Shown here: piece after piece, positions 1 through 64,000 of the stretch
Layout: each line of letters begins with the position of its first letter
Numbering within the stretch: position 1 is the first letter of the stretch
Program-made: the position numbers and the translations under genes
Notes under the pieces: model-generated
The model's database searches: none
Seen by the model: the letters and a program-made list of their open reading frames with translations, nothing else
Told to the model about the DNA's origin: nothing
Source: Bacteroidales bacterium
GTDB lineage: Bacteria > Bacteroidota > Bacteroidia > Bacteroidales > UBA932
Reading direction: 5' to 3'
Length of the DNA: 64,000 nucleotides
NCBI GenBank assembly: GCA_017445425.1
Contig: JAFSUF010000029.1
Span: forward strand, 1,926-65,925

Positions 1-387
1 GTGGCTAACGTAAAACTTGGCGGCAAATGGAGAATGCCGACAGTCAGTGAGGTTAACGAATTGATTTCCACAAAGGACAAAGCAAGTTACCAGTGGGAGT
101 GGAAGTCTCTAAGCGGCCATAATGGGTGGCTGGTTACTTATCTTGCGAACAACAATTCCATCTTCCTCCCTGCAGCTGGCATTCGGGGAGATAACAATGT
201 CTACCAGGTTGGTTCTATTGGAGGTTGCTGGTCTTCTTCTTTTTACAATCCTGACGACTATGATTCTCCTTACCAACTTGCCCCATATGAAGTATGTACA
301 CTGGCCTTCGGCTCTGATTATGTAATGATGGACAGACCTGGTTGCATGCGTTACTACGGGATCCCTGTCCGCCCCGTCTCAGAATAA
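1..387 (+). CDS. 3' end of a gene for an exported protein; C-terminal domain of the Bacteroidales WRMPT/FLPAAG/WSS/VRPV type (FISUMP- or DUF1566-like)
   Basis: ORF is open from the window edge. Motifs KWRMPT, SIFLPAAG, GGCWSSS and GIPVRPV are readable in the translation. The GTG at nt 1 is probably internal, not the true start. Confidence 0.5.
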   Translation: MANVKLGGKWRMPTVSEVNELISTKDKASYQWEWKSLSGHNGWLVTYLANNNSIFLPAAGIRGDNNVYQVGSIGGCWSSSFYNPDDYDSPYQLAPYEVCTLAFGSDYVMMDRPGCMRYYGIPVRPVSE

Positions 388-425
388 GGGGTATTCCATA
401 TTATAAATTCAACTTTTCTGATAAC

Positions 426-1328
426 ATGAAATCGTTTCACTCTACTCTTTTTGTAAGCCTTTTGCTTGCATTGAGTTCTTGCGTAGAACCTGTTCCCGGT
501 TCCGACGAAGGGGGGAGCGACACCGATAATCCTGCGGCTTATTCAAAACGTCCGGTAAGGAAAGTATATTGTAAAAACGGAGATTTCTCGAGCGCAGAGC
601 TCTCCTATGACAAAAGCGGCAGACTCACAGAAGTCAGATTGGAAGGCGGAGAGATTAACGGCAACGCTGTCTTAAAAGCACATTATGGCTCTGATGTCAG
701 GCAAATCTATTTCTATCTCGACGGGAGCAGTGATATCATGGAGTTTCTCTACGAGAAGGGAAAAATTGTCAAGATGGACTATAATGACGATGATGAATAC
801 TATTCGTTTGTGTATGACAAGCAGGGGCATCTATCCTATTTGAATCTCAACGACTATGACGACCTGGATCATTACACATGGCTGGGCAATGATTTGGTTA
901 AACTTGGTTCTGATTATAGCGTCGTGCCCTCGTCTTATTATGACTACGATTATTTGTCTTCGCTGCTAAACATGGCGAGCGGGTACAATACCATGATATA
1001 CTTTGTGTCCATGGTAACCGACGGCGCATTTCCTCCTGTGAGCGAACATTTGCCCGAAGCTAGTAACGGTCTCAGATTTGAATATACCCTCCTGCCGGAT
1101 GGTCATGTGCGTGAGATGAAATGGTACAGGGAAGGAAAGAATGATCTCGTCTTTGCAATTAAACTCTACTTCACGGACGAACCGGAAGCCGACGACGTCG
1201 GGTACAACACTGTAGCCAAAGGTATCGGGTATGGAACTGTGCCGGAGGCCGTGAATCTGGGTCTCAGCGCCAAATGGGCCGGCTGCAACCCAGGGGCCTT
1301 CAGGTCGGGGGACAATAGCGGGAATTAA
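426..1328 (+). CDS. putative lipoprotein of unknown function; C-terminus carries only the first ~17 residues of the domain seen in the upstream gene
   Basis: Internal ATG of ORF 342..1328 gives MKSFHSTLFVSLLLALSSC (signal peptide plus lipobox Cys). The protein ends AVNLGLSAKWAGCNPGA then stops. Confidence 0.6.
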   Translation: MKSFHSTLFVSLLLALSSCVEPVPGSDEGGSDTDNPAAYSKRPVRKVYCKNGDFSSAELSYDKSGRLTEVRLEGGEINGNAVLKAHYGSDVRQIYFYLDGSSDIMEFLYEKGKIVKMDYNDDDEYYSFVYDKQGHLSYLNLNDYDDLDHYTWLGNDLVKLGSDYSVVPSSYYDYDYLSSLLNMASGYNTMIYFVSMVTDGAFPPVSEHLPEASNGLRFEYTLLPDGHVREMKWYREGKNDLVFAIKLYFTDEPEADDVGYNTVAKGIGYGTVPEAVNLGLSAKWAGCNPGAFRSGDNSGN

Positions 1329-1347
1329 TTATTTAAATGAAATACTT

Positions 1348-1935
1348 ATGACCCCAAAAAGAAGTCTTTGGCGTTTGATGCCCCTTATGATGGCGGCAAT
1401 AGCGATTATTGGCTTGTCGTCGTGCCAGAAACTGACGGGTGGCGGCATGATCGGCTGGTACACCGACTTGAGCAAGGTTGCGAAGCAATCCGACTTCAAC
1501 GTCATCAACGAGGCTATCGACAGTAAAGAAGTGTTGTCTTCTTATCGCACCGGAAAGTATATTGCATCCTACGACCTGTTTATTGGAAGTGACGGGCAGT
1601 ACAACGATTCGGCTGCATCATTCGGACGGTTACGCTTTACCATTCCGACTGTAATCAACACCATCCGGATTGTCGACAGCAATACCCTCATTTTCTATGT
1701 TGGGTATCTCTATGTAGATGGCAGAGGTTATGGAGACGCAGTTTACAAACTCTATGCAGGACGCATCTTTGGCAACATGGCATATTATGGCTCCCCCTCA
1801 TACTATACTTATGCAAAGGCCGACAACAAGATTCTCGTCTCCAACGGCGATATTTACACCATTGTTGACGGAGGCCTGATTAAGGACGGCGGTTCTTCCC
1901 GCCTGAGCAAGTATGACCCGACCCAGAGACATTAA
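1348..1935 (+). CDS. putative lipoprotein, unknown function
   Basis: The 195-aa ORF starts MTPKRSLWRLMPLMMAAIAIIGLSSC (lipobox). It lies 20 nt after the previous gene on the same strand. Confidence 0.6.
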   Translation: MTPKRSLWRLMPLMMAAIAIIGLSSCQKLTGGGMIGWYTDLSKVAKQSDFNVINEAIDSKEVLSSYRTGKYIASYDLFIGSDGQYNDSAASFGRLRFTIPTVINTIRIVDSNTLIFYVGYLYVDGRGYGDAVYKLYAGRIFGNMAYYGSPSYYTYAKADNKILVSNGDIYTIVDGGLIKDGGSSRLSKYDPTQRH

Positions 1936-1966
1936 TCAACGGCGTACCCTTTAATCAGATTGGAGT

Positions 1967-1997
1967 GGTGTGTGCATTTTTTGCACATACCACTTTT
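1967..1997 (+). terminator. putative intrinsic terminator after the lipoprotein gene
   Basis: GGTGTGTGC / GCACATACC stem (one G-U pair), 7-nt loop, then ACTTTT. It starts about 30 nt after the stop at 1935. Confidence 0.4.
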
Positions 1998-2370
1998 GCA
2001 TCAAATTCGCTATCGCGACCGACCGAAATCGTCGTCTTATCTTCATGACTGCGGCCTTACCGGCAAAACTCGAGCGCGGGGACGTTTTTGTATATACCTG
2101 TAAGTCAATTATTTATCATTATAATGGTTGCTCTCGCCCTTCTCCAGACCGGGCGAGAGCGAGTATTCCTATTCTAATATATTGTCCTTCAGCTTTTTAC
2201 AAATAACCAATCCGCGCTCGCCTACCTGCAAACTCTCGCAGGCTGCTCAAGTATGACGGAACACATCAGCGAAGGCTTCTGCCAAAGGTATTCACATAGA
2301 GCAGATTCTGGGCAATTACAGCAACTACGCCCACGAGAAGTAACCATTAGGATAATTCTAAGATAAAAAA

Positions 2371-2700
2371 GGTGAGGCTGTAAGCCGGGTTCCGTAAGCG
2401 CCTTGCGGCGCCCCTCTGTCATTTATCTTTCGCAGCCTACCCCCCGGCAAAGGGCGGGCAGCCCTTATGTGCCGGTATATTTGGCCTTGCAGCGCGCGGG
2501 CGCGTACCGGAAGTGCGTCGCCGCACATCCCCGTGGGCTCTTACCCCACATTTTCACCCTTGGTCCGCCGTGGCGGGCCGGTTGTTTTCTGCTACGCGCG
2601 ACATAAGCTTACGCCCATCTGTGCTTTCCACAGCGCGCCGCCCTGTGCTGTCCGGACTTTCCTGAGATGCCATAATGCATCCCCGACAGAGCGCCTCACC
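2371..2700 (-). ncRNA. rnpB: RNase P RNA, bacterial type A
   Basis: The reverse complement contains AGGAAAGTCCGGAC (P4 5' strand) and ACGGAACCCGGCTTACAG (P4 3' strand), plus GGTAAGAGCCCAC. The ends pair as P1 (GGTGAGGC...GCCTCACC) followed by TTTTTT. Only short overlapping shadow ORFs cover the region. Confidence 0.85.
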
Positions 2701-2751
2701 TGAAGGGACCGCAAAGGTATAAATAATTTGACAGACAAAAAACGACGGGCG

Positions 2752-3321
2752 CTAGGCCTCATCGTCATAAATGAAATTCTCCGGATGCTTTGCCGCCACC
2801 CCAAGTGACTTGTAGTGCCTCTGCAGCCGAAGGGTATCTTCCCTCATATCGTCGGTAAGCGGGAACACCTCGCCAAAGCTTATATACTTCTCCTTCCAGT
2901 TGATGTATCCGGCATAAACCGGCACCCCGGCCTTTGCGGCAATTATGTGATAACCCGTTTTCCATCTCTTCACAGGTTTGCGGGTTCCTTCCGGTGCGAG
3001 ACCGATGAGTATCGTGTCGTACGTATTGAAAGCCTCCACCATCTGCATTATGGCGCTGGCGCCGCCAGTACCTGTCTTTCTGAGCGGAATTGCCCCCCAC
3101 TTGCGGATAACCGGCCCCACGGGCCAGAAGAAGAAACTCTCCTTGACCAGGATGTGCATCGGCGCATCGTTTGAGCGGGCGTAGAGAAAAGAGATTACAA
3201 AATCCCAGATGCTGGTGTGGGGCACACCCAGCACCAGGGCTTTCTTTGCCGCAGGGAATGCGGGGTCGGGCTTCCAGCCCAGAATCCGAGTAAGTATAAA
3301 TCTTGCCGTTGAAGGTTTCAT
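2752..3321 (-). CDS. lysophospholipid (1-acyl-sn-glycerol-3-phosphate type) acyltransferase family protein
   Basis: 189 aa with an HX4D-type block PHTSIWD and an APEGTR block. Confidence 0.7.
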   Translation of the reverse strand: MKPSTARFILTRILGWKPDPAFPAAKKALVLGVPHTSIWDFVISFLYARSNDAPMHILVKESFFFWPVGPVIRKWGAIPLRKTGTGGASAIMQMVEAFNTYDTILIGLAPEGTRKPVKRWKTGYHIIAAKAGVPVYAGYINWKEKYISFGEVFPLTDDMREDTLRLQRHYKSLGVAAKHPENFIYDDEA

Positions 3322-3324
3322 TGC

Positions 3325-5193
3325 CTACTGTGCCTCCTCCACATTGTCTATGTCGCTGCGCAGATTGTCGCGGATAAAATCCAGACGGATATTGTCGTTC
3401 TCGCCCATATAGAACTCCAGCAGGTCTGCCACCGGATCGTCACCCGACAGATGGACCTTTTCCAGACGGATATCCTTCCCTATGAACCCCTTGAACTCCT
3501 CCGGCGATATCTCTCCGAGACCTTTGAACCGGGTCACGGTGGAGTTCTTCATCTTGCCGGTGGCGGCATCCTTCTCCGCAGTGTTGTAGCAGTACACGTT
3601 GTGGGTCTTGTCCGCCACCCTGAAGAGAGGAGTCTGCAGGATATACAGGTGCCCCTGACGGATTAGTTCCGGGTAGAACTTAAGGAAGAAGGTGAGCAGC
3701 AGCAGCCGGATGTGCATACCGTCCATATCGGCATCGGTAGCTATCACCACATAGTTGTAGCGGAGGTTGTCCAGGTCTTCGTCTATATTGAGCGCAGCCT
3801 GCAGCAGCGAGAGTTCTTCGTTCTCATAGACATCCTTCTTGGTGGCCTTGTGGCTGTTGAGCGGCTTGCCCTTGAGGCTGAATACCGCCTGGGTGTTAGT
3901 ATCGCGGATCTTCTTGATGGAACCGCTCGCACTGTCGCCCTCGGTGATGAAAATCATCGTGGCGTCGCGCTCGGCATTCTTGTCGTTGTAGTGTATCTTG
4001 CAGTCGGAGAGCTTCTTGTTGTTGAGGGAGGCCTTTTTAAGGCGCTCCTTTGTCTCTTTGCGCAAACCCTGAATAGCTTTGCGGTCCTTCTCTGAAGACA
4101 GGATCTTTGCCAGCAGGATATCGGCCACATCCTTGTGCTGATGGAGGTAGTTGTCCAGTTCGAGGCTGATAAAGTCGCCCACGAACTTCTGCATGGTGAG
4201 CCCCTCCTTGTTCACCACCTTGCTGCCCAGCTGAACCTTTGTCTGGGCCTCGAATTCGGGCTCGTCCATGCTGATGGCGATGGCCCCGACTATCGACTGA
4301 CGGGCGTCGGCCGGGGTGAAATCTTTCTTGTAGAAATCCTTGAGTGTCTTGCCTATGGCCTCGCGGAAGGCCGCCACGTGGGTACCGCCCAGGATAGTGT
4401 TCTGGCCGTTGACGAAAGAAGAGATGTTCTCCCCGTACTTGTTGCCGTGGGTCATCACTATCTCTATATCTTCTCCTGTCAGGTGGATCGGGGGATAGAG
4501 CGGCTCTTCGTCTATGTTGTCGTTGAGCAGGTCCAGCAGACCCTCGGAGGATTTATATGCGGTCTTGTTGTAGTTGAGGGTGAGGCCGGTATTGAGATAG
4601 GCGTAGTTTTTCACCATCTCCACGATATACTCCTCGTTGAAATTGTATCCCGGGAATATCTCATCGTCAGGAGTGAAAACCACCATGGTACCGTTGCGCT
4701 CCGAGGTCGGCTCCTCACCCTGGCCGGTGATTTCACCCTTGGAGAAGGTGGCCCATTTGGTGGCGCCGTCGCGGAACGACTGAACCTTGAAGAATGATGA
4801 GAGGGCGTTCACCGCCTTAAGGCCGACGCCGTTCAAACCGACGCTCTGCTTGTAGGTCTTGTTATTGTATTTACCGCCGCTGTTCAGCCGGCTCACAGCC
4901 ATAATCATGGCTCCGAAGGGGATGCCGCGGCCCCAGTCGCGCACGGTAACGGTCTTATCTTCCAGTGTTATGTCTATGCGCTTGCCGCTGCCGCTGCGGA
5001 ACTCGTCCACGGAGTTGTCTATCACCTCCTTGGTGAGCACGTAGATACCGTCGGTGGAGTCGCTGCCGTCGCCCCTGCGGCCAATGTACATTGACAGCCG
5101 CTGGCGGATATGCTGGACATCTTCAAGATGTATGATGCTGCCCTCGTCGTATTCGTACTGGGGTATGTTCAGATTGCCTGTTTCTTCACTCAT
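3325..5193 (-). CDS. parE: type IIA DNA topoisomerase subunit B, topoisomerase IV ParE-like
   Basis: 622 aa. GHKL ATPase N-terminus, GLNGVGLKAVNALS, Toprim ITEGDSASGS and DADMDGMHI. The length and N-terminus fit Bacteroidota ParE rather than GyrB. Confidence 0.8.
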   Translation of the reverse strand: MSEETGNLNIPQYEYDEGSIIHLEDVQHIRQRLSMYIGRRGDGSDSTDGIYVLTKEVIDNSVDEFRSGSGKRIDITLEDKTVTVRDWGRGIPFGAMIMAVSRLNSGGKYNNKTYKQSVGLNGVGLKAVNALSSFFKVQSFRDGATKWATFSKGEITGQGEEPTSERNGTMVVFTPDDEIFPGYNFNEEYIVEMVKNYAYLNTGLTLNYNKTAYKSSEGLLDLLNDNIDEEPLYPPIHLTGEDIEIVMTHGNKYGENISSFVNGQNTILGGTHVAAFREAIGKTLKDFYKKDFTPADARQSIVGAIAISMDEPEFEAQTKVQLGSKVVNKEGLTMQKFVGDFISLELDNYLHQHKDVADILLAKILSSEKDRKAIQGLRKETKERLKKASLNNKKLSDCKIHYNDKNAERDATMIFITEGDSASGSIKKIRDTNTQAVFSLKGKPLNSHKATKKDVYENEELSLLQAALNIDEDLDNLRYNYVVIATDADMDGMHIRLLLLTFFLKFYPELIRQGHLYILQTPLFRVADKTHNVYCYNTAEKDAATGKMKNSTVTRFKGLGEISPEEFKGFIGKDIRLEKVHLSGDDPVADLLEFYMGENDNIRLDFIRDNLRSDIDNVEEAQ

Positions 5194-5205
5194 CTGGTCT
5201 CTCTC

Positions 5206-6519
5206 CTATTTCTGTCTGATAAAAATCTGCAGCGGACATCCCTGGAAATCAAAATGTTCGCGCAGCTTGTTCTCCAAAAAGCGCTTGTACGGGTCGCGGA
5301 TATACTGCGGGAGGTTGCAGAAAAATGCGAACGCCGGAAAGGCGGTGGGGAGCTGTGTGATATACTTGATCTTGATGTATTTCCCCTTCCATGCCGGCGG
5401 CGGATAGTTCTCTATCTCTGGCAGCAAAGCCTCATTCAGCACGGAGGTGGATATCCTGCGGGAGTAATTGTCATATACGTGCTGGGCGGCATCCAGGACA
5501 TCCAGGATGCGCTGTTTTTTCAGCACCGATGTAAAAATGATGGGAATATCATTATATGGCTGCAGACGCCTCTGGATTGCCTCGCGATATTCTTTCATGG
5601 TGTTGTTGTCCTTTACCACCGTATCCCATTTGTTCACCACCAGCACGCACCCCTTGCGGTTGCGGTTGATGATGTTGAAGATTGACATATCCTGCGCCTC
5701 GATCCCTTGCGAAGCATCCACCATCAGTATGCATACATCAGAGTTCTCTATCGCCCGGATGGCACGCATCACAGAATAGAACTCGAGGTCCTCGGTAACC
5801 TTGCTCTTCTTGCGCAGGCCGGCGGTGTCCACCAGCATGAATTCGTGTCCGAATTTGTTATAGTGGGTCGATATTGCATCGCGGGTGGTGCCTGCTACCG
5901 GAGTCACAATGTTGCGGTCCTCTCCAAGAAGGGCGTTGGTGAGCGATGACTTGCCCACGTTGGGCTTGCCCACCACGGCTATATGCGGCAGCCTGGGACC
6001 CTCTTCCTCTGCCACCTTGCTGTCGGAGGGGAGTTTCTCCAGCACGGCATCCAGCAAATCGCCGGTACCGCTCCCCGTAGCAGATGATATCGAGAAGGGT
6101 TCGCCAAGTCCAAGGGCGTTGAATTCATAGACTCCGTATTGCTTCTCGCTGGTGTCCACCTTGTTCACCGCCAGCACCACCGGCTTTCCGCTGCGGCGGA
6201 GTATATCGGCAATCTCGGCGTCGAAATCGGTGATGCCGGTGGCCACCTCAACCATAAAGATCACCAGGTCACTCTCCTCTATTGCAATCATCACCTGACT
6301 GCGGATTGCGCTCTCAAAGACATCGTCGCTGTTTACCGTAAATCCGCCGGTATCCACCACGCTGAATTCGTGGCCGCTCCACTCGCACTTGCCGTAGTGG
6401 CGGTCTCGCGTCACACCCGATACATTGTCTACAATGGCCTGGCGCATACCCACCAGGCGGTTGAAGAGGGTCGATTTGCCCACGTTGGGCCTTCCTACTA
6501 TAGCAACTAAGTTATTCAT
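5206..6519 (-). CDS. der: ribosome-associated GTPase Der/EngA
   Basis: Two tandem G domains (GRPNVGKST and [10 protein letters not shown]-loops) plus a KH-like C-terminus. Confidence 0.9.
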
Positions 6520-6525
6520 AATACT

Positions 6526-7686
6526 TTAGAATGCCGGGTTAGCATACATTACCACATCATCTTTAGTGATGGTGTCACCGGAGAGGATCAACAGCCTCTC
6601 CACCACATTGCGCAGCTCGCGGATATTGCCGGTCCAGGACTTTTTCTGCAGCTCCTTGTAGGCGCCAGGCTCGACCTTGCGGCGGAGCATACCGCTCTCG
6701 GAGCATATCTGCTCGATGAAATAATCCACCAGCAGGGGGATGTCATCAATACGTTCGCTCAGGGCGGGCACGTGGATAAGTATCACGCTCAGGCGGTGAT
6801 ACAGGTCTTCGCGGAAATTACCCTTAGCAATCTCGTCTATCAGGTTCTTGTTGGTTGCCGCAATTACGCGGACATTTACCTCGATATCTTTGTCGCTACC
6901 GACACGGTTTAACTTCTTCTCCTGCAGCACCCGGAGCACCTTTGCCTGCGCCGCAAGGCTCATGTCGCCTATCTCGTCCAGGAAGAGGGTACCGCCGTCG
7001 GCCTGCTCAAACTTCCCCTTGTGCTGCTTGATGGCGGAGGTGAATGAACCCTTCTCATGCCCAAAAAGCTCGCTCTCTATAAGTTCTCCGGGAATCGCGG
7101 CGCAATTGACCTCAATGAAGGGGGCGCCGGCGCGGTTGCTCTGCTGATGCAGGTTGTGCGCCACCAGCTCCTTGCCGGTACCGTTGCTCCCGGTGATGAG
7201 TACGCGGGCATCGGTGGGCGCTACCCGGGCGATGACTTCCCGCACATGCTTGATTGCCTTCGACTCGCCCACAATCTTGTATCGGGAGTTGCTCTTCTTG
7301 CGCAGGATGCGGGTCTCCTTCACCAACGACGATTTATCTGTAGCATTCTTGAGGGTTATGAGTATCCTGTTCAGGTCCAGCGGCTTCTGGATAAAGTCGT
7401 AGGCCCCGTTCTTTATGCAGTTCACCGCGGTCTCTATGTCGCCGTGGCCTGAAATCATGATTATGGATGATTCGCACCCCTCCTCCACCAGTTTCCTGAG
7501 CACCTCTTCGCCATCCATCTCGGGCATCTTTATGTCGCAGAATATAGCGTCAAAGTTGCCCGCCATTGCGGCTTCAAAGCCCGCCTTGCCGTCTTCTGCC
7601 ACAGAAACGGAGTGCCCCTCGTATTCCAGGATTTCTTTGAGGGTGTTGCGGATCGCCCTCTCGTCGTCGATAACAAGTACTTTCAT
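6526..7686 (-). CDS. sigma-54-dependent response regulator (receiver + AAA+), apparently without a C-terminal HTH
   Basis: Internal start MKVLVIDDERAIRN (receiver domain). AAA+ Walker A GSNGTGKE and a GAFTGA-like GSFTSA. The protein ends about 20 aa after RELRNVVERL. The longer ORF to 8475 overlaps cmk and is rejected. Confidence 0.8.
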   Translation of the reverse strand: MKVLVIDDERAIRNTLKEILEYEGHSVSVAEDGKAGFEAAMAGNFDAIFCDIKMPEMDGEEVLRKLVEEGCESSIIMISGHGDIETAVNCIKNGAYDFIQKPLDLNRILITLKNATDKSSLVKETRILRKKSNSRYKIVGESKAIKHVREVIARVAPTDARVLITGSNGTGKELVAHNLHQQSNRAGAPFIEVNCAAIPGELIESELFGHEKGSFTSAIKQHKGKFEQADGGTLFLDEIGDMSLAAQAKVLRVLQEKKLNRVGSDKDIEVNVRVIAATNKNLIDEIAKGNFREDLYHRLSVILIHVPALSERIDDIPLLVDYFIEQICSESGMLRRKVEPGAYKELQKKSWTGNIRELRNVVERLLILSGDTITKDDVVMYANPAF

Positions 7687-7737
7687 GATTGCAAATGTAG
7701 TCTTTTTTTTGAGTATCTTTGTCAAAATTGACTCCGT

Positions 7738-8415
7738 ATGACACAACAGCCCAAAATCATAATAGCCATCGACGGCTACTCCTCCACCGGCAAAAGCTCG
7801 TTTGCAAAGCTTATTGCAGAGAGACTCGGCTATATCCATCTCGATTCCGGTGCCCTCTATCGCGCGGTGACTCTGTATGGCCTCCGCAAAGGCGCCATCG
7901 GCGGCGGCAAGATAGATGAAGCTGCCCTGGTGGCCCTCCTGCCGGGCCTGGAGGTTTCCCAACGCCCATATACATGCATTTTCGATGAGAACGTCGAGGG
8001 TCTCATCCGCCAGATGGAGGTGAGCAGTTACGTCAGCCCGGTGAGCGCAATAGCGGCTGTGCGCACTTTTGTGGACGACAACCTGCACAAGATGGCCAGC
8101 GGCGGCGGTGTGGTTATGGACGGCCGCGACATCGGCACAACCGTATTCCCCAATGCGGAGCTCAAGATTTTCATGCAGGCCGACGACCTGGTGCGGGCCA
8201 TGCGCCGCTACCGTGAGATGGATGACCCCGGCACCACTTTCATCGACGTGCTGCACAACTTGCGTGACCGCGACCAGCGAGACTCTTCCCGGGCGATCTC
8301 GCCCCTGCGCAAGGCAGAAGACGCCATAGTCCTGGACAACACCTGCATGACTATGGAAGATGAAATAGAGTGGCTGGTGAACCTTCTCAACGAAAAATAT
8401 GGCTTTTCGCTGTAG
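7738..8415 (+). CDS. cmk: cytidylate kinase
   Basis: 225 aa with P-loop IAIDGYSSTGKSS and overall CMP kinase layout. Confidence 0.85.
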   Translation: MTQQPKIIIAIDGYSSTGKSSFAKLIAERLGYIHLDSGALYRAVTLYGLRKGAIGGGKIDEAALVALLPGLEVSQRPYTCIFDENVEGLIRQMEVSSYVSPVSAIAAVRTFVDDNLHKMASGGGVVMDGRDIGTTVFPNAELKIFMQADDLVRAMRRYREMDDPGTTFIDVLHNLRDRDQRDSSRAISPLRKAEDAIVLDNTCMTMEDEIEWLVNLLNEKYGFSL

Positions 8416-9259
8416 CATCTGCGAAATCGACCCCGGTTCCGGCTTCTGCCACGGCGTAATGCGCGCCGTGAACAAGGCAGAGGAGTTCCTCTCCGGAGGC
8501 GGCAGGCTCTACTCCCTGGGCGCAATGGTGCACAATACAGAAGAGATTGAGCGTCTCGCCTCAAAAGGGCTGGAAACCATCGACATGGAGGGGATGAAGA
8601 GCCTCGATGCAGGGAGCACCGTGCTGATCCGTGCCCACGGTGAACCACCTGCCACATACTCGCTTGCCCGTTCGCTGGGCATCACCCTCATAGACTGCAC
8701 CTGCCCGGTGGTGCTCAAATTGCAACGAGACATCGCAGCCGCATTCAAACGCGTAACTGTATCGGGGGGCTCTGTAGTAATTTTTGGCAAACGGGACCAT
8801 GCCGAGGTCAACGGCCTGGTGGGCCAGACCGGCGGCAAGGCGGTAGTCATCGAGAATCTCTCCGAGATAGACCAGCTCGACTTCTCCCACCACATCGAAC
8901 TCTTCTCCCAGACCACACGGGACCCTGGCGAATACGAGGCTCTCAAAGCAGCCTGCCTCGAGCGCACCGCCGATATCACCATACACGACACCATCTGCGG
9001 CCAGGTGTGCAACCGCCACCAGAAACTGGCCGACTTTGCCGCAGGGCACGACGTGATACTGTTCGTAAGCGGGCGCGACTCTTCCAACGGCAAGGTGCTG
9101 TTCGAGCTTTGCCGCAAGCACAACCCACGTTCATACTGGGTAGATGCGCCCGATTCCGTACAGCCCGGTTGGCTTGCCGGTGCCGCCAGCGTCGGCATCA
9201 CCGGCGCCACCAGCACCCCCCGCTGGCAGCTGGAGGCGGTGGCGAATATGATTCGGTAG
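8399..9259 (+). CDS. ispH: 4-hydroxy-3-methylbut-2-enyl diphosphate reductase
   Basis: 286 aa. SGFCHGVMRAV N-terminus and conserved Cys positions typical of IspH/LytB. It overlaps the cmk stop by 17 nt. Confidence 0.8.
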   Translation: MAFRCSICEIDPGSGFCHGVMRAVNKAEEFLSGGGRLYSLGAMVHNTEEIERLASKGLETIDMEGMKSLDAGSTVLIRAHGEPPATYSLARSLGITLIDCTCPVVLKLQRDIAAAFKRVTVSGGSVVIFGKRDHAEVNGLVGQTGGKAVVIENLSEIDQLDFSHHIELFSQTTRDPGEYEALKAACLERTADITIHDTICGQVCNRHQKLADFAAGHDVILFVSGRDSSNGKVLFELCRKHNPRSYWVDAPDSVQPGWLAGAASVGITGATSTPRWQLEAVANMIR

Positions 9260-9260
9260 A

Positions 9261-9833
9261 TTATTCCTTTTCTGACATGGCTTTTTCAAAGCAGTGGCGG
9301 CAGAGGGGCTCGTAGGTCTGCTTTTCTCCCAGCTCTACCAACTTGTCGCTTGCAATAAGGCGGTGGGAAAAGTTTGCGGGATCGCCGCACCGTACGCAGA
9401 TGGCATGAACCTTGGTGACATATTCCGCCACCGCCATAAGGGCCGGCATTGGGCCGAAGGGCTTGCCCCGGAAGTCCATGTCCAATCCCGCCACAATCAC
9501 GCGGATACCGTTGCCGGCCAGCTGCTGCACCACATCCACGATACCTTCGTCAAAGAACTGGGCCTCATCTATCCCCACGACATCAACATTACCGGCCAGC
9601 AGCATGATGCTGGAGCTGGATTCTACAGGTGTGGACAGGATGCTGTTGCCCTGGTGCGACACCACCTCCGCTTCCGAGTAGCGGACATCTACGGCGGGCT
9701 TGAATATCTCCACGCGGAGATTGGCAAACTGGGCGCGGCGCAGGCGGCGGATCAGCTCCTCTGTCTTGCCGGAAAACATTGAACCGCAGATGACCTCTAT
9801 CCAGCCGGGAGTTTTTGCGTTCTCGATGAACAT
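9261..9833 (-). CDS. tdk: thymidine kinase
   Basis: Internal start [30 protein letters not shown] (P-loop). C-terminal zinc-ribbon cysteines CVRCG...CRHC. Confidence 0.9.
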
Positions 9834-9885
9834 TGTCTTGGAAAATGAATATCTTTGTAGATGGTGAAACAAATATAGCATAAAA

Positions 9886-10563
9886 ATGTCAAAACTCTAC
9901 ATTGTTCCCACACCTGTCGGCAACCTTGGCGATATGACGCCCAGGGCGGTCGAGGTGTTGCAGAGTGTGGATTTGATTCTGGCGGAGGATACCCGCACCA
10001 GCGGCGTCCTGCTCAAGAAATTTGACATTTCTACCCATGCGGAGAGCCACCACAAGTGGAACGAGCACGAGACGGTGGCCCGCATCCGAGAGAAGATACT
10101 CTCCGGCCTATCCGTGGCGCTAATAAGTGACGCCGGCACACCCGGTATCAGCGATCCCGGTTTCCTGCTGGCTCGCACCTGTGCCGAAGCCGGCATAGAG
10201 GTGGAGACGCTGCCCGGCGCAACCGCATGCATCCCGGCGTTGGTGAATTCCGGGCTGCCGTGCGACCGGTTCTGTTTTGAAGGATTCCTCCCTCTGAAAA
10301 AGGGGCGCCAGACACGCTTGAAAGAGCTTTCAGAAGAGCGACGTACCATGATATTCTACGAATCGCCGCTGCGCCTTGCCCGCACTTTGAGCAACCTGGC
10401 AGAGGCGTTCGGCGGGGAGAGGCAGGCATCGGTGAGCCGCGAGATCAGCAAGATTCACGACACAACTGTGCGCGGGACGCTGGCTTATTTATGCAAGTTT
10501 TTCACCGACCATCCGCCTAAGGGTGAAATAGTGATAGTCGTCGCGGGCTGCGGCGGCAAATAA
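9886..10563 (+). CDS. rsmI: 16S rRNA (cytidine1402-2'-O)-methyltransferase
   Basis: [19 protein letters not shown]-terminus and tetrapyrrole-methylase fold pattern. Confidence 0.85.
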
Positions 10564-10594
10564 GACGATAAACTTTTATGTAAGAGGGGGAGTT

Positions 10595-11551
10595 ATGAAG
10601 CGTGAGAAACTTTCAAAGGCTGCAGCCTCCGGTGCTGTGGCTTTAATTTTTCTGGTACTGGGCTTCCAGGCCGCCATTTTCACCGGGAATGTGTTCCGAT
10701 ACAACCGGGAACATCAAGTAGATACGGTATTCGTTCAGCCATTGCCCGGCTCTGGCATCGAACAAGACTCGCTCCGGGCCAGGGAGCAGGACTTTCTTGG
10801 GAGGCAAGTGCCGCCGCAGCGGAGCGAAGCGAGAAAAGCTACGCAGCAAGCAAGCCGCCGTAGCGGAGCAGCAAAAGGCATTGCACCAAAACGTGAGCCG
10901 GATTACGGAGATTCCAGGCGAATTCTGTCAGAGAAACTGGAGAGGAAGCCGAAACCAGAGCTCTTTGAGTTTGACCCTAACACAGTAACCAAAGAAGAAC
11001 TCATGCGGCTCGGTTTCAGCGAGAGGCAAGCGCAAGTGATAGAGAACTACCGCGCCAAAGGCGGCAAGTACAGAAAGCCTCGGGACTTTGCAAAGATGTA
11101 TGTGGTGGACAGCGCGCACTTCGCACGTCTGGAGCCATATATCCGCATAAGGAAGATAAACCTGAATACAGCCGACAGCCTCCAGCTGGTTTCGCTGCGG
11201 GGCATAGGACCGTATTATGCCCATAAAATCCTGGAATACCGCGCCAGGCTGGGCGGCGTTTTTACCGATAAGAACCAGTTGCTGGAAATTGAGGGGATTG
11301 ACGCCGACCGCCTGAGCGGCTTTGCGGAGGGAGTGGAGGTAAAACCGGTGCAACCGAGGTACTCCCTGTGGACAGCTACCAAAAGCGAGCTGGCGTCTCA
11401 TCCATACATCGGAAGTTACGTTGCAAAGGGTATTTTCCGCTACAAGTCGGTAGCAGATACAACCCTGTGGACCATTGCCGCCCTGGTAGATAACGGAGTG
11501 CTCACCTTCGATGCCGCCGCCCGCCTGGAGTATCTGGATATCAGGCCATGA
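10595..11551 (+). CDS. membrane-anchored tandem helix-hairpin-helix (ComEA-like) protein
   Basis: N-terminal TM segment AVALIFLVLGFQAAIF. Repeated HhH-like blocks LMRLGFSERQAQVIENYR and LVSLRGIGPYYAHKILEYR. Confidence 0.6.
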   Translation: MKREKLSKAAASGAVALIFLVLGFQAAIFTGNVFRYNREHQVDTVFVQPLPGSGIEQDSLRAREQDFLGRQVPPQRSEARKATQQASRRSGAAKGIAPKREPDYGDSRRILSEKLERKPKPELFEFDPNTVTKEELMRLGFSERQAQVIENYRAKGGKYRKPRDFAKMYVVDSAHFARLEPYIRIRKINLNTADSLQLVSLRGIGPYYAHKILEYRARLGGVFTDKNQLLEIEGIDADRLSGFAEGVEVKPVQPRYSLWTATKSELASHPYIGSYVAKGIFRYKSVADTTLWTIAALVDNGVLTFDAAARLEYLDIRP

Positions 11552-11565
11552 CAGCCCTGACTGAG

Positions 11566-14500
11566 CTATCCGGCCGCAGGCAGCATTACCACGAACGAGG
11601 CACCTCCCAGACGTTCTGAGCGCTCATAGTGGATAGAGCCGCCGTTCTGTTCAAAGATATCCTTGCAGATGGCCAGGCCCAGTCCGCTGCCGCCAACCTT
11701 GGTGGTGAAGTTGGGACTGAAAAGCCTTGGGATAAACTCCTCCTTGACTCCGCTGCCGTCGTCTTCCACACTTATCCGGTAGTTGTCGCCTTTGATGGAA
11801 AGGGAGATGAGAACGTTACCTCCAGTGCTTTCTATCGCCTGGATGGCGTTGCCGATGATGTTCATAAAGGCGCGGATAATTTGCTGCCTGTGGATGTTTG
11901 CAGGGGCAGAGTCAAGGTCGGTATCCAGCTGAACCGATACGCCCGCAGAGGAGGCATAGAGCGATACCTCTTCTTTGAGGATAGCCACGAGGTCTTCTCT
12001 GGTCGTGGCCTCATCCGCAAGCAGTTTGGAGAGTGTGGAGAAGTCCGATGCGGTGCGTGACAGTATCTCTATCTGCTCCAGCAGCGAGCGGCTCACCTCA
12101 TCGAACTTGGCCTCCCAGCGGGGGTCGTTCTCTTTCTTGAGCTTCTGCAGCAACTGGATGTTCAGCTGCATCGGGGTGAGCGGATTTTTGATTTCGTGGG
12201 CAATCTGGCGGGCCATCTCCTTCCAGGCTGTCTCGCGCTCCGTGCGCGCAAGGCGGCGGGTGCTCTCGTCCAGTTCGTCCACCATCCTGTTATATGCCGT
12301 CACAAGCATTCCCAGCTCATCTTTACCCTCCCGGTATTCGAGATGCTCTTTAATGCTGCTCCCCGGGAGGCGCTCCATCTTGCTGCGGATCTGTGAAAGA
12401 GGCTTGGATATGGAGTTGGCCAGCATAAGGCTTATCAGCACACTGGCTATGAGAATAATCAGATAGAGGTTCACGATGCTGGCAATAATCATCGTCCCCT
12501 CTTCCTGGAATTGTGACTGTCCGGTGACATAAGGTATGTTGGCGATGGCCACCATGTCGCCGTCTATGTTGAACAACGGGGCGTAGATGGACTGGAAAGA
12601 GTTGCCGGCGATGCTCTCCTGGCCAATGTAGTTCATGTAGCTCTCCTCCACTATCGCCCTGTATGCGGCGTGGTTCATCCGGGAGCCTATGATAGACTGG
12701 TCATAGAGTTCCGGCTGGGTAGAGCATACCAGCACGCCGTGGCTGTCGTAAACGTTTATCTCATTGGCAGTGTTGTTGGAGATGGACTTCATCGCCTCCT
12801 GCAGCTGCGGCGTATTGATGTCTGTGTAGCGGAGGGCGTACTGACAGTAGTCAGAAAGGGTAGATTGCACAATCTCCATATTCCTGGTCATATTGCGCTC
12901 GTTTGCCGTTTTGTTACGGTTTATGGTGAACACAATGGTTCCGGCACCGACGCAGGCGAGGGCAAGGAGGGTGGTGAGCAGCATCAGCGAGGTAATCCGC
13001 CGCTTATATGAGTTGCGCGGCATGGAGAGCAGGGTGCTTTTGCGCAGCCTTGTGGTGAAAGGTATAATTATCAAGCCGAACAGCAGCAACAGATATGAGA
13101 ACAGGACCAGATGGCGGAGCAAACCGGGTATCGGACGGCATATAATCACAATGTCATCGTCAGAGACCTTGTTGATAAACGTCATGGTCCTGCCTTTGCG
13201 CTGGATGTGGTAACCCGGCTTGTAATTGTCGGGGACTATGTTGGTCGGGAAAGATTCGCGTCCGGAGTAGGTTACGAGCCTCCCTGAGGAGTATTTTGCG
13301 TATGAATAATAGCCGGGGAGGGTGAGTGCAGGCGATTGCTTGAACAAGATGCTGGACATATTGGTCCCCTTGTCGGAGACAAAACGCGAAGTTATCTCTA
13401 TATACAGGTTGGTGCTCTCGAGGGTGTCAAAGTTCACATAGGTGAAAACCCCCAGGTATGAGGTCTGCCCGTTGAAGTTGTTCATGAAGAAGAAACTGGA
13501 GCCGGGATTAAGGGGGATGCCGTATTTACGCAATTCGTCGCTATAGAAACCCAAACAGCTCACCGCAGGGGTATTGCGGTCAATTATCATCTGCGTAGTG
13601 CTGTTGCATGTGGTCACGGAGAGGTTGTACTTTGTAGAGAAGCTGCGGAACATATAACGCTCCAGGATTCGGTTACGGATGATATCGTTGCCACCTTCGG
13701 GCCAGAAACTCAGGATTGCTATAAGCTGGTCGTTCTTCAGCCCGGGCTCAATCATCCTCAACTGCATCTCAAGAGAGAGGTCACGGTCCAGCGACAGGCG
13801 GTCTGTCCAGACCTTGTTGCTGTTGTACTCTTTGGAGAGGCTGGTGCTGTATATGGTAAGCACCGTGTAAAGGGAAATCACGGCGATGTAGATAAGTATG
13901 AACCGCCACCCGAAAACATTTGGCCTACGCCGCCCGGAGATGGCGGTGATGCACATCTGAATGGAGTGCAGCAGGGCCAGGAACAACAGGCCAAACGACA
14001 CCAGGCTTATGATGGAGTAGATGCTGATGCGGTTAATATCGGCCAGGTTGAAGGAGATGCTGGAGTTGTACACCACGGAGCGAAGGGCGTAGTTGATATA
14101 GAAGGCCAGTAACAGCGTTGCGGCGATTGATGCGGCGCAGCATAAGATACGCTGTGCCCGGCTCAGGTGACGGTACCACTTCAGCAGAGGGACCCGCATC
14201 AGGAACAGCCCCATCGACATCAGGAAGATGTAGCAATTGATTGTCAGCAGGCTTGCCAGGGAGTCCAGGATATTGCTGCCGGCGTAAGTAAGGGGGGAGA
14301 ATATGGTGCTGGAGGGGTCGCACTTGTGAGCCAGGAATCTTGCCCATACCGCCAGCAGGGTGATAATCAGGAGGTATACCCAGAAAGACTGTCTGGAGCG
14401 GGAGCCCAGATGCATCAGGAACGCGGCCGCTACCAGCAGCAAGATTACAATCCATAGCAGGATGTAGTTGCCATAGCTGTAGTATGAGCTGGAGTTCTCC

Positions 14501-15120
14501 ACAATTGAGAACAGGGGTGTACCGGCATCGCTGTGGACAATCGCCCCGGCATCAGTCATCAGGGGGGCGGTTGTATATTTGCGATCCACCTTAAGTTGCG
14601 GGTTCAGGCAATTGGCATACTTGAGACTCTCCTGGGAGTAGTCGCTCTTGATAAGCAGGGCAGAAATCAGCCTCTCGTTCCCGTTTGTGTAAGATTTGAG
14701 GAAATACCACCCGGATCCGAGGTTTACATAACTCTCGCCGTCGTTTATATACGCCAGCGGCGCCAGGTTTGCGGCACTCGCGCCATAAAGGTGGTGCAGG
14801 GTGTAAAAAGAGTGGTCTGCCGTGATGCCATCGTTGCTGATGGGGAACTGGTTTATCCAGCAGTGGAGGGTGTCGTTCTTATAGTGGTAAATCACCATAT
14901 CCTCCGGCAGATCGGCCTCATCGCGGAGCTCCGCCTGGCCGGACAGCACGGCGTTGGAATACCGGTCAAGGATCCGTTCGCGCAGTTTAAGGTTGTGCTC
15001 GGCTTTGACCGCCTCGGCCTGAATCTTCTGAATCGGGTCGGCCTTTATGAAAGAAGCGGCAAAAATTATCACCGCGATAACGGCCAGCGCTATGGCACTA
15101 TGTAAGAACGGTCTCTTCAT
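11566..15120 (-). CDS. large multi-pass membrane sensor histidine kinase
   Basis: 1184 aa with many hydrophobic segments. H-box HEIKNPLTPM, N/G boxes NIIGNAIQA and GGSGLGLAICKDI. Confidence 0.8.
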   Translation of the reverse strand: MKRPFLHSAIALAVIAVIIFAASFIKADPIQKIQAEAVKAEHNLKLRERILDRYSNAVLSGQAELRDEADLPEDMVIYHYKNDTLHCWINQFPISNDGITADHSFYTLHHLYGASAANLAPLAYINDGESYVNLGSGWYFLKSYTNGNERLISALLIKSDYSQESLKYANCLNPQLKVDRKYTTAPLMTDAGAIVHSDAGTPLFSIVENSSSYYSYGNYILLWIVILLLVAAAFLMHLGSRSRQSFWVYLLIITLLAVWARFLAHKCDPSSTIFSPLTYAGSNILDSLASLLTINCYIFLMSMGLFLMRVPLLKWYRHLSRAQRILCCAASIAATLLLAFYINYALRSVVYNSSISFNLADINRISIYSIISLVSFGLLFLALLHSIQMCITAISGRRRPNVFGWRFILIYIAVISLYTVLTIYSTSLSKEYNSNKVWTDRLSLDRDLSLEMQLRMIEPGLKNDQLIAILSFWPEGGNDIIRNRILERYMFRSFSTKYNLSVTTCNSTTQMIIDRNTPAVSCLGFYSDELRKYGIPLNPGSSFFFMNNFNGQTSYLGVFTYVNFDTLESTNLYIEITSRFVSDKGTNMSSILFKQSPALTLPGYYSYAKYSSGRLVTYSGRESFPTNIVPDNYKPGYHIQRKGRTMTFINKVSDDDIVIICRPIPGLLRHLVLFSYLLLLFGLIIIPFTTRLRKSTLLSMPRNSYKRRITSLMLLTTLLALACVGAGTIVFTINRNKTANERNMTRNMEIVQSTLSDYCQYALRYTDINTPQLQEAMKSISNNTANEINVYDSHGVLVCSTQPELYDQSIIGSRMNHAAYRAIVEESYMNYIGQESIAGNSFQSIYAPLFNIDGDMVAIANIPYVTGQSQFQEEGTMIIASIVNLYLIILIASVLISLMLANSISKPLSQIRSKMERLPGSSIKEHLEYREGKDELGMLVTAYNRMVDELDESTRRLARTERETAWKEMARQIAHEIKNPLTPMQLNIQLLQKLKKENDPRWEAKFDEVSRSLLEQIEILSRTASDFSTLSKLLADEATTREDLVAILKEEVSLYASSAGVSVQLDTDLDSAPANIHRQQIIRAFMNIIGNAIQAIESTGGNVLISLSIKGDNYRISVEDDGSGVKEEFIPRLFSPNFTTKVGGSGLGLAICKDIFEQNGGSIHYERSERLGGASFVVMLPAAG

Positions 15121-15590
15121 TCATGGTGATAGGGTTCGCCCTTGATTATGGTGAAAATACGGTAGAGCTGTTCAAGGAAAATCACCCTGCATAGCTGGTG
15201 CGAAAAGGTCATCTTTGACAGAGAAACCATCTCGTCGGCGCGCTCGTAAACCGCTTTGCCAAAACCATAACTCCCCCCTATTACAAAGGTAATATCTCTG
15301 GGACTATATAAAAATTTTTTCTCCAGATGGTGAGCCCACTCCACCGAGGTGAATGTCTGGCCGTGTTCGTCAAGCAGGATGAGGTGGTCTGAGGCTGCTA
15401 CGTTTTTTAAAATCAACTCCCCCTCCCTCTCTTTAATCTGGTCCCTGGAGAGCGCTTTCACATTTTTCAGCTCGGGGATTTCCACTATGGAAAACTTGCA
15501 ATAATGGGCCAGGCGGCCGCTGTATTTTGCGACGCCCTCTTTGAGGTAAGCATCCTCTGTTTTGCCTGTGAGGACGAGACGGATATTCAT
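15117..15590 (-). CDS. rlmH: 23S rRNA (pseudouridine1915-N3)-methyltransferase
   Basis: Internal start MNIRLVLTGKT gives a 157-aa SPOUT protein. The stop overlaps the kinase start (ATGA). Confidence 0.85.
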   Translation of the reverse strand: MNIRLVLTGKTEDAYLKEGVAKYSGRLAHYCKFSIVEIPELKNVKALSRDQIKEREGELILKNVAASDHLILLDEHGQTFTSVEWAHHLEKKFLYSPRDITFVIGGSYGFGKAVYERADEMVSLSKMTFSHQLCRVIFLEQLYRIFTIIKGEPYHHE

Positions 15591-15639
15591 TGTTGTGGCT
15601 TGGTTTTTGTAAAAATTCTCGGAAAACAATAATAAAGAT

Positions 15640-16038
15640 ATGAAAAAATATCTGCTGATTTCAGTGTTGCTGCTTGCTTCGGTTATCAAATATGATGCCC
15701 GTGCGATAGACGATGCCGATGTGTTTATCCCGATAGCAAAATATATAGAGGCGGGAGACAGCGACAAGCTTTCAGTGTGGTTTGCAGACAATCTGCAGCT
15801 TGACCTTCTCGGCACCATAAACAATTGCAACCGCAACCAGGCCCGGCTGATAATGCGCAACTTCTTTACCAACTATACCCCAAAATCTTTCAAGATCGTG
15901 CATAAGAGTTCCCGCCCGCCAATGAGTTATGCCTCCGGCGACCTGGATGCGGGAGGCTCGCAGTTCAGGGTGACGATATTCGTCAAGACAGTTTCCGGTC
16001 GCAACGAAGTACTTCAGATAAAGATAGAACGCCAATAA
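15640..16038 (+). CDS. DUF4783-family exported protein
   Basis: 132 aa with a signal peptide. The pattern matches the small protein usually divergent from rlmH in Bacteroidales (recognition from memory). Confidence 0.55.
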   Translation: MKKYLLISVLLLASVIKYDARAIDDADVFIPIAKYIEAGDSDKLSVWFADNLQLDLLGTINNCNRNQARLIMRNFFTNYTPKSFKIVHKSSRPPMSYASGDLDAGGSQFRVTIFVKTVSGRNEVLQIKIERQ

Positions 16039-16071
16039 AACAAACGGCTGCCTGAAAAGCAGCCGTTTGTT
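16039..16071. terminator. bidirectional intrinsic terminator between convergent DUF4783 gene and efp
   Basis: Perfect 13-bp stem AACAAACGGCTGC / GCAGCCGTTTGTT with a 7-nt loop, flanked by A-run and T-run. Confidence 0.7.
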
Positions 16072-16091
16072 GTTCATAGACAGAGTAGTGT

Positions 16092-16661
16092 TTATTTCAC
16101 ACGCTCGCCGTAGGTACGGTCCACTGTGTTTACCCTGATCTTGTCGCCCTGATTGATGAACAAGGGCACCATGAGGGTGGCGCCGGTCTCCAGGGTACAC
16201 TCCTTGAGGGCATTTGAAGATGCGGTGTCGCCCTTTACGGCGGGCTCGGTGTAGGTCACCTCAAGCTCCACGTAGGTGGGCAGCTCGCAGGTGAGACAGC
16301 GCTCCTCTTCTCCAGCCAGGAATATCATCTCCACGGTCTGGCCCTCTTTCATAAGGTCGGCGTTCTCAATCATATTCTCGGCAAGGTGAACCTGCTCGAA
16401 GGTCTCGGAATGCATAAAGTTGAAACCGTCTTCGTCTTTGTAGAGGTACTGGTAGGGGCGGTGCTCCACGGTGATGAGTTCAATCTTCTCGCCTGCGTTC
16501 CAGGTCTTCTCCAGGATGCGGCCGTTCTCCAGGTTGCGGAGTTTAGACTTGACAAAAGCGGGGCCCTTGCCCGGCTTCACGTGCTGGAACCATACGATAG
16601 AACACGGCTTGCCGTTGAAATCTATGCAAAGTCCGTTTTTAAAATCAGCTGTTGTTGCCAT
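16092..16661 (-). CDS. efp: translation elongation factor P
   Basis: 189 aa with the KPGKGPAFV loop and three-domain EF-P pattern. Confidence 0.9.
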   Translation of the reverse strand: MATTADFKNGLCIDFNGKPCSIVWFQHVKPGKGPAFVKSKLRNLENGRILEKTWNAGEKIELITVEHRPYQYLYKDEDGFNFMHSETFEQVHLAENMIENADLMKEGQTVEMIFLAGEEERCLTCELPTYVELEVTYTEPAVKGDTASSNALKECTLETGATLMVPLFINQGDKIRVNTVDRTYGERVK

Positions 16662-16707
16662 ATAGTTACGTTATTAGTTGATTCTTGAGCACAAATGTAA
16701 TAAAAAA

Positions 16708-17532
16708 CTAATAAATCTTTAATTCGCCCACCTCGACTCCTTTGCAGCCGGCCTGCATGATGGGCACCGGGACTCCGTCAAGATTGTCCACCTCCACCGC
16801 CTCTTTCAGGAATGTATGGCTGTGGCCGCCTATTATGAAGTCGATATTACGGGATTTGGCCGCCACTATCTTGTCGGAAGGGTTGTCGTCACTGCCGCCA
16901 TCGAAGCCGATATGGGAGAGCAGTATCACAATATCGCAGCGTTTCTGCTTCTTGAGGTACTCCGCCCAGCGGTTGACCTCCTCTATCGTATTCAACGAGG
17001 TTATACCTTCTATGCTAGGGGCAGACACCACACCGCGCAGCCGGACGGTGGCGCCGATGATGCCTATCCTGAAGCCGCCGCGCTTGAGAACCACATAAGG
17101 TTTGACATAACCCTCAAGGGGTGTACCGGTGAAATCGTAGTTGCAGCACACCGTCGGATATTTTGCACCTGCGAGCCTGCGGGCAAACTCATCCTGGCCG
17201 TTGGCGAACTCGTGGTTACCGATGGCCACAGCGTCGTAGCCCATGATGTTTACAAGGTCCCTCTCCAGGTCGCCGCCGCCGACATTGAAGTAGGGGGTTC
17301 CCTGGTTGTAGTCCCCGGCATCCAGCAGCAGCACCCTGTCACTGCCGTACTCGGAGCGGACGCTGTCTATGAACTGCAACCGGCGGCTGACTCCGCCGCA
17401 ACCGGCATTGCGCCCGGTGCGGAGCGGCTCTATCTGGCTGTGGGTATCGTTGGTATGAAGCACTACTAGCTTCTGTCCATTTAGCGAAAAGGCTGCTGCA
17501 ATCAGCAGCATGGAGATAAATATGCGCTTCAT
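16708..17532 (-). CDS. exported metallophosphatase (5'-nucleotidase N-terminal half)
   Basis: Signal peptide. HTNDTHS, GDYNQG and GNHEF metallophosphoesterase motifs. Confidence 0.75.
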   Translation of the reverse strand: MKRIFISMLLIAAAFSLNGQKLVVLHTNDTHSQIEPLRTGRNAGCGGVSRRLQFIDSVRSEYGSDRVLLLDAGDYNQGTPYFNVGGGDLERDLVNIMGYDAVAIGNHEFANGQDEFARRLAGAKYPTVCCNYDFTGTPLEGYVKPYVVLKRGGFRIGIIGATVRLRGVVSAPSIEGITSLNTIEEVNRWAEYLKKQKRCDIVILLSHIGFDGGSDDNPSDKIVAAKSRNIDFIIGGHSHTFLKEAVEVDNLDGVPVPIMQAGCKGVEVGELKIY

Positions 17533-17536
17533 GACT

Positions 17537-18289
17537 CTACTTGTCGTTAGAATAGGTTACTGTTATACGTCCGTCCTTGCGAAGGTCGAGCACCTCGCCT
17601 GCAGCCATCTTCTGCCTGAGGATATCAATCAAGGCCTCACGGAGGGTTACCCCAGTGTCGATGCTGGCCACTATACCGTCGCCGAAATCCATGCCGTCAC
17701 CGCCGGTCACCAGAAAATCGATGGTCGCAACTTTGTAGAGGCGGTTATCGTCGAGCGGCTTGCCGCCCACCAGGCACTCCTTGAGCTTTTTGTCGGCAAC
17801 TGTCATCTTGATGCCGCTCAGTGCCTGGAAGCCACCTGTCTCCGCCATCCTGTTGAACATCTTGCGGAGGGCCAACCCCTTGACATCCAGCACGGTAACA
17901 TAATTGTTGAACGGGGAGATGGAGTATATGTCATATATCCTGACCGCCCCCTTGGGAAGTTCTGTGCGGATCCCGCCAAAGTTAGTGAGCCCCAGGTCTA
18001 TCTTCTCTCCGGTACGCTGTCCGGCAAATTCTCGCAGGGCATCGGCCATGAGGTTGCTCAGGCCGCTCTCCGGCTTCTCCTTGGCATAGACATCCTTGCT
18101 GTAACATACCACCTCCTGCAGAGCCGCCATGCTGCTGTCGTACTTGGCGATAGCCGCAATGGCCGCAGTGTCGGGACCGCTGTCATAACGTGAGTCTATC
18201 TCATGGTATTCCCATGTATAGCTCTGATACCCCTTGGGGCCGCAGGCACAAAGCACGAACGCCAGCGCCGCGATAATAAAGTTTCTCAT
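17537..18289 (-). CDS. 5'-nucleotidase C-terminal domain lipoprotein
   Basis: Internal start MRNFIIAALAFVLCAC (lipobox). It lies directly upstream of the metallophosphatase half, as in split UshA-like pairs. Confidence 0.7.
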   Translation of the reverse strand: MRNFIIAALAFVLCACGPKGYQSYTWEYHEIDSRYDSGPDTAAIAAIAKYDSSMAALQEVVCYSKDVYAKEKPESGLSNLMADALREFAGQRTGEKIDLGLTNFGGIRTELPKGAVRIYDIYSISPFNNYVTVLDVKGLALRKMFNRMAETGGFQALSGIKMTVADKKLKECLVGGKPLDDNRLYKVATIDFLVTGGDGMDFGDGIVASIDTGVTLREALIDILRQKMAAGEVLDLRKDGRITVTYSNDK

Positions 18290-18290
18290 T

Positions 18291-19634
18291 TCAATCTCTG
18301 TATTTAAGCCATTTGAACAAATCTTTGAAGGTAGCCTTCTTGCCATAGGTCAGGATACCGACCCGGTAAATCTTGGCAGACGCCCACGCTATGGCGATGA
18401 AGGTAATGATCAGGATAGCGATGGATAGTATCAGCTGCCATGCCGGCACCGACCCGAACGGGATGCGGGCCAGCATCACCATGGGTGAGGTAAAGGGTAT
18501 CAGGGATGCCCATACACTCAACTGGCTTGAAGGGTGCTGGAAGGTGTGCAGCATTATGAACAGGCCAATCATCAGCGGGATAGTTATGGGGAGACTGAGC
18601 TGATTGGTATCGGCTTCATTGTCTACCGCAGAGCCCACGGCCGCAAACATCGCCGCGTAGAGCAGGTAACCCAGCACAAAGTAGATCAGGAAGCACAGCA
18701 CTATCTGCCCGAAATTAATCTGGGAGAGCTGGTCCATAATGGATGAAATCTCACCCAGGCTGCCCATATCGGGATGGACCCCGACAGTGGTTTCGCTCAT
18801 GGTCGTGGTTACATCTGCAACCTTTTCGGCCGTCTTGCTGGTGATAACCCCCTGCAGGCCAAACATCACCGCTCCTATCAGTATGATCCATATCGCAAAC
18901 TGCGTCAGGGCAACCAGGGCCACGCCTATCAGCTTGCCCATCATCAGCTCGAACGACGATACGCTGGAGACAATTACCTCCACTATACGGTTGGTCTTCT
19001 CCTCTATCACGCCGCGCATCACCATGGAGCCGAATACCGCTACGAACATATAGATAAGGAAGCTGAGGACATAGGCGATAATCATGTAAATCTCCACGGA
19101 ATCCTTCTTCTCCTTACCCTCGTCGGTCAGGGTATATGCGTCTATCTTAACGTCGCTGCGGACCTTGTCCATTATCTCGTCAAAGTTCTGAATATCCAGC
19201 TGCTGCAGCTTGCGGTCGCGCAAGGCGCCGGAGATTTTGCCCTCTAAAGCCACCTTGGTCTCCATCCCCAGAGGCTCCCTGGAGTATGCGGTAACCTCAG
19301 CGTTCCCCGCCGAATCCAGCGCAGAGACATAAATCAGGGTAGAAGAGTCATATGTGTCAAAGGTATTCTTGAGACTCTCCCGGGTGGTCTCCACGGGGAG
19401 GAAACGGTACTCCGTCTTGCCGGAACTCTCAAAGTATTCCTCGAGCAGGCCGGTATTGTCCACAAAAGAGATAACCTGCTTGTCTTCACCCGAATAAAGG
19501 GCTATGAGCACCGGGATGAACATAAGCGCCGCCATCAACACCGGAGTGAGGACGGTGAGCAGGATAAACGATTTTTTCTTTACCCGGGTGGAGTATTCTC
19601 GGCCTATTATAAGGCCTATGTTACTGAGTTTCAT
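18291..19634 (-). CDS. ABC-2 type transporter permease
   Basis: 447 aa. One N-terminal TM, a large loop, then about 5 C-terminal TM segments. The start overlaps the ATPase gene stop by 4 nt. Confidence 0.75.
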   Translation of the reverse strand: MKLSNIGLIIGREYSTRVKKKSFILLTVLTPVLMAALMFIPVLIALYSGEDKQVISFVDNTGLLEEYFESSGKTEYRFLPVETTRESLKNTFDTYDSSTLIYVSALDSAGNAEVTAYSREPLGMETKVALEGKISGALRDRKLQQLDIQNFDEIMDKVRSDVKIDAYTLTDEGKEKKDSVEIYMIIAYVLSFLIYMFVAVFGSMVMRGVIEEKTNRIVEVIVSSVSSFELMMGKLIGVALVALTQFAIWIILIGAVMFGLQGVITSKTAEKVADVTTTMSETTVGVHPDMGSLGEISSIMDQLSQINFGQIVLCFLIYFVLGYLLYAAMFAAVGSAVDNEADTNQLSLPITIPLMIGLFIMLHTFQHPSSQLSVWASLIPFTSPMVMLARIPFGSVPAWQLILSIAILIITFIAIAWASAKIYRVGILTYGKKATFKDLFKWLKYRD

Positions 19635-20539
19635 TTCTGTGCAGATTCACTAACGAGTTTGATAAAAATATCGTTCATCCGGGGCACCATTTTCCTTACG
19701 GAGATAATCTCAAGGTCGGCTGCGGCCAGCGATGAAAGCACGTCCCTCATGGAGAGGCCTCCGGCTATGTCCAGCACGGCGCGGCTGCAGTCTCGCAACT
19801 GCTCCTGCGAAGCCACGGAGAAGACCTCGTCGCACTTTGCCATCTCACCCCTGAAGAGGAGTTCCACCTGATTAGACCCGTACCGCTCACGCACATCATC
19901 CGTGGCGCCGGTCACCACCAGCCGGGATTTGTTGATTAGGGCGATATTGTCGCACAACTCCTCCACCGACTCCATGTTATGGGTGGAGAGGATGATGGTT
20001 GCCCCCTCGTCCTTGAGCTTCAGTATCTCGTTGCGGATTGCCTGTGCGTTCACAGGGTCAAACCCGGAGAAAGGCTCGTCCAGGATGAGCAGCCTGGGTT
20101 TGTGGACAACCGTAGATATGAACTGTACCTTCTGGGCCATACCCTTGGAAAGCTCTTCCACCTTCTTGTTCCACCACCCCTGGATGCCGAACTTTACAAA
20201 CCACTTACGGAGTTCCGCCTCAGCCTCTGCCTTGCTGAGCCCCTTGAGGCGCGCCAGATACATCATCTGCTCGCCCACCTTCATCTTCTTGTAAAGGCCG
20301 CGCTCTTCCGGCAGATAACCTATCTTGCGGACAAAAGCGTCGTCCACAACCTTGCCGTCAAAGAACACCCGCCCCTCAGTAGGGATGGTGATGCGGTTGA
20401 TAATGCGGATCATAGTGGTCTTGCCGGCACCGTTTGGCCCCAGCAGGCCGTATATCTGACCGTCAGGAATCTGCAGAGACACATTATCGAGCGCCGCAAA
20501 ATTGCCGAACCGCTTGGTAATATTCTTACACTCGAGCAT
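19631..20539 (-). CDS. ABC transporter ATP-binding protein
   Basis: Walker A GPNGAGKTT, signature LSKGMAQKV and Walker B LLILDEP. Confidence 0.9.
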   Translation of the reverse strand: MLECKNITKRFGNFAALDNVSLQIPDGQIYGLLGPNGAGKTTMIRIINRITIPTEGRVFFDGKVVDDAFVRKIGYLPEERGLYKKMKVGEQMMYLARLKGLSKAEAEAELRKWFVKFGIQGWWNKKVEELSKGMAQKVQFISTVVHKPRLLILDEPFSGFDPVNAQAIRNEILKLKDEGATIILSTHNMESVEELCDNIALINKSRLVVTGATDDVRERYGSNQVELLFRGEMAKCDEVFSVASQEQLRDCSRAVLDIAGGLSMRDVLSSLAAADLEIISVRKMVPRMNDIFIKLVSESAQK

Positions 20540-20544
20540 AATTA

Positions 20545-22158
20545 CTATAATTTACCGGCAAAAAAGTCGTTGCCCTTGTCATCTACCAGGATAAATGCGG
20601 GGAAATCCTCCACCTGGATACGCCAGATGGCCTCCATTCCGAGTTCCGGATATTCCACGCACTCTATGCTCTTGATATTGTTCATGCTGAGCACGGCCGC
20701 GGGACCTCCGATGCTGCCCAGATAGAAACCGCCATGCTTCTTGCACGCGTCGGTCACGACTTTTGTACGGTTTCCCTTGGCAATCATTACCATGGAGCCG
20801 CCGTGGTCCTGGAACTCGTCCACGTACGGGTCCATACGGTTGGCGGTTGTAGGGCCCATGGAGCCGCAAGGCATCCCCTTGGGGGTCTTTGCGGGACCGG
20901 CGTACAGGATCGGATGATCCTTGAAGTATGCCGGGAGATCTTCACCTGCATCCAGACGTGCTTTCAACTTGGCATGGGCGATGTCGCGGGCCACGATTAT
21001 GGTACCGCTCAGGCTGACACGGGTTGCGACTGGATATTTGCCGAGTGTGGCGCATATATCCTTCATAGGCATATTCAGGTCAATCTTTACCGCATTACCT
21101 TCGCCTGCACTGCGCAACTCTTCCGGAATCAACTCGTAAGGCTTGTCGTCCATCTTCTCAATCCATACACCGTCGGCATTGATCTTGGCCTTGATGTTGC
21201 GGTCTGCAGAGCAGCTCACACCCAGTCCGATGGGGCAGCTTGCGCCATGGCGCGGCAAGCGGATTACGCGGATGTCGTGGGCGAAGGCGGTGCCGCCGAA
21301 CTGAGCGCCGAGCCCTATCTTGCGCGCCTGCTCCAGCAGCTGCTTCTCCAGATCTATGTCGCGGAAAGCGCGGCCGGAAGCGTCGCCGGTGGTGGGCAGC
21401 GAGTCATAATAATGCGTAGAGGCCAGCTTCACCGTGAGAAGGTTCTTCTCTGCCGATGTGCCGCCAATCACAAATGCGATGTGATAGGGCGGGCAGGCTG
21501 CGGTACCGAGGGTTCGCATCTTCTCCGTAAGGAACGGAACCAGTGTGCCGGGGTTCTGGATGCGCGCCTTGGTCTCCTGGTAGAGATAGGTCTTGTTGGC
21601 GCTGCCACCCCCCTTGACCACGCAGAGGAAGCGGTATTCCATACCTTCGCATGCCTCTATGTCTATCTGTGCGGGAAGGTTGCACTTGGTGTTGACCTCG
21701 TTGTACATATCCAGAGGAGCATTCTGGCTGTAACGCAGGTTCTCCTCCGTATAGGTCTTGTAAACGCCCTTTGAGAGAGCCTCCTCGTCGCAGAAGCCGG
21801 TCCATACCTGCTGCCCCTTCTCTCCGTGGATAATGGCCGTGCCGGTGTCCTGGCAGAACGGGAGCTGTCCCTTGCAGGCCACCTCTGCATTGCGCAACAT
21901 GGTCAGGGCCACATACTTGTCGTTCTCACTCGCCTCGGGGTCATTCAATATGGATGCGACCTGGAGGTTGTGGCTGCGGCGCAGCAGAAAGTTAACGTCG
22001 CGGAATGCGGCATGAGAGAGTGCCTCGAGCGCCTCGGGGGCAACTTTCAAAATCTTGTGGCCCTCAAATTCGGAGACGCTTACTCCCTCTTTTGTCAAAC
22101 AATAATACTCGGTGGTGTCTTTACCGAGCTGAAACATCGGTGCGAAAAAATAATCCAT
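20545..22158 (-). CDS. class I (Fe-S) fumarate hydratase, fused alpha/beta type
   Basis: Internal start [19 protein letters not shown] gives about 537 aa. Conserved Cys-containing blocks and a C-terminal beta-domain pattern. Confidence 0.75.
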
Positions 22159-22284
22159 ACCACTATTTAATTTAATCTTTAATATCATTTTTGGTGGCAA
22201 CCCACCGCACATTTTGTTATAACGTAACCCCCTTCCTAAATCCCTCCCCCCGGGGGAGGGACTTACCCAACGCCCTATCGGGCT

Positions 22285-23374
22285 CTAATCATTACGACTT
22301 GTACCGTTCTGCATAAGGTAGAGTTTCATGAATTCGTTCAAATCTCCATCTAATACGCCGGTGGTGTCGCTGGTCTCATGCCCGGTGCGCAGGTCCTTCA
22401 CCAGCCGGAAGGGCTGCAGGGTGTAGTTGCGGATCTGGCTCCCCCACTCTATGCGCTTCTTCTGCCCTTCGAGCTCCGCCTGCTTCTCGCGCCGCTTTTG
22501 CAGTTCGAGGTCATAGAGGTGGCTCTTGAGGATACGCAAAGCGTTCTGGCGGTTGTCCAACTGCGAACGGGTCTCGGTGTTCTCAACCACGATGCCGGTG
22601 GGGATATGCTTCACACGCACCCCTGTCTCCACCTTATTCACGTTCTGTCCGCCGGCTCCGCTGCTGCGATAGGTGTCCCACTCCAGGTCGGCAGGGTTGA
22701 TCTCTATCTCGATGGTATCATCTACCAGGGGATATACAAATACGGAAGAGAATGACGTCTGACGCTTGCCCTGTGCGTTGAAGGGGGACATGCGCACCAG
22801 GCGGTGTACCCCGCTCTCACCCTTAAGGTAGCCGTAGGCATAATCGCCCTCCACCTCCAAGGTGACACTTTTTACGCCGGCCTCCTCGCCCTCCAGGACA
22901 TCTGCCACGGAGACCTTGTAGCCGTTGCGTTCTGCCCACCGGGTGTACATGCGCATCAGCATCGCGCTCCAGTCGTTGGATTCGGTGCCGCCCGCGCCGC
23001 TGTTGATTTTCAGTATCGCACCCAGGTTGTCCCCCTCTGCAGAGAGCATGTTGCGCATCTCCAGCGCCTCCACGCTGCCCACGAGGTCGTCGTAAGCAGC
23101 CTGCACATCATCGGCTGCATCCTCGCCAAACTCCATCAGCACCTGCAGGTCGGCAAGCCTGCCCTCTGCGGCTGCATAGCCGTCGGTCCAGAATTTTATC
23201 GCGGAAATCTTTTTGAGAGTTTTCTCCGCCTCCTTTGGGTCGTCCCAAAAGCCCCCCTCAAGGGTGGTGGCGTGAAGGGTTTCTATCTGCTGAATCTTGG
23301 AGGGTATGTCAAAGATACCTCCCCAACGTCTTCAACCGCTGTGCAATTTTATTAACCTCTTCTGACGTTATCAT
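22285..23374 (-). CDS. prfB: peptide chain release factor 2, needs a programmed +1 frameshift
   Basis: ORF0 reads ATG..MITSEEVNKIAQRLKTLGRYL then TGA. The +1 frame continues DIPSKIQQIETL... into ORF 22285..23142, which carries the GGQ motif (SGAGGQNVNK) and SPF. Confidence 0.9.
23308..23324 (-). other. RF2 programmed +1 frameshift site
   Basis: The minus strand reads GGGGAGG TAT CTT TGA C. That is an internal SD-like element, the slippery CTT and the TGA stop at 23309..23311, matching the classical E. coli prfB arrangement. Confidence 0.85.
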
Positions 23375-23810
23375 AAAATGCCTTTATTTGGTTATACGAA
23401 TAGCCGCGGGAGGTGCCGTACCTCAACAACTTTGCCAGGACCTGTTGCCCTTCACCCTTGATTGTCCGCAATTTGGCGGCGAGCACACTCTCCATCCTGG
23501 CCTGTGCCTTTTCTGTGTCTATTTGCTCCAGACCGTATTCGATTGCATCGCGGTCCAGCCCCTTGCGGGCAAGGGCGATCCGGATCTTGGCATCTCCCCA
23601 CCCCTGAAGGGCGCTTTTATCACGGGCAAACGCCGCAGCGTATCTGTTTTCGTCAATATATTTGTCCCTGCAAAGTTGCGAAATAATCGCTTGCGTGTCA
23701 ATAGCGTCATCTCCCTTGAGGAGTTCTACCTTGCGGGCGATTTCTGCCTTGCAGTATTCGCGGACGCTGCAAAGCTTGCTCAGCCGGCTGTATATCTTCT
23801 CCCGTTGCAT
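23352..23810 (-). CDS. recX: RecX-family regulatory protein
   Basis: About 150 aa of helical repeats, starting MQREKIYSRLSKLCSVREYCKAEIARKV. An alternative start lies at 23831. The 3' end overlaps the prfB start by 23 nt. Confidence 0.6.
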   Translation of the reverse strand: MQREKIYSRLSKLCSVREYCKAEIARKVELLKGDDAIDTQAIISQLCRDKYIDENRYAAAFARDKSALQGWGDAKIRIALARKGLDRDAIEYGLEQIDTEKAQARMESVLAAKLRTIKGEGQQVLAKLLRYGTSRGYSYNQIKAFYDNVRRG

Positions 23811-23821
23811 CGTGAAGGCTT

Positions 23822-26179
23822 TTAGAACCAATAACCCAGGCTGAGATATGCCCCGACCCGCCGGGTACGGCTGTTCCAGTTCAGATTGAACTCCAGCGGA
23901 CCGGCAATAAAATCATAGGCATAGCCCAGACGGAAGCCGGAAACCGTGCTGCCGCCGGCAAGACTCTGCACATCATGGCCGTCCCGGGCAAAATTGCCCG
24001 AGAGCACAAGGTAGTGGCTCTTGACAATGTTATAGCGCATGTCCAGACCGGCCACGGCAACCAGCGGGTCCATAATCATGTTGCCGGTGGTACCGTAAAA
24101 GGGAATCTGATGTTCCGTGAAACGCCCGGCCCTGTTGCCGCCGATACTGTTGGCCATAATCACCGGGATGTCATTACCCACCAGCGCCCGGCCGTAGATG
24201 AAAGGCGAAAGGGAGAAATGCCCTAAGGTGCCTGTATATTTAAAGGCGAGTTCCGCATCCAGGACAGGCTCGATTGCCCCGGCCGCCCTGACATCTGCCA
24301 TGAACGAGGCATTGACAGAGAGACTGACCCCTTTTTTGGGGAACCAGACGTTATCCACGTTATCCACGTCGATGTTGATATATGGACCGGCGAATGCGAC
24401 CCGGCTGTCATCCGCATCGTACGGTGCAGGCAGCGAAATCAAGTCAAACGGAGTGCGATAATAATATACACGGCCTTGCAAACCGATCTGTATCCGCCCT
24501 TTGCGGAGCCGCCCCGTAGAGACACACAGGTTGAAATTGTTCTGAAGGTAATCTATGGTACTCCTTGAGCCTGGAGCAGAGTAAGCAGAGAGGCCGTAAT
24601 GCCTCAACCCGTAGCCTGCATCAAAGCGGGCCTGGCTACGCCCGAGGTATGAATAGTGCAGGTCAAGATGATAATATCTGGCCAGCCGGGCATTGATGGC
24701 AAAGCGGTGGCCATAGAGCCTGTTATAGTTGAAGCCCACCCCCATCAGGATTGTGGATATCTCCTCTGTATCAAACCTCAGGCCCAGCCCCAGGCGGTTG
24801 TTGCGGTTGGGCACCATAGTCATGGTAAGGTCAAAGGGAGAAGTATCTCCGCCAAGGGAATAAACCACAGAAGAATATGCCTTTGTCGCATAAAGCTCAT
24901 TTGCCGCATCCTCTATATCGCTGATGGATATCTTCTTGTCTGTGGTCAAGGGGAAGTTGCGGGTAACATAGGCCTCATCCCTCTCGCTCAATCCCACAAA
25001 GTTGATTGATGCAAGGGTTATGGTGTCGCTCAGTTTAGTGGCCTTGAGAGCCTCCCTTGCGGCCGGCAAGGGACCCACGAACACCTCTTCTTGCTCCCGG
25101 GTTTTCTTATCAAGATATTCGCGCAACTCCATCAGTTTGGGAGCAGCCTCCCTTGCCGCCGCCTCGCCGTTGTCTATCAGGGTCCGCAGGCTGGCATTGT
25201 CAAAGCTCATCGTTCCGAATTTTCCAATCTCGGGCACGATAAGTATGTCAGTGTCGGCAATTTCCTCTTCTGTTTTCACCGACATCGCCACCTTGGCAAC
25301 GCGTGAAAGCATATTGCCGATATCGTTATAATCGGACGCGACCCCGTCGGAGGGGAATCTTACGCCGATGATGATATCCGCCCCCATCGCCCGCGCCACA
25401 TCCACGGGGAAATTATTCTTTACGCCTCCGTCCACGAGCACCATGTTGTCGGTCTTTACGGGTGCAAAGACCCCGGGTATCGCCATAGAAGCCCTGAGGG
25501 CAATCGGTAGGCGGCCGTTGTTGAAGACCACCTCACGCCCCGACACCAGATCCACAGCTACGCATGCGAACGGGATTGGCAGCTTGTAGAAGTCGCAGGG
25601 GTCGTGATAACCTACGGTGCAGTCGGAGAGAAGGTTGTATATGTTCTGTCCGGCCATGATGCTCAGCGGTATCATCCCCTTAGCCTGCCCTTCAGGGGCG
25701 AGATTGATGAAGCTTCCGATAGACGGCTGGACAGCAGAACCCTTTTTGCCATTTTCTGCCCGCTCTTCCCTACCGGTATCCCTATCGTTATGCTGGATAC
25801 GGCTCAGGGCAGAACTCCAGTCTATGCCAAAAGGGACTTCTACCAGATATTTTGACTTGTCGGTACGGTTCTCAAAGGATATGTCTTCGCGCTTGGCGGC
25901 TCCGCTTATCACATAATTCCAGTCCTGCGTAGTAAGCAGACTGTCCAGTTCGTCCACAGAATTTCCCACGGCATAGAGGCCTCCGATAAGTGCCCCCATA
26001 CTTGTGCCGGTAATCATGTCCACCGGTATCCCATACTCTTCCAGCACCCGGAGCACACCCACATGCGCCGCACCCTTGGCCCCGCCGCCGCTGAGCACGA
26101 CCGCCACTTTGGGGCGCTGGGCGTAGCCGGCAAACACCGTCACAAGGGATATTAAAGCTATAGCAACTATGCGTTTCAT
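23822..26179 (-). CDS. patatin-like phospholipase fused to an Omp85/BamA-type beta-barrel
   Basis: Signal peptide, [11 protein letters not shown] oxyanion block and GTSMGA nucleophile elbow. Long C-terminal beta-strand-rich region ending in an aromatic residue. Confidence 0.8.
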
Positions 26180-27204
26180 CACTGTTTATTTGAGTTCTTT
26201 CCTGCAAGCAGGCCGCAGGCAGCCATGATATCTTCTCCTCGGGAGGCCCTGATGGTGGTTGTAACCCCGCTCGCCTCAAGGCGCCTGGCGAATTGCTCCA
26301 CAAGGGCGTCGCCGCCGCTGGCATAAGGGCTGTCGGGAATCTTGTGGAACCGTATCAGGTTGACCCGGCACTCCAGGCCGCGCAGCAGGCGCGAGAGGGC
26401 GTCGGCATGGCGTTTGGTGTCGTTCAGGCCGGCAAACACGATATATTCAAAGGTCACCCTGCGCTGGCCGGTGAAATCATACTGCCTCACCAGCTTCAGG
26501 ACATCCTCAAGAGGATATCTGTTCTCCACCGGCATCAGGTTCATCCGCTCTTCATGGAAAGGGTTGTGCAGGCTCACAGCAAGGTGGCAGGAGGTAGTAT
26601 CCAGAAACTCCTTGAGGGTAGCCAGGTCGCCGATGGTAGAGAGGGTTATCCGTTTAGGGCTCCAACCGAACCCCCAGTCGGCACATAATATCTCTATTGC
26701 GCGGCACACACTCTCCCAGTTGTCTAACGGCTCCCCCATCCCCATAAAGACGGCATTTGTGAGAAGCGGGGCCTCCTCCACGTCCATAAACTGGGCAATT
26801 ATCTCACGGGTTGAGAGATTGCCGTGGAAGCCCTGGCGGCCTGTCATGCAGAACTTGCACCCCATCTTGCACCCCGCCTGGGAAGAGACGCAGAGGGTTG
26901 CGCGCTCCCGGTCGGGAATCATCACCGTCTCTATGTACTGGCCTGGCGCTACCGCCTCAAAGGCATATTTGCGCGTACCGTCTTTGGAGGTCATCACCTC
27001 GGCGGGGGTGATATGCCCCACCTGGTAGTCTGCAGCCAGCCTCTCGCGGTTCTCCTTTGAGATATTGGTCATATCGTCAATGGTGCGCACCCGCTTGTGG
27101 TAGAGCCAGTCCGCCATCTGCTTCGCCACAAAAGGCCTAAGGCCGACAGAGGCACACACCCCGCCCAGCTCGCTCAGAGTCATACCTAAAAGAAATTGCG
27201 CCAT
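26179..27204 (-). CDS. rlmN: 23S rRNA/tRNA (adenine-C2)-methyltransferase, radical SAM
   Basis: Internal start [15 protein letters not shown] gives 341 aa. CKMGCKFC radical-SAM cluster. The extension to 28014 overlaps the LOG gene and is rejected. Confidence 0.85.
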
Positions 27205-27237
27205 TTCTCTTTTATTTTGGGCAAAAATACTAAGAAA

Positions 27238-27963
27238 ATGATTAAGTTTGCACGTATGACACACGAAGAAGAAATTATCCGCAGAAGTTTCCGCCGCAAG
27301 TGGTGGAACGATGTCAAGACCAACAACAGCTGGTCTGTATTCAAAGTAATGTCGGAATTCGTACAGAGTTACGAGAAGTTGATGGAGACAGGTCCATGCG
27401 TCGCAATTTTCGGTAGCGCGCGCACCGACCCGGAAGACAAATACTATAAGGCATCGGTGGAGATTGCCGCCAAACTGAGCAAGCTGGGGTTCGGGATCAT
27501 CACCGGTGGCGGCCCGGGCATAATGGAGGCGGGCAACAAAGGGGCCAAGGAGGCCGGCGGGGCATCTGTGGGTCTCAATATCAACCTCCCCTTTGAGCAG
27601 TCTGCAAACCCCTATATAGATGCCGACAAGCTGATTTCTTACGACTACTTCTTTGTCCGCAAGACCATCTTCATGAAATATGCCCAGGGCTACATAGCCA
27701 TGCCCGGCGGTTTTGGCACTCTGGACGAACTCAGTGAGGCGCTGACCCTTATCCAGACCAACAAGCTGGTCTCCTTTCCCGTAATCCTTTATGGAAAGGA
27801 CTATTGGAAGGGGCTGCTGGACTGGTTCCACAACGTGCTGCTCCCCCACGGGATGATAAGCCCCGGCGATTTTGACATCTACAAGGTTGTGGATACTGTG
27901 GACGAAGCCGTGGCGATAATCGAGGATTTCTATAACAAATATGCACCCAAACCAAACTTTTAA
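27238..27963 (+). CDS. LOG / TIGR00730-family Rossmann-fold nucleotide-binding protein
   Basis: PGGFGTLDEL and GGGPGIMEA motifs. The start is ambiguous (27196, 27238 or 27256). Confidence 0.75.
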   Translation: MIKFARMTHEEEIIRRSFRRKWWNDVKTNNSWSVFKVMSEFVQSYEKLMETGPCVAIFGSARTDPEDKYYKASVEIAAKLSKLGFGIITGGGPGIMEAGNKGAKEAGGASVGLNINLPFEQSANPYIDADKLISYDYFFVRKTIFMKYAQGYIAMPGGFGTLDELSEALTLIQTNKLVSFPVILYGKDYWKGLLDWFHNVLLPHGMISPGDFDIYKVVDTVDEAVAIIEDFYNKYAPKPNF

Positions 27964-27990
27964 TATTATTAACCTGAAACACAAACTATT

Positions 27991-29016
27991 ATGGCTAAAG
28001 AAGAGATGAATCAAGCCGTGTCAAACGAGGAGAAGCTGAAGGCGCTGAAGGCAACCATTTCGAAGATTGAGAAGGATTATGGCAAGGGCTCTATCATGAC
28101 GTTGGGAGACCAGCCGGATAGCGCTGTTTCTGTTATTCCGTCGGGTTCCATAGCCCTGGACCACGCACTGGGCATCGGGGGTTATCCCCGCGGCCGCGTG
28201 ATAGAGATCTACGGACCTGAATCGAGCGGCAAGACAACCCTGGCGATACATGCCATCGCCCAGGCACAGAAGGCGGGTGGCATCGCCGCTATAATCGATG
28301 CCGAGCACGCTTTTGACCGCAGTTACGCTAAGAATCTTGGGGTCAACGTCGATACCCTGCTCATTTCGCAACCAGACAACGGCGAGCAGGCGCTCGAAAT
28401 CGCAGACAACCTGATCCGCAGCGGCGCGATTGACATTATCGTAATCGACTCCGTAGCAGCCCTCACCCCCAAGGCAGAGATCGAGGGGGAGATGGGAGAC
28501 AACAAGGTCGGCCTGCAGGCAAGGCTCATGAGTCAGGCACTGCGCAAGCTCACCGCAAATATCTCAAAGACCAACACATGCTGCATCTTCATAAACCAGC
28601 TCCGGGAAAAGATCGGCATCATGTTTGGCAATCCGGAAACAACTACCGGCGGCAACGCACTCAAATTCTATGCATCGGTGAGGATCGACGTGCGCAAGGT
28701 CACCCAGCTCAAGGACGGTGACGCCGCCACCGGCAACCGCACCCGCGCCAAGGTCGTAAAGAACAAGATGGCGCCGCCCTTCCGCAAGGCAGAGTTCGAC
28801 ATCGTCTTTGGAGAAGGCATCTGCAAGGTCGGGGAGATTGTGGACCTGGCTGTTGAGTACGACATCATACACAAGAGCGGCTCCTGGTTCAGCTACGAAG
28901 AGAGCAAGATTGGACAGGGACGCGACGCCGTGCTGCAGGTTCTGCGCGACAACCCCGAACTGTGCGACGAGATTGAGGCAAAGGTCCGCGAGGCGCTCGC
29001 TGCCATAAAAGACTAG
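27991..29016 (+). CDS. recA: recombinase RecA
   Basis: 341 aa with Walker [10 protein letters not shown] and full-length RecA pattern. Confidence 0.95.
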
Positions 29017-29036
29017 TTATTTCGAGCAAACTGACA

Positions 29037-30026
29037 ATGGACATTGTACTTAGCGGTATCCGCTCCACCGGCCATCTTCACCTTGGCAACTACTACGGGG
29101 CGCTCAGGAACTTTGTAAAGATACAGGACACCCACAAGTGTTTCTTTTTCATAGCGGATCTCCATTCGCTCACGACCCATCCTCACCCGGAAGACCTCCA
29201 CGAAGGGGTAAAGACAATCCTGGCGGAGTATCTCGCCGCCGGTCTGGATCCCGAAAAGTCGGCCATCTTCGTGCAGAGCGAGGTGCCCGAGGTGTGCGAG
29301 CTGTATGTGCTGCTGAACATGCTGGCATACAAGGGCGAGATGGAGCGCACCGCCAGTTTCAAGGACAAGGTGCGGCACAACCCCAACAACGTTAATATCG
29401 GCCTTCTCTCCTACCCGGTGCTGATGGCCTCCGACATCCTGATTCACAGGGCAAAGTATGTCCCCGTGGGCAAGGATCAGGAGCAGCATCTGGAGATTGC
29501 CCGCCTGCTGGCGCGCCGTTTCAACAATATGTACGGTTGCGACGTGTTCCCGGAGCCCGAAGCGTTCAACTTTGGCAGCAACCTGGTAAAGGTCCCCGGC
29601 CTGGACGGCAACGGCAAGATGGGCAAGAGCGAGGGCAACGGCATCTATCTGTGCGACGATGAGAGAACCATCACCAAGAAGGTGATGCGCGCAGTTACCG
29701 ACAGCGGCCCCACTGAGCCTGACAGCCCCAAGCCGGAGGTGATAGAGAACCTGTTTACCCTGCTCAAACTTGTGAGCGAACCCGAAACGGTACAATTCTT
29801 TGAAGAGAAGTGGAACGACTGTTCCATCCGCTATGGGGATCTTAAGAAGCAACTTGCGGCCGACATCTGCAAGGTAACCCTCCCTATCCGTGACCGCATA
29901 GAGAGCATCACATCTGACGCCGCCTACCTGCGCAAGGTCACCGAGATGGGGCGGGAGAAAGCCCGCGCATCGGCACAGGCAACCCTCGCACTGGCAAAAG
30001 AGGCTGTTGGCCTGAAACGGTTCTAA
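29037..30026 (+). CDS. trpS: tryptophan--tRNA ligase
   Basis: 329 aa. HIGH-type TGHLHLGNYYG and KMSKS-type KMGKS. Confidence 0.9.
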   Translation: MDIVLSGIRSTGHLHLGNYYGALRNFVKIQDTHKCFFFIADLHSLTTHPHPEDLHEGVKTILAEYLAAGLDPEKSAIFVQSEVPEVCELYVLLNMLAYKGEMERTASFKDKVRHNPNNVNIGLLSYPVLMASDILIHRAKYVPVGKDQEQHLEIARLLARRFNNMYGCDVFPEPEAFNFGSNLVKVPGLDGNGKMGKSEGNGIYLCDDERTITKKVMRAVTDSGPTEPDSPKPEVIENLFTLLKLVSEPETVQFFEEKWNDCSIRYGDLKKQLAADICKVTLPIRDRIESITSDAAYLRKVTEMGREKARASAQATLALAKEAVGLKRF

Positions 30027-30035
30027 CTTATCGCC

Positions 30036-30419
30036 ATGTCTAAAGAGGCCGAGCTTGCGATGGTCCACGCGGGGTTTCCATCCCCCGCGGAGGATTTCAT
30101 GGACGTGGCGCTGGACCTCAACAAAGAACTCGTAAGGAACCCCTCTTCTACCTTTTTTGCAAGGGTGAAGGGGGATTCTATGATAGATGACGGCGTGAAC
30201 GACGGTGACATGCTCATCATAGACAAGGCTGCAGAACCTGTGGACGGCTGCCTGGCGGTATGTTTCGTGGACGGTGAATTCACTCTCAAACGCTATCTGA
30301 ACAAGGGCGATTACGCCATCCTGATGCCAGCCAACAAGGCATACAAGCCCATCCGGGTCGATGCCGACAACCAGTTCGCCATCTGGGGAGTAGTAAAATA
30401 TCTGGTCAAAAAAGTCTAA
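30036..30419 (+). CDS. umuD: S24 peptidase, UmuD-like (no HTH domain)
   Basis: 127 aa. GDSM serine block (VKGDSMIDDG) and a downstream Lys (FTLKRY). It starts 9 nt after the trpS stop. Confidence 0.75.
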   Translation: MSKEAELAMVHAGFPSPAEDFMDVALDLNKELVRNPSSTFFARVKGDSMIDDGVNDGDMLIIDKAAEPVDGCLAVCFVDGEFTLKRYLNKGDYAILMPANKAYKPIRVDADNQFAIWGVVKYLVKKV

Positions 30420-30422
30420 CCC

Positions 30423-31688
30423 ATGCCTTTCGTCGGCCTTTGCGACTGCAACAACTTCTTTGTGAGTTGTGAACGGGTGTTCCGTCCCGACCTGGAGCAC
30501 AGGCCGGTGATGGTCCTCTCCAACAACGACGGCTGCATAGTGGCCCGCAGCAACGAGGTCAAGGCGCTCGGAATCAAGATGGGGACGCCTTTCTATCAGG
30601 CCCGCGACCTTGTCCGCAGGCACAACATCGCCGTATTCTCTTCCAACTATCAGCTTTACGGCGACATGAGCCAGCGGGTGATGAACATCCTGCGTAAGGC
30701 TGTGCCGGGCATCGAGGTGTACTCCATAGACGAAGCGTTCCTCAATCTGGACGAAATGCCGCTGGAGAGCCTGCAGCCGTTCGCCCTCAACCTCTCGGCC
30801 CGCATCCGCCGGGAAGTGGGGATACCGGTCAGTATCGGCATCTCACCCACAAAGACCCTGGCCAAGATTGCCAGCAAACTGTGCAAGCAGTATCCCGCCC
30901 TCAAGGGGGGCTGCCTGATGTACCGCACACAAGATGTAGAGAAGGTGCTGGGACGCTTTCCCGTGAGTGACGTGTGGGGCATCGGGCGGCGCAGCAACGC
31001 CAAGTTGCAGGCTATGGGAATCACTCACGCGCTGGGGCTTTACAATATGCCCCGGGAACAGGTCAACTATCTGTTCAATCTCCCCGGCCTGAGGACTTGG
31101 AAGGAGCTTCACGGGGAGCCGTGCATAGGTTTTGAAGATGTGCAGAGCGACCGCCAGACGGTGTGCATCTCCCGCTCCTTTGCCAAGGAGATGACCACGC
31201 TGGAAGAGCTTGACGCCGCAATATCGACATTCACCAGCAAAGTGGCGGAGAAGCTGCGGGCCCACGGACAGTGCGCCCAGCAGCTGAGCGTCTTCATACT
31301 TACCAACCGCTTCCGCGAAGACGCACCGCAGAACTATCAGATAAAGACCACCCTGTTCGATGTCGCCACCGACGATACCCTGGAGATGTCGGAGCGGGCC
31401 GCTCTCTCCCTGAGGCAGATATTCAAGAGCGGATACGCCTATAAGAAGGCGGGGGTGATGGTCACCCGGCTGATGCCTAAGCGGGGGGTGCAGTCTTCTA
31501 TGCTGGACAACATAGACCGCACCCGCCGAGCCTCGCTTATGGAGGCCATCGACGCCATAAACAAAACCGAAGGGAACTACACTGTTCGCCTCGCTTCGCA
31601 AGGTGAGATGGACCAGTTCTCTGCACGCACGATGACCTCCCGCCGGTTCACAACCCGCTGGGATGAGATAATAGATGTAAAGGTATGA
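30423..31688 (+). CDS. umuC: Y-family DNA polymerase, UmuC-like
   Basis: 421 aa with N-terminus FVGLCDCNNFFVSCERVF and a SIDEAFL block. It starts 3 nt after umuD. Confidence 0.8.
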   Translation: MPFVGLCDCNNFFVSCERVFRPDLEHRPVMVLSNNDGCIVARSNEVKALGIKMGTPFYQARDLVRRHNIAVFSSNYQLYGDMSQRVMNILRKAVPGIEVYSIDEAFLNLDEMPLESLQPFALNLSARIRREVGIPVSIGISPTKTLAKIASKLCKQYPALKGGCLMYRTQDVEKVLGRFPVSDVWGIGRRSNAKLQAMGITHALGLYNMPREQVNYLFNLPGLRTWKELHGEPCIGFEDVQSDRQTVCISRSFAKEMTTLEELDAAISTFTSKVAEKLRAHGQCAQQLSVFILTNRFREDAPQNYQIKTTLFDVATDDTLEMSERAALSLRQIFKSGYAYKKAGVMVTRLMPKRGVQSSMLDNIDRTRRASLMEAIDAINKTEGNYTVRLASQGEMDQFSARTMTSRRFTTRWDEIIDVKV

Positions 31689-32248
31689 GCGAGATTCCCG
31701 TAGTCGTCACCCGGCACAGGACCTCAAGGCTCTCCATCCGGGTCACCAAAGAGGGCGAGGTACGCGTATCCGCGCCATGGTATGTCTCAAAGCGGACGAT
31801 AGAAACTTTTGTGGAGAGCCACAGGGAGTGGATTGGGAAGGCGCAGGAGCGTGTTTCAAGGCAGCAGGCGGGACGCAGTGCTTTTTACGCCCAGTTGGAC
31901 ATCTCCACGCCTGCCCGGCGCAAGGCAGCTGTGGCAAGGCTCGATGAAATCGTCAAGCCATTGGTTTCAAAGTATTCCGCACAGATGGGGGTCTCCCCCG
32001 CCGGCATCAGCTACCGCGCATCCAAGACCCGCTGGGGGAGTTGCAACCCGCGTACCCGCAGAATCAATTTCAGCCTGTACCTGCTGTTGCTTCCGGATTG
32101 GTGCGTAGAGCACATAGTGGTCCACGAACTTGCCCACCTTATAGAGGCCAACCACGGCCCCGGATTCTACGCCGTGATGGACAGACATTTTCCCAAATGG
32201 AAAGAGGCCCGCAGGCAGACCCTTCGGATAGTCCGCGGCGGTTGCTGA
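31685..32248 (+). CDS. DUF45/YgjP-like HExxH zinc metallopeptidase
   Basis: 187 aa with TRWGSC and VVHELAHL motifs. Its ATG overlaps the umuC stop (ATGA). Confidence 0.7.
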   Translation: MSEIPVVVTRHRTSRLSIRVTKEGEVRVSAPWYVSKRTIETFVESHREWIGKAQERVSRQQAGRSAFYAQLDISTPARRKAAVARLDEIVKPLVSKYSAQMGVSPAGISYRASKTRWGSCNPRTRRINFSLYLLLLPDWCVEHIVVHELAHLIEANHGPGFYAVMDRHFPKWKEARRQTLRIVRGGC

Positions 32249-32278
32249 TGTAAAAAAGAATAGTTACTTTTGCGAGTT

Positions 32279-33439
32279 ATGAACAGATTTATTTCCCTTA
32301 TTGCCATCGCTCTATGCATGGCAGCCTGTGCCCACAAGGAGTATGACCTGTCGGAAGGTCTTAACAAGGAGGTTACTCTGTTTGAGGATGAGATTTCCCT
32401 CCCCATCGGCAGCATCGGTCCCGTGACCCTTGAGTATGCCATGGGCAGTCTGGGCAAGATAGAAGGCATCGGCAGTATGGTGGCTGAGTACATCAAGGAG
32501 GATGCCGACGGCTTCCTCTGCGTCGAAGACAGCGGCAGCATATTCCGCAGCAACATTTACGAGATTGAGCGGGCTATGGGCGATGTGAGCGTTGCCAAAC
32601 GCTGGAATGCCGGCTACAAGTCGGCCTTTATCGGGGGACTGGCCGGCATGCTCAGTTTCGTCAACCTCAAAAACTGCAACCAGACTCTCGTCATCAGTTC
32701 ATCCAATCCCCTGTCGGTTGATGTTCCTGCAAGTTGCGAAGCAACCATAAACTGCCAGGGCGACGACGGTAGCGTCTCCATGCCGGTAGCTGAACTTGAC
32801 AATATCACCCTGAAACAACGTTCCCAGCAGGAGTTGCTTAATTTGGAATTTCCAGAAGACTTCAAGTCCAAGGTAGGTTCCATTGTATTCTCCAACCTTG
32901 TCCTGGACATGCCGGCGACACCTTCTTCTGCAATCAGCAACTCCAACGGCAACCTGTTTCTCGGATTCTACTACAAATACAAAAGCCGCATTGGCGTAGG
33001 CGAAGGGTTCTCCCTCCCGATGAGCGACATATCCACCGGGCAGATAAACCTCCCCTTAGGCAAATACAGGCTGGGGAAATGTGAAATTGAGGTTGAACTG
33101 GAAAACACCATACCTCTTACCGTCTCAGTCGACAATATAAGGGTACTGAAGCCACGCGAATCCTCAGACGAGGACCCTGTGGTTGAAGATGACATCACTG
33201 TCACCTCCGGCATCACCGTCGCGGGCGGAACACCTCAAAAGCCCTCAACCACAATTATCAAACTCGCACTGGAGGCAGCTTCGGGAACAATTCCCGACAT
33301 TCCCGAGCTCATGCTCGACCTCAAGCTTGAGGCCCAGCCTGACCTGGGCACTGTGCCCCTCTCCACCAAACAGGGTCTCTATGTCAAATCGTCTTCCGCA
33401 AGGATCTGCGGAGGCATAACAATCGGCAGCAATGAATAA
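32279..33439 (+). CDS. putative lipoprotein, unknown function
   Basis: MNRFISLIAIALCMAAC lipobox. 386 aa with no recognised motif. Confidence 0.55.
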   Translation: MNRFISLIAIALCMAACAHKEYDLSEGLNKEVTLFEDEISLPIGSIGPVTLEYAMGSLGKIEGIGSMVAEYIKEDADGFLCVEDSGSIFRSNIYEIERAMGDVSVAKRWNAGYKSAFIGGLAGMLSFVNLKNCNQTLVISSSNPLSVDVPASCEATINCQGDDGSVSMPVAELDNITLKQRSQQELLNLEFPEDFKSKVGSIVFSNLVLDMPATPSSAISNSNGNLFLGFYYKYKSRIGVGEGFSLPMSDISTGQINLPLGKYRLGKCEIEVELENTIPLTVSVDNIRVLKPRESSDEDPVVEDDITVTSGITVAGGTPQKPSTTIIKLALEAASGTIPDIPELMLDLKLEAQPDLGTVPLSTKQGLYVKSSSARICGGITIGSNE

Positions 33440-34784
33440 AAAGATATCCTTAGCAATCGCGCTTCTCGCCTGCATCACCTCCTTTTCCCATGCACAGTCG
33501 TTCCAGGAAGGCTTTATGTTGAAGGATTACAGGCTTATATACCACTTCAACCCGGCGCTGGCCGGGGAGAGTGATTTCATCAGCCTTTTCCAGGTCTCCT
33601 CGTCTAACCGGAACAATGTAGGCGCTTCTGCATTCATATATCCATACGACGGACAGGTCGTGACTTACCTCCACTCCAGCGTCCCGGCACAAACTGCCAG
33701 GGAAAATTTCAGGGAGAACAACTATCTCACAAAGAGTTATGATTTCAACCTGTTCTCCTACGGCATGTTCCGCAATGGGGCAGAGCACACCTTTGAGCTA
33801 AATATCCGGGGCATGTACGCAATATCTGCACCGGGAGAACTCTTTATGTTTGCCAAGACAGGCGCCGCTCCCTCGACATTGGACCTCAGCAGGCTGAGAG
33901 CCCAGGGTGACATTTATGCAGAACTCGCATACGGTTATTCGCGCAGGGTCAGCGACGTATTCTCTTTTGGCGCACGGGTGAAACTTCTGGGTGGACTCTA
34001 CGCACTGGACTATAATGTAACACGGCTCGACCTGAGCATGAGCGAAAGCAAGTACCAGGCCGATATAGAGGCCAGCCTGGACCTCACCGACCAGGCCGTC
34101 GGATTCGCAGTCGACAGCGATGGCTATATGGATTTCAAAGATTTCACATACAAGGGGTTGATACATATCCCGAAGAGTTACGGCGCAGCAGTTGACCTTG
34201 GTATCGCCGTCTATCCCACGGAGAACCTCACCCTCTCTGCATCGGTGACAGACCTGGGCGGCATCTTCTGGTACTTTGGCAATGCCTCCCGCTCTTCCGG
34301 TACGGTATCTTTCACCGGGCTTGAGAACCTTTCTTCTGAAGAATTCAACGAAGAGGGCCTGATGACACAGGCGAACACCCTCAAAGACCGGTTCCTGGAG
34401 CAGATACGTTTGTCTGAGGCAGAGACCAAGGTCAGATTCAAGGCGATACCATTCTCTGCCAACCTCGGTGCTAAATACTCAATGCCATTCTACGACAGGC
34501 TCTCGGCAGGTCTTACCGGACAGTATACAGGCTATCAATGGATGCCTTACTGGGAGGGCCGGTTCGCACTTGCATGCAACCCCGTAGATTGGTTTGACTG
34601 TACCGCAAACATCGGCACGGGAGCTTATGGAATGGTATGGGGCGCCGCCGGCAGTATATGCTTCCACCACTTCAGGCTCAATGTTGCACTTACAAACGGC
34701 TTCGGCGGCTACATCCCGGAGAAGCGTAATCCGCTAAAACCCACCTACAAGAACGTCACCTTTGGCCTGACATACGACCTGTAA
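33432..34784 (+). CDS. putative outer-membrane beta-barrel protein, unknown family
   Basis: Signal peptide ending SHAQS, alternating beta-strand pattern and C-terminal FGLTYDL. It overlaps the upstream lipoprotein gene by 8 nt. Confidence 0.55.
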   Translation: MNKKISLAIALLACITSFSHAQSFQEGFMLKDYRLIYHFNPALAGESDFISLFQVSSSNRNNVGASAFIYPYDGQVVTYLHSSVPAQTARENFRENNYLTKSYDFNLFSYGMFRNGAEHTFELNIRGMYAISAPGELFMFAKTGAAPSTLDLSRLRAQGDIYAELAYGYSRRVSDVFSFGARVKLLGGLYALDYNVTRLDLSMSESKYQADIEASLDLTDQAVGFAVDSDGYMDFKDFTYKGLIHIPKSYGAAVDLGIAVYPTENLTLSASVTDLGGIFWYFGNASRSSGTVSFTGLENLSSEEFNEEGLMTQANTLKDRFLEQIRLSEAETKVRFKAIPFSANLGAKYSMPFYDRLSAGLTGQYTGYQWMPYWEGRFALACNPVDWFDCTANIGTGAYGMVWGAAGSICFHHFRLNVALTNGFGGYIPEKRNPLKPTYKNVTFGLTYDL

Positions 34785-34802
34785 GATTATCCAAGCCTGG
34801 TT

Positions 34803-36284
34803 ATGCCGCTCGCGCTCTTCTCTGTGAACCTGATGTCGGAGTATCTGCTCCTGTTTATGTCAGTACTGGTTTTCGCCGCCATCCTGGTGATGAAAATCGG
34901 GTCAAAGTACGGCGTACCGTCCCTGCTGCTGTTCCTTATCATAGGAATGGTGGCCGGTGCCGACGGTCTGGGACTTGAGTTCGCGGATTATGCGGGGGCA
35001 GAGTCCATCGGGCATCTCGCCCTTACCATCATCATATTCACAGCCGGCCTGGAGACATCGCTGGAGCACACCAGGCCTGTACTCAGGCAGGGCGTCTCAC
35101 TCTCCACGGCGGGACTGCTGCTCACCATATTGTTTACAGGCACTTTCATATATCTGGTATTCGGAGGTCAATATGGCGTTGCAGCGCTGGGCTGCTTCCT
35201 TCTCCCCGCCATCATGGGGTCCACCGACTCCGCATCGGTGTTCTCAATCCTGAACGACAAGAAACTTCACCTCAGGGAGAACCTCGCCCCCATGCTGGAA
35301 CTGGAGTCCGGCAGTAACGACCCGCTGGCATACACCACCACCCTTATCCTGATACAAATCATCACCACGATGCAGACCACGGCGGAGAGCGCCGGAGCAA
35401 TGGTCCTCAAAGGATTGGGCATCATCGTATTGCAGATTGTAATCGGAGTGGCGATCGGCCTTGCCGTAGGGCAGGGCGCCAGATGGCTCCTGAACAAGAT
35501 ATCTCTTCCCAGCGTAGCGCTCTATTCAATAATGATCCTCAGCATAGGGTTCTTCGCAAACGGCATAGCCACCATTCTCCATGGCAACGGCCTGCTGGCA
35601 CTCTATATCACCGCCATCACAATCGCCAACAAGGTGGAACTTAAGAGAAAGAAAGATATCCTGAGTTTCTTTGACGGTATGACATGGCTCGTGCAACTGC
35701 TGATGTTCCTCATGCTGGGCCTGCTTGCACGGCCTTCCACGATGCTCTCTGCACTGGGTCCGGCATTGTTGATAGGGCTGTTCATGATGTTTGTGGCCCG
35801 TCCCGCCAGCGTACTGATCTCCCTTGCGCCGTTCCGCGGCCTCTCTTTCAAGTCAAAGTTGTTCACATCATGGGTAGGGCTCAAGGGGGCGGGTCCCATA
35901 CTGTTCGCCCTTGCCCCTGTGCTTGCCGGCATAGATGGTTCTACCGAGATTTTCAACGTCGTGTTCCTAATAACCCTGCTCTCCATGGTGCTCCAGGGCA
36001 TGACACTGGAGCCGTTTGCACGGATGCTGAACCTCACTTACGAGCAAGACCCCGAGGTGGAGACATTCGGGATGGAGATACCGGACGAGATGGGGCTGCT
36101 GCGGGACCATATCGTGAGCGGCGATGACCTTTCACGCGGCTCAACCCTGCGTGACCTGAGCCTCCCCCACGGCATCAGGGTCATGATGGTGCGTCGCGGC
36201 GACCGGTTCTTAGTTCCCCACGGGAGCATGCCGCTGAAAGAGGGTGACCGCCTGATAATCATTATGGGTGAATCTGACGACTGA
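34803..36284 (+). CDS. potassium/proton antiporter (CPA1, NhaP2/CvrA-like) with C-terminal TrkA-C domain
   Basis: About 12 TM segments followed by a soluble RCK_C-like tail (GDRLIIIMGES). Confidence 0.75.
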   Translation: MPLALFSVNLMSEYLLLFMSVLVFAAILVMKIGSKYGVPSLLLFLIIGMVAGADGLGLEFADYAGAESIGHLALTIIIFTAGLETSLEHTRPVLRQGVSLSTAGLLLTILFTGTFIYLVFGGQYGVAALGCFLLPAIMGSTDSASVFSILNDKKLHLRENLAPMLELESGSNDPLAYTTTLILIQIITTMQTTAESAGAMVLKGLGIIVLQIVIGVAIGLAVGQGARWLLNKISLPSVALYSIMILSIGFFANGIATILHGNGLLALYITAITIANKVELKRKKDILSFFDGMTWLVQLLMFLMLGLLARPSTMLSALGPALLIGLFMMFVARPASVLISLAPFRGLSFKSKLFTSWVGLKGAGPILFALAPVLAGIDGSTEIFNVVFLITLLSMVLQGMTLEPFARMLNLTYEQDPEVETFGMEIPDEMGLLRDHIVSGDDLSRGSTLRDLSLPHGIRVMMVRRGDRFLVPHGSMPLKEGDRLIIIMGESDD

Positions 36285-36314
36285 TAATCATTTAAACTAT
36301 CCGGTAATACAGCT

Positions 36315-37205
36315 ATGAAAAAGTTATTGGCAATCTTGCTTCCGGCCACTCTGGCAGCATTGCTCTGCTGGTCTTGCGAAAACACCACAGCCCCCCTGCA
36401 GACCAGGGTTTACAGCTATGAAGAGTCCGCAGACCACGCTTCAATAAAGTTCTCCGCGGAGTTGCCCGAGGGGAACGACCGCACCTCCAGGGTCATCCGT
36501 GAGAATCTGGCCGGCGTGATGGACAATCAACTTGCCCACATAGGTTCTTTTGAGGGGGAACGGCTGTTTGACCCGTATGACGGTGACATGAATGATACCG
36601 AGGGGTGTGTAAAGTATTATTTTGACAACGCTTTCAAGGTCATCTGTGACGGAGCAGACGATGACGTAAGGCAAAGGGCGGAGTATATCAAACAGGACAC
36701 CGGCATTAATGATGCCCAGAAAGAGGAGATACTCTCCCGCATGCCCGGATGGGAATACGAGTTCTCGTTGGAGATGATTGCCGATGCCGGTTGTTACGCC
36801 GTTTTCCAATCGCAGGACTATATCTATATGGGTGGTGCCCACGGCGGGGTAACCGGTGCAGGGTGCATCACTTTCGACAAGTCAACAGGCAGTATCATTG
36901 AGCAGTTCATAGACCCCGGCAGCGAAGAGGATATCCAGCCGCTGCTGCGCAAAGGGCTGGTGGGGTATTTTGTCGATGCAGATTCACAGGTCAACGACAG
37001 CAACCTCGACGAGTGTCTGCTACTGGAGGGCGACCTCATCCCTCTCCCGGCCTGGCAGCCCTACCCTTGCGAAGAGGGCTTAGTGTTTGTTTATCAGCAA
37101 TATGAGATTGCGCCTTACGCTGCCGGGATGCCCGCTTTTACGGTTTCTTTCGAGGAGATTGCGCCTTATCTGACGCCAGAAGCAAGGCGGATTATCGGTC
37201 TTTAG
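36315..37205 (+). CDS. DUF3298/DUF4163-type lipoprotein (RsiV/PdaC-like fold)
   Basis: Lipobox ALLCWSC and the YIYMGGAHGG signature. Confidence 0.65.
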   Translation: MKKLLAILLPATLAALLCWSCENTTAPLQTRVYSYEESADHASIKFSAELPEGNDRTSRVIRENLAGVMDNQLAHIGSFEGERLFDPYDGDMNDTEGCVKYYFDNAFKVICDGADDDVRQRAEYIKQDTGINDAQKEEILSRMPGWEYEFSLEMIADAGCYAVFQSQDYIYMGGAHGGVTGAGCITFDKSTGSIIEQFIDPGSEEDIQPLLRKGLVGYFVDADSQVNDSNLDECLLLEGDLIPLPAWQPYPCEEGLVFVYQQYEIAPYAAGMPAFTVSFEEIAPYLTPEARRIIGL

Positions 37206-37342
37206 TTTTCTTTATTCAGAAAACCCGCCCAGAAGCATCGCGGGCCCGGTTTGTTAGTAACCCTGTTGAAAACTTCCTTTTTCCAACACTTTTTCGAGCA
37301 GGTAGTTTTTGCAACTTTACAATCGGGAAACGGAAAAGCATA

Positions 37343-37370
37343 GGGCTGCCCCGGGCAGCCCCGCTTTTTT
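37343..37370 (+). terminator. intrinsic terminator in the spacer upstream of nrdD
   Basis: GGGCTGCC / GGCAGCCC stem followed by CGC TTTTTT. It lies 138 nt after the previous stop and 56 nt before the nrdD ATG. Confidence 0.6.
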
Positions 37371-37425
37371 ATCCTCTATACTATTGTATCCAATAGCCAT
37401 AACACTAAATAACCGCGCACAAGAA

Positions 37426-39624
37426 ATGGACGTTAGAAAGACCAACGGCACTTACGAAGAATTTGACAACGAAAAACTGAAAAGAGGTATCCGCCAGGCA
37501 TATATCGCCACCGGGCAGAAATGCCCCGAGGAGGTGGTGGTCTCCATCACAGACAACCTGTATATCTACGATAAGATCTCCAGTCAGGAGATCCGCCGCC
37601 AGGTGGTGGAATCCTTGATGTCAATCAACAAGAAAGCCGCCCTTGAATATATAGAGCGCTTTGATTCCGGCCTCGACCTGCGCAAGAAGAGGGACTTTAT
37701 CAAAGACTATATCAACGCGTCCAACGCGGCGACGGGCTCCAAGTTCGACGCCAATGCAAACATCACAAGAAAAAATATAGTTACCCTGGGGCAGGAGCTC
37801 TACAAAGAGAACAACATCAAGCAGAACCGCTACATCATGCAGGACAAGATCAAGTCCCTGTATGGGCGCGAACTTGCAGACAGGTATGTTGCCGACCTGG
37901 AAAGCCACGTGCTTTACAAGCACGACGAGAGCGGTACACCGGGTTACCCCTATTGTGTGGCAATCACCATGTATCCGTTCCTGGAGAGCGGCCTGCGTGA
38001 GCTGGGCGGGGTCTCGGTCGCTCCCACCGACCTCAAGAGTTTCTGCGGCGAGTTCATCAACCTGGTATATTCGGTGAGCTCACAGTTCATGGGCGCCGTG
38101 GCCACCCCGGAATTTTTGATGTACTTCGACTACTTCCTGCGCAAGGATTATGGCGACGATTACCTCACCAAACTGGACACTGTCGTAGAGAACAACCTCA
38201 AGCAGCGTACCCTCGTCAAGGTTATCGACAACTACTTCCAGCAGGTCGTACACTCCATGAACATGCCGGCCGGGAACCGCGGCTACCAGACGGTGTTCTG
38301 GAACATCGGCTACTTTGACAAACCGTACTTCGAGGGTGTGTTCGGAGACTTCCGCTTCCCCGACGGCACCGCGCCCATATGGGAGACCCTCAGCTGGCTG
38401 CAGAAACACTTTATGAACTGGTTCAACGAAGAGCGCAACCATTACGTCCTCACCTTCCCGGTTGAGACGATGGCCCTGCTGACCGACGGCGGCGACGATT
38501 ATGCCGACAAGGAGTATGCAGATTTCACCGCCCGCATGTGGAGCAAGGGGCACAGCTTCTTCTGCTACATCTCCAACTCGCCGGACAGCCTTTCCAGCTG
38601 CTGCCGCCTGCGAAACGAGATTCAGAAAGAGGACGGCCACAACCACAACACCCACCAGTACTCTATGGGTACCGCTTCGGTAGCGACCGGGTCCAAGAGC
38701 GTTATGACCATCAACCTCAACCGCCTGGTGCAGAACGCCGCCATCAAGTATTTCAAGAACGAGAAGCGGGTGGATATGAAGCGCGGCGTGGCCCTCGGCA
38801 TTGAAGAGTACGACCGTGAAAAGCTCTACCAGTACATCCGCGAAGAGATTACCGACGAGACAGAGGCCGTCCACAAGTACCAGACCGCCTTCAACGAGAT
38901 TATCAAGGACTTCCTCAAGGCAGATATGCTCGATGTCTATCGCGCAGGCTTTATCAATATGCGCAAGCAGTACCTCACCGTAGGCGTCAACGGCCTTACA
39001 GATGCAGCCGAATTCCTCGGGTTGAAGGTGTCGCCCAACAACGACTACAAGGATTTCGTGAATATGATGCTGGAGACCATCAACGTCTGCAACCGCAAGG
39101 ACCGCACTCCGGACGAGATGTTCAACACCGAGTTTGTTCCGGGCGAGAACCTCTCCGGCAAGAACTACAAGTGGGACAAGCGCGACGGCTACTTTGTATC
39201 GCCTCACCACAATATGTACAGCTCATACTTCTACAATCCCGAGGATACCGAACTCTCTATGATAGACAAGTTCAAACTGCACGGAGAGGACTATGTGAAG
39301 TATCTCGACGGCGGCAGCGCGCTGCATATGAACGTAGAGGAGCACCTCAGCTTCGAGCAGTACCGCCAGCTGCTCAACGTCGCAGCCCATTACGGCACCA
39401 ATTACTTCACTTTCAATTGCCGCAACACCGTTTGCAACGATTGCGGATACATCAGCAAGGATACCCTGCACGAGTGCCCCAAGTGCGGCAGCAAGAATCT
39501 CGACTACCTCACCCGCGTCATCGGCTACCTCAAGAGAGTCTCTTCTTTTAGTGAGATGCGCCAGACAGAGGCCAAGGCACGTTTCTACAACCCCAGTGAA
39601 GTACCCACCACTGTAGAAAACTAA
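37426..39624 (+). CDS. nrdD: anaerobic ribonucleoside-triphosphate reductase (class III)
   Basis: Internal start MDVRKTNGTYEEF (ATP-cone). C-terminal zinc ribbon CNDCGY...CPKCGS and glycyl-radical tail RVIGYLKRV. Confidence 0.9.
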   Translation: MDVRKTNGTYEEFDNEKLKRGIRQAYIATGQKCPEEVVVSITDNLYIYDKISSQEIRRQVVESLMSINKKAALEYIERFDSGLDLRKKRDFIKDYINASNAATGSKFDANANITRKNIVTLGQELYKENNIKQNRYIMQDKIKSLYGRELADRYVADLESHVLYKHDESGTPGYPYCVAITMYPFLESGLRELGGVSVAPTDLKSFCGEFINLVYSVSSQFMGAVATPEFLMYFDYFLRKDYGDDYLTKLDTVVENNLKQRTLVKVIDNYFQQVVHSMNMPAGNRGYQTVFWNIGYFDKPYFEGVFGDFRFPDGTAPIWETLSWLQKHFMNWFNEERNHYVLTFPVETMALLTDGGDDYADKEYADFTARMWSKGHSFFCYISNSPDSLSSCCRLRNEIQKEDGHNHNTHQYSMGTASVATGSKSVMTINLNRLVQNAAIKYFKNEKRVDMKRGVALGIEEYDREKLYQYIREEITDETEAVHKYQTAFNEIIKDFLKADMLDVYRAGFINMRKQYLTVGVNGLTDAAEFLGLKVSPNNDYKDFVNMMLETINVCNRKDRTPDEMFNTEFVPGENLSGKNYKWDKRDGYFVSPHHNMYSSYFYNPEDTELSMIDKFKLHGEDYVKYLDGGSALHMNVEEHLSFEQYRQLLNVAAHYGTNYFTFNCRNTVCNDCGYISKDTLHECPKCGSKNLDYLTRVIGYLKRVSSFSEMRQTEAKARFYNPSEVPTTVEN

Positions 39625-39638
39625 TAGAGGATTAGCAG

Positions 39639-40127
39639 ATGATCAAATATGTCCCACAGGCGACATCTGTGGTTTTGGAAGAGATACCCGGCAAGGTATC
39701 TCTTGCCGTAGATGTCAGTAACTGCCCCCTGAGATGCCCGGGCTGCCACTCGCCGTTCCTGCAGACAAATGTCGGCGAAGAACTCACCACAGATATAATT
39801 GACGAGTTGCTGGCCGACAACTTTGGCGTGAACTGCTTCCTGTTTTTCGGGGAGGGACAGGATGATGCATCGTTCCTGGACCTGGCCTGGCACATACGCG
39901 ACAACCACCCTGACATAGAGATTGCCCTCTACTCCGGCCGCACTGAGGTACCCAACACCTACTGGCGCGTGTTCAACTACATCAAACTGGGTCCCTATGT
40001 TGAAAAGCTGGGACCGCTGAACCACCGCACCACCAACCAGCGCCTCTACAAGGTAGAAAACCGCAAACGCATAGACATCACCCACCTCATCTGGGAACGC
40101 GGCATCGATCCCAACGTGAAACGGTAG
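39639..40127 (+). CDS. nrdG: anaerobic ribonucleotide reductase activating protein (radical SAM)
   Basis: 162 aa with cluster CPLRCPGCHSP, directly downstream of nrdD. Confidence 0.85.
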   Translation: MIKYVPQATSVVLEEIPGKVSLAVDVSNCPLRCPGCHSPFLQTNVGEELTTDIIDELLADNFGVNCFLFFGEGQDDASFLDLAWHIRDNHPDIEIALYSGRTEVPNTYWRVFNYIKLGPYVEKLGPLNHRTTNQRLYKVENRKRIDITHLIWERGIDPNVKR

Positions 40128-40149
40128 CATTCTCCTACCAAATTATAAT

Positions 40150-40330
40150 TCAAGATTCCCGATACTCTCTCGGCGACTGGCCTTTCATCCTTGAGAAGAA
40201 CTTGCTGAAGGAAGGGGTATCGGCAAAATGGAGGCGGTCGGCAATCTGAGCAATGCTCAGACTTGTGGAGCCAGGGCGCAGTGGAACTCATTGAGAAGAT
40301 CGGCACGCAGAACTGGCTGCTGCTGCAACT
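40150..40330 (-). pseudogene. remnant of the C-terminal HTH of an AraC-family regulator
   Basis: The reverse strand reads LSIAQIADRLHFADTPSFSKFFSRMKGQSPREYRES-stop, the second AraC HTH. A stop and a frame change lie immediately upstream and there is no start codon. Confidence 0.5.
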
Positions 40331-40355
40331 GTAAAACACTAAAAACGATAAGATT

Positions 40356-40529
40356 ATGAAAGAAAAAGTATTACACGCCATGCGTGAGTTCGGTGAACCC
40401 GTAAACGCCGGCAAGATTGCAGAGATTACAGGTATCGACCGCAAAGAAGTCGACAAGGCTTTTGCCGAACTGAAGAAGGAAGGCGCCATCGTCTCCCCGG
40501 TTCGCTGCAAATGGGAACCCGCCAAGTAA
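40356..40529 (+). CDS. small winged-helix-like protein (57 aa)
   Basis: MKEKVLHAMREFGEPVNAGKIAEITGIDRKEVDKAFAELKKEGAIVSPVRCKWEPAK. It is below the ORF-track length cut-off and ends 12 nt before the rubredoxin gene. Confidence 0.55.
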   Translation: MKEKVLHAMREFGEPVNAGKIAEITGIDRKEVDKAFAELKKEGAIVSPVRCKWEPAK

Positions 40530-40541
40530 TCAGCAGCGACC

Positions 40542-40697
40542 ATGACAAAGATGAAATGCCCCTGTAAGTACACTTACGACCCGGAGAAAGGTGACCCCAA
40601 GCAGGGGATACCTCCCGGAACCAAGTTTGAAGACTTACCCGAGACGTGGCGCTGCCCCCGCTGCAAACAGCCCAAGTCAAAGTTTAACAAAGCGTAG
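40542..40697 (+). CDS. rubredoxin-like protein (51 aa)
   Basis: [51 protein letters not shown]. It has the YxYDP...GxxPGTxFxDLPxxWxCPxC pattern. The first Cys pair is CPC rather than CxxC. Confidence 0.7.
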
Positions 40698-40921
40698 GCA
40701 TCGGCGCCACCGGGCACAAAAAAGCCTGCTTGCTGGCCGGCGCTCTGCGCCGCGGGGGCCCGGGGCAGAGCCCCCGTTAAAATAGGCGCCACCGGGCGCC
40801 AAAAAAGCCAGCGGTTTCGCTGGCCGGCGCTATGCGCCGCGGGGGTTCGGGGGCAGAGCCCCCGTTATAATAGGCGCCAAAGGGCGCCAAATAAAAAAGA
40901 GCCGTTTGGCTCTTTTTTATT
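40695..40921. repeat. 2.5 tandem copies of an 88-bp hairpin-rich unit
   Basis: Units start at 40695, 40783 and 40871 (TAGGCGCC...). Each carries GGCGCC-N4-GGCGCC, an A6-GCCAGCG..CGCTGGC hairpin, CGGCGC-N3-GCGCCG and CGGGGG-N5-CCCCCG. Confidence 0.8.
40893..40918. terminator. bidirectional intrinsic terminator (rubredoxin gene on +, tRNA-Leu on -)
   Basis: AAAAAAGAGCC GTTT GGCTCTTTTTT. Confidence 0.7.
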
Positions 40922-41008
40922 TGGTGCCCAGAACAGGGCTCGAACCTGCACAATCTTGCGATCACTAGTCCCTGAAACTAGCGCGTCTACCAATTCCGCC
41001 ATCTGGGC
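40922..41008 (-). tRNA. tRNA-Leu (anticodon CAG), CCA encoded
   Basis: The reverse complement GCCCAGATGGCGGAATTGGTAGACGCG... folds as a cloverleaf. Anticodon loop TTCAGGG, long variable arm, acceptor GCCCAGA/TCTGGGC, then ACCA. Confidence 0.9.
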
Positions 41009-41018
41009 TTAGCAGGTG

Positions 41019-41026
41019 CAAAGATA
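41019..41026 (-). promoter_or_regulatory. candidate Bacteroides -7 promoter element for tRNA-Leu
   Basis: The minus strand reads TATCTTTG (TAnnTTTG consensus) about 10 nt upstream of the tRNA 5' end. No good -33 TTTG was seen. Confidence 0.4.
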
Positions 41027-41056
41027 TATCAAAAAAAGATTTTTGCAATAAAAAAG

Positions 41057-41087
41057 TTTGCGCACAATGAAAAAAGTTTTACATTTG
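41057..41087 (+). promoter_or_regulatory. candidate Bacteroides sigma-A type promoter for tRNA-Asn
   Basis: TTTG (41057-41060), a 19-nt spacer, then TACATTTG (41080-41087, TAnnTTTG consensus). It ends 18 nt before the tRNA 5' end. Confidence 0.6.
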
Positions 41088-41105
41088 CAGTCCCTAAAGG
41101 AAAAT

Positions 41106-41179
41106 TCCTCATTAGCTCAGTTGGTTAGAGCACCTGACTGTTAATCAGGGGGTCCTAGGTTCAAGTCCTAGATGAGGAG
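41106..41179 (+). tRNA. tRNA-Asn (anticodon GTT)
   Basis: TCCTCATTAGCTCAGTTGGTTAGAGCACCTGACTGTTAATCAGG...GTTCAAGTCCTAGATGAGGAG. Cloverleaf with anticodon loop CTGTTAA. CCA is not encoded. Confidence 0.9.
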
Positions 41180-41185
41180 CAAAAC

Positions 41186-41215
41186 GGACGGCAGCAATGC
41201 CGCCCGCTTTTGTTT
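41186..41215 (+). terminator. putative intrinsic terminator after tRNA-Asn
   Basis: GGACGGCA GCAA TGCCGCCC hairpin (one mismatch) followed by GCTTTTGTTTG. Confidence 0.5.
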
Positions 41216-41516
41216 GATATACTGGGGATTGAGTGCGGCCGCCCCCCCGGAACTTCTGACTCAATGTAGAAAAGTACCTGCCACGCCCGAGAGCATTGTA
41301 GATGCCTCCAACATGGTTTTCTATGGCCGGTCAAGACAAATCCCCCCGACCGGCCACATAAACTTTCCGGATACACCACCCCACGACTCGTTAACGTGGC
41401 AGGTGATTGTCATTGTCCCGACCGGCTTCTTTATTGATCACTTATTACGATCATGGTCACCGCCCCATTCTTTTTTCACGGGAAAAAGAATATCTTTGCA
41501 AGTTACATTAGTTTGC

Positions 41517-42269
41517 ATGGATATTTCTGTCTTTTCCAGGTGTCTCAAGTATCTGTTGCTCCGCAACGACGAGGTTGTCGTGCCGGGGCTGGGGACTTTT
41601 ACGGCCCAGGTGGTGGCGGACGAGGTGGACGAAGACGGCAATCCGATACCGCCGTATCGCAAGATATCCTACAGCACTGTAGAAAAAGAAGATGACGGCT
41701 TGTTTTTGCGCTGGATAGCCAAATACCTGCCTGATGGGACCGATGCCGCGCAGACGTGGCAAGATTTCATAGAGGATTTCTCCGGAGAGCTTGACGAAAA
41801 AAAATCGGTGGTGATAGAGGGTGTGGGAGAGTTACGTGCTTCTGCCCGCAAAATCTACTACTTTGTAAGCGACACAGAGAATTTTGAATATCCCGACGTA
41901 CCGGGCCAAGAATCAATCGGCGCCCTATTGCCGGAAGATTACGCAGAGGAAGAGAGCAAACCGATAGAGCTTGACACCGAAAAATGGATTAAGCAGGATG
42001 ACGATACAGTCACAGATGCCGCCAAGCAGCCTGCTGACGAACCTGTTCACGTGCCAGAACCGGTACAGGAGGAGGTGGTGCCAGAAGAAGATGACGAACC
42101 TGCCCCCAGCCACCTGAGCATTCTGATTGGCAACATCCTGCTGATATTATTCGTAGTCATTATTTTCCTGATGATTGCAGTCTCTTTGCTCAAGGACCTT
42201 CCGTGGATGAGCAATCTGCTGGACCACCTGCTATACACCAAAGAAGAACTTCAGATACTTGGCAAATAG
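41517..42269 (+). CDS. HU-CCDC81-like N-terminal domain protein with acidic linker and C-terminal TM anchor
   Basis: Internal start MDISVFSRCLKYLLLRNDEVVVPGLGTFTAQVV, the pattern of Bacteroidales HU-CCDC81/SPOR proteins. A D/E-rich region, then the TM segment ILIGNILLILFVVIIFLMIAVSLL. The 5' extension to 41172 overlaps tRNA-Asn and is rejected. Confidence 0.55.
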   Translation: MDISVFSRCLKYLLLRNDEVVVPGLGTFTAQVVADEVDEDGNPIPPYRKISYSTVEKEDDGLFLRWIAKYLPDGTDAAQTWQDFIEDFSGELDEKKSVVIEGVGELRASARKIYYFVSDTENFEYPDVPGQESIGALLPEDYAEEESKPIELDTEKWIKQDDDTVTDAAKQPADEPVHVPEPVQEEVVPEEDDEPAPSHLSILIGNILLILFVVIIFLMIAVSLLKDLPWMSNLLDHLLYTKEELQILGK

Positions 42270-42272
42270 GAG

Positions 42273-44324
42273 ATGATAGACCACGCCACAAAAGAGAGGA
42301 TAATGGATGCCGCCCGGATAGAGGAGGTCATCGGCGAGTTCGTGACGCTGAAGCGTTCCGGCGCGAACTATGTCGGCCTGTGCCCCTTTCATCCAGACAA
42401 GCACCCCTCAATGAGCGTATCCGCAACAAAGCAGTTCTTCAAATGCTTCTCCTGCGGCCATTCTGGCAACGTCATCTCATTCCTGATGGACCACGAACAC
42501 ATCAGCTACCCGGAGGCGCTCAGGTATCTGGCAAGGAAATACGGCATAGAGATAGTAGAGAAAGATGAGACTCCTGAGGAGGCGGCGCAGCGGATGCGTA
42601 ACGACAGTCTCCTGATTGTGAACGATGTCGCCCAGAAGTTCTACCAGGATGTCCTGTGGGATCCGGAGCGCAGCCATATGATTGGACTCGGCTACTTCCG
42701 CCAGAGAGGTTTTACAGACGAGACTATCCGCCGCTTCGGCCTCGGCTACGCCCCCGCCGGCTACGATACCTTCACCCGGTTTGCACTGGACAACGGCTAT
42801 AAAGAGGAGTATCTGCTGGAGACGGGCCTGAGCATCAAGCACGACGACGGACGCCTCTCAGACCGTTTTTACGAGCGTGTAATGTTCCCCATCTACTCTC
42901 TTGGCGGCAAGGTAATCGCCTTCGGCGGGCGCATAATGTCGTCAGAAAAGAAGGTGGCAAAGTATGTCAACTCCCCGGAGTCGTCTATATACAGCAAGAG
43001 CCGCTCTACATTGTACGGCCTCTTCCAGGCAAAAAACGCGATTGCCCGTCAGGACAAATGCATTATGGTGGAGGGGTATGCAGATGTAATATCGATGCAT
43101 CAGCGCGGCATAGAGAATGTGGTCGCCTCCAGCGGCACCGCCCTCACCGAGGGTCATATCAACCTTGTGAAACGCTTCACAAAGCGGATTACATTCATTT
43201 ACGACAGCGACCCCGCCGGCATCAAAGCCTCTATGCGGGGCATAGATATGGTGCTGGAGGCTGGTATGGAGGTCAAGATAGTGCTGCTGCCGCAGGGCGA
43301 AGACCCCGACTCGTTTGCCCAGGCAAATGAGAAGGCCGATATTGAGCAGTATATCGCCTCTCACGAGCAGGATTTCATCACCTTCAAGATCAACATCTTA
43401 TCCAAGGATATCGCTGAAAACGACATTTACGGCCGCACTCAGATGATAAGCGAAATAGTGCAGACGGTATCTGTAATTCCTGACGAGATAACCCGCAATG
43501 TGTATATCGAGACCATAGCGGGGGTCTTCAATTTGCAGCGGGACTCCCTGTTCTTGAGGATCCGGCGTATGCGCCAGAAGCGCCGCGAGCAGACACAGGC
43601 ACGCAATAACTATAACCGCAGCCGTGAAAACGCCCCCGGACCGGCCAGCGCCGCAGAGGCCGGCTACATACCCGACGAGCAGGGACGGTATCCAGAATCT
43701 GAAGTTTATGAAGCCACCCCCCGGAAACGCGATAGCGGGATTATCACAAACGATTATCTGGCTGTGTGCGAACGCGAACTGGTGGAGATGCTCATCAAAT
43801 GGGGCGAATACACCATCCACTGGGAGAGCAATATGACCTACGGAGAAGAGAAGATTCCGGAGGTCACGGTATCGGAGTATATACGCGGCCAGCTGGACGA
43901 GGACGGACTGACCCTGCAGAATCCGTTGTACAAGAAAGTTTATGATGCTTATTATGCCCTCGAGAAGGTCCCGAGCGACAACTGCGAAGAGACCCAGGGG
44001 CACGTGATCAAGTATTTCACCTTTCACGATGATATGGAGGTGATGAAATTTACAACAGAACTGCTCTCAGAAAGCTATCCCATCACCATAAAGAACTTCA
44101 ATGCCTCCCTCACCAGCGAAGAACACCGCCTCTACAAAGACGTCCCCAAAGCCGTCCTGCAGTACAAATCGCGGATTGTGGGGCTGCAGCAGACAGAACT
44201 GCAGAAAGAGATTGCGGCGGCGGGCAAAGCGGGCGACGACGCCCGTCAGAAAGAGCTGATGCACAGTTTCCTGACACTGGCAAACGTCCGCAACCAACTG
44301 GAGAAAGCACTAAAAAAGTATTAA
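42273..44324 (+). CDS. dnaG: DNA primase
   Basis: Zinc finger CPFHPDKHPSMSV...CFSCGHSG and Toprim MVEGYADVISMHQ...DSDPAG. Confidence 0.9.
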   Translation: MIDHATKERIMDAARIEEVIGEFVTLKRSGANYVGLCPFHPDKHPSMSVSATKQFFKCFSCGHSGNVISFLMDHEHISYPEALRYLARKYGIEIVEKDETPEEAAQRMRNDSLLIVNDVAQKFYQDVLWDPERSHMIGLGYFRQRGFTDETIRRFGLGYAPAGYDTFTRFALDNGYKEEYLLETGLSIKHDDGRLSDRFYERVMFPIYSLGGKVIAFGGRIMSSEKKVAKYVNSPESSIYSKSRSTLYGLFQAKNAIARQDKCIMVEGYADVISMHQRGIENVVASSGTALTEGHINLVKRFTKRITFIYDSDPAGIKASMRGIDMVLEAGMEVKIVLLPQGEDPDSFAQANEKADIEQYIASHEQDFITFKINILSKDIAENDIYGRTQMISEIVQTVSVIPDEITRNVYIETIAGVFNLQRDSLFLRIRRMRQKRREQTQARNNYNRSRENAPGPASAAEAGYIPDEQGRYPESEVYEATPRKRDSGIITNDYLAVCERELVEMLIKWGEYTIHWESNMTYGEEKIPEVTVSEYIRGQLDEDGLTLQNPLYKKVYDAYYALEKVPSDNCEETQGHVIKYFTFHDDMEVMKFTTELLSESYPITIKNFNASLTSEEHRLYKDVPKAVLQYKSRIVGLQQTELQKEIAAAGKAGDDARQKELMHSFLTLANVRNQLEKALKKY

Positions 44325-44342
44325 CCTACAACTAATCATTAT

Positions 44343-46400
44343 ATGGCAAACGATTACAAACGGACTCTGGTAACCTGCGCGCTTCCCTACGCAAACGGAC
44401 CTGTACACATCGGACATCTGGCTGGCGTTTATGTGCCCGCCGACATCTATGTGAGGTATCTTAAGATGCGTGGCCGCGACGTCCTTTTCGTATGCGGCAG
44501 CGACGAGCACGGCGTACCCATCACCATAAAGGCGCTCCAGCAGGGATGCACTCCGCAGGACATAGTAGATAAGTATCACGGCATCATCAAGAAGGCATTT
44601 GCCGACTTCGGAATCAACTTTGACATATACTCCCGCACCACCAGCAAGGTGCACGAGGCCACCGCATCTGACTTCTTCAAGAAACTCTATGACGAGGGCA
44701 AGTTCATTGAGAAGGAGAGCGAGCAGTATTATGACGAGCAGGCCCACCAGTTCCTGGCCGACCGCTACATTATGGGCACCTGCCCCAAATGCGGCAACGA
44801 GCGGGCATACGGTGACCAGTGCGAAAAGTGCGGCTCCACCCTGAGCCCCGACGAACTTATCAACCCCCACTCCACCATCAGCGGCGCCCCGCTGGTGAAG
44901 CGGGCCACAAAGCACTGGTATCTCCCGCTGGACAAGTATGAGGGCTGGCTGCGCGAGTGGATTCTGGATGGCCACAAGGAGTGGAAGACAAATGTTTACG
45001 GCCAATGCAAGAGCTGGCTGGACGGAGGACTGCAACCCCGCGCCGTGAGCCGCGACCTCGACTGGGGCGTGCCCGTTCCGGTAGAGGGTGCAGAGGGCAA
45101 AGTGCTTTACGTCTGGTTTGACGCCCCCATAGGCTACATCTCCAACACCAGGGAGCTGCTGCCCGACAGCTGGGAGAAATGGTGGAAGGACCCCGAAACC
45201 AAGCTGGTACATTTCATAGGCAAGGATAACATCGTGTTCCACTGCATAGTGTTCCCCTCGATGCTTAAAGCCTACGGCGGATACATCCTCCCCGACAACG
45301 TCCCTGCAAATGAGTTCCTGAATCTGGAGGGTGACAAGATATCCACCTCGCGCAACTGGGCAGTATGGCTCCACGAATATCTGGAGGAGTTCCCCGGCAG
45401 CCAGGACGTGCTGCGTTACGTGCTGACCGCCAACGCCCCCGAGACCAAGGACAACGACTTCACCTGGAAGGATTTCCAGACACGCAACAACAGCGAGCTG
45501 GTGGCCATCCTGGGCAACTTTGTGAACCGCGCCGTGGTGCTAACGCACAAATACTTCGAGGGCAGAGTTCCGCAGAACCTCAAACCCGAGGCCATCGATA
45601 CGGAGGTTATGGGACAGATTCCCGCCATCAAGGCCGCCATTGAAGACAACATAGAGCACTACCGTTTCCGCGAAGCCCTCAAAGAGGCTATGAACCTCGC
45701 CCGCCTGGGCAATAAATATATCAGCGACACCGAGCCCTGGAAGGTGGCCAAGACCGATATGGAGCGTACCGCCTCCATCCTCTACAACTCAATCCAGATT
45801 TGCGCAAACATCGCCATCGCGTGCGAGCCCTTCCTGCCGTTCTCTATGGAGAAACTCGCAAGGATGCTGAATATGGACAGTCGCGAGTGGGAAGCTGTGG
45901 GCAGCGGCGAGATTCTCGCCCCCGGCCATCAGCTGAACGCTGCAGAGCTTCTCTTTGCCAAGGTTGAAGACGCACAGATAGATGCTCAGCTCAAGAAGCT
46001 GGAAGACACCAAGAAGGCTAATGAAGCCGCCGAGGCTGCCGCAGCACCCGCCGGCGCCCCCGACCCTGCCAAAGAGCAGTGCACCTTTGAAGAGTTTGAG
46101 AAGATGGACATCCGCACCGCCACCGTACTGGAAGCAGAGCGCGTTCCCAAGACCGACAAACTGCTGCATCTGAAGATAGACACCGGCCTGGACCAGCGCG
46201 AGATAGTCTCCGGCATCGCCGAATACTATACCCCGGAAGAGATGGTCGGCAAGCAGATATGCATCCTTGCCAACCTGCAGCCCCGCAAGATCCGCGGCAT
46301 AGAGTCCAAAGGTATGATTCTGATGGCCCGCCAGAGCGACGGCAAAATGCGCATCGTCAGCCCCGAAGAGCCCCTCACAAACGGGGCTTGCATAGGTTAA
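44343..46400 (+). CDS. metG: methionine--tRNA ligase with C-terminal tRNA-binding (EMAP/Trbp111-like) domain
   Basis: [12 protein letters not shown] (HIGH), zinc knuckles CPKCG...CEKCG and KISTSR (KMSKS). Confidence 0.9.
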
Positions 46401-46421
46401 CCTTCTAATATTTTGATATCT

Positions 46422-46961
46422 ATGAAGACAAGTACAAAAATCTGGCTGGCCATTGCTGGCATCCTGCTTGTGGTCCTTGGTGTATTATGCATCTGCAGAC
46501 CCGCCGCAACACTTTTCACCGCAGCCTGGCTCATCGGCTGCCTGACCCTGTTTGCCGGTATCTCCAAGTTGGTTTTCACTTTCCGCACACAGGCTTTCCT
46601 ACCCAATAGCGGGAGCCGTATGCTCAGCGCTATACTTCAAATCATACTGGGTCTCATCTTCCTGTGCAACAACCTTTTCCTTGCAGTTTCCCTGCCGGTC
46701 ATCTTTGCAATGTGGGTGCTTATAGAGAGCGTAATCATTGCCGTGAACAGCTTTGACTACAAGCGTGTTGGCTTCCCTGGATGGTGGGCCATCCTGCTAC
46801 TTGGCATCTGCGGTGCCGTACTGGGCGTTATGGGATTGAGAAATCCAGATGTATCAGCCGCAACCCTCTCCACCCTCATAGGCCTCGGCGTTATCACCAT
46901 GGGTGCCGCCTACCTGTTTGCCCTCATAGGAATCAAAAAATTCGAGAATCTGATCAGGTAG
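46422..46961 (+). CDS. HdeD/DUF308-family membrane protein
   Basis: Six hydrophobic segments with the repeated DUF308 pattern. An alternative TTG start lies at 46413. Confidence 0.6.
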   Translation: MKTSTKIWLAIAGILLVVLGVLCICRPAATLFTAAWLIGCLTLFAGISKLVFTFRTQAFLPNSGSRMLSAILQIILGLIFLCNNLFLAVSLPVIFAMWVLIESVIIAVNSFDYKRVGFPGWWAILLLGICGAVLGVMGLRNPDVSAATLSTLIGLGVITMGAAYLFALIGIKKFENLIR

Positions 46962-46982
46962 CAAAAACCCCAACGTAATCTA

Positions 46983-47960
46983 TTAAATTGACTCGATTTC
47001 CTCCTTTGACAACTGGGTTGCAGCCATAATGGTCTCAATGCTAGCTCCGATGGCCTTAAGGTTCTTGACAGTTTCTCGCCGCATCTCTTCACGCCCATCC
47101 TTGCGGCCCTTGGCCAGACCTTCTACCATCCCAGCGTCGTAGCCTTCCTTGTGGAAATACTCGCCGATAACCTTCCTGTCGTATTCGGTAATCATAGATG
47201 TCACGTATTTGCGAAGTTCCTTTTCTTCAAGTTCTCCAGTCTGAGCTATCGAGAACACATCCTCGAAGCCTGCTTGATTCACCGGCACCTATGCAAATTT
47301 ATTCAAATTTTTGAAAAGGTAGCACCATCTCTCGCGGTTTGTCTCCAGCGAATCCCAGGCATTGCGCAGCCGCGGCAGCTCTAGGAAGAAGAATCGTAGA
47401 TTCTCTGTAAGGCAATCCTGCGCGTTTGACAATTCCTGGAACTGGTAGGAGAAGAAAAACTGCCCTTTCGGAACGGAAGCACTGTGGTGCCGGATATAGT
47501 CTGCTATGCAGAGGACATACACCGGTCTCAGTAGGTAAGATTCGTCACCCCGCTCAATCTGGCTATGTACCAGAGAGCATCCGTAGAACAGCAGCCGGTC
47601 GTCCATATCCACGTCGGGCAGGCACTGCATCTCCGCAATGAACTTCTCTCCTGTACCGCGCGCTGTGCATATAACGTCGAAGGTGGCTCGTTTGTCCTTG
47701 GCGCTCATCACCGGAATCTCGTTGCCGAGGTACTCGATATCCTCAACCTGCACCGGTAGGATGTCGTTGATGAACTTGAGCAGGATGCGCTTGTGCCCTA
47801 AGATATACTTGAAGGCAAAATCTACCCTTAAGTCCATAAATGTTGACAGTTGTTCCGGATGGTCGATATAGGACTGAACCTTATCAGGCTGTTCATCGAA
47901 TTGTTCCCGCAACTGGTCTTCAATCTGCGGGTCCAGCACAAGTTTGTAGTTAGCTTTCAT
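46983..47960 (-). pseudogene. Rpn-family (PD-(D/E)XK) recombination-promoting nuclease / putative transposase, interrupted by an in-frame TAG
   Basis: ORFs 47289..47960 and 46983..47288 are contiguous and in the same frame, separated only by TAG at 47289..47291. The N-terminal part has the DFAFKYILG...FDVIC...FIAEMQ nuclease-core pattern. Confidence 0.7.
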
Positions 47961-48192
47961 AGGCTTTAATCATTAAATGGTTAATGCCCGCAATACTATA
48001 CAACAAGGCCGGGGTAAACCATACTCTAAACGTTTATAAACGATTTTAAACGGAGAATCAACAATCCCCCGTTTTTAAAAGTGACAACAAGATAAAGCAA
48101 CTGTAGCCTTCCCTAAAAGCTTCCTCATCATTGCTGCTTCAGCATATATGAGAAAAGAGCAGAATATTAACACTTTATATATATAACTTGCA

Positions 48193-48218
48193 TTTGTTAC
48201 AATTATTAATTAGTTTTG
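48193..48218 (+). promoter_or_regulatory. weak candidate promoter for the FHA-kinase locus
   Basis: TAGTTTTG (48211-48218) fits TAnnTTTG exactly. The nearest upstream TTTG (48193-48196) is only 14 nt away, which is short spacing. Confidence 0.25.
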
Positions 48219-48464
48219 AACTTGTAAAGCAAGAAATATCTTGAACATATAAGCGGTTGCTGTTTGTTCAATCCTGATTGAAACGTAGGAAATTTCAATA
48301 ATTGAGGATAAAGAACAAGTTTGCGCGCGCCTGCTATGCGGGCGTTACTTGTTTTCCTCAATGGGCGATTCCTACGGCCTCAATCAGAGACAAGTGACGC
48401 TCGTTTTATTTTTCGTCCGGCAACCACGAAAAAAAGTGCAACAACATTTAAAATTATATGCATT

Positions 48465-49205
48465 ATGGCAGACAAGACTAATGTTCCGGGAGTAAATGAT
48501 TTTGCTTCTGTTGAAGACCGCGGTTTAAGTTCAGATTATTATGAGAAGAAAGATCTGTCCCAAGCAGCCAGAAAAGATATTGGGGCAGGGACGGTCATTA
48601 CCGGTGAAACCGGAGAGGTTGAAGAATCGGTAAAGATTAAAACAAAGAGAGTTGAAAAAGACAAGCCGCTCCTTGGCTTCTTCTATTCTGTTTCCCGTGA
48701 CAAGTTTGGTGAATACTGGCCTTTATATCTGGGCCCCAATACCATTGGTAGGGACGGGAATAGTGATATTATCTTGAACGAAGGAACAGTATCAGGAAAT
48801 CATGCGACCTTAATTATTCATAAAGAAGATGATGGAGAGGTGTATGCCGGCATTAAGGATAATGGTTCCACCTATGGTGTCAAAGTAAACGGCAAGAGCA
48901 CCCACTTTGACGTGGTTGGCTGCAACAACATGGACATCATAAAGGTAGGAAAGAATTACGAGCTATTATTCATCCTGATTGATTCAGATCAGGTCGGCCT
49001 CAAGCCGGCAGAGAACTTCGTCGAAGTCAAGCGCGCATCATCAAAACAAGTAGATCGCCGTATTATTACCGGGCCGAGGAGCAGCGGGCCTGCGACCTAT
49101 CGTAACCCTAATAGCAGTCGCCTCGCTAATCCGTCAACAAATGACAGGACTCGCTCAATGGATGGCGAGACAGAAGACATTCACAACGGAACAGTCACAA
49201 GGTAA
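48465..49205 (+). CDS. FHA domain protein (cytoplasmic, no TM)
   Basis: Internal ATG gives MADKTNVPG... FHA core NTIGRDGNSDIILNEGTVSGNHATL...DNGSTYGVKVNG, then a low-complexity S/R/N tail. Confidence 0.8.
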   Translation: MADKTNVPGVNDFASVEDRGLSSDYYEKKDLSQAARKDIGAGTVITGETGEVEESVKIKTKRVEKDKPLLGFFYSVSRDKFGEYWPLYLGPNTIGRDGNSDIILNEGTVSGNHATLIIHKEDDGEVYAGIKDNGSTYGVKVNGKSTHFDVVGCNNMDIIKVGKNYELLFILIDSDQVGLKPAENFVEVKRASSKQVDRRIITGPRSSGPATYRNPNSSRLANPSTNDRTRSMDGETEDIHNGTVTR

Positions 49206-49214
49206 ACAGGTGAT

Positions 49215-50753
49215 ATGATACTGCAGGGAGAAATTGAGAAGCAGCACCATATTTATTACGAGTTTGAGAGGGGGAAGGAACCGATTGGTGCGGGCGGTAT
49301 GGGCACTGTATATCGCGGCCGGATGGTCGACGAGAAAACAGGTGCCTTCCGTGAAGTCGCCGTTAAAGAGATTGAACCCGAGGGGGATTACTCAGAACGA
49401 CAGACTATCTTGGACCGTGCCCGCAGAGAGGCATCGATTCAACTCCGCAACGACGATTTGGTGGAGATGCTTGGATTCGTCGAAACCACGGAGAAAAAGC
49501 TCGGAATAGAAAAGACCCGATACTATGTAATCAGCGAGTTCCTGGACGGAGTCACGCTTGACAAAGTTCTGTCAGGTGTTTATGCTGATTACAAAGGAGA
49601 GACTGTCGATTATGCCAGAGAACTGGCGGCAAATTACGGAAAAGACCGCGAAGGAACAGCAACACTGATTATCAAACATGTGCTGTCGGCAATAACTGCG
49701 CTGCACGACAACGGTTACCTTCATCGCGACATCGACCCGTCTAACATCATGATTACATCAGACGGAAAGATGAAGCTCATTGACTTCGGCATTGCCAAGA
49801 AGCAGAATTCCCTTGATCAATCAGATATGATGCAGTCTAAATCAGGCGCATTTGTCGGGAAAGTGGAATATGCTGCGCCAGAGTTGGTGGAGGGGAAGAT
49901 TACAGAACAGAACTTCACTACCGATATCTATGCAGCAGGAGTCTTGTTCTATCAACTTCTGACAGGACACCTTCCCTTTGCCGGCAACCGGTTTGATATC
50001 ATGAAGGGCCAGTTAAATGGTAAACCCGACTTCAGTAAGATACGCTCTAAGAAGTACAGGGTCATAGTTGAAAAGGCTATGTCAAAAAAACAAGCCAACC
50101 GGTTTGTTTCTGCATCTGCAATGAGGGCCGCGCTGGATGAGGAGGTTCAATCTTCGTCAAAATGGCCGTATGTGGCTGTAGTAGCGGCCGTTGCACTAGC
50201 TGCGATCATTATAGCGCTGGTTTGGCCGAAATCAGGTCCAGTTCCAGATCCAGTAGAGGTCTTTACTGAAAATGCGTTCACCGATAGCCAGGACACTATA
50301 TTGATAACATACAGTGTTGATAAGAGGGGTCAGAAGACAGAGCTCAAACGAGACACTTTGTTCGTGGCAAAACAAAAAAAGTTTGACGAGATACTGTCAC
50401 AGCCAATGGATGATATCTGGGATATGCTCTTATCAGAGGTGAACCGGTATAATCCAGCTGCCCTATATGCTGCAGCCCTCTATTATAAACGCCATGATGT
50501 TGATAGCAAAGCCAATAAATACTGGACTTCCGTTATAGTTCCTGAAGAAACTGCCAAGTATTTAAAAAAGACTAATACCAATTCTATTTCAGCACGTAGA
50601 ATTGAATACATCCTTCTATGTATGGCATACGACCATATAGATAAATCTGTCTGGTCGGATGCAGATTCCAAAGTGGTTGAAATAGAGGGTAAGATTAAAG
50701 AGATGTACAGTTCATTCTCAGAGCATTTTAAACTGCCCGCTGAACTTCAGTAA
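49215..50753 (+). CDS. Hanks-type Ser/Thr kinase-fold protein, single TM, ~170-aa extracytoplasmic domain; atypical catalytic loop
   Basis: GAGGMGTVYRG, VAVKEI, LHRDIDPSN (Asp where the HRDxKxxN Lys is expected), DFGIAK and AAPE. TM segment WPYVAVVAAVALAAIIIALVW. Confidence 0.8.
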   Translation: MILQGEIEKQHHIYYEFERGKEPIGAGGMGTVYRGRMVDEKTGAFREVAVKEIEPEGDYSERQTILDRARREASIQLRNDDLVEMLGFVETTEKKLGIEKTRYYVISEFLDGVTLDKVLSGVYADYKGETVDYARELAANYGKDREGTATLIIKHVLSAITALHDNGYLHRDIDPSNIMITSDGKMKLIDFGIAKKQNSLDQSDMMQSKSGAFVGKVEYAAPELVEGKITEQNFTTDIYAAGVLFYQLLTGHLPFAGNRFDIMKGQLNGKPDFSKIRSKKYRVIVEKAMSKKQANRFVSASAMRAALDEEVQSSSKWPYVAVVAAVALAAIIIALVWPKSGPVPDPVEVFTENAFTDSQDTILITYSVDKRGQKTELKRDTLFVAKQKKFDEILSQPMDDIWDMLLSEVNRYNPAALYAAALYYKRHDVDSKANKYWTSVIVPEETAKYLKKTNTNSISARRIEYILLCMAYDHIDKSVWSDADSKVVEIEGKIKEMYSSFSEHFKLPAELQ

Positions 50754-50772
50754 TTCTGTAATATAGAGAGAA

Positions 50773-51762
50773 ATGGAAGACGAAGTACCGGTAAGGATAT
50801 TTGACGACGACCCCAACATATATATATCGGTCTTTTATAGGGGCTGGAAGTGGTACTATTATAATCCGGATGTGAAGTGCCTGGGAGAGGGCGCCATGGG
50901 TAAGGTGTTTCTCGGCTTTGATTATGATACTAACCAAAAGGTAGCCATCAAGCAGCTGTTTGACAAGTACGCAAATGTCCGCTCTATCAGAGATCGGGCC
51001 CGGCTGGAGGCATCCCTGACATACAGCCACCCCAACTTGGTAGAGATGCAAGGCTGCTGTATGTATGAAGATGAAGAAGGCTACTGGCACGTCTGGGTGC
51101 TGAGCAAGTTTGTGGACGGGGAAATCATAAATAAGTATGTAAGCAAATTGGGGGATGACGCTAACAGGGTCCCTGTAATTGCAGGCCTGATTGGACAGGT
51201 TCTGGATGCCCTTGATTATCTTCATTCTAAGGGTGTAATACACAGGGACATAAAACCTTCAAACATAATGGTGGACCGAGATCGTCAAGTCAAACTGATG
51301 GACTTGGGCGTTGCCAGGGTTACAGGGGCAAACTCATATACCAGCAACGGATTTGTAGGTACCCCGCTATATGCCTCCCCTGAACAGATAATGCGTGATA
51401 AGATGCAGGTACAGGCAACTCCAGCAAGCGACATTTATTCATTGGGGATGACTATGTATGTCCTTTTGAATGGAGATCATCCGTTTGAAGCCCCAACCGA
51501 AGCACAGATTCTTATAAATCAGGTAACCAAAAAGCTCCCTGCATCAAAAGCCCTTGAGAAGAAATATAAGAAACTCATGAATGTGATTTGGAAAGCCACG
51601 GACAAGGATCCGGAAAACCGATATCAGTCGGCCATGGAATTCAAAAGTGCTATTGAAAGGGCTCTGACTCCGGAGCGGTCTCCATGGCTACGTAACATAA
51701 TAATTATACTAATGATGGTTGGGCTTTCTGTTCTGGCAGCAATACTAAAAATGATTTTTTAA
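50773..51762 (+). CDS. Hanks-type Ser/Thr protein kinase, C-terminal TM anchor
   Basis: GEGAMGKVF, VAIKQL, IHRDIKPSN, DLGVAR and ASPE. Terminal TM segment IIIILMMVGLSVLAAILKMIF. Confidence 0.85.
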   Translation: MEDEVPVRIFDDDPNIYISVFYRGWKWYYYNPDVKCLGEGAMGKVFLGFDYDTNQKVAIKQLFDKYANVRSIRDRARLEASLTYSHPNLVEMQGCCMYEDEEGYWHVWVLSKFVDGEIINKYVSKLGDDANRVPVIAGLIGQVLDALDYLHSKGVIHRDIKPSNIMVDRDRQVKLMDLGVARVTGANSYTSNGFVGTPLYASPEQIMRDKMQVQATPASDIYSLGMTMYVLLNGDHPFEAPTEAQILINQVTKKLPASKALEKKYKKLMNVIWKATDKDPENRYQSAMEFKSAIERALTPERSPWLRNIIIILMMVGLSVLAAILKMIF

Positions 51763-51765
51763 CAT

Positions 51766-52776
51766 ATGGCAAACGAAATAGAATCTTTCGGAATAGAGAC
51801 ACCCCTCTTTCTTAGCAACGCGGTCAGCTGCATTGGCGGCAGGGAGGAAAATCAAGATTCCACAACTATAATAGAAACAAGAAGAGGTCTTTTAGTGGTG
51901 GTATGTGATGGTATGGGTGGCATGGCTGGCGGCGCAACAGCCTCTTCTACAGCCGTAAAAGTCATATCGGAATATGTTTCTATGCTGGGTGTAGAAGATG
52001 ATATCGAAGTGGATAACCGCATGACCCTTATCAAAGCGATATCTCAAGCAAATTCCAAACTTTTTGAAATGTCCCAGACTGTCCCCGGACTGGCCGGGAT
52101 GGGTACGACGGTAACGGCCCTGTTGATTAACGAGGACAAAGCTTCAGTGGCGTATGTGGGAGATAGCAGGGTATATCAGATCAGGGGCGGACGGAAGATA
52201 TTCAGGACATTTGACCATTCTATGGTTTTCGAAATGGTCAAAAAGAAAATCATTACTGAAGAACAGGCTCGCCTCTCGTCTCAATCCAATATTATTTTAA
52301 GAGCACTTGGATTGAAAGAAGATGTCGATATAGAGACGTATGACCTACCCTATGACAAAGGGGATGTTTTTCTCCTTTGCACCGATGGTATATGGGGCAC
52401 CATGCCAGAGAAAGAATTGCTGAAAAGAGTTTCGCAGAAACAACATCCCAAGGTTATTTCCGAGACACTGGCCATGAATGTGCATAACGATGCCATACGT
52501 GCAGGTGGCGGGCACGACAACCTCACCGCTGCAATTGTGAAAACCAACATCGATTCTAAAACGAGAAGTATAATGGAAAGAAAAATCAAGACTGCATTGG
52601 CTGCATGTTTAGTGGTATTGCTGCTAAGCCTGGCCCTGAACGCCATTATGACAACAAAGGCAATCCGGACAAACGTCAAATATAATAACCTTAGAGACTC
52701 TATAGAGTCAAGCAAGAAGGTGCAGCAACCCCAAATAGATTCTACGACACTAAAGCTAAACGAACAAGAAAAATAG
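51766..52776 (+). CDS. PP2C-family Ser/Thr phosphatase with C-terminal TM segment
   Basis: VVCDGMGGMAGG, VGDSRVY, LLCTDGIW and GGHDNLTAAIV. TM segment ALAACLVVLLLSLALNAIM. Confidence 0.85.
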   Translation: MANEIESFGIETPLFLSNAVSCIGGREENQDSTTIIETRRGLLVVVCDGMGGMAGGATASSTAVKVISEYVSMLGVEDDIEVDNRMTLIKAISQANSKLFEMSQTVPGLAGMGTTVTALLINEDKASVAYVGDSRVYQIRGGRKIFRTFDHSMVFEMVKKKIITEEQARLSSQSNIILRALGLKEDVDIETYDLPYDKGDVFLLCTDGIWGTMPEKELLKRVSQKQHPKVISETLAMNVHNDAIRAGGGHDNLTAAIVKTNIDSKTRSIMERKIKTALAACLVVLLLSLALNAIMTTKAIRTNVKYNNLRDSIESSKKVQQPQIDSTTLKLNEQEK

Positions 52777-52782
52777 TATAAT

Positions 52783-53631
52783 ATGAAGAGTTACTCTATC
52801 GGAAGGGAAGAGACGTGCAATATCATCGTCAATGACCCGACACAGATGGTCAGCCGTATGCACGCTACACTTAATGTAGATGGCGGCAAAATGACCATAG
52901 TTGACAACAGTACCAACGGTACGTACATCAATGGAATTCGCATACAAAAAGGAGCACCAGTACCTGTATCCAGAAAAGATGTGGTTTCTTTTGCCCAGGT
53001 TGCAGAACTAGACTGGAACTGCGTTCCACGCTCGGACGACAAGTTACTTTATACCATCCTGGCTGTGCTGCTGTGCGTTTTGCTTGCAGGGGGCTTATCA
53101 TGGTATTTCCTAACTAAGGACAATCAGCCCAAACACCCGGACAACACAGCAGAAGAGGTGGATGTATGGAAAGGCTTTGCTTCTCACACAGACAGCCTGA
53201 AAGCAGATGTCACCTCTTTGAAAGCTGCCAAGAAGACAGCAGAGGATGACCTTGCCAAGTTAAGGAGCAGCCTGGAAGCCAAAGACCGCACCAAAAAGAA
53301 GGATAAAGACAAGGTTGAGCAAATCAACAAGAACATATGGCAGATTGAGGAATTATTGAAAAACGTTGATACTGACGATTTTGATAAGTCCATATCAAGT
53401 GTAGAGCAAAGTATAGCAGATAAATCTTCCAATACTGAAGAAAGGCTGAAGACGCTAGCGGCTAAAACTGCCGACGCCAAGGAAACTATCAAGAAAGTAG
53501 AAGAATTGCTCAAAACGACAAAAGATGAGATAAATAAACTTCCTGACCCGAAACATATAATAAATAATAATCACAGAAAGAAAAAAGATACAACTGAAAC
53601 AAAGCCAGTTATTGTAACACCTTTACCATAA
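52783..53631 (+). CDS. FHA - TM - K/E-rich coiled-coil protein
   Basis: YSIGREETCNIIVNDPTQMVSRMHATL...DNSTNGTYINGIRI. TM segment LLYTILAVLLCVLLAGGLSWYFL. About 170 aa of heptad-like charged sequence follows. Confidence 0.75.
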   Translation: MKSYSIGREETCNIIVNDPTQMVSRMHATLNVDGGKMTIVDNSTNGTYINGIRIQKGAPVPVSRKDVVSFAQVAELDWNCVPRSDDKLLYTILAVLLCVLLAGGLSWYFLTKDNQPKHPDNTAEEVDVWKGFASHTDSLKADVTSLKAAKKTAEDDLAKLRSSLEAKDRTKKKDKDKVEQINKNIWQIEELLKNVDTDDFDKSISSVEQSIADKSSNTEERLKTLAAKTADAKETIKKVEELLKTTKDEINKLPDPKHIINNNHRKKKDTTETKPVIVTPLP

Positions 53632-53644
53632 ATCCTTTAATAAG

Positions 53645-55177
53645 ATGAGACTAATAAGCATTGGGAAATCCCCGTCCTGCACTATATACATAGCCAGCGA
53701 GTATGTCAGCAACTATCATGCAGAATTGTTGTTGCTTGACAACGGCGACATTCTATTGACTGATTGCGGCAGTACTAATGGCACATTTTTAAATGGGAAG
53801 CAAATAACACCGCGAGTCGAGGTCCCTGTCCGCCGGGGTGACAGGATTGAATTTGACAACATTGCCCTCAATTGGGGCAATGTACCCCAGATCCCCCTCC
53901 CCGACCCCGCCAAGGTCAAGGGAGTTTACGGAGTAGGCAAAAGCCAGCGTAACCGATATAATCTCGTTGGAGACAGCGTGAGCCGCTATCATGCAACCTT
54001 TAAGGAGATGAAAAATGGCAAATGGTTTATTCAGGATCATAGTAAGAATGGCACTTTTGTCAACGGCTCCAAGATTCCTTCGAACCAGGACTTCCAGATA
54101 AAAGCTAAGGACAGTATTGTATGCGGCACCGTTCCGTGTCCAAATCCTGTGCCCGGCGGAACTCTCCCTTCATGGATCTGGGCAGCCGTAGGCGGGATAG
54201 CTGCGGCTATTCTGGTTTGCGTTATCTTGTCGATAATTATTCCACATAATGTAGATCCTTACAAGGCAGTTGCCATCGTCAAAGAGACATTTGCAATAAA
54301 GGTGGTTTTTGCAGATGACCCGATAGTGGATAAGCATAAATCGTGGTATCTGGCGTTGTCAAATTCTAACGCAGGGGGCTACACTTTGACGGACGATATA
54401 AGGAAGGCTTTTTCCACGCATCAGTACGGAACAGCGTTCTTTGTCTCTAAAGATGGTATGATGATTACAAATAAACATGTGGTTGATTGGATATACGCTG
54501 ACACTCATTATTCTGGCGGCGGGAAGCAGGTTGAAGATCTGAAAACACATGTTGAAAGGGCGAGGACGGATCTTTCAAATTATTTGGCTATAACCGGCAC
54601 GTTTTCAGTCGATGAAATAAACAAGTGGTATAAATCCACTTATGAGCTTTCTGTTGAGCCCCTATCTTTTGAGATAATTTATCCGGGACGTAGTTATACA
54701 GTATCGTCCCAATACGATGGGGCGCAACTGGTAAAAGTATCTGATGACCCTCAGGCAGATATAGCTATTCTCCAGCTTGACAATCAGGTGACACCATCAT
54801 TCTGTGAGTATTTTGACTTATCGCGTAGTTTGCCCGCTCATCAATTAAAGAGGAACGAGACATACTATACAATCGGATTCCCTTATGGGCCGATCGGCGC
54901 TACTCTGAACGACAATAAATATGAACCCCATTATGGCCAGTTGGTGCTGTCACAAAACCCTAAAAAATATACACTTACGTTTGACAAGTCCTCGGTAGGC
55001 GGCCAGAGTGGCTCCCCTATTTACGATAAAAAACACCGTTTGATTGGTGTTTTATACGGAACAGATGTTCTCAATGAGACCCTTGCGGCGCCAATAGACC
55101 TTGCAAAAGAGTTAATGAAGGACGTGGTTAAGGAAAATGATACATATAACAAGTTCAAATCGACAAATGCGTATTAA
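53645..55177 (+). CDS. 2 x FHA - TM - trypsin-like (S1, Trypsin_2-type) serine protease
   Basis: FHA1 is SIGKSPSCTIYIASEYVSNYHAELL...GSTNGTFLNG. FHA2 is YGVGKSQRNRYNLVGDSVSRYHATF...HSKNGTFVNG. TM segment WIWAAVGGIAAAILVCVILSIII. Protease triad context TNKHVV, DIAILQL and GGQSGSPIY. Confidence 0.8.
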   Translation: MRLISIGKSPSCTIYIASEYVSNYHAELLLLDNGDILLTDCGSTNGTFLNGKQITPRVEVPVRRGDRIEFDNIALNWGNVPQIPLPDPAKVKGVYGVGKSQRNRYNLVGDSVSRYHATFKEMKNGKWFIQDHSKNGTFVNGSKIPSNQDFQIKAKDSIVCGTVPCPNPVPGGTLPSWIWAAVGGIAAAILVCVILSIIIPHNVDPYKAVAIVKETFAIKVVFADDPIVDKHKSWYLALSNSNAGGYTLTDDIRKAFSTHQYGTAFFVSKDGMMITNKHVVDWIYADTHYSGGGKQVEDLKTHVERARTDLSNYLAITGTFSVDEINKWYKSTYELSVEPLSFEIIYPGRSYTVSSQYDGAQLVKVSDDPQADIAILQLDNQVTPSFCEYFDLSRSLPAHQLKRNETYYTIGFPYGPIGATLNDNKYEPHYGQLVLSQNPKKYTLTFDKSSVGGQSGSPIYDKKHRLIGVLYGTDVLNETLAAPIDLAKELMKDVVKENDTYNKFKSTNAY

Positions 55178-56756
55178 TAAATACATACTGACAACACTGG
55201 CGCTTACTCTTTCCATAAGCCTGAGTGCCCATACGGCCAGATGGTTGACCGCACCAAAGTATGAGTCTGCAACCCCAATATCGTCTTTATTGATCAAGGT
55301 TGAGCAAAACGGCAGGTTTGGTATTATTGATAATAATGGCTTGCAGAAGGTAGCCTGCGACTATTCGGAAATCACCGCATTCACCGGTGGGTATTGCCTT
55401 CTATTGAACGCCAATGACCAGCTTGCAGGCATCATGAATGAGCAGGGCGAAGTGACTAAAATAAATCAACGGTTCTCAATCAATGCCAGTTATCCATATT
55501 TTACCGACAATCTGCTTGCAGTATATGACGGAAAAAAATGGGGGTATATGGATACGTCCGGTCAGATTGCCATCAAAACCCAATACGAGAAAGCCAGACC
55601 CTTCTTTTATGGCGTCGCATCGGTAATCAAAACGGATGCCGTAAATAAAAAGAAATATGCTTGTTATATCAACCGCAACGGCGAGATTCTGTATAAGGGG
55701 GCTGATAATTATTTGATTTTCGCATCCTCCTATACCAAAGGTAATGAGCCGTTTGCAGTGATAGTAGATCCGGACAGAAATGTTTTCGCACGCGACGCTC
55801 AAGGCAAGCGCATCAAGAATTTGGGGAGACTGGTTGACAATAATCCAAATCAACTGATTACCAATTTATGTACAATCAATTTGTCTAATGCCGGCCAGGT
55901 CCGTTCTATGGTTTCTTCTGATGGAGAGAAAGCTTATGAAACCAACCTAATAGCACCCTATACGACAAAGGTTAACTCGCTCTCTTCGGAATCAGACCAA
56001 GGTGGATATGATCTCGTTGTAGATGGCAAGCAAGTACTACCAGGGCAGTTTGACGAACCCGCGCTTGCAGTAAGCAATTCTCGTGTTATTGCTAACAAAG
56101 GTGGTCTATATGGCCTTCTGGAGATCCTTAAAACCGGAGGGCCAAGAGTCGTATTTGCTGAATCCGATGTATTGTATGATCACCATACAAGCAAAGATAT
56201 CTCCGCAAGAGTTCAAATGCCATCTGAGCTTAATCATAATAACGTAACCGTCAGGGTCAACGAGGATGGGAACACACTTTTTGACGATGTTATAGACAAT
56301 AGCGGCAAATTCTCATTCAAATACCTGCCAATATCCCTGAAAGAGAAGGGAGAGGTCAGCTTTGATACAGAGATATCCATTGATGGCATAGTCTACCCCT
56401 CCAGCCAAGGCAATATACGTTTTGGCCACACCAATGCACTCAGTATTTCCGCTCCGGGTAAAGTCAAAGTTACAGAAACAGCTAACAACACCGGGCATAG
56501 GTTTACCGGTACATTTACTATATCGGTCACAAACAATTCCGACCAGGAGAGTGATAATTGTACTATTTGGGTTGACGGGAAGAAAGAGAAGGGTTCCGTT
56601 GTAATCCCCGCCGGGAAACGGGAAAATGTCTCTGTCACAAGAGTCGTGGATTTACAAGACCTTGATCGTAAAACAGTCAGTGTCACTGTTACGGTCAAGG
56701 AACAGGGCTGCCCTGATAAGACCGAATCTAAATCGATAGTTTTTGATAGATTTTAA
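55167..56756 (+). CDS. exported WG (KWG) repeat protein with C-terminal beta-rich region
   Basis: Internal start MRINKYILTTLALTLSISLSAHT (signal peptide). Repeats GRFGIIDNNGLQKVACDYSEI and KWGYMDTSGQIAIKTQYEKARPF. It overlaps the upstream stop by 11 nt. Confidence 0.65.
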   Translation: MRINKYILTTLALTLSISLSAHTARWLTAPKYESATPISSLLIKVEQNGRFGIIDNNGLQKVACDYSEITAFTGGYCLLLNANDQLAGIMNEQGEVTKINQRFSINASYPYFTDNLLAVYDGKKWGYMDTSGQIAIKTQYEKARPFFYGVASVIKTDAVNKKKYACYINRNGEILYKGADNYLIFASSYTKGNEPFAVIVDPDRNVFARDAQGKRIKNLGRLVDNNPNQLITNLCTINLSNAGQVRSMVSSDGEKAYETNLIAPYTTKVNSLSSESDQGGYDLVVDGKQVLPGQFDEPALAVSNSRVIANKGGLYGLLEILKTGGPRVVFAESDVLYDHHTSKDISARVQMPSELNHNNVTVRVNEDGNTLFDDVIDNSGKFSFKYLPISLKEKGEVSFDTEISIDGIVYPSSQGNIRFGHTNALSISAPGKVKVTETANNTGHRFTGTFTISVTNNSDQESDNCTIWVDGKKEKGSVVIPAGKRENVSVTRVVDLQDLDRKTVSVTVTVKEQGCPDKTESKSIVFDRF

Positions 56757-56768
56757 TACTAATTAATA

Positions 56769-57467
56769 ATGAAAAGATTTTTTTTAATCTCCCTCTGCCT
56801 TTTGTTTGGCAGTGCAGTCGGATTGTTTGCGCAGGAATTAAGCAAGGACGATTTCATAGCAAGCAGTTCCTCTGGAAGTAGCGTAGCAATGAAAATCGGG
56901 ATAGGAGCTGGCGTCAATGTAGCTGGCCTATCATCATCTAACAGCGAGTTTCCCGGCACCGGGATACGGCCTGGGTTCAACGGTGGTGTTATGTTTAATC
57001 TCCGTTTCCACCCACGTGACGAGATGTCCACCGCAGAGCAAGGGCTTTTTGCCATTCAGCCAGAAATCCGCTATTCTACAATGGGCGGTAATTCCAGTGA
57101 TTTCAAACTGGGTCTCTCCTATCTGACTGTTCCGGTTATGTTCCAGTTTTACCCGTCTGCAAACTTTTATATTGAGGCAGGCCCTGTAATGGCGCTAAAC
57201 ACATCACATACACCTAATACTACTGTTATTAACAACAAACAATATGATTTGGCCAAGTTGAAAGCCAACGATATGATGCTTGCGGCCGGAGTCGGCTTTC
57301 TTGCCGGAAATATAACTATCGGGGCCCGCTTCAACTTTGGTATCTCAGATATTGCCAGGAACATGAATTATAAGAACTGGTGCGCCCAGGCTGGCATTAT
57401 ATACAATTTCAAGTTGAAGAGCCATGAGGGGTCGGGTGTGAAAAAAGATGATGTTTTAGATTTATAA
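56769..57467 (+). CDS. small outer-membrane beta-barrel (OmpA-beta/PorT-like) protein
   Basis: Signal peptide ending LFAQE and alternating-hydrophobic strands. 232 aa. Confidence 0.55.
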   Translation: MKRFFLISLCLLFGSAVGLFAQELSKDDFIASSSSGSSVAMKIGIGAGVNVAGLSSSNSEFPGTGIRPGFNGGVMFNLRFHPRDEMSTAEQGLFAIQPEIRYSTMGGNSSDFKLGLSYLTVPVMFQFYPSANFYIEAGPVMALNTSHTPNTTVINNKQYDLAKLKANDMMLAAGVGFLAGNITIGARFNFGISDIARNMNYKNWCAQAGIIYNFKLKSHEGSGVKKDDVLDL

Positions 57468-57479
57468 AAAGAATTACCA

Positions 57480-58364
57480 ATGAAAACACGCATAATAATT
57501 CTGTCATTATTAATGACCTTGTGCAGCATTTTCTCTGCATGTGAGAACCAAGCTGTAGATATTACCGTCACTGCAGATATCACAATCAACACAGCTTCTG
57601 TGCTGGCGCCTTTTATCGCTTATGACTCTTCTGACCTGGATATGTATCCTGACAGTAAGGTCCGTCTGACATGTTTACTATATGATGCAGCGGGAGCCCT
57701 CATCAATCGACAGGACATCGCATTAAGTGATTTCTCATCGTCGGCGAATATCCAAGAGAAAATAGGGAGTCAGACATATACTCTTGTTGTAGTAGCTTCG
57801 TGCGTAAGTGGAGGGTCTTTGTTAAAGCCTGAGTATGAAGCATATTCTCTAACTGGGGTTAACAATTTGAATACTCTTAATATCGAACAAATAAAATCAG
57901 ACATATCTAAGGTGTTTGATTCTTGTTGGCAAGTTTTGGGCTTTGGCATACAAGAGAATCTGACACAAAGTGAGTATGAACCATTTATGACTCTTAAACC
58001 GGCAACCGCCCTAGTGTATATGAATTTTAGGAGCATCCATGCCAGTTCAAATATTGATCTTTATGCAATAGGCTGGACTTCAAATAATCTGATGACATTC
58101 ACTCAACAAAACGCTGGTTTTTCTTGCAACGTGGATGGAATATATGACGAATGCGACATTGAGCCTGATAGATATACATCGGAGAATCTTTATTCACTGT
58201 TTAGCGTATTCCCGGGTGAATGCCGTACTGTTGGTGCATCATTCACGGGAAATAACATTGTAGATTGGAAACAAAATAGTGTGAATGTTCAGGCTGGTCA
58301 TCAATATGTGTTCCAATATGACTGTTCTGCGGCAGCATTAACAATTAAAGAAGGAAGACTATAA
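57480..58364 (+). CDS. lipoprotein, unknown function
   Basis: MKTRIIILSLLMTLCSIFSAC lipobox with no recognised motif. Confidence 0.55.
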   Translation: MKTRIIILSLLMTLCSIFSACENQAVDITVTADITINTASVLAPFIAYDSSDLDMYPDSKVRLTCLLYDAAGALINRQDIALSDFSSSANIQEKIGSQTYTLVVVASCVSGGSLLKPEYEAYSLTGVNNLNTLNIEQIKSDISKVFDSCWQVLGFGIQENLTQSEYEPFMTLKPATALVYMNFRSIHASSNIDLYAIGWTSNNLMTFTQQNAGFSCNVDGIYDECDIEPDRYTSENLYSLFSVFPGECRTVGASFTGNNIVDWKQNSVNVQAGHQYVFQYDCSAAALTIKEGRL

Positions 58365-59353
58365 TGCGGTCCCATATCCCGTGTCTCCCGACAGTTTTCT
58401 GCCTGTGTTTTCTCATTCTTCCATCCTGCATGGAGGAGGATAAGTTTCTGGAAATACGCGAACCAGAAATTGTTGAGGTAGTGAATGATGAATATGTGGA
58501 GCAAAACCAGTGGATATATACTGTGATGAAAGTGTACTACCTGTGGAACAATCAGTTAAAGGACTCTTTGCAGTACAACTACTCACAGGAGCCAAAATCC
58601 TTCTTTTACAGTATGCTGGTTGCGGAAGACCGATTCTCGTATTGTGAAGTTAATGACGACTATGTGACAACCAAGGGCATCAACCTCAACGAAACAGTAA
58701 GGCTGGATAGCATCTATACCGTTGGAGATCGTTCCGTAGGTTATTTCTATTATACGGAATTTGCCACAGAGGCAGATGTAACCGACATAATTCTAAAATT
58801 TCAAGATGTTGACGAAGTGATTGTCGATGTCCGGGACAACCCGGGAGGTTATGTTCGCACATGTCGTTATTTATCCTCGCTATTGATTCCAGAAGAAGCT
58901 GCCGGCAAGTTATTTTGCAGTTACGAATATAACCAAACAATAAGTGCCCGAAACAGGCAGGAGACAGGGGACGAGCGTACGTATGATTACTTTTTTGATA
59001 CCCGCCTTGTCAGGGAACGAAGGCTCAATCTAGACCGGGTGTACTTCCTCACCAGCAAGTGGAGCGCTTCGTGCAGCGAACTGATTATTAGTTGCCTAAA
59101 GCCTTATATGCAAGTAATTACTATTGGCGAAACCTCGGTGGGTAAGGACGTAGGAATGAGGACGCAAAGCAGCCGGCGGTGTAAGTATGTCTTGCACCCT
59201 ATTACATTCAGGACATATAATGCTTATGATGAACCTGTCCCAACAACTGGTCTTGTTCCGGATATCTATGTAGAAAATACCAACCCTGAGTTATTGGGCT
59301 CCACAGAAGAACCCCTTCTGGGACGTGCCCTGCAAGAAATTATTAACAATTAA
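58364..59353 (+). CDS. S41-family (C-terminal processing type) peptidase lipoprotein
   Basis: Lipobox LILPSC. VIVDVRDNPGGYV, TSKWSASCSELII (Ser) and GETSVGKD (Lys) blocks. The ATG shares 1 nt with the upstream TAA. Confidence 0.7.
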   Translation: MRSHIPCLPTVFCLCFLILPSCMEEDKFLEIREPEIVEVVNDEYVEQNQWIYTVMKVYYLWNNQLKDSLQYNYSQEPKSFFYSMLVAEDRFSYCEVNDDYVTTKGINLNETVRLDSIYTVGDRSVGYFYYTEFATEADVTDIILKFQDVDEVIVDVRDNPGGYVRTCRYLSSLLIPEEAAGKLFCSYEYNQTISARNRQETGDERTYDYFFDTRLVRERRLNLDRVYFLTSKWSASCSELIISCLKPYMQVITIGETSVGKDVGMRTQSSRRCKYVLHPITFRTYNAYDEPVPTTGLVPDIYVENTNPELLGSTEEPLLGRALQEIINN

Positions 59354-59358
59354 AAGAT

Positions 59359-60675
59359 ATGATGAAATCAATAAAACACCTTTGCCTGGCGGTGGCCATA
59401 CTTGCAACAACTGCAATAAGTGCCCAGAATCAGACGATTACCCTTAAAGACGGGACTGTGTATGAAGGTTTTATATCTCGCCAGGACTTTAAAAGCGGGA
59501 TTGGCAATATTACTTACAGCAAGGTAACAAAACAGATTCCGGTAGAGCAGATTCGTGGAAGAAGGACTGAAAAACGTGAGCTTAGTACCCTGTCTAAAGA
59601 ATGGCAGACATGGGCGGAGGAGAATCACAAGATTGAGACGTCCGGTAGGGATAAGAAATATCTCTCCCTTACTAACATGACGGTTCTTGGTGTCACCAAA
59701 GATTGGTATATCCTGGTTAGTGGCAGCAAGGTTGTCACTGCCCTTACCTTGACTGAAGGTACTGATAGTTTCAGAATGTCAGATATTCAAAGCATCATAA
59801 AGCCAGAACGGGATGAGACCCTTCTTGCCGACATGGATGATATCATCCAGACCGATGCCATGACAATCACCGGTGTAGTTCTGGAGCAAAAGCCTGGTAA
59901 GTTATACACAATTTGGAATAAGGACGACAAGACTGTCCATAGCATAGATTATTCGGAGGTCCGCTCAATTGGCAAGGGTCGTCTCAATCCAGATTATAGG
60001 ATGTGGTCACAGACCCCTTTCCTTGAGCGGCTCATTCTCAAGAAAGGGCAGACAGCAACCGGCCTTATCATAGAGAATACAATCAGTCCTTCTATTAGCT
60101 TCCTTTTCGCAGAGAAAAGCGACAAGGGCGAGAGCATCCGCCAGTATTCCCTGGAGGAAGTAACCGGAGTGGAGAGATTCCGTAACGATGAGTACACTCC
60201 AGTATACGACATTGTACTTGGAGAAAACGAGTCTCGCGTCAATAGAGATAGTATTCTTGTTGAGGCGCCGATAGGGACTGTTTACACTCGTGATTCCAGC
60301 AAAGTATTCTATCTGGAACCCGATCAAACAGAAGCAATCGCAACTGTATCGGGGCCTGAGGTTACCGTTGAAACCAGCATTCAGGGGATATCTGATATAT
60401 TCGTTGCCAAATCTGTTTTAACTAAAAATGTGCCGATGAGCTATCTCAAGCCAGACACAACTGATGCTGGGAAAAAGGCTAAGAAGAAAAAAGACGAAGA
60501 AAAAGTAGATATCCAGACATTCACTTATGCAACATTGTTTGAATCTGAAATAGAAACAGAAGTGAGCACGAGCATAAACGGAACCACTAAAATCGTGTTT
60601 ACCCTTCCTGAGCCAGGTTTATACTATGTATATCTTCGACGCCTGAACAAAACATGGGCAATTAATTGGAATTAA
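59359..60675 (+). CDS. exported protein, unknown function
   Basis: Signal peptide LAVAILATTAISAQ. Repeated LKDGTVYEGFI-like beta-hairpin motifs and a K-rich patch KKAKKKKDEEK. Confidence 0.5.
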   Translation: MMKSIKHLCLAVAILATTAISAQNQTITLKDGTVYEGFISRQDFKSGIGNITYSKVTKQIPVEQIRGRRTEKRELSTLSKEWQTWAEENHKIETSGRDKKYLSLTNMTVLGVTKDWYILVSGSKVVTALTLTEGTDSFRMSDIQSIIKPERDETLLADMDDIIQTDAMTITGVVLEQKPGKLYTIWNKDDKTVHSIDYSEVRSIGKGRLNPDYRMWSQTPFLERLILKKGQTATGLIIENTISPSISFLFAEKSDKGESIRQYSLEEVTGVERFRNDEYTPVYDIVLGENESRVNRDSILVEAPIGTVYTRDSSKVFYLEPDQTEAIATVSGPEVTVETSIQGISDIFVAKSVLTKNVPMSYLKPDTTDAGKKAKKKKDEEKVDIQTFTYATLFESEIETEVSTSINGTTKIVFTLPEPGLYYVYLRRLNKTWAINWN

Positions 60676-60694
60676 TCATTAAAATTAGAGTAAT

Positions 60695-61318
60695 ATGAAA
60701 AAACTCTTTACTATAGTTGTATTATTGTCGTCGGTATTCATTGCTAATTCTCAAGTACTTGATACACCTCAACATGCAGGAAACAGCGGATCTCACAGTT
60801 TCTCATCTGTTTATTTGATTTATTCGCCGGCTAAGTACTATGGCCAGAATTCAGATTCAGATCCATTCATGAAATTCGCGATAGGAGGTGACAACGCATC
60901 ACTGCTCCCGATTGACAACTTTACTGCCTATTTCACAAAGGGGTTGATGGCAGAGTGGTATCACAAAACAGAGGATAAACTCTCAACCAATATGTTTTCT
61001 GTTAAAGCGCCCCTTAACGTGATGTTTGACCTTAAACTTTCAAATCAAATGAGCGTTCTTCCTTTTGCTGGAGTTAATGCCTCTCTTGGTATAATTGCCC
61101 GGATTGCGGATAGCTCAACTCATTACAATCTCTATAGTAAGGATGACATGGGCGATTACGCTCTTAGAAGGTTTTTGGTGGGTTGGCAAATCGGGACCCG
61201 CATTAACTACAAAGGATTCTATGGTATGGTTTCTTTTGAGAAGTCATTCATGGATGCTGGCAAGAATCTAGATTTTAAGCTGGGTGGAGTCAATATAGGA
61301 ATAGGCAAGTATCTGTAA
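60695..61318 (+). CDS. small outer-membrane beta-barrel protein
   Basis: Signal peptide ending IANSQ. 207 aa with a beta-strand pattern and an aromatic residue near the C-terminus. Confidence 0.5.
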   Translation: MKKLFTIVVLLSSVFIANSQVLDTPQHAGNSGSHSFSSVYLIYSPAKYYGQNSDSDPFMKFAIGGDNASLLPIDNFTAYFTKGLMAEWYHKTEDKLSTNMFSVKAPLNVMFDLKLSNQMSVLPFAGVNASLGIIARIADSSTHYNLYSKDDMGDYALRRFLVGWQIGTRINYKGFYGMVSFEKSFMDAGKNLDFKLGGVNIGIGKYL

Positions 61319-61347
61319 CCTGAATAGACCAAATAATAATACTGAAG

Positions 61348-61373
61348 GTACCCGGCAACTTCCGGGTACTTTT
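61348..61373 (+). terminator. intrinsic terminator ending the 12-gene run
   Basis: GTACCCGG / CCGGGTAC 8-bp stem, 6-nt loop, then TTTT. This is the first spacer longer than 19 nt since 48465. Confidence 0.65.
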
Positions 61374-61405
61374 AATTGTTTAAGTCTTTTTTAGTAAACC
61401 TACAT

Positions 61406-61951
61406 ATGAAAAAAACATTTTCTCTGTTAATCTGTCTGCTCTTGTTATTCTCTGTCCCAAGTGTTGCTCAGGTTCTTCACTTTGACACAAGTGAAGAAGA
61501 AGAACAAGAAAAAGAACCGGCAAAGATTTCGTCGTTCTATTATCCACTGAACTTCGCTTTCCTCACCAATGATGTCGCGAAAGGTATTGAAGTCTCTTTC
61601 GGCATGCTTAGTTATGACAGATATTTTGGCGAAACCAGTTCATATATAAAGCAGAATGCCACGCGTGTTATAACTCTTAATTTTCCTCAAGCTTACTATT
61701 TGGATAAGAAAAACACATTCTTCCTCTACCCAAAAATTGGTTTTGGTTATGGCTGGACCGTGGTGGAGATTAAAGGCTATGATCCCGAATCGGAAGGGGC
61801 CTTTGTATTCAATCTACACCCACAGGCTGGCATCAGGCTGGGGCCTGTGGGCATCACAGCAGGTTACCTCTACCATGCATATAAATTCAAATTCAACGGG
61901 AAAGGAGTATTTACTCTTGGCTTGGCAATAGGCCTTGACAACAAGCGATAA
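61406..61951 (+). CDS. small outer-membrane beta-barrel protein
   Basis: Internal start MKKTFSLLICLLLLFSVPSVAQ. 181 aa with an E-rich N-terminus followed by beta strands. Confidence 0.5.
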   Translation: MKKTFSLLICLLLLFSVPSVAQVLHFDTSEEEEQEKEPAKISSFYYPLNFAFLTNDVAKGIEVSFGMLSYDRYFGETSSYIKQNATRVITLNFPQAYYLDKKNTFFLYPKIGFGYGWTVVEIKGYDPESEGAFVFNLHPQAGIRLGPVGITAGYLYHAYKFKFNGKGVFTLGLAIGLDNKR

Positions 61952-62031
61952 AGCGACTTTTCCCGGGTTACTTCTTGGGGTTTCTGGTATATTGATATGT
62001 AAAAGCATTTTGCAAAAAGTACCATCTTTTT

Positions 62032-64000
62032 ATGAAAATGAGATTGCTACATAATCAGTTGTTCCCACTGCTCATTCTATTGTTTTTTGCTCCTGCCGTA
62101 TCAATCGCTCAGGAGAACGCAGATTATGAGCAGGCCCTCAAATATTATAAGGCAGGTAATGATTATTATGCCCATCAGAAATGGAAAGAAGCTTTAGACT
62201 GTATGAAAGAGGCGCGGATAGGCTTCCATAAAGCCGATGACAGGTATTATGAGATGCAATCCATCTGGGGAATAGCGACAATCGAGGGCCTGCATCTTTT
62301 CCATTTGCCGGAGGCCTTACAGGCATACAATGAGGCAGCGCAACTTGCCGATGATCCATCCGACCTGATGGAGATGTTGAAAGAGCAGCAGAAGGTTTGC
62401 GAACGATTTGGGGCAATGGAAGAACTATGGAAGGTGTCGGAACGGATGGACTCCCTTTTGGCCTTTTCTGACGCCCCTATCGTTAAATATAAGTACAATA
62501 CTACAATGGGGGATCGGGCAATGGCCCAAAAGCGATATGATGTGGCGGAGAGATGGTATCTCAATAATGAGGCCTTGCTTGAGCAGCTGCCAGAGAAAAG
62601 CTATTATTATCACTATAATAATCTAAGATGGTTTTATATTAAAACCGGGAATTGGGAGTTGGCGTTAAAGTACGCAGAGCTGGCTAAGCAGTCTTTTCAA
62701 CAGTACCATGCACCGACACCGTCTACGTTTTTACACTATTCACCCTACGTCTATTTTGCAGATATTTATAAACGCAAGGGTGATCGCGAGAAATGCTTTG
62801 CCTATATGGACAGCTTGTTTGCCGTGCTCCCATATCTGGAGGAGCCAAGGGAAATAAGTACGTTGTATACTCTCCGAGCCGTGAATCATAGGGCTTTTGG
62901 AGAACATGATCGTGCAATTGAAGACTTCAGGACAGCATACGATGTTGTGAAAGCCAAGTATGGAGAAGATGATGCCGATTGTATAGATTTGTTGCCGTTA
63001 CTTGCTAATCAGGAGTATAATTTAAAAAATTACGAAGAATCTGTACGCTTATATCGTCAATATGCCGAATATGAAGGGTTGACAAAAGGGAAGAACAGTG
63101 CCGATTATGTAAGCGCCTTGGATATGTTGGCCACCGCCGAAGCTTCTGCTGGACAAATTGAGTTGGCATGTGATGTTTTTGCAGAAGCCGAGAGTTGTTT
63201 ACAGGAGCAGATCCGTAGTAAGTGGCCCTACCTTACCGGCACAGACAGGGAGGGGTATTGGACGAATTACTCCGATTTACTCTTGCGTATGGCGCCCTTT
63301 GCCTTAACGGCGCAACAGTTTCAGACACCATATACCGAAATAAGCTATAATGGGTTGGTTTTGTCCAAGGCATTCTTGTTGGCTTCGGAGCAATCAACAT
63401 ATAGTTTGATAAAGAACAATGGTACCAAGGATGACTTAAATGACTATGCCGCCATACTGTCTATGCAATCTTATGTAAAACAGTTGGTGGCTGAAAAGGC
63501 TCATCCCGACAGTATTCTAGCATCGATGAAACGGGTACATCAACTTGAAACCGACTTGACAAGCCGATGCCGTTCATACGGAGAAGTTACGTCATTTATG
63601 GAGGTTGACTATCAGAAAGTGAAACAGTCGCTTCACGATGGGAATGTGTTATTGGATTTTACCGATTTTGTGCCGGGAAACGGAAGTCGGGTATATGCTG
63701 CTTATATCATAGACAACAGACAGGAGTATCCTCTCCTAAAAGAACTGTTTACAGAAAGTAGCATTGATTCTTTGAACGTTAGCCAGCCGCACCAGTACTA
63801 TTCCGGGCACTATGGAGATGCCTTATATAGGCTTCTGTGGGAACCGTTGAAGGATTATGTCAAGGAAGGTGATGTCGTTTATTATGTGCCCTCCCAGTTT
63901 TTGTTCCAGATAGCGCCGGAGGCACTGCCTGCAGGCGATGGTTCGCATCTTGGCGATCATTACCATTTCGTGCGACTTTCATCAGCAAGGGAATTGGTTA
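62032..64000 (+). CDS. exported TPR-repeat protein running into a CHAT (caspase-fold) domain; 3' end outside the window
   Basis: It is not in the ORF track because there is no stop in the window. My translation from the ATG at 62032 stays open to nt 64000. Signal peptide LFPLLILLFFAPAVSIAQ and about 400 aa of TPR-like helices. The CHAT-entry pattern follows: VLLDFTDF...VYAAYII...VVYYVPSQFLFQIAPEAL. The His/Cys dyad would lie beyond the window. Confidence 0.6.
   Translation, partial: MKMRLLHNQLFPLLILLFFAPAVSIAQENADYEQALKYYKAGNDYYAHQKWKEALDCMKEARIGFHKADDRYYEMQSIWGIATIEGLHLFHLPEALQAYNEAAQLADDPSDLMEMLKEQQKVCERFGAMEELWKVSERMDSLLAFSDAPIVKYKYNTTMGDRAMAQKRYDVAERWYLNNEALLEQLPEKSYYYHYNNLRWFYIKTGNWELALKYAELAKQSFQQYHAPTPSTFLHYSPYVYFADIYKRKGDREKCFAYMDSLFAVLPYLEEPREISTLYTLRAVNHRAFGEHDRAIEDFRTAYDVVKAKYGEDDADCIDLLPLLANQEYNLKNYEESVRLYRQYAEYEGLTKGKNSADYVSALDMLATAEASAGQIELACDVFAEAESCLQEQIRSKWPYLTGTDREGYWTNYSDLLLRMAPFALTAQQFQTPYTEISYNGLVLSKAFLLASEQSTYSLIKNNGTKDDLNDYAAILSMQSYVKQLVAEKAHPDSILASMKRVHQLETDLTSRCRSYGEVTSFMEVDYQKVKQSLHDGNVLLDFTDFVPGNGSRVYAAYIIDNRQEYPLLKELFTESSIDSLNVSQPHQYYSGHYGDALYRLLWEPLKDYVKEGDVVYYVPSQFLFQIAPEALPAGDGSHLGDHYHFVRLSSARELV

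Follow-up and report, generated by a model that had tools for sequence, protein, structure and literature searches.

The locus at 48465-64000 of the window (the 64-kb stretch of DNA analysed here) belongs to a large, widespread Bacteroidales family without a name. The original prediction did not recognize a described system here, and none is named by any curated family, defence-system model or searchable paper. We argue, with a probability of about 0.55, that the best reading is an envelope-sensing Ser/Thr phospho-relay, encoded by one operon, that drives a DegS-like protease. The family would be akin to the threonine-phosphorylation pathway (TPP) of the T6SS. The conserved unit is g01-g11 (48465-60675; Table 1), which is smaller than the 14 genes originally grouped together.

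Table 1. Positions of the genes and candidate signals of the locus in the window
Feature	Position	Strand	Evidence
Candidate Bacteroides-type -7 promoter motif TAGTTTTG	48211..48218	+	Consensus match alone
g01: soluble FHA protein, 246 aa	48465..49205	+	Pfam FHA, E = 2.9e-9
g02: Hanks-type kinase-TM-periplasmic domain	49215..50753	+	Pfam Pkinase, E = 4.6e-37
g03: canonical Hanks kinase, C-terminal tail anchor, without ectodomain	50773..51762	+	Pfam Pkinase, E = 1.5e-45
g04: PP2C phosphatase, one TM, short periplasmic tail	51766..52776	+	Pfam PP2C_2, PP2C, SpoIIE
g05: FHA-TM-periplasmic K/E-rich coiled coil	52783..53631	+	Pfam FHA, E = 9.5e-18
g06: FHA-FHA-TM-periplasmic PDZ-less HtrA-like serine protease	53645..55177	+	Pfam FHA x2, Trypsin_2
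g07: exported WG-repeat protein, beta-rich C-terminal region	55167..56756	+	Pfam WG_beta_rep, E = 3.1e-19
g08: small outer-membrane beta-barrel	56769..57467	+	Pfam OMP_b-brl_2, E = 6.6e-18
g09: lipoprotein, lipobox Cys21	57480..58364	+	Invariant Cys
g10: S41 peptidase lipoprotein without PDZ	58364..59353	+	Pfam Peptidase_S41 + Pept_S41_N
g11: exported all-beta protein	59359..60675	+	AF2 model, pLDDT 83.9
g12: exported protein, 207 aa, last before terminator	60695..61318	+	ORF, signal peptide
Intrinsic-terminator-like hairpin + T run	61343..61374	+	13 pairs, 6 G-C
g13: exported small protein, possibly OMP	61406..61951	+	Sub-threshold OMP_b-brl
g14: exported TPR-CHAT protein	62032..64000	+	Pfam TPR; CHAT sub-threshold in window

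The layout of the locus was recomputed and agrees with the original prediction in its 14 same-strand ORFs and their coordinates, its spacers, its five single-pass topologies and its terminator. The spacers from g01 to g12, derived from ORF coordinates, are 9, 19, 3, 6, 13, -11, 12, 12, -1, 5 and 19 nt, where the -11 between g06 and g07 takes 55167 as the start of g07. The hairpin, followed by T4, is the top-ranked terminator-like site. The 504-nt gap 5' of g01 (47961-48464) contains the candidate promoter, which is the single plus-strand copy of TAnnTTTG there, and lacks inverted repeats like those of invertible promoters. The spacing suggests that 48465-60675 is co-transcribed as one operon, possibly continuing through g12 to the terminator. 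A single TM helix and no N-terminal signal peptide is found in each of g02 to g06, and signal peptides are found in g07, g08, g11, g12, g13 and g14.

Co-location of homologues had been proposed as a check on the prediction, and it holds for g01-g11. About 100 loci, which represent 63 lineages (defined at 90% identity), carry them collinearly and in one fixed order. Since these independent loci have differing genomic contexts, the association is not chance. Occupancy was counted across 45 complete lineages. It is 100% for g01, g04, g05 and g06, 98% for g02 and g11, and 96% for g03. The near-universal core is thus six or seven genes: FHA, the atypical and canonical Hanks kinases, PP2C, FHA-TM, FHA-FHA-TM-protease and the all-beta protein. 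Occupancy then falls to 82% for g07, 76% for g08, 67% for g09, 33% for the S41 gene g10, 4% for TPR-CHAT (2 lineages) and 2% for g12 and g13. The claim of a 14-gene unit with three families of protease therefore does not hold, the more so because CHAT lies past the terminator. What does stand is the conservation of a cytoplasmic FHA/Hanks-kinase/PP2C circuit alongside outer-envelope proteins and a periplasmic serine protease anchored in the membrane. The GC of the cluster is below that of the flank in most loci. Relatives have a tyrosine recombinase and invertible-promoter-like repeats upstream of the cluster, and cluster architectures vary, some with duplicated sub-modules.

The catalytic residues, which for the proteases were another proposed check, are intact across orthologues for the g03 kinase, the PP2C, the g06 protease and the S41 peptidase. 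The kinase g03 has conserved VAIK, HRDIKPSN, DLG and SPE motifs, with HRDxKPSN in 52/54 lineages, and its tail anchor is a TM helix at residues 309-327. The catalytic loop of g02 is atypical (HRDIDPSN), with Asp in place of Lys. This is not a peculiarity of the window, as HRDxDPxN is found in 54/57 lineages with VAxK, DFG and APE kept. g02 may be inactive or may use a novel type of chemistry, a point against the phospho-relay. Its TM helix (residues 319-337) is followed by a periplasmic domain of about 175 aa. In g04 (TM helix 277-295) the metal-binding motifs RxxNQD, DGMGG, GDSR, xDG and DN are invariant among the orthologues, and DGMGG is present in 56/60 lineages. The start of g01 at 48465 (MADKT...) matches the N-termini of its orthologues. 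The protein has disordered arms, in which the orthologue alignment shows conserved Thr motifs (MADKT-VPG, GTxIP and a C-terminal GGTx(T/P)R). Its FHA domain has GR...SxxH here, and the Arg is gone in distant orthologues. g05 (TM helix 88-106) has GR...SRxH...NGT invariant among orthologues, and is the only FHA protein that keeps the fully canonical pThr pocket and Arg throughout the family.

One can imagine a scenario where this is a cell-wall growth or division regulator whose proteases act on envelope-biogenesis factors. The proposed analogue is the actinobacterial fhaA-fhaB-pstP-(rodA-pbpA)-pknA-pknB operon, which shares a long-linker soluble FHA, an FHA-TM, a PP2C-TM and kinases with and without an ectodomain. 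The best sub-threshold NCBIfam matches are FhaB and FipA. S41/Ctp peptidases also regulate cell-wall hydrolases in other bacteria. However, rodA, pbpA and a PASTA domain are all absent. The varied contexts, low GC, recombinase and invertible-promoter signatures and variable architectures are accessory traits, unlike those of a housekeeping morphogenesis operon. We regard this scenario as quite improbable.

The protease g06 is where the circuit would meet the periplasm. It was called trypsin-like, but its AF2 model (pLDDT 87.7) indicates a PDZ-less protease of the HtrA/DegS type. Foldseek gives target-normalised TM-scores of 0.65-0.74 against the protease domains of DegS, HtrA1 and Deg9, and the sequence relatives in PDB are Spl, V8, DegQ and AlgW. 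The catalytic triad (H278/D372/S456) is conserved in orthologues. A 3-helix insertion (residues 277-329) and a C-terminal helix (484-507) are predicted extras. The architecture is found in at least 501 clusters. DegS has a PDZ sensor, whereas g06 has two FHA domains on the cytoplasmic side of its TM helix (181-199). In many lineages these have K, S or T at the position of the canonical pThr-binding Arg: the window's clade has K and the T6SS-linked clade has S or T. Since the canonical Arg is often missing, we infer rather than observe pThr-dependent control of g06, and the same goes for direct phospho-gating of the protease.

The exported proteins evolve quickly. Orthologue identity is 19-36% for the periplasmic and outer-membrane genes versus 47-79% for the cytoplasmic enzymes, as expected for a sensing surface; g07 is fast-evolving at 19-34%. 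The lipoprotein g09 has no relative in Pfam, NCBIfam or PDB, and is 294 aa in the window versus 472-493 aa in its nearest orthologues. The optional g10 (lipobox C22) conserves the dyad Ser (SASCSE) and Lys (GK), and when present it is always between g09 and g11. The novel all-beta protein g11 is the near-universal signature gene of the system, with 506 matching representatives at 50% identity (E <= 1e-3). Its AF2 model predicts two beta-sandwich domains and four repeats of a small beta-barrel. The protein has no Pfam or PDB match, and a fold search gave none either (TM <= 0.15).

In the phospho-relay we propose, an envelope cue would be sensed by the g08 barrel, the g09 lipoprotein, the g07 WG-repeat protein, g11 and the g02 ectodomain. 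g02 would serve the tail-anchored canonical kinase g03 as its receptor or allosteric partner, and the membrane PP2C g04 would reset Thr phosphorylation. The FHA proteins would read it, with g05 as the canonical membrane-anchored reader and g01, through its arms with Thr motifs, as a soluble adaptor akin to GarA/Fha1. The conserved Thr motifs of g01 favour this model, as does the sub-threshold similarity of g05 and g06 to TagH and FhaB (g05 against TagH scores 53.5 bits, cut-off 120). The signal would then set the assembly or activity of g06, which g10 may assist where it is present.

The genes beyond g11 bear on a different reading, close to that of the original prediction. In it the kinase/FHA circuit frees the exported proteases (HtrA-like, S41, CHAT/caspase) against the envelope on phage attack or danger, as phosphorylation-gated self-destruction or abortive infection. 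Pfam bears out the original calls of FHA, Pkinase, PP2C, Trypsin_2, WG_beta_rep, OMP_b-brl_2, S41 and TPR. The CHAT match of g14 is sub-threshold in the window-truncated copy (22.4 vs 24 bits). It is clear once the whole protein (928 aa) is taken from the source contig, where an exported C14 caspase-like gene comes next. Apart from this contig, L040 alone has a C14 orthologue (44% identity, E = 1e-77) downstream of the cluster, together with a gene distantly resembling TPR-CHAT. TIR, SIR2-TIR and nSTAND1-WD40 follow the cluster in L014, and Peptidase_M6 and an FGE-sulfatase-like gene do so in the L073/L088 type. The low GC and the upstream recombinase and repeats of relatives also suit this reading, as at phase-variable accessory loci. 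However, no death-type neighbour is conserved, and TPR-CHAT and the C14 caspase are minority neighbours rather than core parts. PADLOC gives generic kinase, protease and PP2C domain matches and no system. The cluster is absent from phage records and viral contigs, and its flanks are purely housekeeping in Phocaeicola massiliensis and several other loci. Every protease is exported, and the dominant recurrent partner is a T6SS rather than a cell-death effector. Self-destruction is weakly supported and we consider it unlikely. The beta-barrel call for g12 is unverified because it has no family match (Pfam, NCBIfam), and the gene is confined to L009, L021 and L022, which are one lineage (the source contig and another contig). 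The OMP_b-brl match of g13 is sub-threshold (25.6 bits, cut-off 28.7); this gene is specific to the window's lineage and is a neighbour outside the conserved module.

The T6SS analogy had been set aside since the window has no T6SS gene, and this does not survive a comparison with relatives. In 15/37 evaluable lineages, which form two clades, Bacteroidota T6SSiii genes are linked to the cluster in the same orientation, which makes the T6SS switch the best lead. In 11 lineages the cluster runs straight into ClpV-TssB-TssC-Hcp, and the gaps range from -3 to 137 nt (L080 has VgrG after Hcp). These ClpV-linked loci are one monophyletic clade in which 11/11 evaluable members are linked. In the other 4, TssR has the cluster's orientation and is found about 3.2-4.2 kb downstream, with three unassigned genes in between.

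It is possible, though doubtful, that the window's copy is a dedicated regulator acting in trans on a T6SSiii locus elsewhere in the genome. Its gene set and order are those of the linked loci, down to the S41 gene in linked L020, and the near-universal core is identical. One B. massiliensis strain is listed with a T6SS locus (Coyne 2016), and a different strain, P. massiliensis TSDC17.2-1.1, has an unlinked reduced cluster. Against this, linkage is restricted to the two clades, with T6SS markers within 10 kb in 0/22 evaluable lineages outside them. T6SS genes are absent from the window, the 10 kb beyond it and the 76-kb source contig, and the window's clade has 0/10 evaluable lineages linked within about 10 kb. 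Since no T6SS is adjacent in this clade, the phospho-relay there would either drive local, regulated proteolysis or remodel the envelope, or else control a target whose gene lies elsewhere.

In the searchable literature, no Bacteroidota T6SS is described as being under FHA/kinase/phosphatase control, and the linkage in relatives points to a mode of control so far undescribed for these gut bacteria. We propose the T6SS threonine-phosphorylation pathway (TagQRST-PpkA-PppA-Fha1) as the working analogue of this family.

The original prediction treated 48465-64000 as a fourteen-gene locus. Its layout holds up well. All 14 same-strand ORFs are where they were placed, and the first eleven spacers recomputed from them are again 9, 19, 3, 6, 13, -11, 12, 12, -1, 5 and 19 nt. 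The proposed terminator, a 13-pair hairpin with a T run, is the best terminator-like site of the region. Pfam agrees with most of the predicted families: FHA in g01, g05 and g06 (twice), Pkinase in g02 and g03, PP2C in g04, Trypsin_2 in g06, WG_beta_rep in g07, OMP_b-brl_2 in g08, Peptidase_S41 in g10 and TPR in g14. A hydropathy scan finds exactly one transmembrane (TM) helix in each of g02 to g06, signal peptides in the exported genes and a lipobox Cys in g09 and g10, as had been claimed. The membrane proteins are single-pass with the N-terminus inside. Two calls were only partly right. Three beta-barrels had been proposed and g08 is one by its family match, while g12 and g13 are unconfirmed because g12 has no family match and the OMP match of g13 is sub-threshold. 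The CHAT domain of g14 appears in the window as a sub-threshold N-terminus and is clear in the full 928-aa protein on the source contig. An Rfam search of 46-64 kb gave no RNA family. Just before the cluster, on the opposite strand, lie a 101-aa ORF and a PDDEXK_2 transposase-like gene of 223 aa, which form the boundary between housekeeping genes (DnaG, MetRS, DUF308) and the cluster. Elsewhere the window encodes a 786-aa fusion of a patatin-like phospholipase with a C-terminal domain of the Omp85 superfamily, which is unrelated to the locus.

It is worth asking how much of this arrangement is kept elsewhere. Related loci were gathered in three ways: one genome of each species was scanned (8 loci), distant g06 homologues were looked up by exact protein, and metagenomes were scanned with a profile as guide (193 relatives, 80 loci kept). 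All were annotated with HMMs built from each window gene. The predicted co-location recurs, since the g01-g11 order is repeated in about 100 loci that represent 63 g06 lineages (groups at 90% identity). The genes flanking g01-g11 vary from lineage to lineage. Occupancy was counted in the 45 lineages with complete coverage. It is 100% for g01, g04, g05 and g06, 98% for g02 and g11, 96% for g03, 82% for g07, 76% for g08, 67% for g09, 33% for the S41 gene g10, 4% for the TPR-CHAT gene g14, and 2% for g12 and g13, which are found in the window lineage only. The near-universal core is therefore the FHA protein, two kinases, the PP2C phosphatase, the FHA-TM protein, the FHA-FHA-TM-protease and g11. 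The WG-repeat protein, the outer membrane protein and the lipoprotein are common accessories, S41 is optional and CHAT is outside the unit. This is a tightly spaced, co-oriented and conserved gene set with intact enzymes. For the window, the value of the comparison is that the fourteen genes reduce to a delimited unit of 11-12, with CHAT beyond the terminator.

The family is widespread. The g06 architecture forms at least 501 clusters at 90% identity, and the g11 profile has 506 matching representatives (50% identity, E <= 1e-3) among 1.84 billion proteins. Members that have names are labelled only "FHA domain-containing protein" or "hypothetical protein" and come from Bacteroidales/Muribaculaceae MAGs, and members also occur in human-gut metagenomes. 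One cultured carrier is Phocaeicola massiliensis, where the cluster is reduced to g01-g07 and a g11-like gene and sits amid housekeeping genes. The cluster is in no phage record and no viral contig. Plasmid carriage was considered and rejected: the single "plasmid" match is part of a P. massiliensis replicon, a fragment of 140 kb in which housekeeping genes flank the cluster. Seven loci (L067, L092, L095, L098, L101, L073 and L099) have a different architecture, with g11 directly after g06. A second FHA-TM gene, a second PP2C and an ectodomain kinase follow g11 there, a partial duplication of the signalling sub-module.

The protease is an unusual one. The AlphaFold model of g06 (pLDDT 87.7) has two FHA domains, a TM helix at 176-198 and a protease domain, with a three-helix insertion (277-329) between the catalytic His and Asp. 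The triad H278, D372 and S456 is invariant in the orthologue alignment. The best structural matches of the protease domain in Foldseek are DegS, HtrA1, Deg9, DegP and AlgW, with target-normalised TM-scores of 0.65-0.74 against isolated HtrA-family protease domains. The sequence-profile relatives (Spl, V8, DegQ and AlgW) agree with the structure, so the modelled fold is of the HtrA type. Pfam finds no PDZ domain in g06, and the model has a single C-terminal helix (484-507) where one would be. Two of the 120 g06 homologues listed carry PF00949.

The VAIK, HRDIKPSN, DLG and SPE motifs of g03 are intact in all orthologues examined, and so are the metal-binding motifs of g04, which matches both PP2C_2 and PP2C in Pfam. 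The two kinases are not equivalent. The g02 protein is a Pkinase domain, a TM helix and an ectodomain of ~175 aa, whereas g03 is canonical and has no ectodomain. Residues 170-177 of g02 read HRDIDPSN, with Asp replacing the conserved Lys. This HRD-x-Asp-P-x-N loop is found in 54 of 57 lineages, while g03 keeps its canonical Lys in 52 of 54. An atypical kinase conserved beside a canonical one suggests a receptor or activator paired with a catalytic kinase, and g02 may be a pseudokinase-like receptor subunit. The FHA domains differ as well. The full GR...SxxH...NG phosphothreonine pocket is kept family-wide only in g05. In both FHA domains of g06 the pocket Arg is Lys in the window's clade (the window lineage and its nearest relatives on the g06 tree) and Ser/Thr in many other lineages, T6SS-linked ones included. 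The g01 pocket has lost its Arg in distant loci. Its disordered arms carry short conserved Thr motifs (MADKT-VPG, GTxIP and a C-terminal GGTx(T/P)R), and by analogy these would resemble GarA/Fha1-type phospho-acceptor segments.

The outer part of the system evolves faster. Identity between orthologues is 19-36% for the periplasmic and outer-membrane genes, against 47-79% for the cytoplasmic enzymes. The g11 model (pLDDT 83.9) has four repeats, each a small beta-barrel, and after them two beta-sandwich domains, and g11 matches no PDB fold and no PDB sequence. Judged from this model, it is a signature protein of novel fold composition, and it seems to serve in binding or as a scaffold rather than as an enzyme. 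The g10 match to Peptidase_S41 is strong (E = 8.2e-18) and its catalytic residues check out, with both the SASCSE motif (Ser) and the GK motif (Lys) conserved in 5/5 orthologues; no PDZ was detected in it and its match to S41_Gfo1087 is sub-threshold. The g09 lipoprotein is 294 aa, against 472-493 aa in its closest orthologues, with ~180 middle residues missing. It belongs to a highly divergent family, as a word-based search finds only 2 homologues, and its one PDB match, to a "putative adhesin", is weak (E = 0.14). No meaningful PDB sequence relative was found for g07. Acidic residues follow the lipobox Cys in both g10 (C-MEEDK) and g09 (C-ENQAVD), which we take to resemble the Bacteroidota lipoprotein export signal. 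Given this likeness, g09 and/or g10 may be surface-exposed rather than periplasmic.

The strongest clue to function comes from what follows the cluster in related lineages. T6SS linkage could be evaluated in 37 lineages, each with >=2.5 kb of downstream sequence, using four markers (ClpV, TssB, TssC and Hcp) and a downstream Pfam check that added the TssR loci. ClpV, TssB, TssC and Hcp follow the cluster on the same strand in 11 of the 37, with gaps of -3 to 137 nt between cluster and T6SS, and in L080 the next gene after Hcp is VgrG. These lineages are one clade on the g06 neighbour-joining tree, and 11/11 of its evaluable members are linked. In a second clade (L070, L087, L096 and L102) three genes separate the cluster from a same-strand TssR gene that lies ~3.2-4.2 kb downstream. 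TssR is the T6SSiii membrane complex's lipoprotein, and its identity is given by the Pfam TssR N-terminal, VWA and C-terminal families. Together the two clades make 15 of 37 evaluable lineages, so there is recurrent same-strand linkage to genes of the Bacteroidota T6SS type (T6SSiii). The gene order in the second clade is three exported or membrane proteins, TssR, an ABC ATPase (directly after TssR in L070) and a putative permease-like gene. This ABC pair recalls TagS/TagT of the Pseudomonas threonine-phosphorylation pathway (TPP). One can imagine g05-g11 as a substitute for the T6SSiii membrane complex. That idea is weakened, because g05-g13 have no match to the Pfam TssN, TssO, TssP, TssQ or TssR families and L070-type loci have a separate true TssR downstream. 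In those loci the cluster therefore goes along with the membrane complex and does not replace it.

The window copy is another matter. None of the 10 evaluable lineages of its clade, most of which have S41, shows a T6SS marker within ~10 kb, and there are no Tss genes in the 64-kb window or the next 10 kb of the contig. The linkage seen in the other clades could still be read as a sign that the window copy regulates a T6SS in trans, and we consider this unlikely.

The remaining downstream neighbours are lineage-specific. In L073/L088-type loci they are Peptidase_M6 and an FGE-sulfatase-like gene. An ADP-ribosylglycohydrolase/PTP fusion is present in most of the window's clade, where it looks like shared chromosomal synteny. 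In L014, a TIR gene, a SIR2-TIR gene and an nSTAND1-WD40 gene lie on the same strand ~0.2 kb past four genes that trail the cluster; these may be either a neighbouring defence island or another output. Only the window and L040 have TPR-CHAT together with an exported, caspase-like Peptidase_C14 that carries a signal peptide, just past the window end in the first case. The C14 pair is 44% identical (E = 1e-77) and the TPR regions are 24% identical, in a comparison that spans lineages whose g06 is ~57% identical to the window's. One might take such neighbours to mean that the system is for self-destruction or abortive infection with CHAT as its effector. However, CHAT falls outside the unit, on the far side of the terminator. 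PADLOC-DB returns only generic matches to kinase (PD-T4-6, MAD6), protease and PP2C and no system, with no match at all for g01, g07, g09, g11 and g14. The core of CHAT/caspase/trypsin conflict systems (STAND, vWA-MoxR, GTPase, EAD) is absent from g01-g14, and the papers on those systems (Kaur et al. 2020/2021) give FHA no more than sporadic mention as an effector domain and contain no description of such a set of genes. We find self-destruction quite improbable.

Upstream features differ between lineages too. In 9 lineages, mostly T6SS-linked, the gene immediately before g01 is a same-strand NusG/UpxY-like gene (NusG plus KOW), which suggests operon-specific antitermination of a very long transcript. 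A tyrosine recombinase is upstream in eight lineages. In L011, L080 and L017 a segment of 145-225 bp, located between the recombinase and the cluster or its NusG-like gene, is bracketed by inverted repeats of 18-35 nt that are perfect or nearly so. Going by its sequence, the bracketed segment looks like a Bacteroides invertible (phase-variable) promoter, and in L080 and L017 the predicted promoter would also drive the T6SS genes. The window has neither the upstream NusG-like gene and recombinase nor the inverted-repeat signature. Its GC content falls at 48.0 kb, from ~54% (1-48000) to ~44% (48000-64000). This drop could be mistaken for recent horizontal transfer. We reject that, since nearly all of 52 loci have a cluster with less GC than the flank upstream (by a median of 5.65 points), and cluster GC follows that of the host. 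The offset is a family-wide trait, and so does not point to recent transfer into this genome.

Coordinates of features in the window and in related loci (L numbers denote related loci; L021 is the window's source contig)
Sequence	Position	Strand	Feature
Window	23822-26182	-	Patatin-like phospholipase with Omp85-superfamily domain
Window	46983-47960	-	PDDEXK_2 transposase-like gene and 101-aa ORF
Window	48465-64000	+	g01-g14
Window	49215-50753	+	g02, ectodomain kinase
Window	57480-58364	+	g09, lipoprotein
Window	58364-59353	+	g10, S41 lipoprotein
Window	61343-61374		Hairpin and T run
L021	13417-14292		Exported Peptidase_C14
L040	18082-18924		Exported Peptidase_C14
L014	18112-21665		TIR, SIR2-TIR, nSTAND1-WD40
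L070	6941-14668		Three exported/membrane proteins, TssR, ABC ATPase, putative permease-like gene
L017	4552-5229		NusG/UpxY-like gene
L074	5005-5742		NusG/UpxY-like gene
L051	4514-5248		NusG/UpxY-like gene
L066	1256-1945		NusG/UpxY-like gene
L011	4672-4877		Inverted repeats
L080	3860-4039		Inverted repeats
L017	4202-4494		Inverted repeats

We argue that the locus is a TPP-like envelope phospho-relay that drives the g06 protease, with several outputs possible in this genome, and we give this a rough probability of 0.55. The envelope components and the g02 ectodomain would sense a periplasmic or outer-membrane cue. The two kinases would then phosphorylate Thr sites, which g04 would reset and g05 and g01 would read. 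The signal would control the FHA-tethered, DegS-like g06, presumably assisted by S41 where present. Prime candidates for its periplasmic substrates would be g11, g07 and the ectodomain of g02. In T6SS-linked lineages it would also control T6SS assembly, by analogy with TagQRST-PpkA-PppA-Fha1. The window copy could act through local regulated proteolysis or on a target whose gene is elsewhere. A bolder version is a modular trans-envelope danger sensor with interchangeable outputs, in which the HtrA protease is FHA-switched from the cytoplasm ("inside-out" proteolysis). We hold it only tentatively, as an unlikely scenario. If it were true, one output would be the firing of T6SSiii, in two clades, and this would be the first T6SS control pathway of a post-translational kind in Bacteroidota. 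The other outputs would be the exported caspase/CHAT proteases in the window's lineage and TIR/SIR2/STAND in another. The window locus would then be a T6SS-independent response to envelope damage that triggers exported death-type proteases. The family is a testable candidate for the control of when and where gut Bacteroidales fire their T6SS. It combines an FHA/kinase/phosphatase module on the same strand as ClpV-TssBC-Hcp or TssR, a DegS-like protease with cytoplasm-facing sensor domains, an atypical and canonical kinase pair, and g11. Genetics are feasible since cultured P. massiliensis carries the cluster.

The module and its T6SSiii linkage are undescribed in the searchable literature, a body that leaves out most subscription-journal papers. 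No NCBIfam family matches the locus proteins above its cut-off. The actinobacterial FhaA-FhaB-PstP-RodA-PbpA-PknA-PknB operon has the same five types of signalling part with the same membrane topologies, and FhaB/FipA is the best sub-threshold family for g05 (31.9 bits) and g06 (72.6 bits; cut-off 125). There is no FtsW/RodA, PbpA/transpeptidase or PASTA in g01-g14 or the upstream genes, and the PknB_PASTA_kin score is 151 bits against a cut-off of 450. The window family is also in another phylum, is accessory and variably organised, and adds a protease, a WG-repeat protein, an outer membrane protein and a lipoprotein. This makes a morphogenesis regulator in that style highly improbable. YscD of the T3SS and Myxococcus GltG are built in a similar way, from a cytoplasmic FHA at the N-terminus, one TM helix and a domain in the periplasm, and there are weak matches in the locus to Pfam Yop-YscD_cpl and NCBIfam GltG. 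Their FHA domains are structural parts of a ring or motor without a kinase-phosphatase partner, however, and no other T3SS or Glt genes are at the locus.

Two comparisons concern the protease. In the PrsW-FHA signalling peptidases noted by Zhang et al. 2012 (PMC3482391), a membrane peptidase is likewise coupled to a cytoplasmic phosphopeptide-binding FHA. PrsW is an intramembrane peptidase of a different clan from the periplasmic HtrA, and no conserved set of kinase, PP2C or envelope genes is described there. DegS/AlgW, which carry out site-1 proteolysis in the sigma-E response, are inner-membrane-anchored periplasmic HtrA folds with an intact triad like g06, and g06 is also in an envelope-sensing context with outer membrane proteins. 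Unlike them, g06 has no PDZ, has the three helices between its catalytic His and Asp, and has two cytoplasmic FHA domains N-terminal to its anchor, in an operon with no anti-sigma, sigma or RseP partner. Cytoplasmic FHA domains in place of a PDZ imply control from the cytoplasmic side.

The remaining comparisons are with the T6SS itself. The linked relatives carry the T6SSiii-type TssC, TssD and TssR Pfam families, as in Bacteroidales GA1-GA3. FHA and kinases go unmentioned both in the GA1-3 genomics paper and in the paper on the T6SSiii membrane complex. In a 2026 review of T6SS accessory factors, phosphorylation by TagE/TagG/TagH appears for Pseudomonadota only; Bacteroidales T6SSiii is presented there as GA1-3, and the only tag genes listed for it are tagA, tagB and tagC, all uncharacterised. 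The TPP of Pseudomonadota consists of TagQRST, PpkA/TagE, PppA/TagG and Fha1/TagH, and Agrobacterium has a PpkA-TssL-Fha variant. Compared with the TPP, the locus has no match to TagQ, TagR, TagS, TagT or TagF, and its TagH matches (g05 53.5 bits, g06 55.1 bits) are below the family cut-off of 120.25 (TIGR03354). It has two kinases, one of them HRDxD, and three FHA proteins, two of them membrane-anchored. The FHA-tethered HtrA protease and the novel g11 have no TPP counterpart. The partner in linked relatives is T6SSiii and not T6SSi, and the window copy has no adjacent T6SS. Since the locus fails at family level against TagH, FhaB, PASTA kinases and PDZ-bearing HtrA, it is a member of none of these families, nor is it categorically new. 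What it shares with the TPP is a membrane-bound Hanks kinase that has a periplasmic domain, together with a PP2C and FHA readers, alongside an outer-membrane lipoprotein and periplasmic accessory proteins. The linked lineages add same-strand T6SS genes, directly abutting in 11 of them, and L070-type loci add an ABC ATPase beside TssR.

Follow-up and report, generated by a model that had tools for sequence, protein, structure and literature searches.

Signalling proteases that act in envelope stress, such as DegS and AlgW (HtrA, MEROPS S1C), are anchored in the inner membrane and carry a chymotrypsin-fold protease domain in the periplasm. In Rv1747 of Mycobacterium tuberculosis, tandem cytoplasmic FHA domains are fused to a membrane ABC exporter, and the protein is regulated by a Hanks kinase. 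The T3SS inner-ring proteins YscD/PrgH/EscD combine a cytoplasmic FHA fold, the pocket of which is also degenerate, with a single transmembrane (TM) helix and a periplasmic domain. The mycobacterial cluster FhaA-FhaB(FipA)-PstP-RodA-PbpA-PknA-PknB encodes two FHA proteins, one of them membrane-anchored, a TM-anchored PP2C and two Hanks kinases. To our knowledge, Hanks-kinase/FHA signalling is almost unexplored in Gram-negative gut commensals. The threonine phosphorylation pathway of Pseudomonas, composed of PpkA, PppA, Fha1 and TagQRST, is summarised in a 2026 review of T6SS accessory factors, which contains no phosphorylation pathway for the T6SSiii of Bacteroidota (PMC13584744).

The gene studied here, gene F, is located in a 64,000 bp stretch of DNA from a Bacteroidales bacterium (GCA_017445425.1 JAFSUF010000029.1:1926-65925), hereafter the window; all features described below are on its plus strand. 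The orf of gene F occupies positions 53645..55177, starts with ATG and encodes 510 aa without an N-terminal signal peptide. An identical protein (P0001) is annotated as 'FHA domain-containing protein [Bacteroidales bacterium]'. The order FHA-FHA-TM-S1 protease, put forward in an earlier note on this DNA, is borne out by Pfam, hydropathy and the AF2 model (pLDDT 93.5), in which two beta FHA regions, a helix at residues 176-198 and a protease fold are seen; every motif quoted in that note is present in the translation. A search for the FHA + Trypsin_2 combination, which the note had recommended, revealed 511 proteins matching this architecture in a 90%-identity collection (E<=0.001); the 120 listed among them all have FHA together with Trypsin_2. 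At 50% identity, the architecture was found in 84 of 146 representatives, and the loci concerned are spread across Bacteroidales. Such recurrence is far beyond chance. Four sets of homologues were used below: the 120 closest, 88 encoded in the analyzed loci, 85 at 50% identity (the 84 representatives and the query) and 81 aligned. We found no published description of the FHA-protease architecture or of its operon in the literature on FHA with trypsin, Bacteroides Hanks kinases, T6SSiii with FHA or kinase, and TssNOPQR; papers of the Aravind group on conflict systems and the paper on the T6SSiii membrane complex do not cover them either. Thus, what seems to be new in gene F is the combination of known kinds of domains (FHA, TM, S1 protease) within an operon for which no description was found.

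Both FHA domains are recognised by the Pfam FHA model PF00498 (E=6.6e-35, 119.8 bits versus 20.7; stretches aa 4-70 and about 96-162). Domain 1 (aa 4-70; 53654..53854) was also detected with Yop-YscD_cpl PF16697 (55.3 bits, Pfam cutoff 33.2), and domain 2 (aa 96-162; 53930..54130) with the TagH model, the stretch of which covers residues 97-162. In the AF2 model, aa 2-70 and 91-165 contain beta strands only (pLDDT 89-97), as in the beta-sandwich FHA fold, and the sequence can be aligned with FHA domains from PDB including Rad53 FHA1 and GarA. Each domain has Lys where the G-R motif normally provides the phosphate-binding Arg (K8, which sits opposite R70 of Rad53 FHA1 in the alignment, and K99). 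The remaining pocket residues, S22/H25/N45 and S113/H116/N135, are retained and are invariant or nearly so in homologues: S113, R114, H116 and N135 do not vary in the 81 aligned proteins, and S113, R114 and N135 do not vary in the 120 closest ones. Arg is found in FHA1 of 50 of the 88 locus homologues (57%), but in FHA2 of none of them (S/T/K instead) and of none of the 120 close homologues; in the set of 85 sequences it is present in FHA1 of 50 and in FHA2 of 19. A basic residue at this position is missing from both domains in 26/88 locus homologues. In the FHA proteins encoded nearby, A and E, the position is occupied by Arg. The suggestion that a phosphorylation state is read by the FHA pair of gene F is plausible in view of the preserved Ser, His and Asn, but the Arg that belongs to the same pocket has been exchanged for Lys in each domain. 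The note had named the loss of pThr-binding residues such as this Arg as a ground for refutation, and its suggestion is weakened accordingly. Since both domains lack Arg and 26/88 homologues lack any basic residue there, phospho-gating of the F protein itself appears uncertain, and by analogy with YscD a scaffold role without phosphate dependence is a live alternative.

The FHA pair is followed by a single TM helix (aa 176-198; 54170..54238), which is the only hydrophobic segment of the protein (19-residue Kyte-Doolittle mean 2.9) and is modelled by AF2 as a helix with the same borders. The segment begins at residue 174-187 in 120/120 homologues. In these proteins, K/R values at the TM flanks are 1.3 on the N side versus 2.0 on the C side, so that K/R counts give no positive-inside support for the N-in orientation, while the net charge is +1.05 versus +0.28. 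Additional information comes from 56 relatives of the protease module that have no FHA domains: 28 of them have lipoprotein-like N-termini, 7 have signal/TM-like ones and 10 are fragments. Signal- or lipoprotein-like N-termini are also encoded by the downstream genes G to L. Because the non-FHA relatives are mostly of lipoprotein or signal type and the downstream operon products are secreted, the protease is likely periplasmic and the FHA pair cytoplasmic. The same orientation had been deduced earlier; it draws indirect support from relatives and secreted neighbours, but none from K/R counts.

The S1 (chymotrypsin-fold) serine protease domain occupies aa 257-483 (54413..55093) and was recognised by Trypsin_2, profile alignment and Foldseek. 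The Pfam Trypsin_2 model PF13365 matches aa 262-469 over its full length (profile 1-144; E=5.9e-12, 47 bits, cutoff 27.6). The His, Asp and Ser noticed earlier are indeed arranged in the canonical order, and in the profile-to-PDB alignment they fall on the S1 catalytic positions. They correspond to His278 (codon 54476-54478), Asp372 (54758-54760) and Ser455 (55007-55009). In the profile alignment, the partners of which were Spl, glutamyl endopeptidase, DegQ and AlgW, TN(K/R)HV is paired with TNKH39 of SplA, D(I/V)A with D78 and G-x-SGSP with GNSGSP (H39 and D78 in SplA numbering). The triad is invariant in 120/120 closest and 88/88 locus-encoded homologues, and in the set of 85 sequences H is present in 84, D in 85 and S in 84. 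With its triad intact and conserved, the protease is predicted to be catalytically competent. When the model was compared by Foldseek, the top 50 hits were all HtrA-type S1 proteases, each with probability 1.00 (DegP, DegQ, DegS, AlgW, MucD, HtrA1 and plant Deg; best E about 2e-9, TM-score on target up to 0.74). The model thus predicts an HtrA-like double beta-barrel chymotrypsin fold.

Besides this common core, three additional elements were revealed. At its N-terminus, the extracytoplasmic module is extended by a conserved, beta-rich segment (aa 205-256; 54257..54412), which contains the motif DPYKA...F.DDP and AF2 strands at 209-222, 234-238 and 246-249. This segment also lies within the module of lipoprotein-type relatives; these and relatives with a GYF-like domain share the whole extracytoplasmic module of F, extension included (profile matches of ~300 residues), but have a lipobox, a signal peptide or other N-terminal domains instead of FHA. 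A family-specific helical insertion between the catalytic His and Asp (aa 282-329; 54488..54631; AF2 helices 282-290, 294-317 and 322-329) accounts for their spacing of 94 residues, and its length differs across the family, widening the alignment to 753-778 columns. Finally, a C-terminal amphipathic helix (aa 484-508; 55094..55168; AF2) takes the position of PDZ in HtrA proteases, and no PDZ domain was detected in F by Pfam.

DegS and AlgW are the best structural matches of F and have a similar inner-membrane anchor. The differences are as follows: F has a single C-terminal helix instead of PDZ, a helical insert of ~50 aa between His and Asp, and 175 residues of FHA on the cytoplasmic side, where DegS and AlgW have next to nothing. 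NCBIfam HtrA/DegP models give only 16-19 bits versus cutoffs of 416-470 (degP_htrA_DO 19.1 versus 416, SerProtHtrA 18.3 versus 470). Because PDZ is absent and the family models fail, F was placed outside the HtrA family; by sequence profile, its C-terminal half is closer to S1B Spl and glutamyl endopeptidases.

Gene F is part of a compact operon, in which genes A to L are separated by 3-19 nt or overlap throughout. The first is gene A (48465..49205), encoding a soluble protein identified by Pfam FHA with G-R and S-x-x-H; its orf is open from TTG at 48321, the probable start being ATG at 48465, and a hairpin is located at 48327-48345 within the 5' extension. Gene B (STK1; 49215..50753; Pkinase E=4.6e-37) encodes a Hanks kinase with one TM helix at about aa 319, an extracytoplasmic domain of ~170 aa and an atypical catalytic loop HRDIDPSN; the loop HRDxDxxN was found in 96/97 homologues. 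Gene C (STK2; 50773..51762; Pkinase E=1.5e-45) encodes a tail-anchored Hanks kinase with the canonical loop HRDIKPSN, the DLG motif and a TM helix at about aa 309. The product of gene D (51766..52776; Pfam PP2C_2) is a PP2C phosphatase with a C-terminal TM helix, which scores 198 bits with the Stp1/IreP model (cutoff 230). Gene E (52783..53631; Pfam FHA E=9.5e-18) encodes an FHA domain with the canonical motifs G-R, S-R-x-H and N-G, followed by a TM helix at aa 88 and, outside the cytoplasm, a coiled-coil/lysine-rich tail. B, C, D and E thus have a single TM helix each. The two kinases and the PP2C described earlier as lying immediately upstream of F are present, but the FHA-TM gene E at 52783-53631 intervenes.

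Downstream, the 3' end of F is overlapped by gene G (55137..56756; alternative start 55167), encoding a secreted WG-repeat protein (WG_beta_rep E=3.1e-19). It is followed by gene H (56769..57467; OMP_b-brl_2 E=6.6e-18) for a small outer-membrane beta-barrel protein, gene I (57480..58364) for a predicted lipoprotein with an N-terminus ending ...SIFSAC, and gene J (58364..59353; Peptidase_S41, Pept_S41_N) for an S41 C-terminal-processing-type peptidase, the second envelope protease of the operon, which scores 173 bits with the NCBIfam GFO_1087 family, under its cutoff. Gene K (59359..60675) encodes a secreted all-beta protein, a core partner as judged by locus conservation. Its AF2 model (pLDDT 86.4) gave no fold match in PDB at E<=1e-3, showing only weak Tudor/KOW/Ig-like similarities, and did not identify K as an analogue of TssN/O/P/Q or as a TagR-like protein. 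Gene L (orf 60695..61318), for a small secreted or membrane protein with an N-terminal hydrophobic segment, probably ends the operon; it is separated from the downstream genes by a terminator-like hairpin at 61343-61374, the stem of which has 13 bp. Genes I, K, L and M have no Pfam or NCBIfam match.

To describe the distribution of this operon, 89 loci were compared. The kinase/PP2C context of F is conserved in them, and genes A, D, E, F and K together with at least one STK gene were found in 79-87 of the 89, in a fixed order and on one strand: FHA (A), Hanks kinase(s), PP2C (D), FHA-TM (E), F and the novel periplasmic protein (K). Taken one by one, A is present in 79 loci, D in 87, E in 82, where it is always directly upstream of F, and K in 82-84, adjoining F in operon types 2 and 3. 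The other genes are variable (G in 59 loci, H in 53, I in 38 and J in 18). The operon occurs in Bacteroides, Phocaeicola, Prevotella, Alistipes, Muribaculaceae, Tannerellaceae, Odoribacter and Lentimicrobiaceae. Thus, F is a core, fixed member of a conserved Bacteroidales kinase/phosphatase operon. It marks a six-gene core in which phospho-signalling components of the cytoplasm are coupled with two proteases of the envelope and a number of secreted proteins.

Comparison with the P. aeruginosa H1-T6SS pathway (PpkA, PppA, Fha1/TagH, TagQRST) revealed that in both cases there is a Hanks kinase with a TM helix and a periplasmic domain, a PP2C, FHA protein(s) and periplasmic or outer-membrane accessory proteins; the operon of type 3 also contains an ABC ATPase, as in Pseudomonas. 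A kinase, a PP2C and an FHA protein are thus present in one cluster, as a T6SS threonine phosphorylation pathway requires. In contrast to the Pseudomonas pathway, which has no protease, this operon encodes the protease F and two membrane-anchored FHA proteins, E and F, and the T6SS concerned is of class iii. The TagH model TIGR03354 gives 55.1 bits with F and 53.5 bits with E on their FHA domains; both scores are under the cutoff of 120.25, and equivalog membership was rejected.

The operon shares with the mycobacterial cluster its set of two FHA proteins, TM-anchored PP2C and two Hanks kinases, but contains no SEDS or PBP genes, and the mycobacterial FHA domains keep Arg and have no fused protease. 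FhaB_Rv0019c (NF049868) is the best NCBIfam match of the F FHA region; at 72.6 bits versus a cutoff of 125, F was not assigned to the FhaB/FipA (Rv0019c) equivalog. With Rv1747, F has in common two N-terminal FHA domains on a membrane-embedded effector, which is a periplasmic protease in F and a transporter in Rv1747; the inter-FHA linker is ~25 aa in F, while in Rv1747 it is long, Thr-rich and disordered, and F also differs in the absence of Arg. The order of cytoplasmic FHA fold, single TM helix and periplasmic domain is that of YscD/PrgH/EscD, in agreement with the PF16697 score above cutoff, but the periplasmic part of those proteins consists of ring-building motifs and is no enzyme. Annotation of the cluster and of the 89 related loci showed no T3SS genes.

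In a part of the loci the operon is linked to T6SSiii genes. ClpV/TssC/Hcp or TssR were found within 10 kb, beside or inside the operon, in 24 of 80 species-representative loci (~30%). In 16 loci, 14 of which come from species-representative genomes, K is directly followed by ClpV, a 148-aa orf, TssC and Hcp; in 10 loci, TssR lies within the operon itself. Operons of the Alistipes/Odoribacter type encode, next to TssR, an ABC ATPase as well as a protein whose TM helices lie at ~29 and ~386, positions taken from one untruncated copy. No match to ClpV, TssC or Hcp was found in the window, and the genes called in the 10 kb of contig that follow it include no T6SS Pfam family. Because of this, a T6SS output may not apply to the genome of the window. 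Likewise, there are no T6SS genes in the examined flanks of Prevotella-type loci, and the nearest relatives of F (>46% identity, loci L010-L019) show no T6SS link within their flanks.

Taken together, these data lead us to favour, with moderate confidence, the view that F is a bitopic inner-membrane protein, with tandem FHA domains inside, one helix and an S1 protease facing the periplasm, which is docked through its FHA pair in an envelope-spanning kinase module. F would be a fixed subunit of this module, conserved across Bacteroidales and comprising the soluble FHA protein A, one or two membrane kinases, the membrane PP2C, the FHA-TM protein E, F and secreted K; its variants contain additional WG-repeat, outer-membrane barrel, lipoprotein and S41-peptidase genes. 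The FHA pair may dock F on a kinase/FHA complex at the inner membrane face. Docking could require that threonines be phosphorylated, under the control of the kinases and PP2C, or could be partly phospho-independent, since the canonical Arg is Lys in F. It would position or gate the periplasmic protease, and the latter may cut a co-encoded envelope partner, for which K, the WG-repeat protein and the ectodomains of E and of the sensor kinase are candidates; cleavage would propagate or reset the signal. By analogy with PpkA/PppA/Fha1/TagQRST in Pseudomonas, the output is likely the control of T6SS or of another envelope process. The most likely function of F is that of a processing protease in the periplasm tethered to the kinase complex. 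A more far-reaching version, to which we give little credence, is that F is the output enzyme of an unrecognised Bacteroidales threonine phosphorylation pathway, in which the kinase/PP2C state is passed through the FHA pair and the helix to the protease and on to T6SSiii or another envelope machine. Through its cleavage, the membrane complex of T6SSiii or the other machine would be licensed to assemble, or its assembly would be reset, a case of inside-out, phospho-gated transmembrane proteolysis. If the FHA pair does gate the protease, this would be a new signalling route from cytoplasm to periplasm, opposite in direction to that of the DegS/RseP type.

Several other explanations should be considered. 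The FHA pair might be a degenerate, YscD/PrgH-like anchor without phosphate dependence, with a constitutive protease that matures or quality-controls the secreted proteins of the operon, phosphorylation being read by A and E and not by F. The exchange of Arg for Lys in both domains, the absence of Arg from FHA2 in all 88 locus homologues, the 26 that have no basic residue in either domain and the Yop-YscD_cpl match agree with this, as do the full G-R/S-R-x-H/N-G set of E and the G-R and S-x-x-H of A. Near-invariance of the pocket Ser, His and Asn and of S113-R114 would be unexpected for a purely structural element, Arg is kept in FHA1 of more than half of the homologues, and Lys is still positively charged; we regard a pure anchor as possible but rather improbable. 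The opposite orientation, with a cytoplasmic (C-in) protease degrading phosphoproteins caught by the FHA domains, is highly improbable. The slightly higher K/R count on the C flank and the strongly basic C-flank of some homologues, e.g., KRYMGRGDRGGK, would fit it, but 175 residues of folded FHA would then be outside, having neither a signal peptide nor pThr ligands, the same protease module stands behind lipoprotein or signal peptides in 35/56 non-FHA relatives, and the net flank charge favours N-in.

Two further explanations concern the module as a whole. It might be a dedicated accessory of T6SSiii, a Bacteroidales counterpart of the T6SS threonine phosphorylation pathway, with F assembling or remodelling a T6SS encoded elsewhere in the genome. 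The linkage in 24 of 80 loci points in this direction, TssR, the ABC ATPase and the TM protein in Alistipes/Odoribacter operons recall TagT/TagS, and TagH-model stretches, although under cutoff, fall on the FHA domains of E and F. Such a dedicated role seems unlikely, since T6SS genes are absent from the window and from the 10 kb past it, from the examined flanks of Prevotella-type loci and from those of the closest relatives of F. Finally, the operon might belong to a conflict or abortive-infection island, in which the module senses envelope attack by phages or toxins and activates death effectors encoded nearby (CHAT and caspase in this case, TIR/SIR2/STAND in locus L003). CHAT-TPR and Peptidase_C14 genes are located downstream of the operon, and the neighbours in L003 are TIR, SIR2-TIR and nSTAND1-WD40. 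These variable conflict-type genes, the drop of GC to 0.44 (versus 0.54) in the block beginning at about 48 kb and generic matches of the kinases to PADLOC kinase models speak for an island of this kind. With PADLOC, however, only generic matches to kinase and protease domains were obtained and none to a specific system; the effectors downstream show no conservation with the module and are parted from gene L by the terminator-like hairpin, and those partners that are conserved belong to the envelope, which is atypical of defence systems. We therefore consider this explanation very unlikely.

It should be mentioned that the operon looks horizontally acquired and not housekeeping, because it is sporadic and low in GC. 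Cultured carriers include Phocaeicola intestinalis Sa1CVN1 (the T6SS-linked locus L032, where ClpV comes after the operon), Bacteroides rodentium JCM 16496, Prevotella pectinovora P4-76 and Xylanibacter caecicola PCHR, and their existence makes the proposed role of F testable by genetics.

The open reading frame of gene F at 53645..55177 (+) is intact in the window translation and encodes 510 aa, including all motifs quoted in the earlier note. Pfam revealed two FHA domains (FHA1 and FHA2, aa 4-70 and about 96-162; 119.8 bits, E=6.6e-35) and a full-length Trypsin_2 profile (aa 262-469; 47 bits vs a cutoff of 27.6), with one strongly hydrophobic stretch between them (aa 176-198; mean hydropathy of 2.9). 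No N-terminal signal sequence was found by hydropathy analysis. Public databases list an identical protein, from a 76-kb metagenome contig, under the name 'FHA domain-containing protein [Bacteroidales bacterium]'.

The proposed His/Asp/Ser triad aligned with the catalytic motifs of known S1 proteases. When a profile built from 13 diverse protease domains was aligned to SplA/SplC, glutamyl endopeptidases, DegQ and AlgW in the PDB, their His motif lined up with TN(K/R)HV, their Asp motif with D(I/V)A(I/L)L and their Ser motif with G-x-SGSP. H278, D372 and S455 did not vary among the 120 closest homologues and were kept in 88/88 homologues encoded by the related loci; in 85 sequences (84 representatives at 50% identity and the query) the counts were 84/85, 85/85 and 84/85, respectively. 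The gene F product is bitopic in architecture and its S1 triad is intact and conserved; the protease is genuine and appears to be active. The AlphaFold2 model (81 input homologues; mean pLDDT 93.5) matched best only HtrA-type protease domains in the PDB (AlgW, DegP, DegQ, DegS, HtrA1, plant Deg; E about 2e-9, probability 1.0). Pfam detected no PDZ domain, and in the model the protein ends in one helix (aa 484-508). The modeled protease shows an HtrA-like fold without a PDZ domain. Membership of the HtrA family itself was ruled out, the PDZ domain being absent and the family models scoring about 19 bits vs cutoffs above 400. The model and alignment also revealed two family-specific elements, a beta-rich N-terminal extension (aa 205-256) and a helical insert (aa 282-329) that places about 50 extra residues between the catalytic His and Asp.

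The positive-inside rule was uninformative for F: in 120 homologues the TM flanks contain 1.3 (N) vs 2.0 (C) K/R, although net charge (+1.05 vs +0.28) still leans towards N-in. Comparison with relatives is more telling. We searched 1.84 billion representative proteins with the protease module alone (aa 199-510) and found 370 relatives. Among 146 new representatives, 84 were FHA-FHA-TM-protease, six FHA-TM-protease and 56 lacked FHA; the latter included 28 with a lipoprotein-like signal at the start, seven with a signal/TM-like segment and 10 fragments. Since the non-FHA relatives mostly start with lipoprotein- or signal/TM-like sequences, the module normally acts outside the cytoplasm. In three database proteins (P0253, P0294, P0296) it follows, by eye, a GYF_2-type-looking segment (YYY..G...GP......W..G...W) in place of FHA. 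This suggests reuse of the module behind different cytoplasmic peptide-binding domains by modular swapping, and was counted as pointing the same way. The folded 175-residue N-terminus without a signal peptide, the single TM in each of genes B, C, D and E, and the signal- or lipoprotein-like N-termini of the downstream genes G to L agree with these relatives. N-in/C-out is thus the likely topology of F; the earlier placement of FHA inside and protease outside gains from this comparative evidence and nothing from the flank K/R counts.

The claim that the FHA pair reads phospho-threonine was the one most weakened. In the alignment, K8 sits opposite the phosphate-binding Arg of Rad53 FHA1 (R70), and K99 is its FHA2 equivalent. 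Among 120 close homologues this position is K41/R41/S27/T6 and others in FHA1 and K90/T20/S10 in FHA2; in the 85-sequence set at 50% identity it is R50/S27/K7/T1 and S34/R19/T17/K15. The 88 locus homologues combine the two positions as follows (FHA1, FHA2): (R,S) 40, (S,T) 15, (K,K) 12, (R,K) 5, (R,T) 5 and others; 26/88 have a basic residue at neither site. The Ser-x-x-His and Asn-Gly residues, by contrast, show little or no variation across the homologue sets, and S113-R114 of FHA2 does not vary in the close family. Judged by the Arg position, the FHA domains of F are not fully canonical; F may still read phosphorylation, since Lys keeps the charge. The FHA-TM neighbor (gene E) has the full canonical residue set, and G-R and S-x-x-H are present in the soluble FHA protein (gene A).

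Genes A to L (48465-61318) lie in one direction with gaps of 3-19 nt or overlaps, followed 3' of L by a terminator-like hairpin (61343-61374). The kinase/PP2C neighborhood described earlier is real. In total, 89 loci were compared (80 species-representative genomes and nine metagenome-contig loci that encode the window protein or any of three homologues), and 79-87 of them share a fixed core order: A, at least one Hanks kinase, D (PP2C-TM), E, F and K. Kinases, PP2C, secreted K and two further FHA proteins co-occur obligately with F. This conserved, envelope-spanning operon occurs in, among others, Bacteroides, Phocaeicola, Prevotella, Xylanibacter, Alloprevotella, Paraprevotella, Alistipes, Odoribacter, Barnesiella, Muribaculaceae, Tannerellaceae, Cryptobacteroides and Lentimicrobiaceae; a few matches labeled as other taxa are probably mis-binned contigs. 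Three types were distinguished: type 1, as in this window, A-STK1-STK2-D-E-F-G(WG repeat)-H(OM barrel)-I(lipoprotein)-[J S41 peptidase]-K; type 2, Prevotella-like, A-STK-(STK)-D-E-F-K-(E2)-D'-STK-BACON / G-H-c14-M6 peptidase; and type 3, Alistipes/Odoribacter-like, A-D-E-F-K-STK-c13-Zn ribbon-c19-TssR-ABC ATPase-c17. The parts are all of known kinds (FHA, S1 protease, Hanks kinase/PP2C signaling). The fusion in F is abundant (511 matches at E<=0.001 in a 90%-identity collection; at least 84 clusters at 50% identity) and only generically annotated in databases, and our literature search found no published description of it or its operon.

In the sensor-type kinase STK1 (49215-50753), HRDIDPSN replaces the canonical HRDxKxxN catalytic loop. 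This Lys-to-Asp change is shared by 96/97 homologues; VAxK and DFG are retained, and most copies checked retain the Gly-rich loop. As most type 3 operons have this HRDxD kinase as their sole kinase, it is either a pseudokinase or an atypical but active kinase. STK2 (50773-51762) has canonical motifs save DLG. Gene K (59359-60675), the core secreted partner (82-84/89 loci), is confidently modeled as an all-beta string of small modules (pLDDT 86.4). No Pfam/NCBIfam family passed its curated cutoff and no PDB fold matched it at E<=1e-3; it may represent a new fold arrangement. Gene J (58364-59353), in only 18/89 loci, is a second envelope protease, of the S41 C-terminal-processing type (best NCBIfam match GFO_1087, below cutoff); a two-protease cascade is conceivable.

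The most consequential lead is a phosphorylation module linked to T6SSiii. By Pfam names and homology counts, ClpV, a 148-aa ORF, TssC and Hcp directly follow K in 16 loci; counted together with the TssR-carrying loci below, T6SSiii genes are joined to the operon in 24/80 species-representative loci within the 10-kb flanks (e.g., locus L008, 16757-21343). In 10 loci (L040, L043, L051, L053, L056, L077-L079, L081, L087; e.g., L053 15535-17958) the operon contains TssR (Pfam TssR, TssR_VWA, TssR_C) adjoining the ABC ATPase and c17. In the one untruncated c17, TM helices lie near residues 29 and 386, a layout recalling MacB/FtsX-type permeases and, with the ATPase, TagT/TagS. The whole arrangement parallels the Pseudomonas PpkA/PppA/Fha1/TagQRST pathway. 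A 2026 review of T6SS accessory genes gives no such phosphorylation pathway for Bacteroidota (PMC13584744), neither FHA nor kinases come up in the T6SSiii membrane-complex paper, and our literature search found no published pathway for T6SSiii.

We somewhat favor a composite explanation in which the FHA pair would dock F onto a kinase/FHA complex at the membrane, with uncertain phospho-dependence, the periplasmic protease would cut a co-encoded envelope partner, and the output would be control of T6SS or another envelope process. The main rival, to which we give perhaps a quarter of our belief, is that the FHA pair is a phospho-independent, YscD-like anchor and the protease a constitutive processing enzyme; the replaced Arg is in its favor and the kept Ser/His/Asn pocket speaks against it. 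A strictly T6SS-dedicated role, overlapping with the composite explanation, is slightly more doubtful. The joined loci are in its favor; against it, T6SS genes are missing from the window and from the next 10 kb of its contig, and the nearest relatives of the F described here (>46% identity) show no T6SS link within their flanks. A defense-island reading is unlikely; conflict-type genes do adjoin the module, and they vary while the core order is fixed. Inverted topology of F, slightly favored by the flank K/R counts and opposed by the comparative evidence, is the least probable of all.

Downstream of the operon lie CHAT-TPR and caspase-like C14 peptidase genes, unknowns and Big_2/BACON proteins; the TPR-CHAT protein (928 aa) and, after it, Peptidase_C14 span 62032-64000 of the window and beyond (10627-14292 in L090). 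The equivalent position in locus L003 has TIR, SIR2-TIR and nSTAND1-WD40 genes, so the adjacent conflict-type genes vary. GC content is about 0.54 up to the operon start (~48000), drops there to about 0.44 and stays low to the window end, and a PDDEXK_2 gene, of an Rpn/transposase-like family, lies directly upstream on the opposite strand (46983-47960, -); this suggests horizontal acquisition. It should be mentioned that the long TTG-initiated form of gene A (48321) contains a GC-rich hairpin (48327-48345); ATG 48465 is its probable start. The called gene G (55137) overlaps the end of F (55177) by 41 nt, and starting it at the alternative ATG (55167) yields a typical signal peptide (MRINKYILTTLALTL...).
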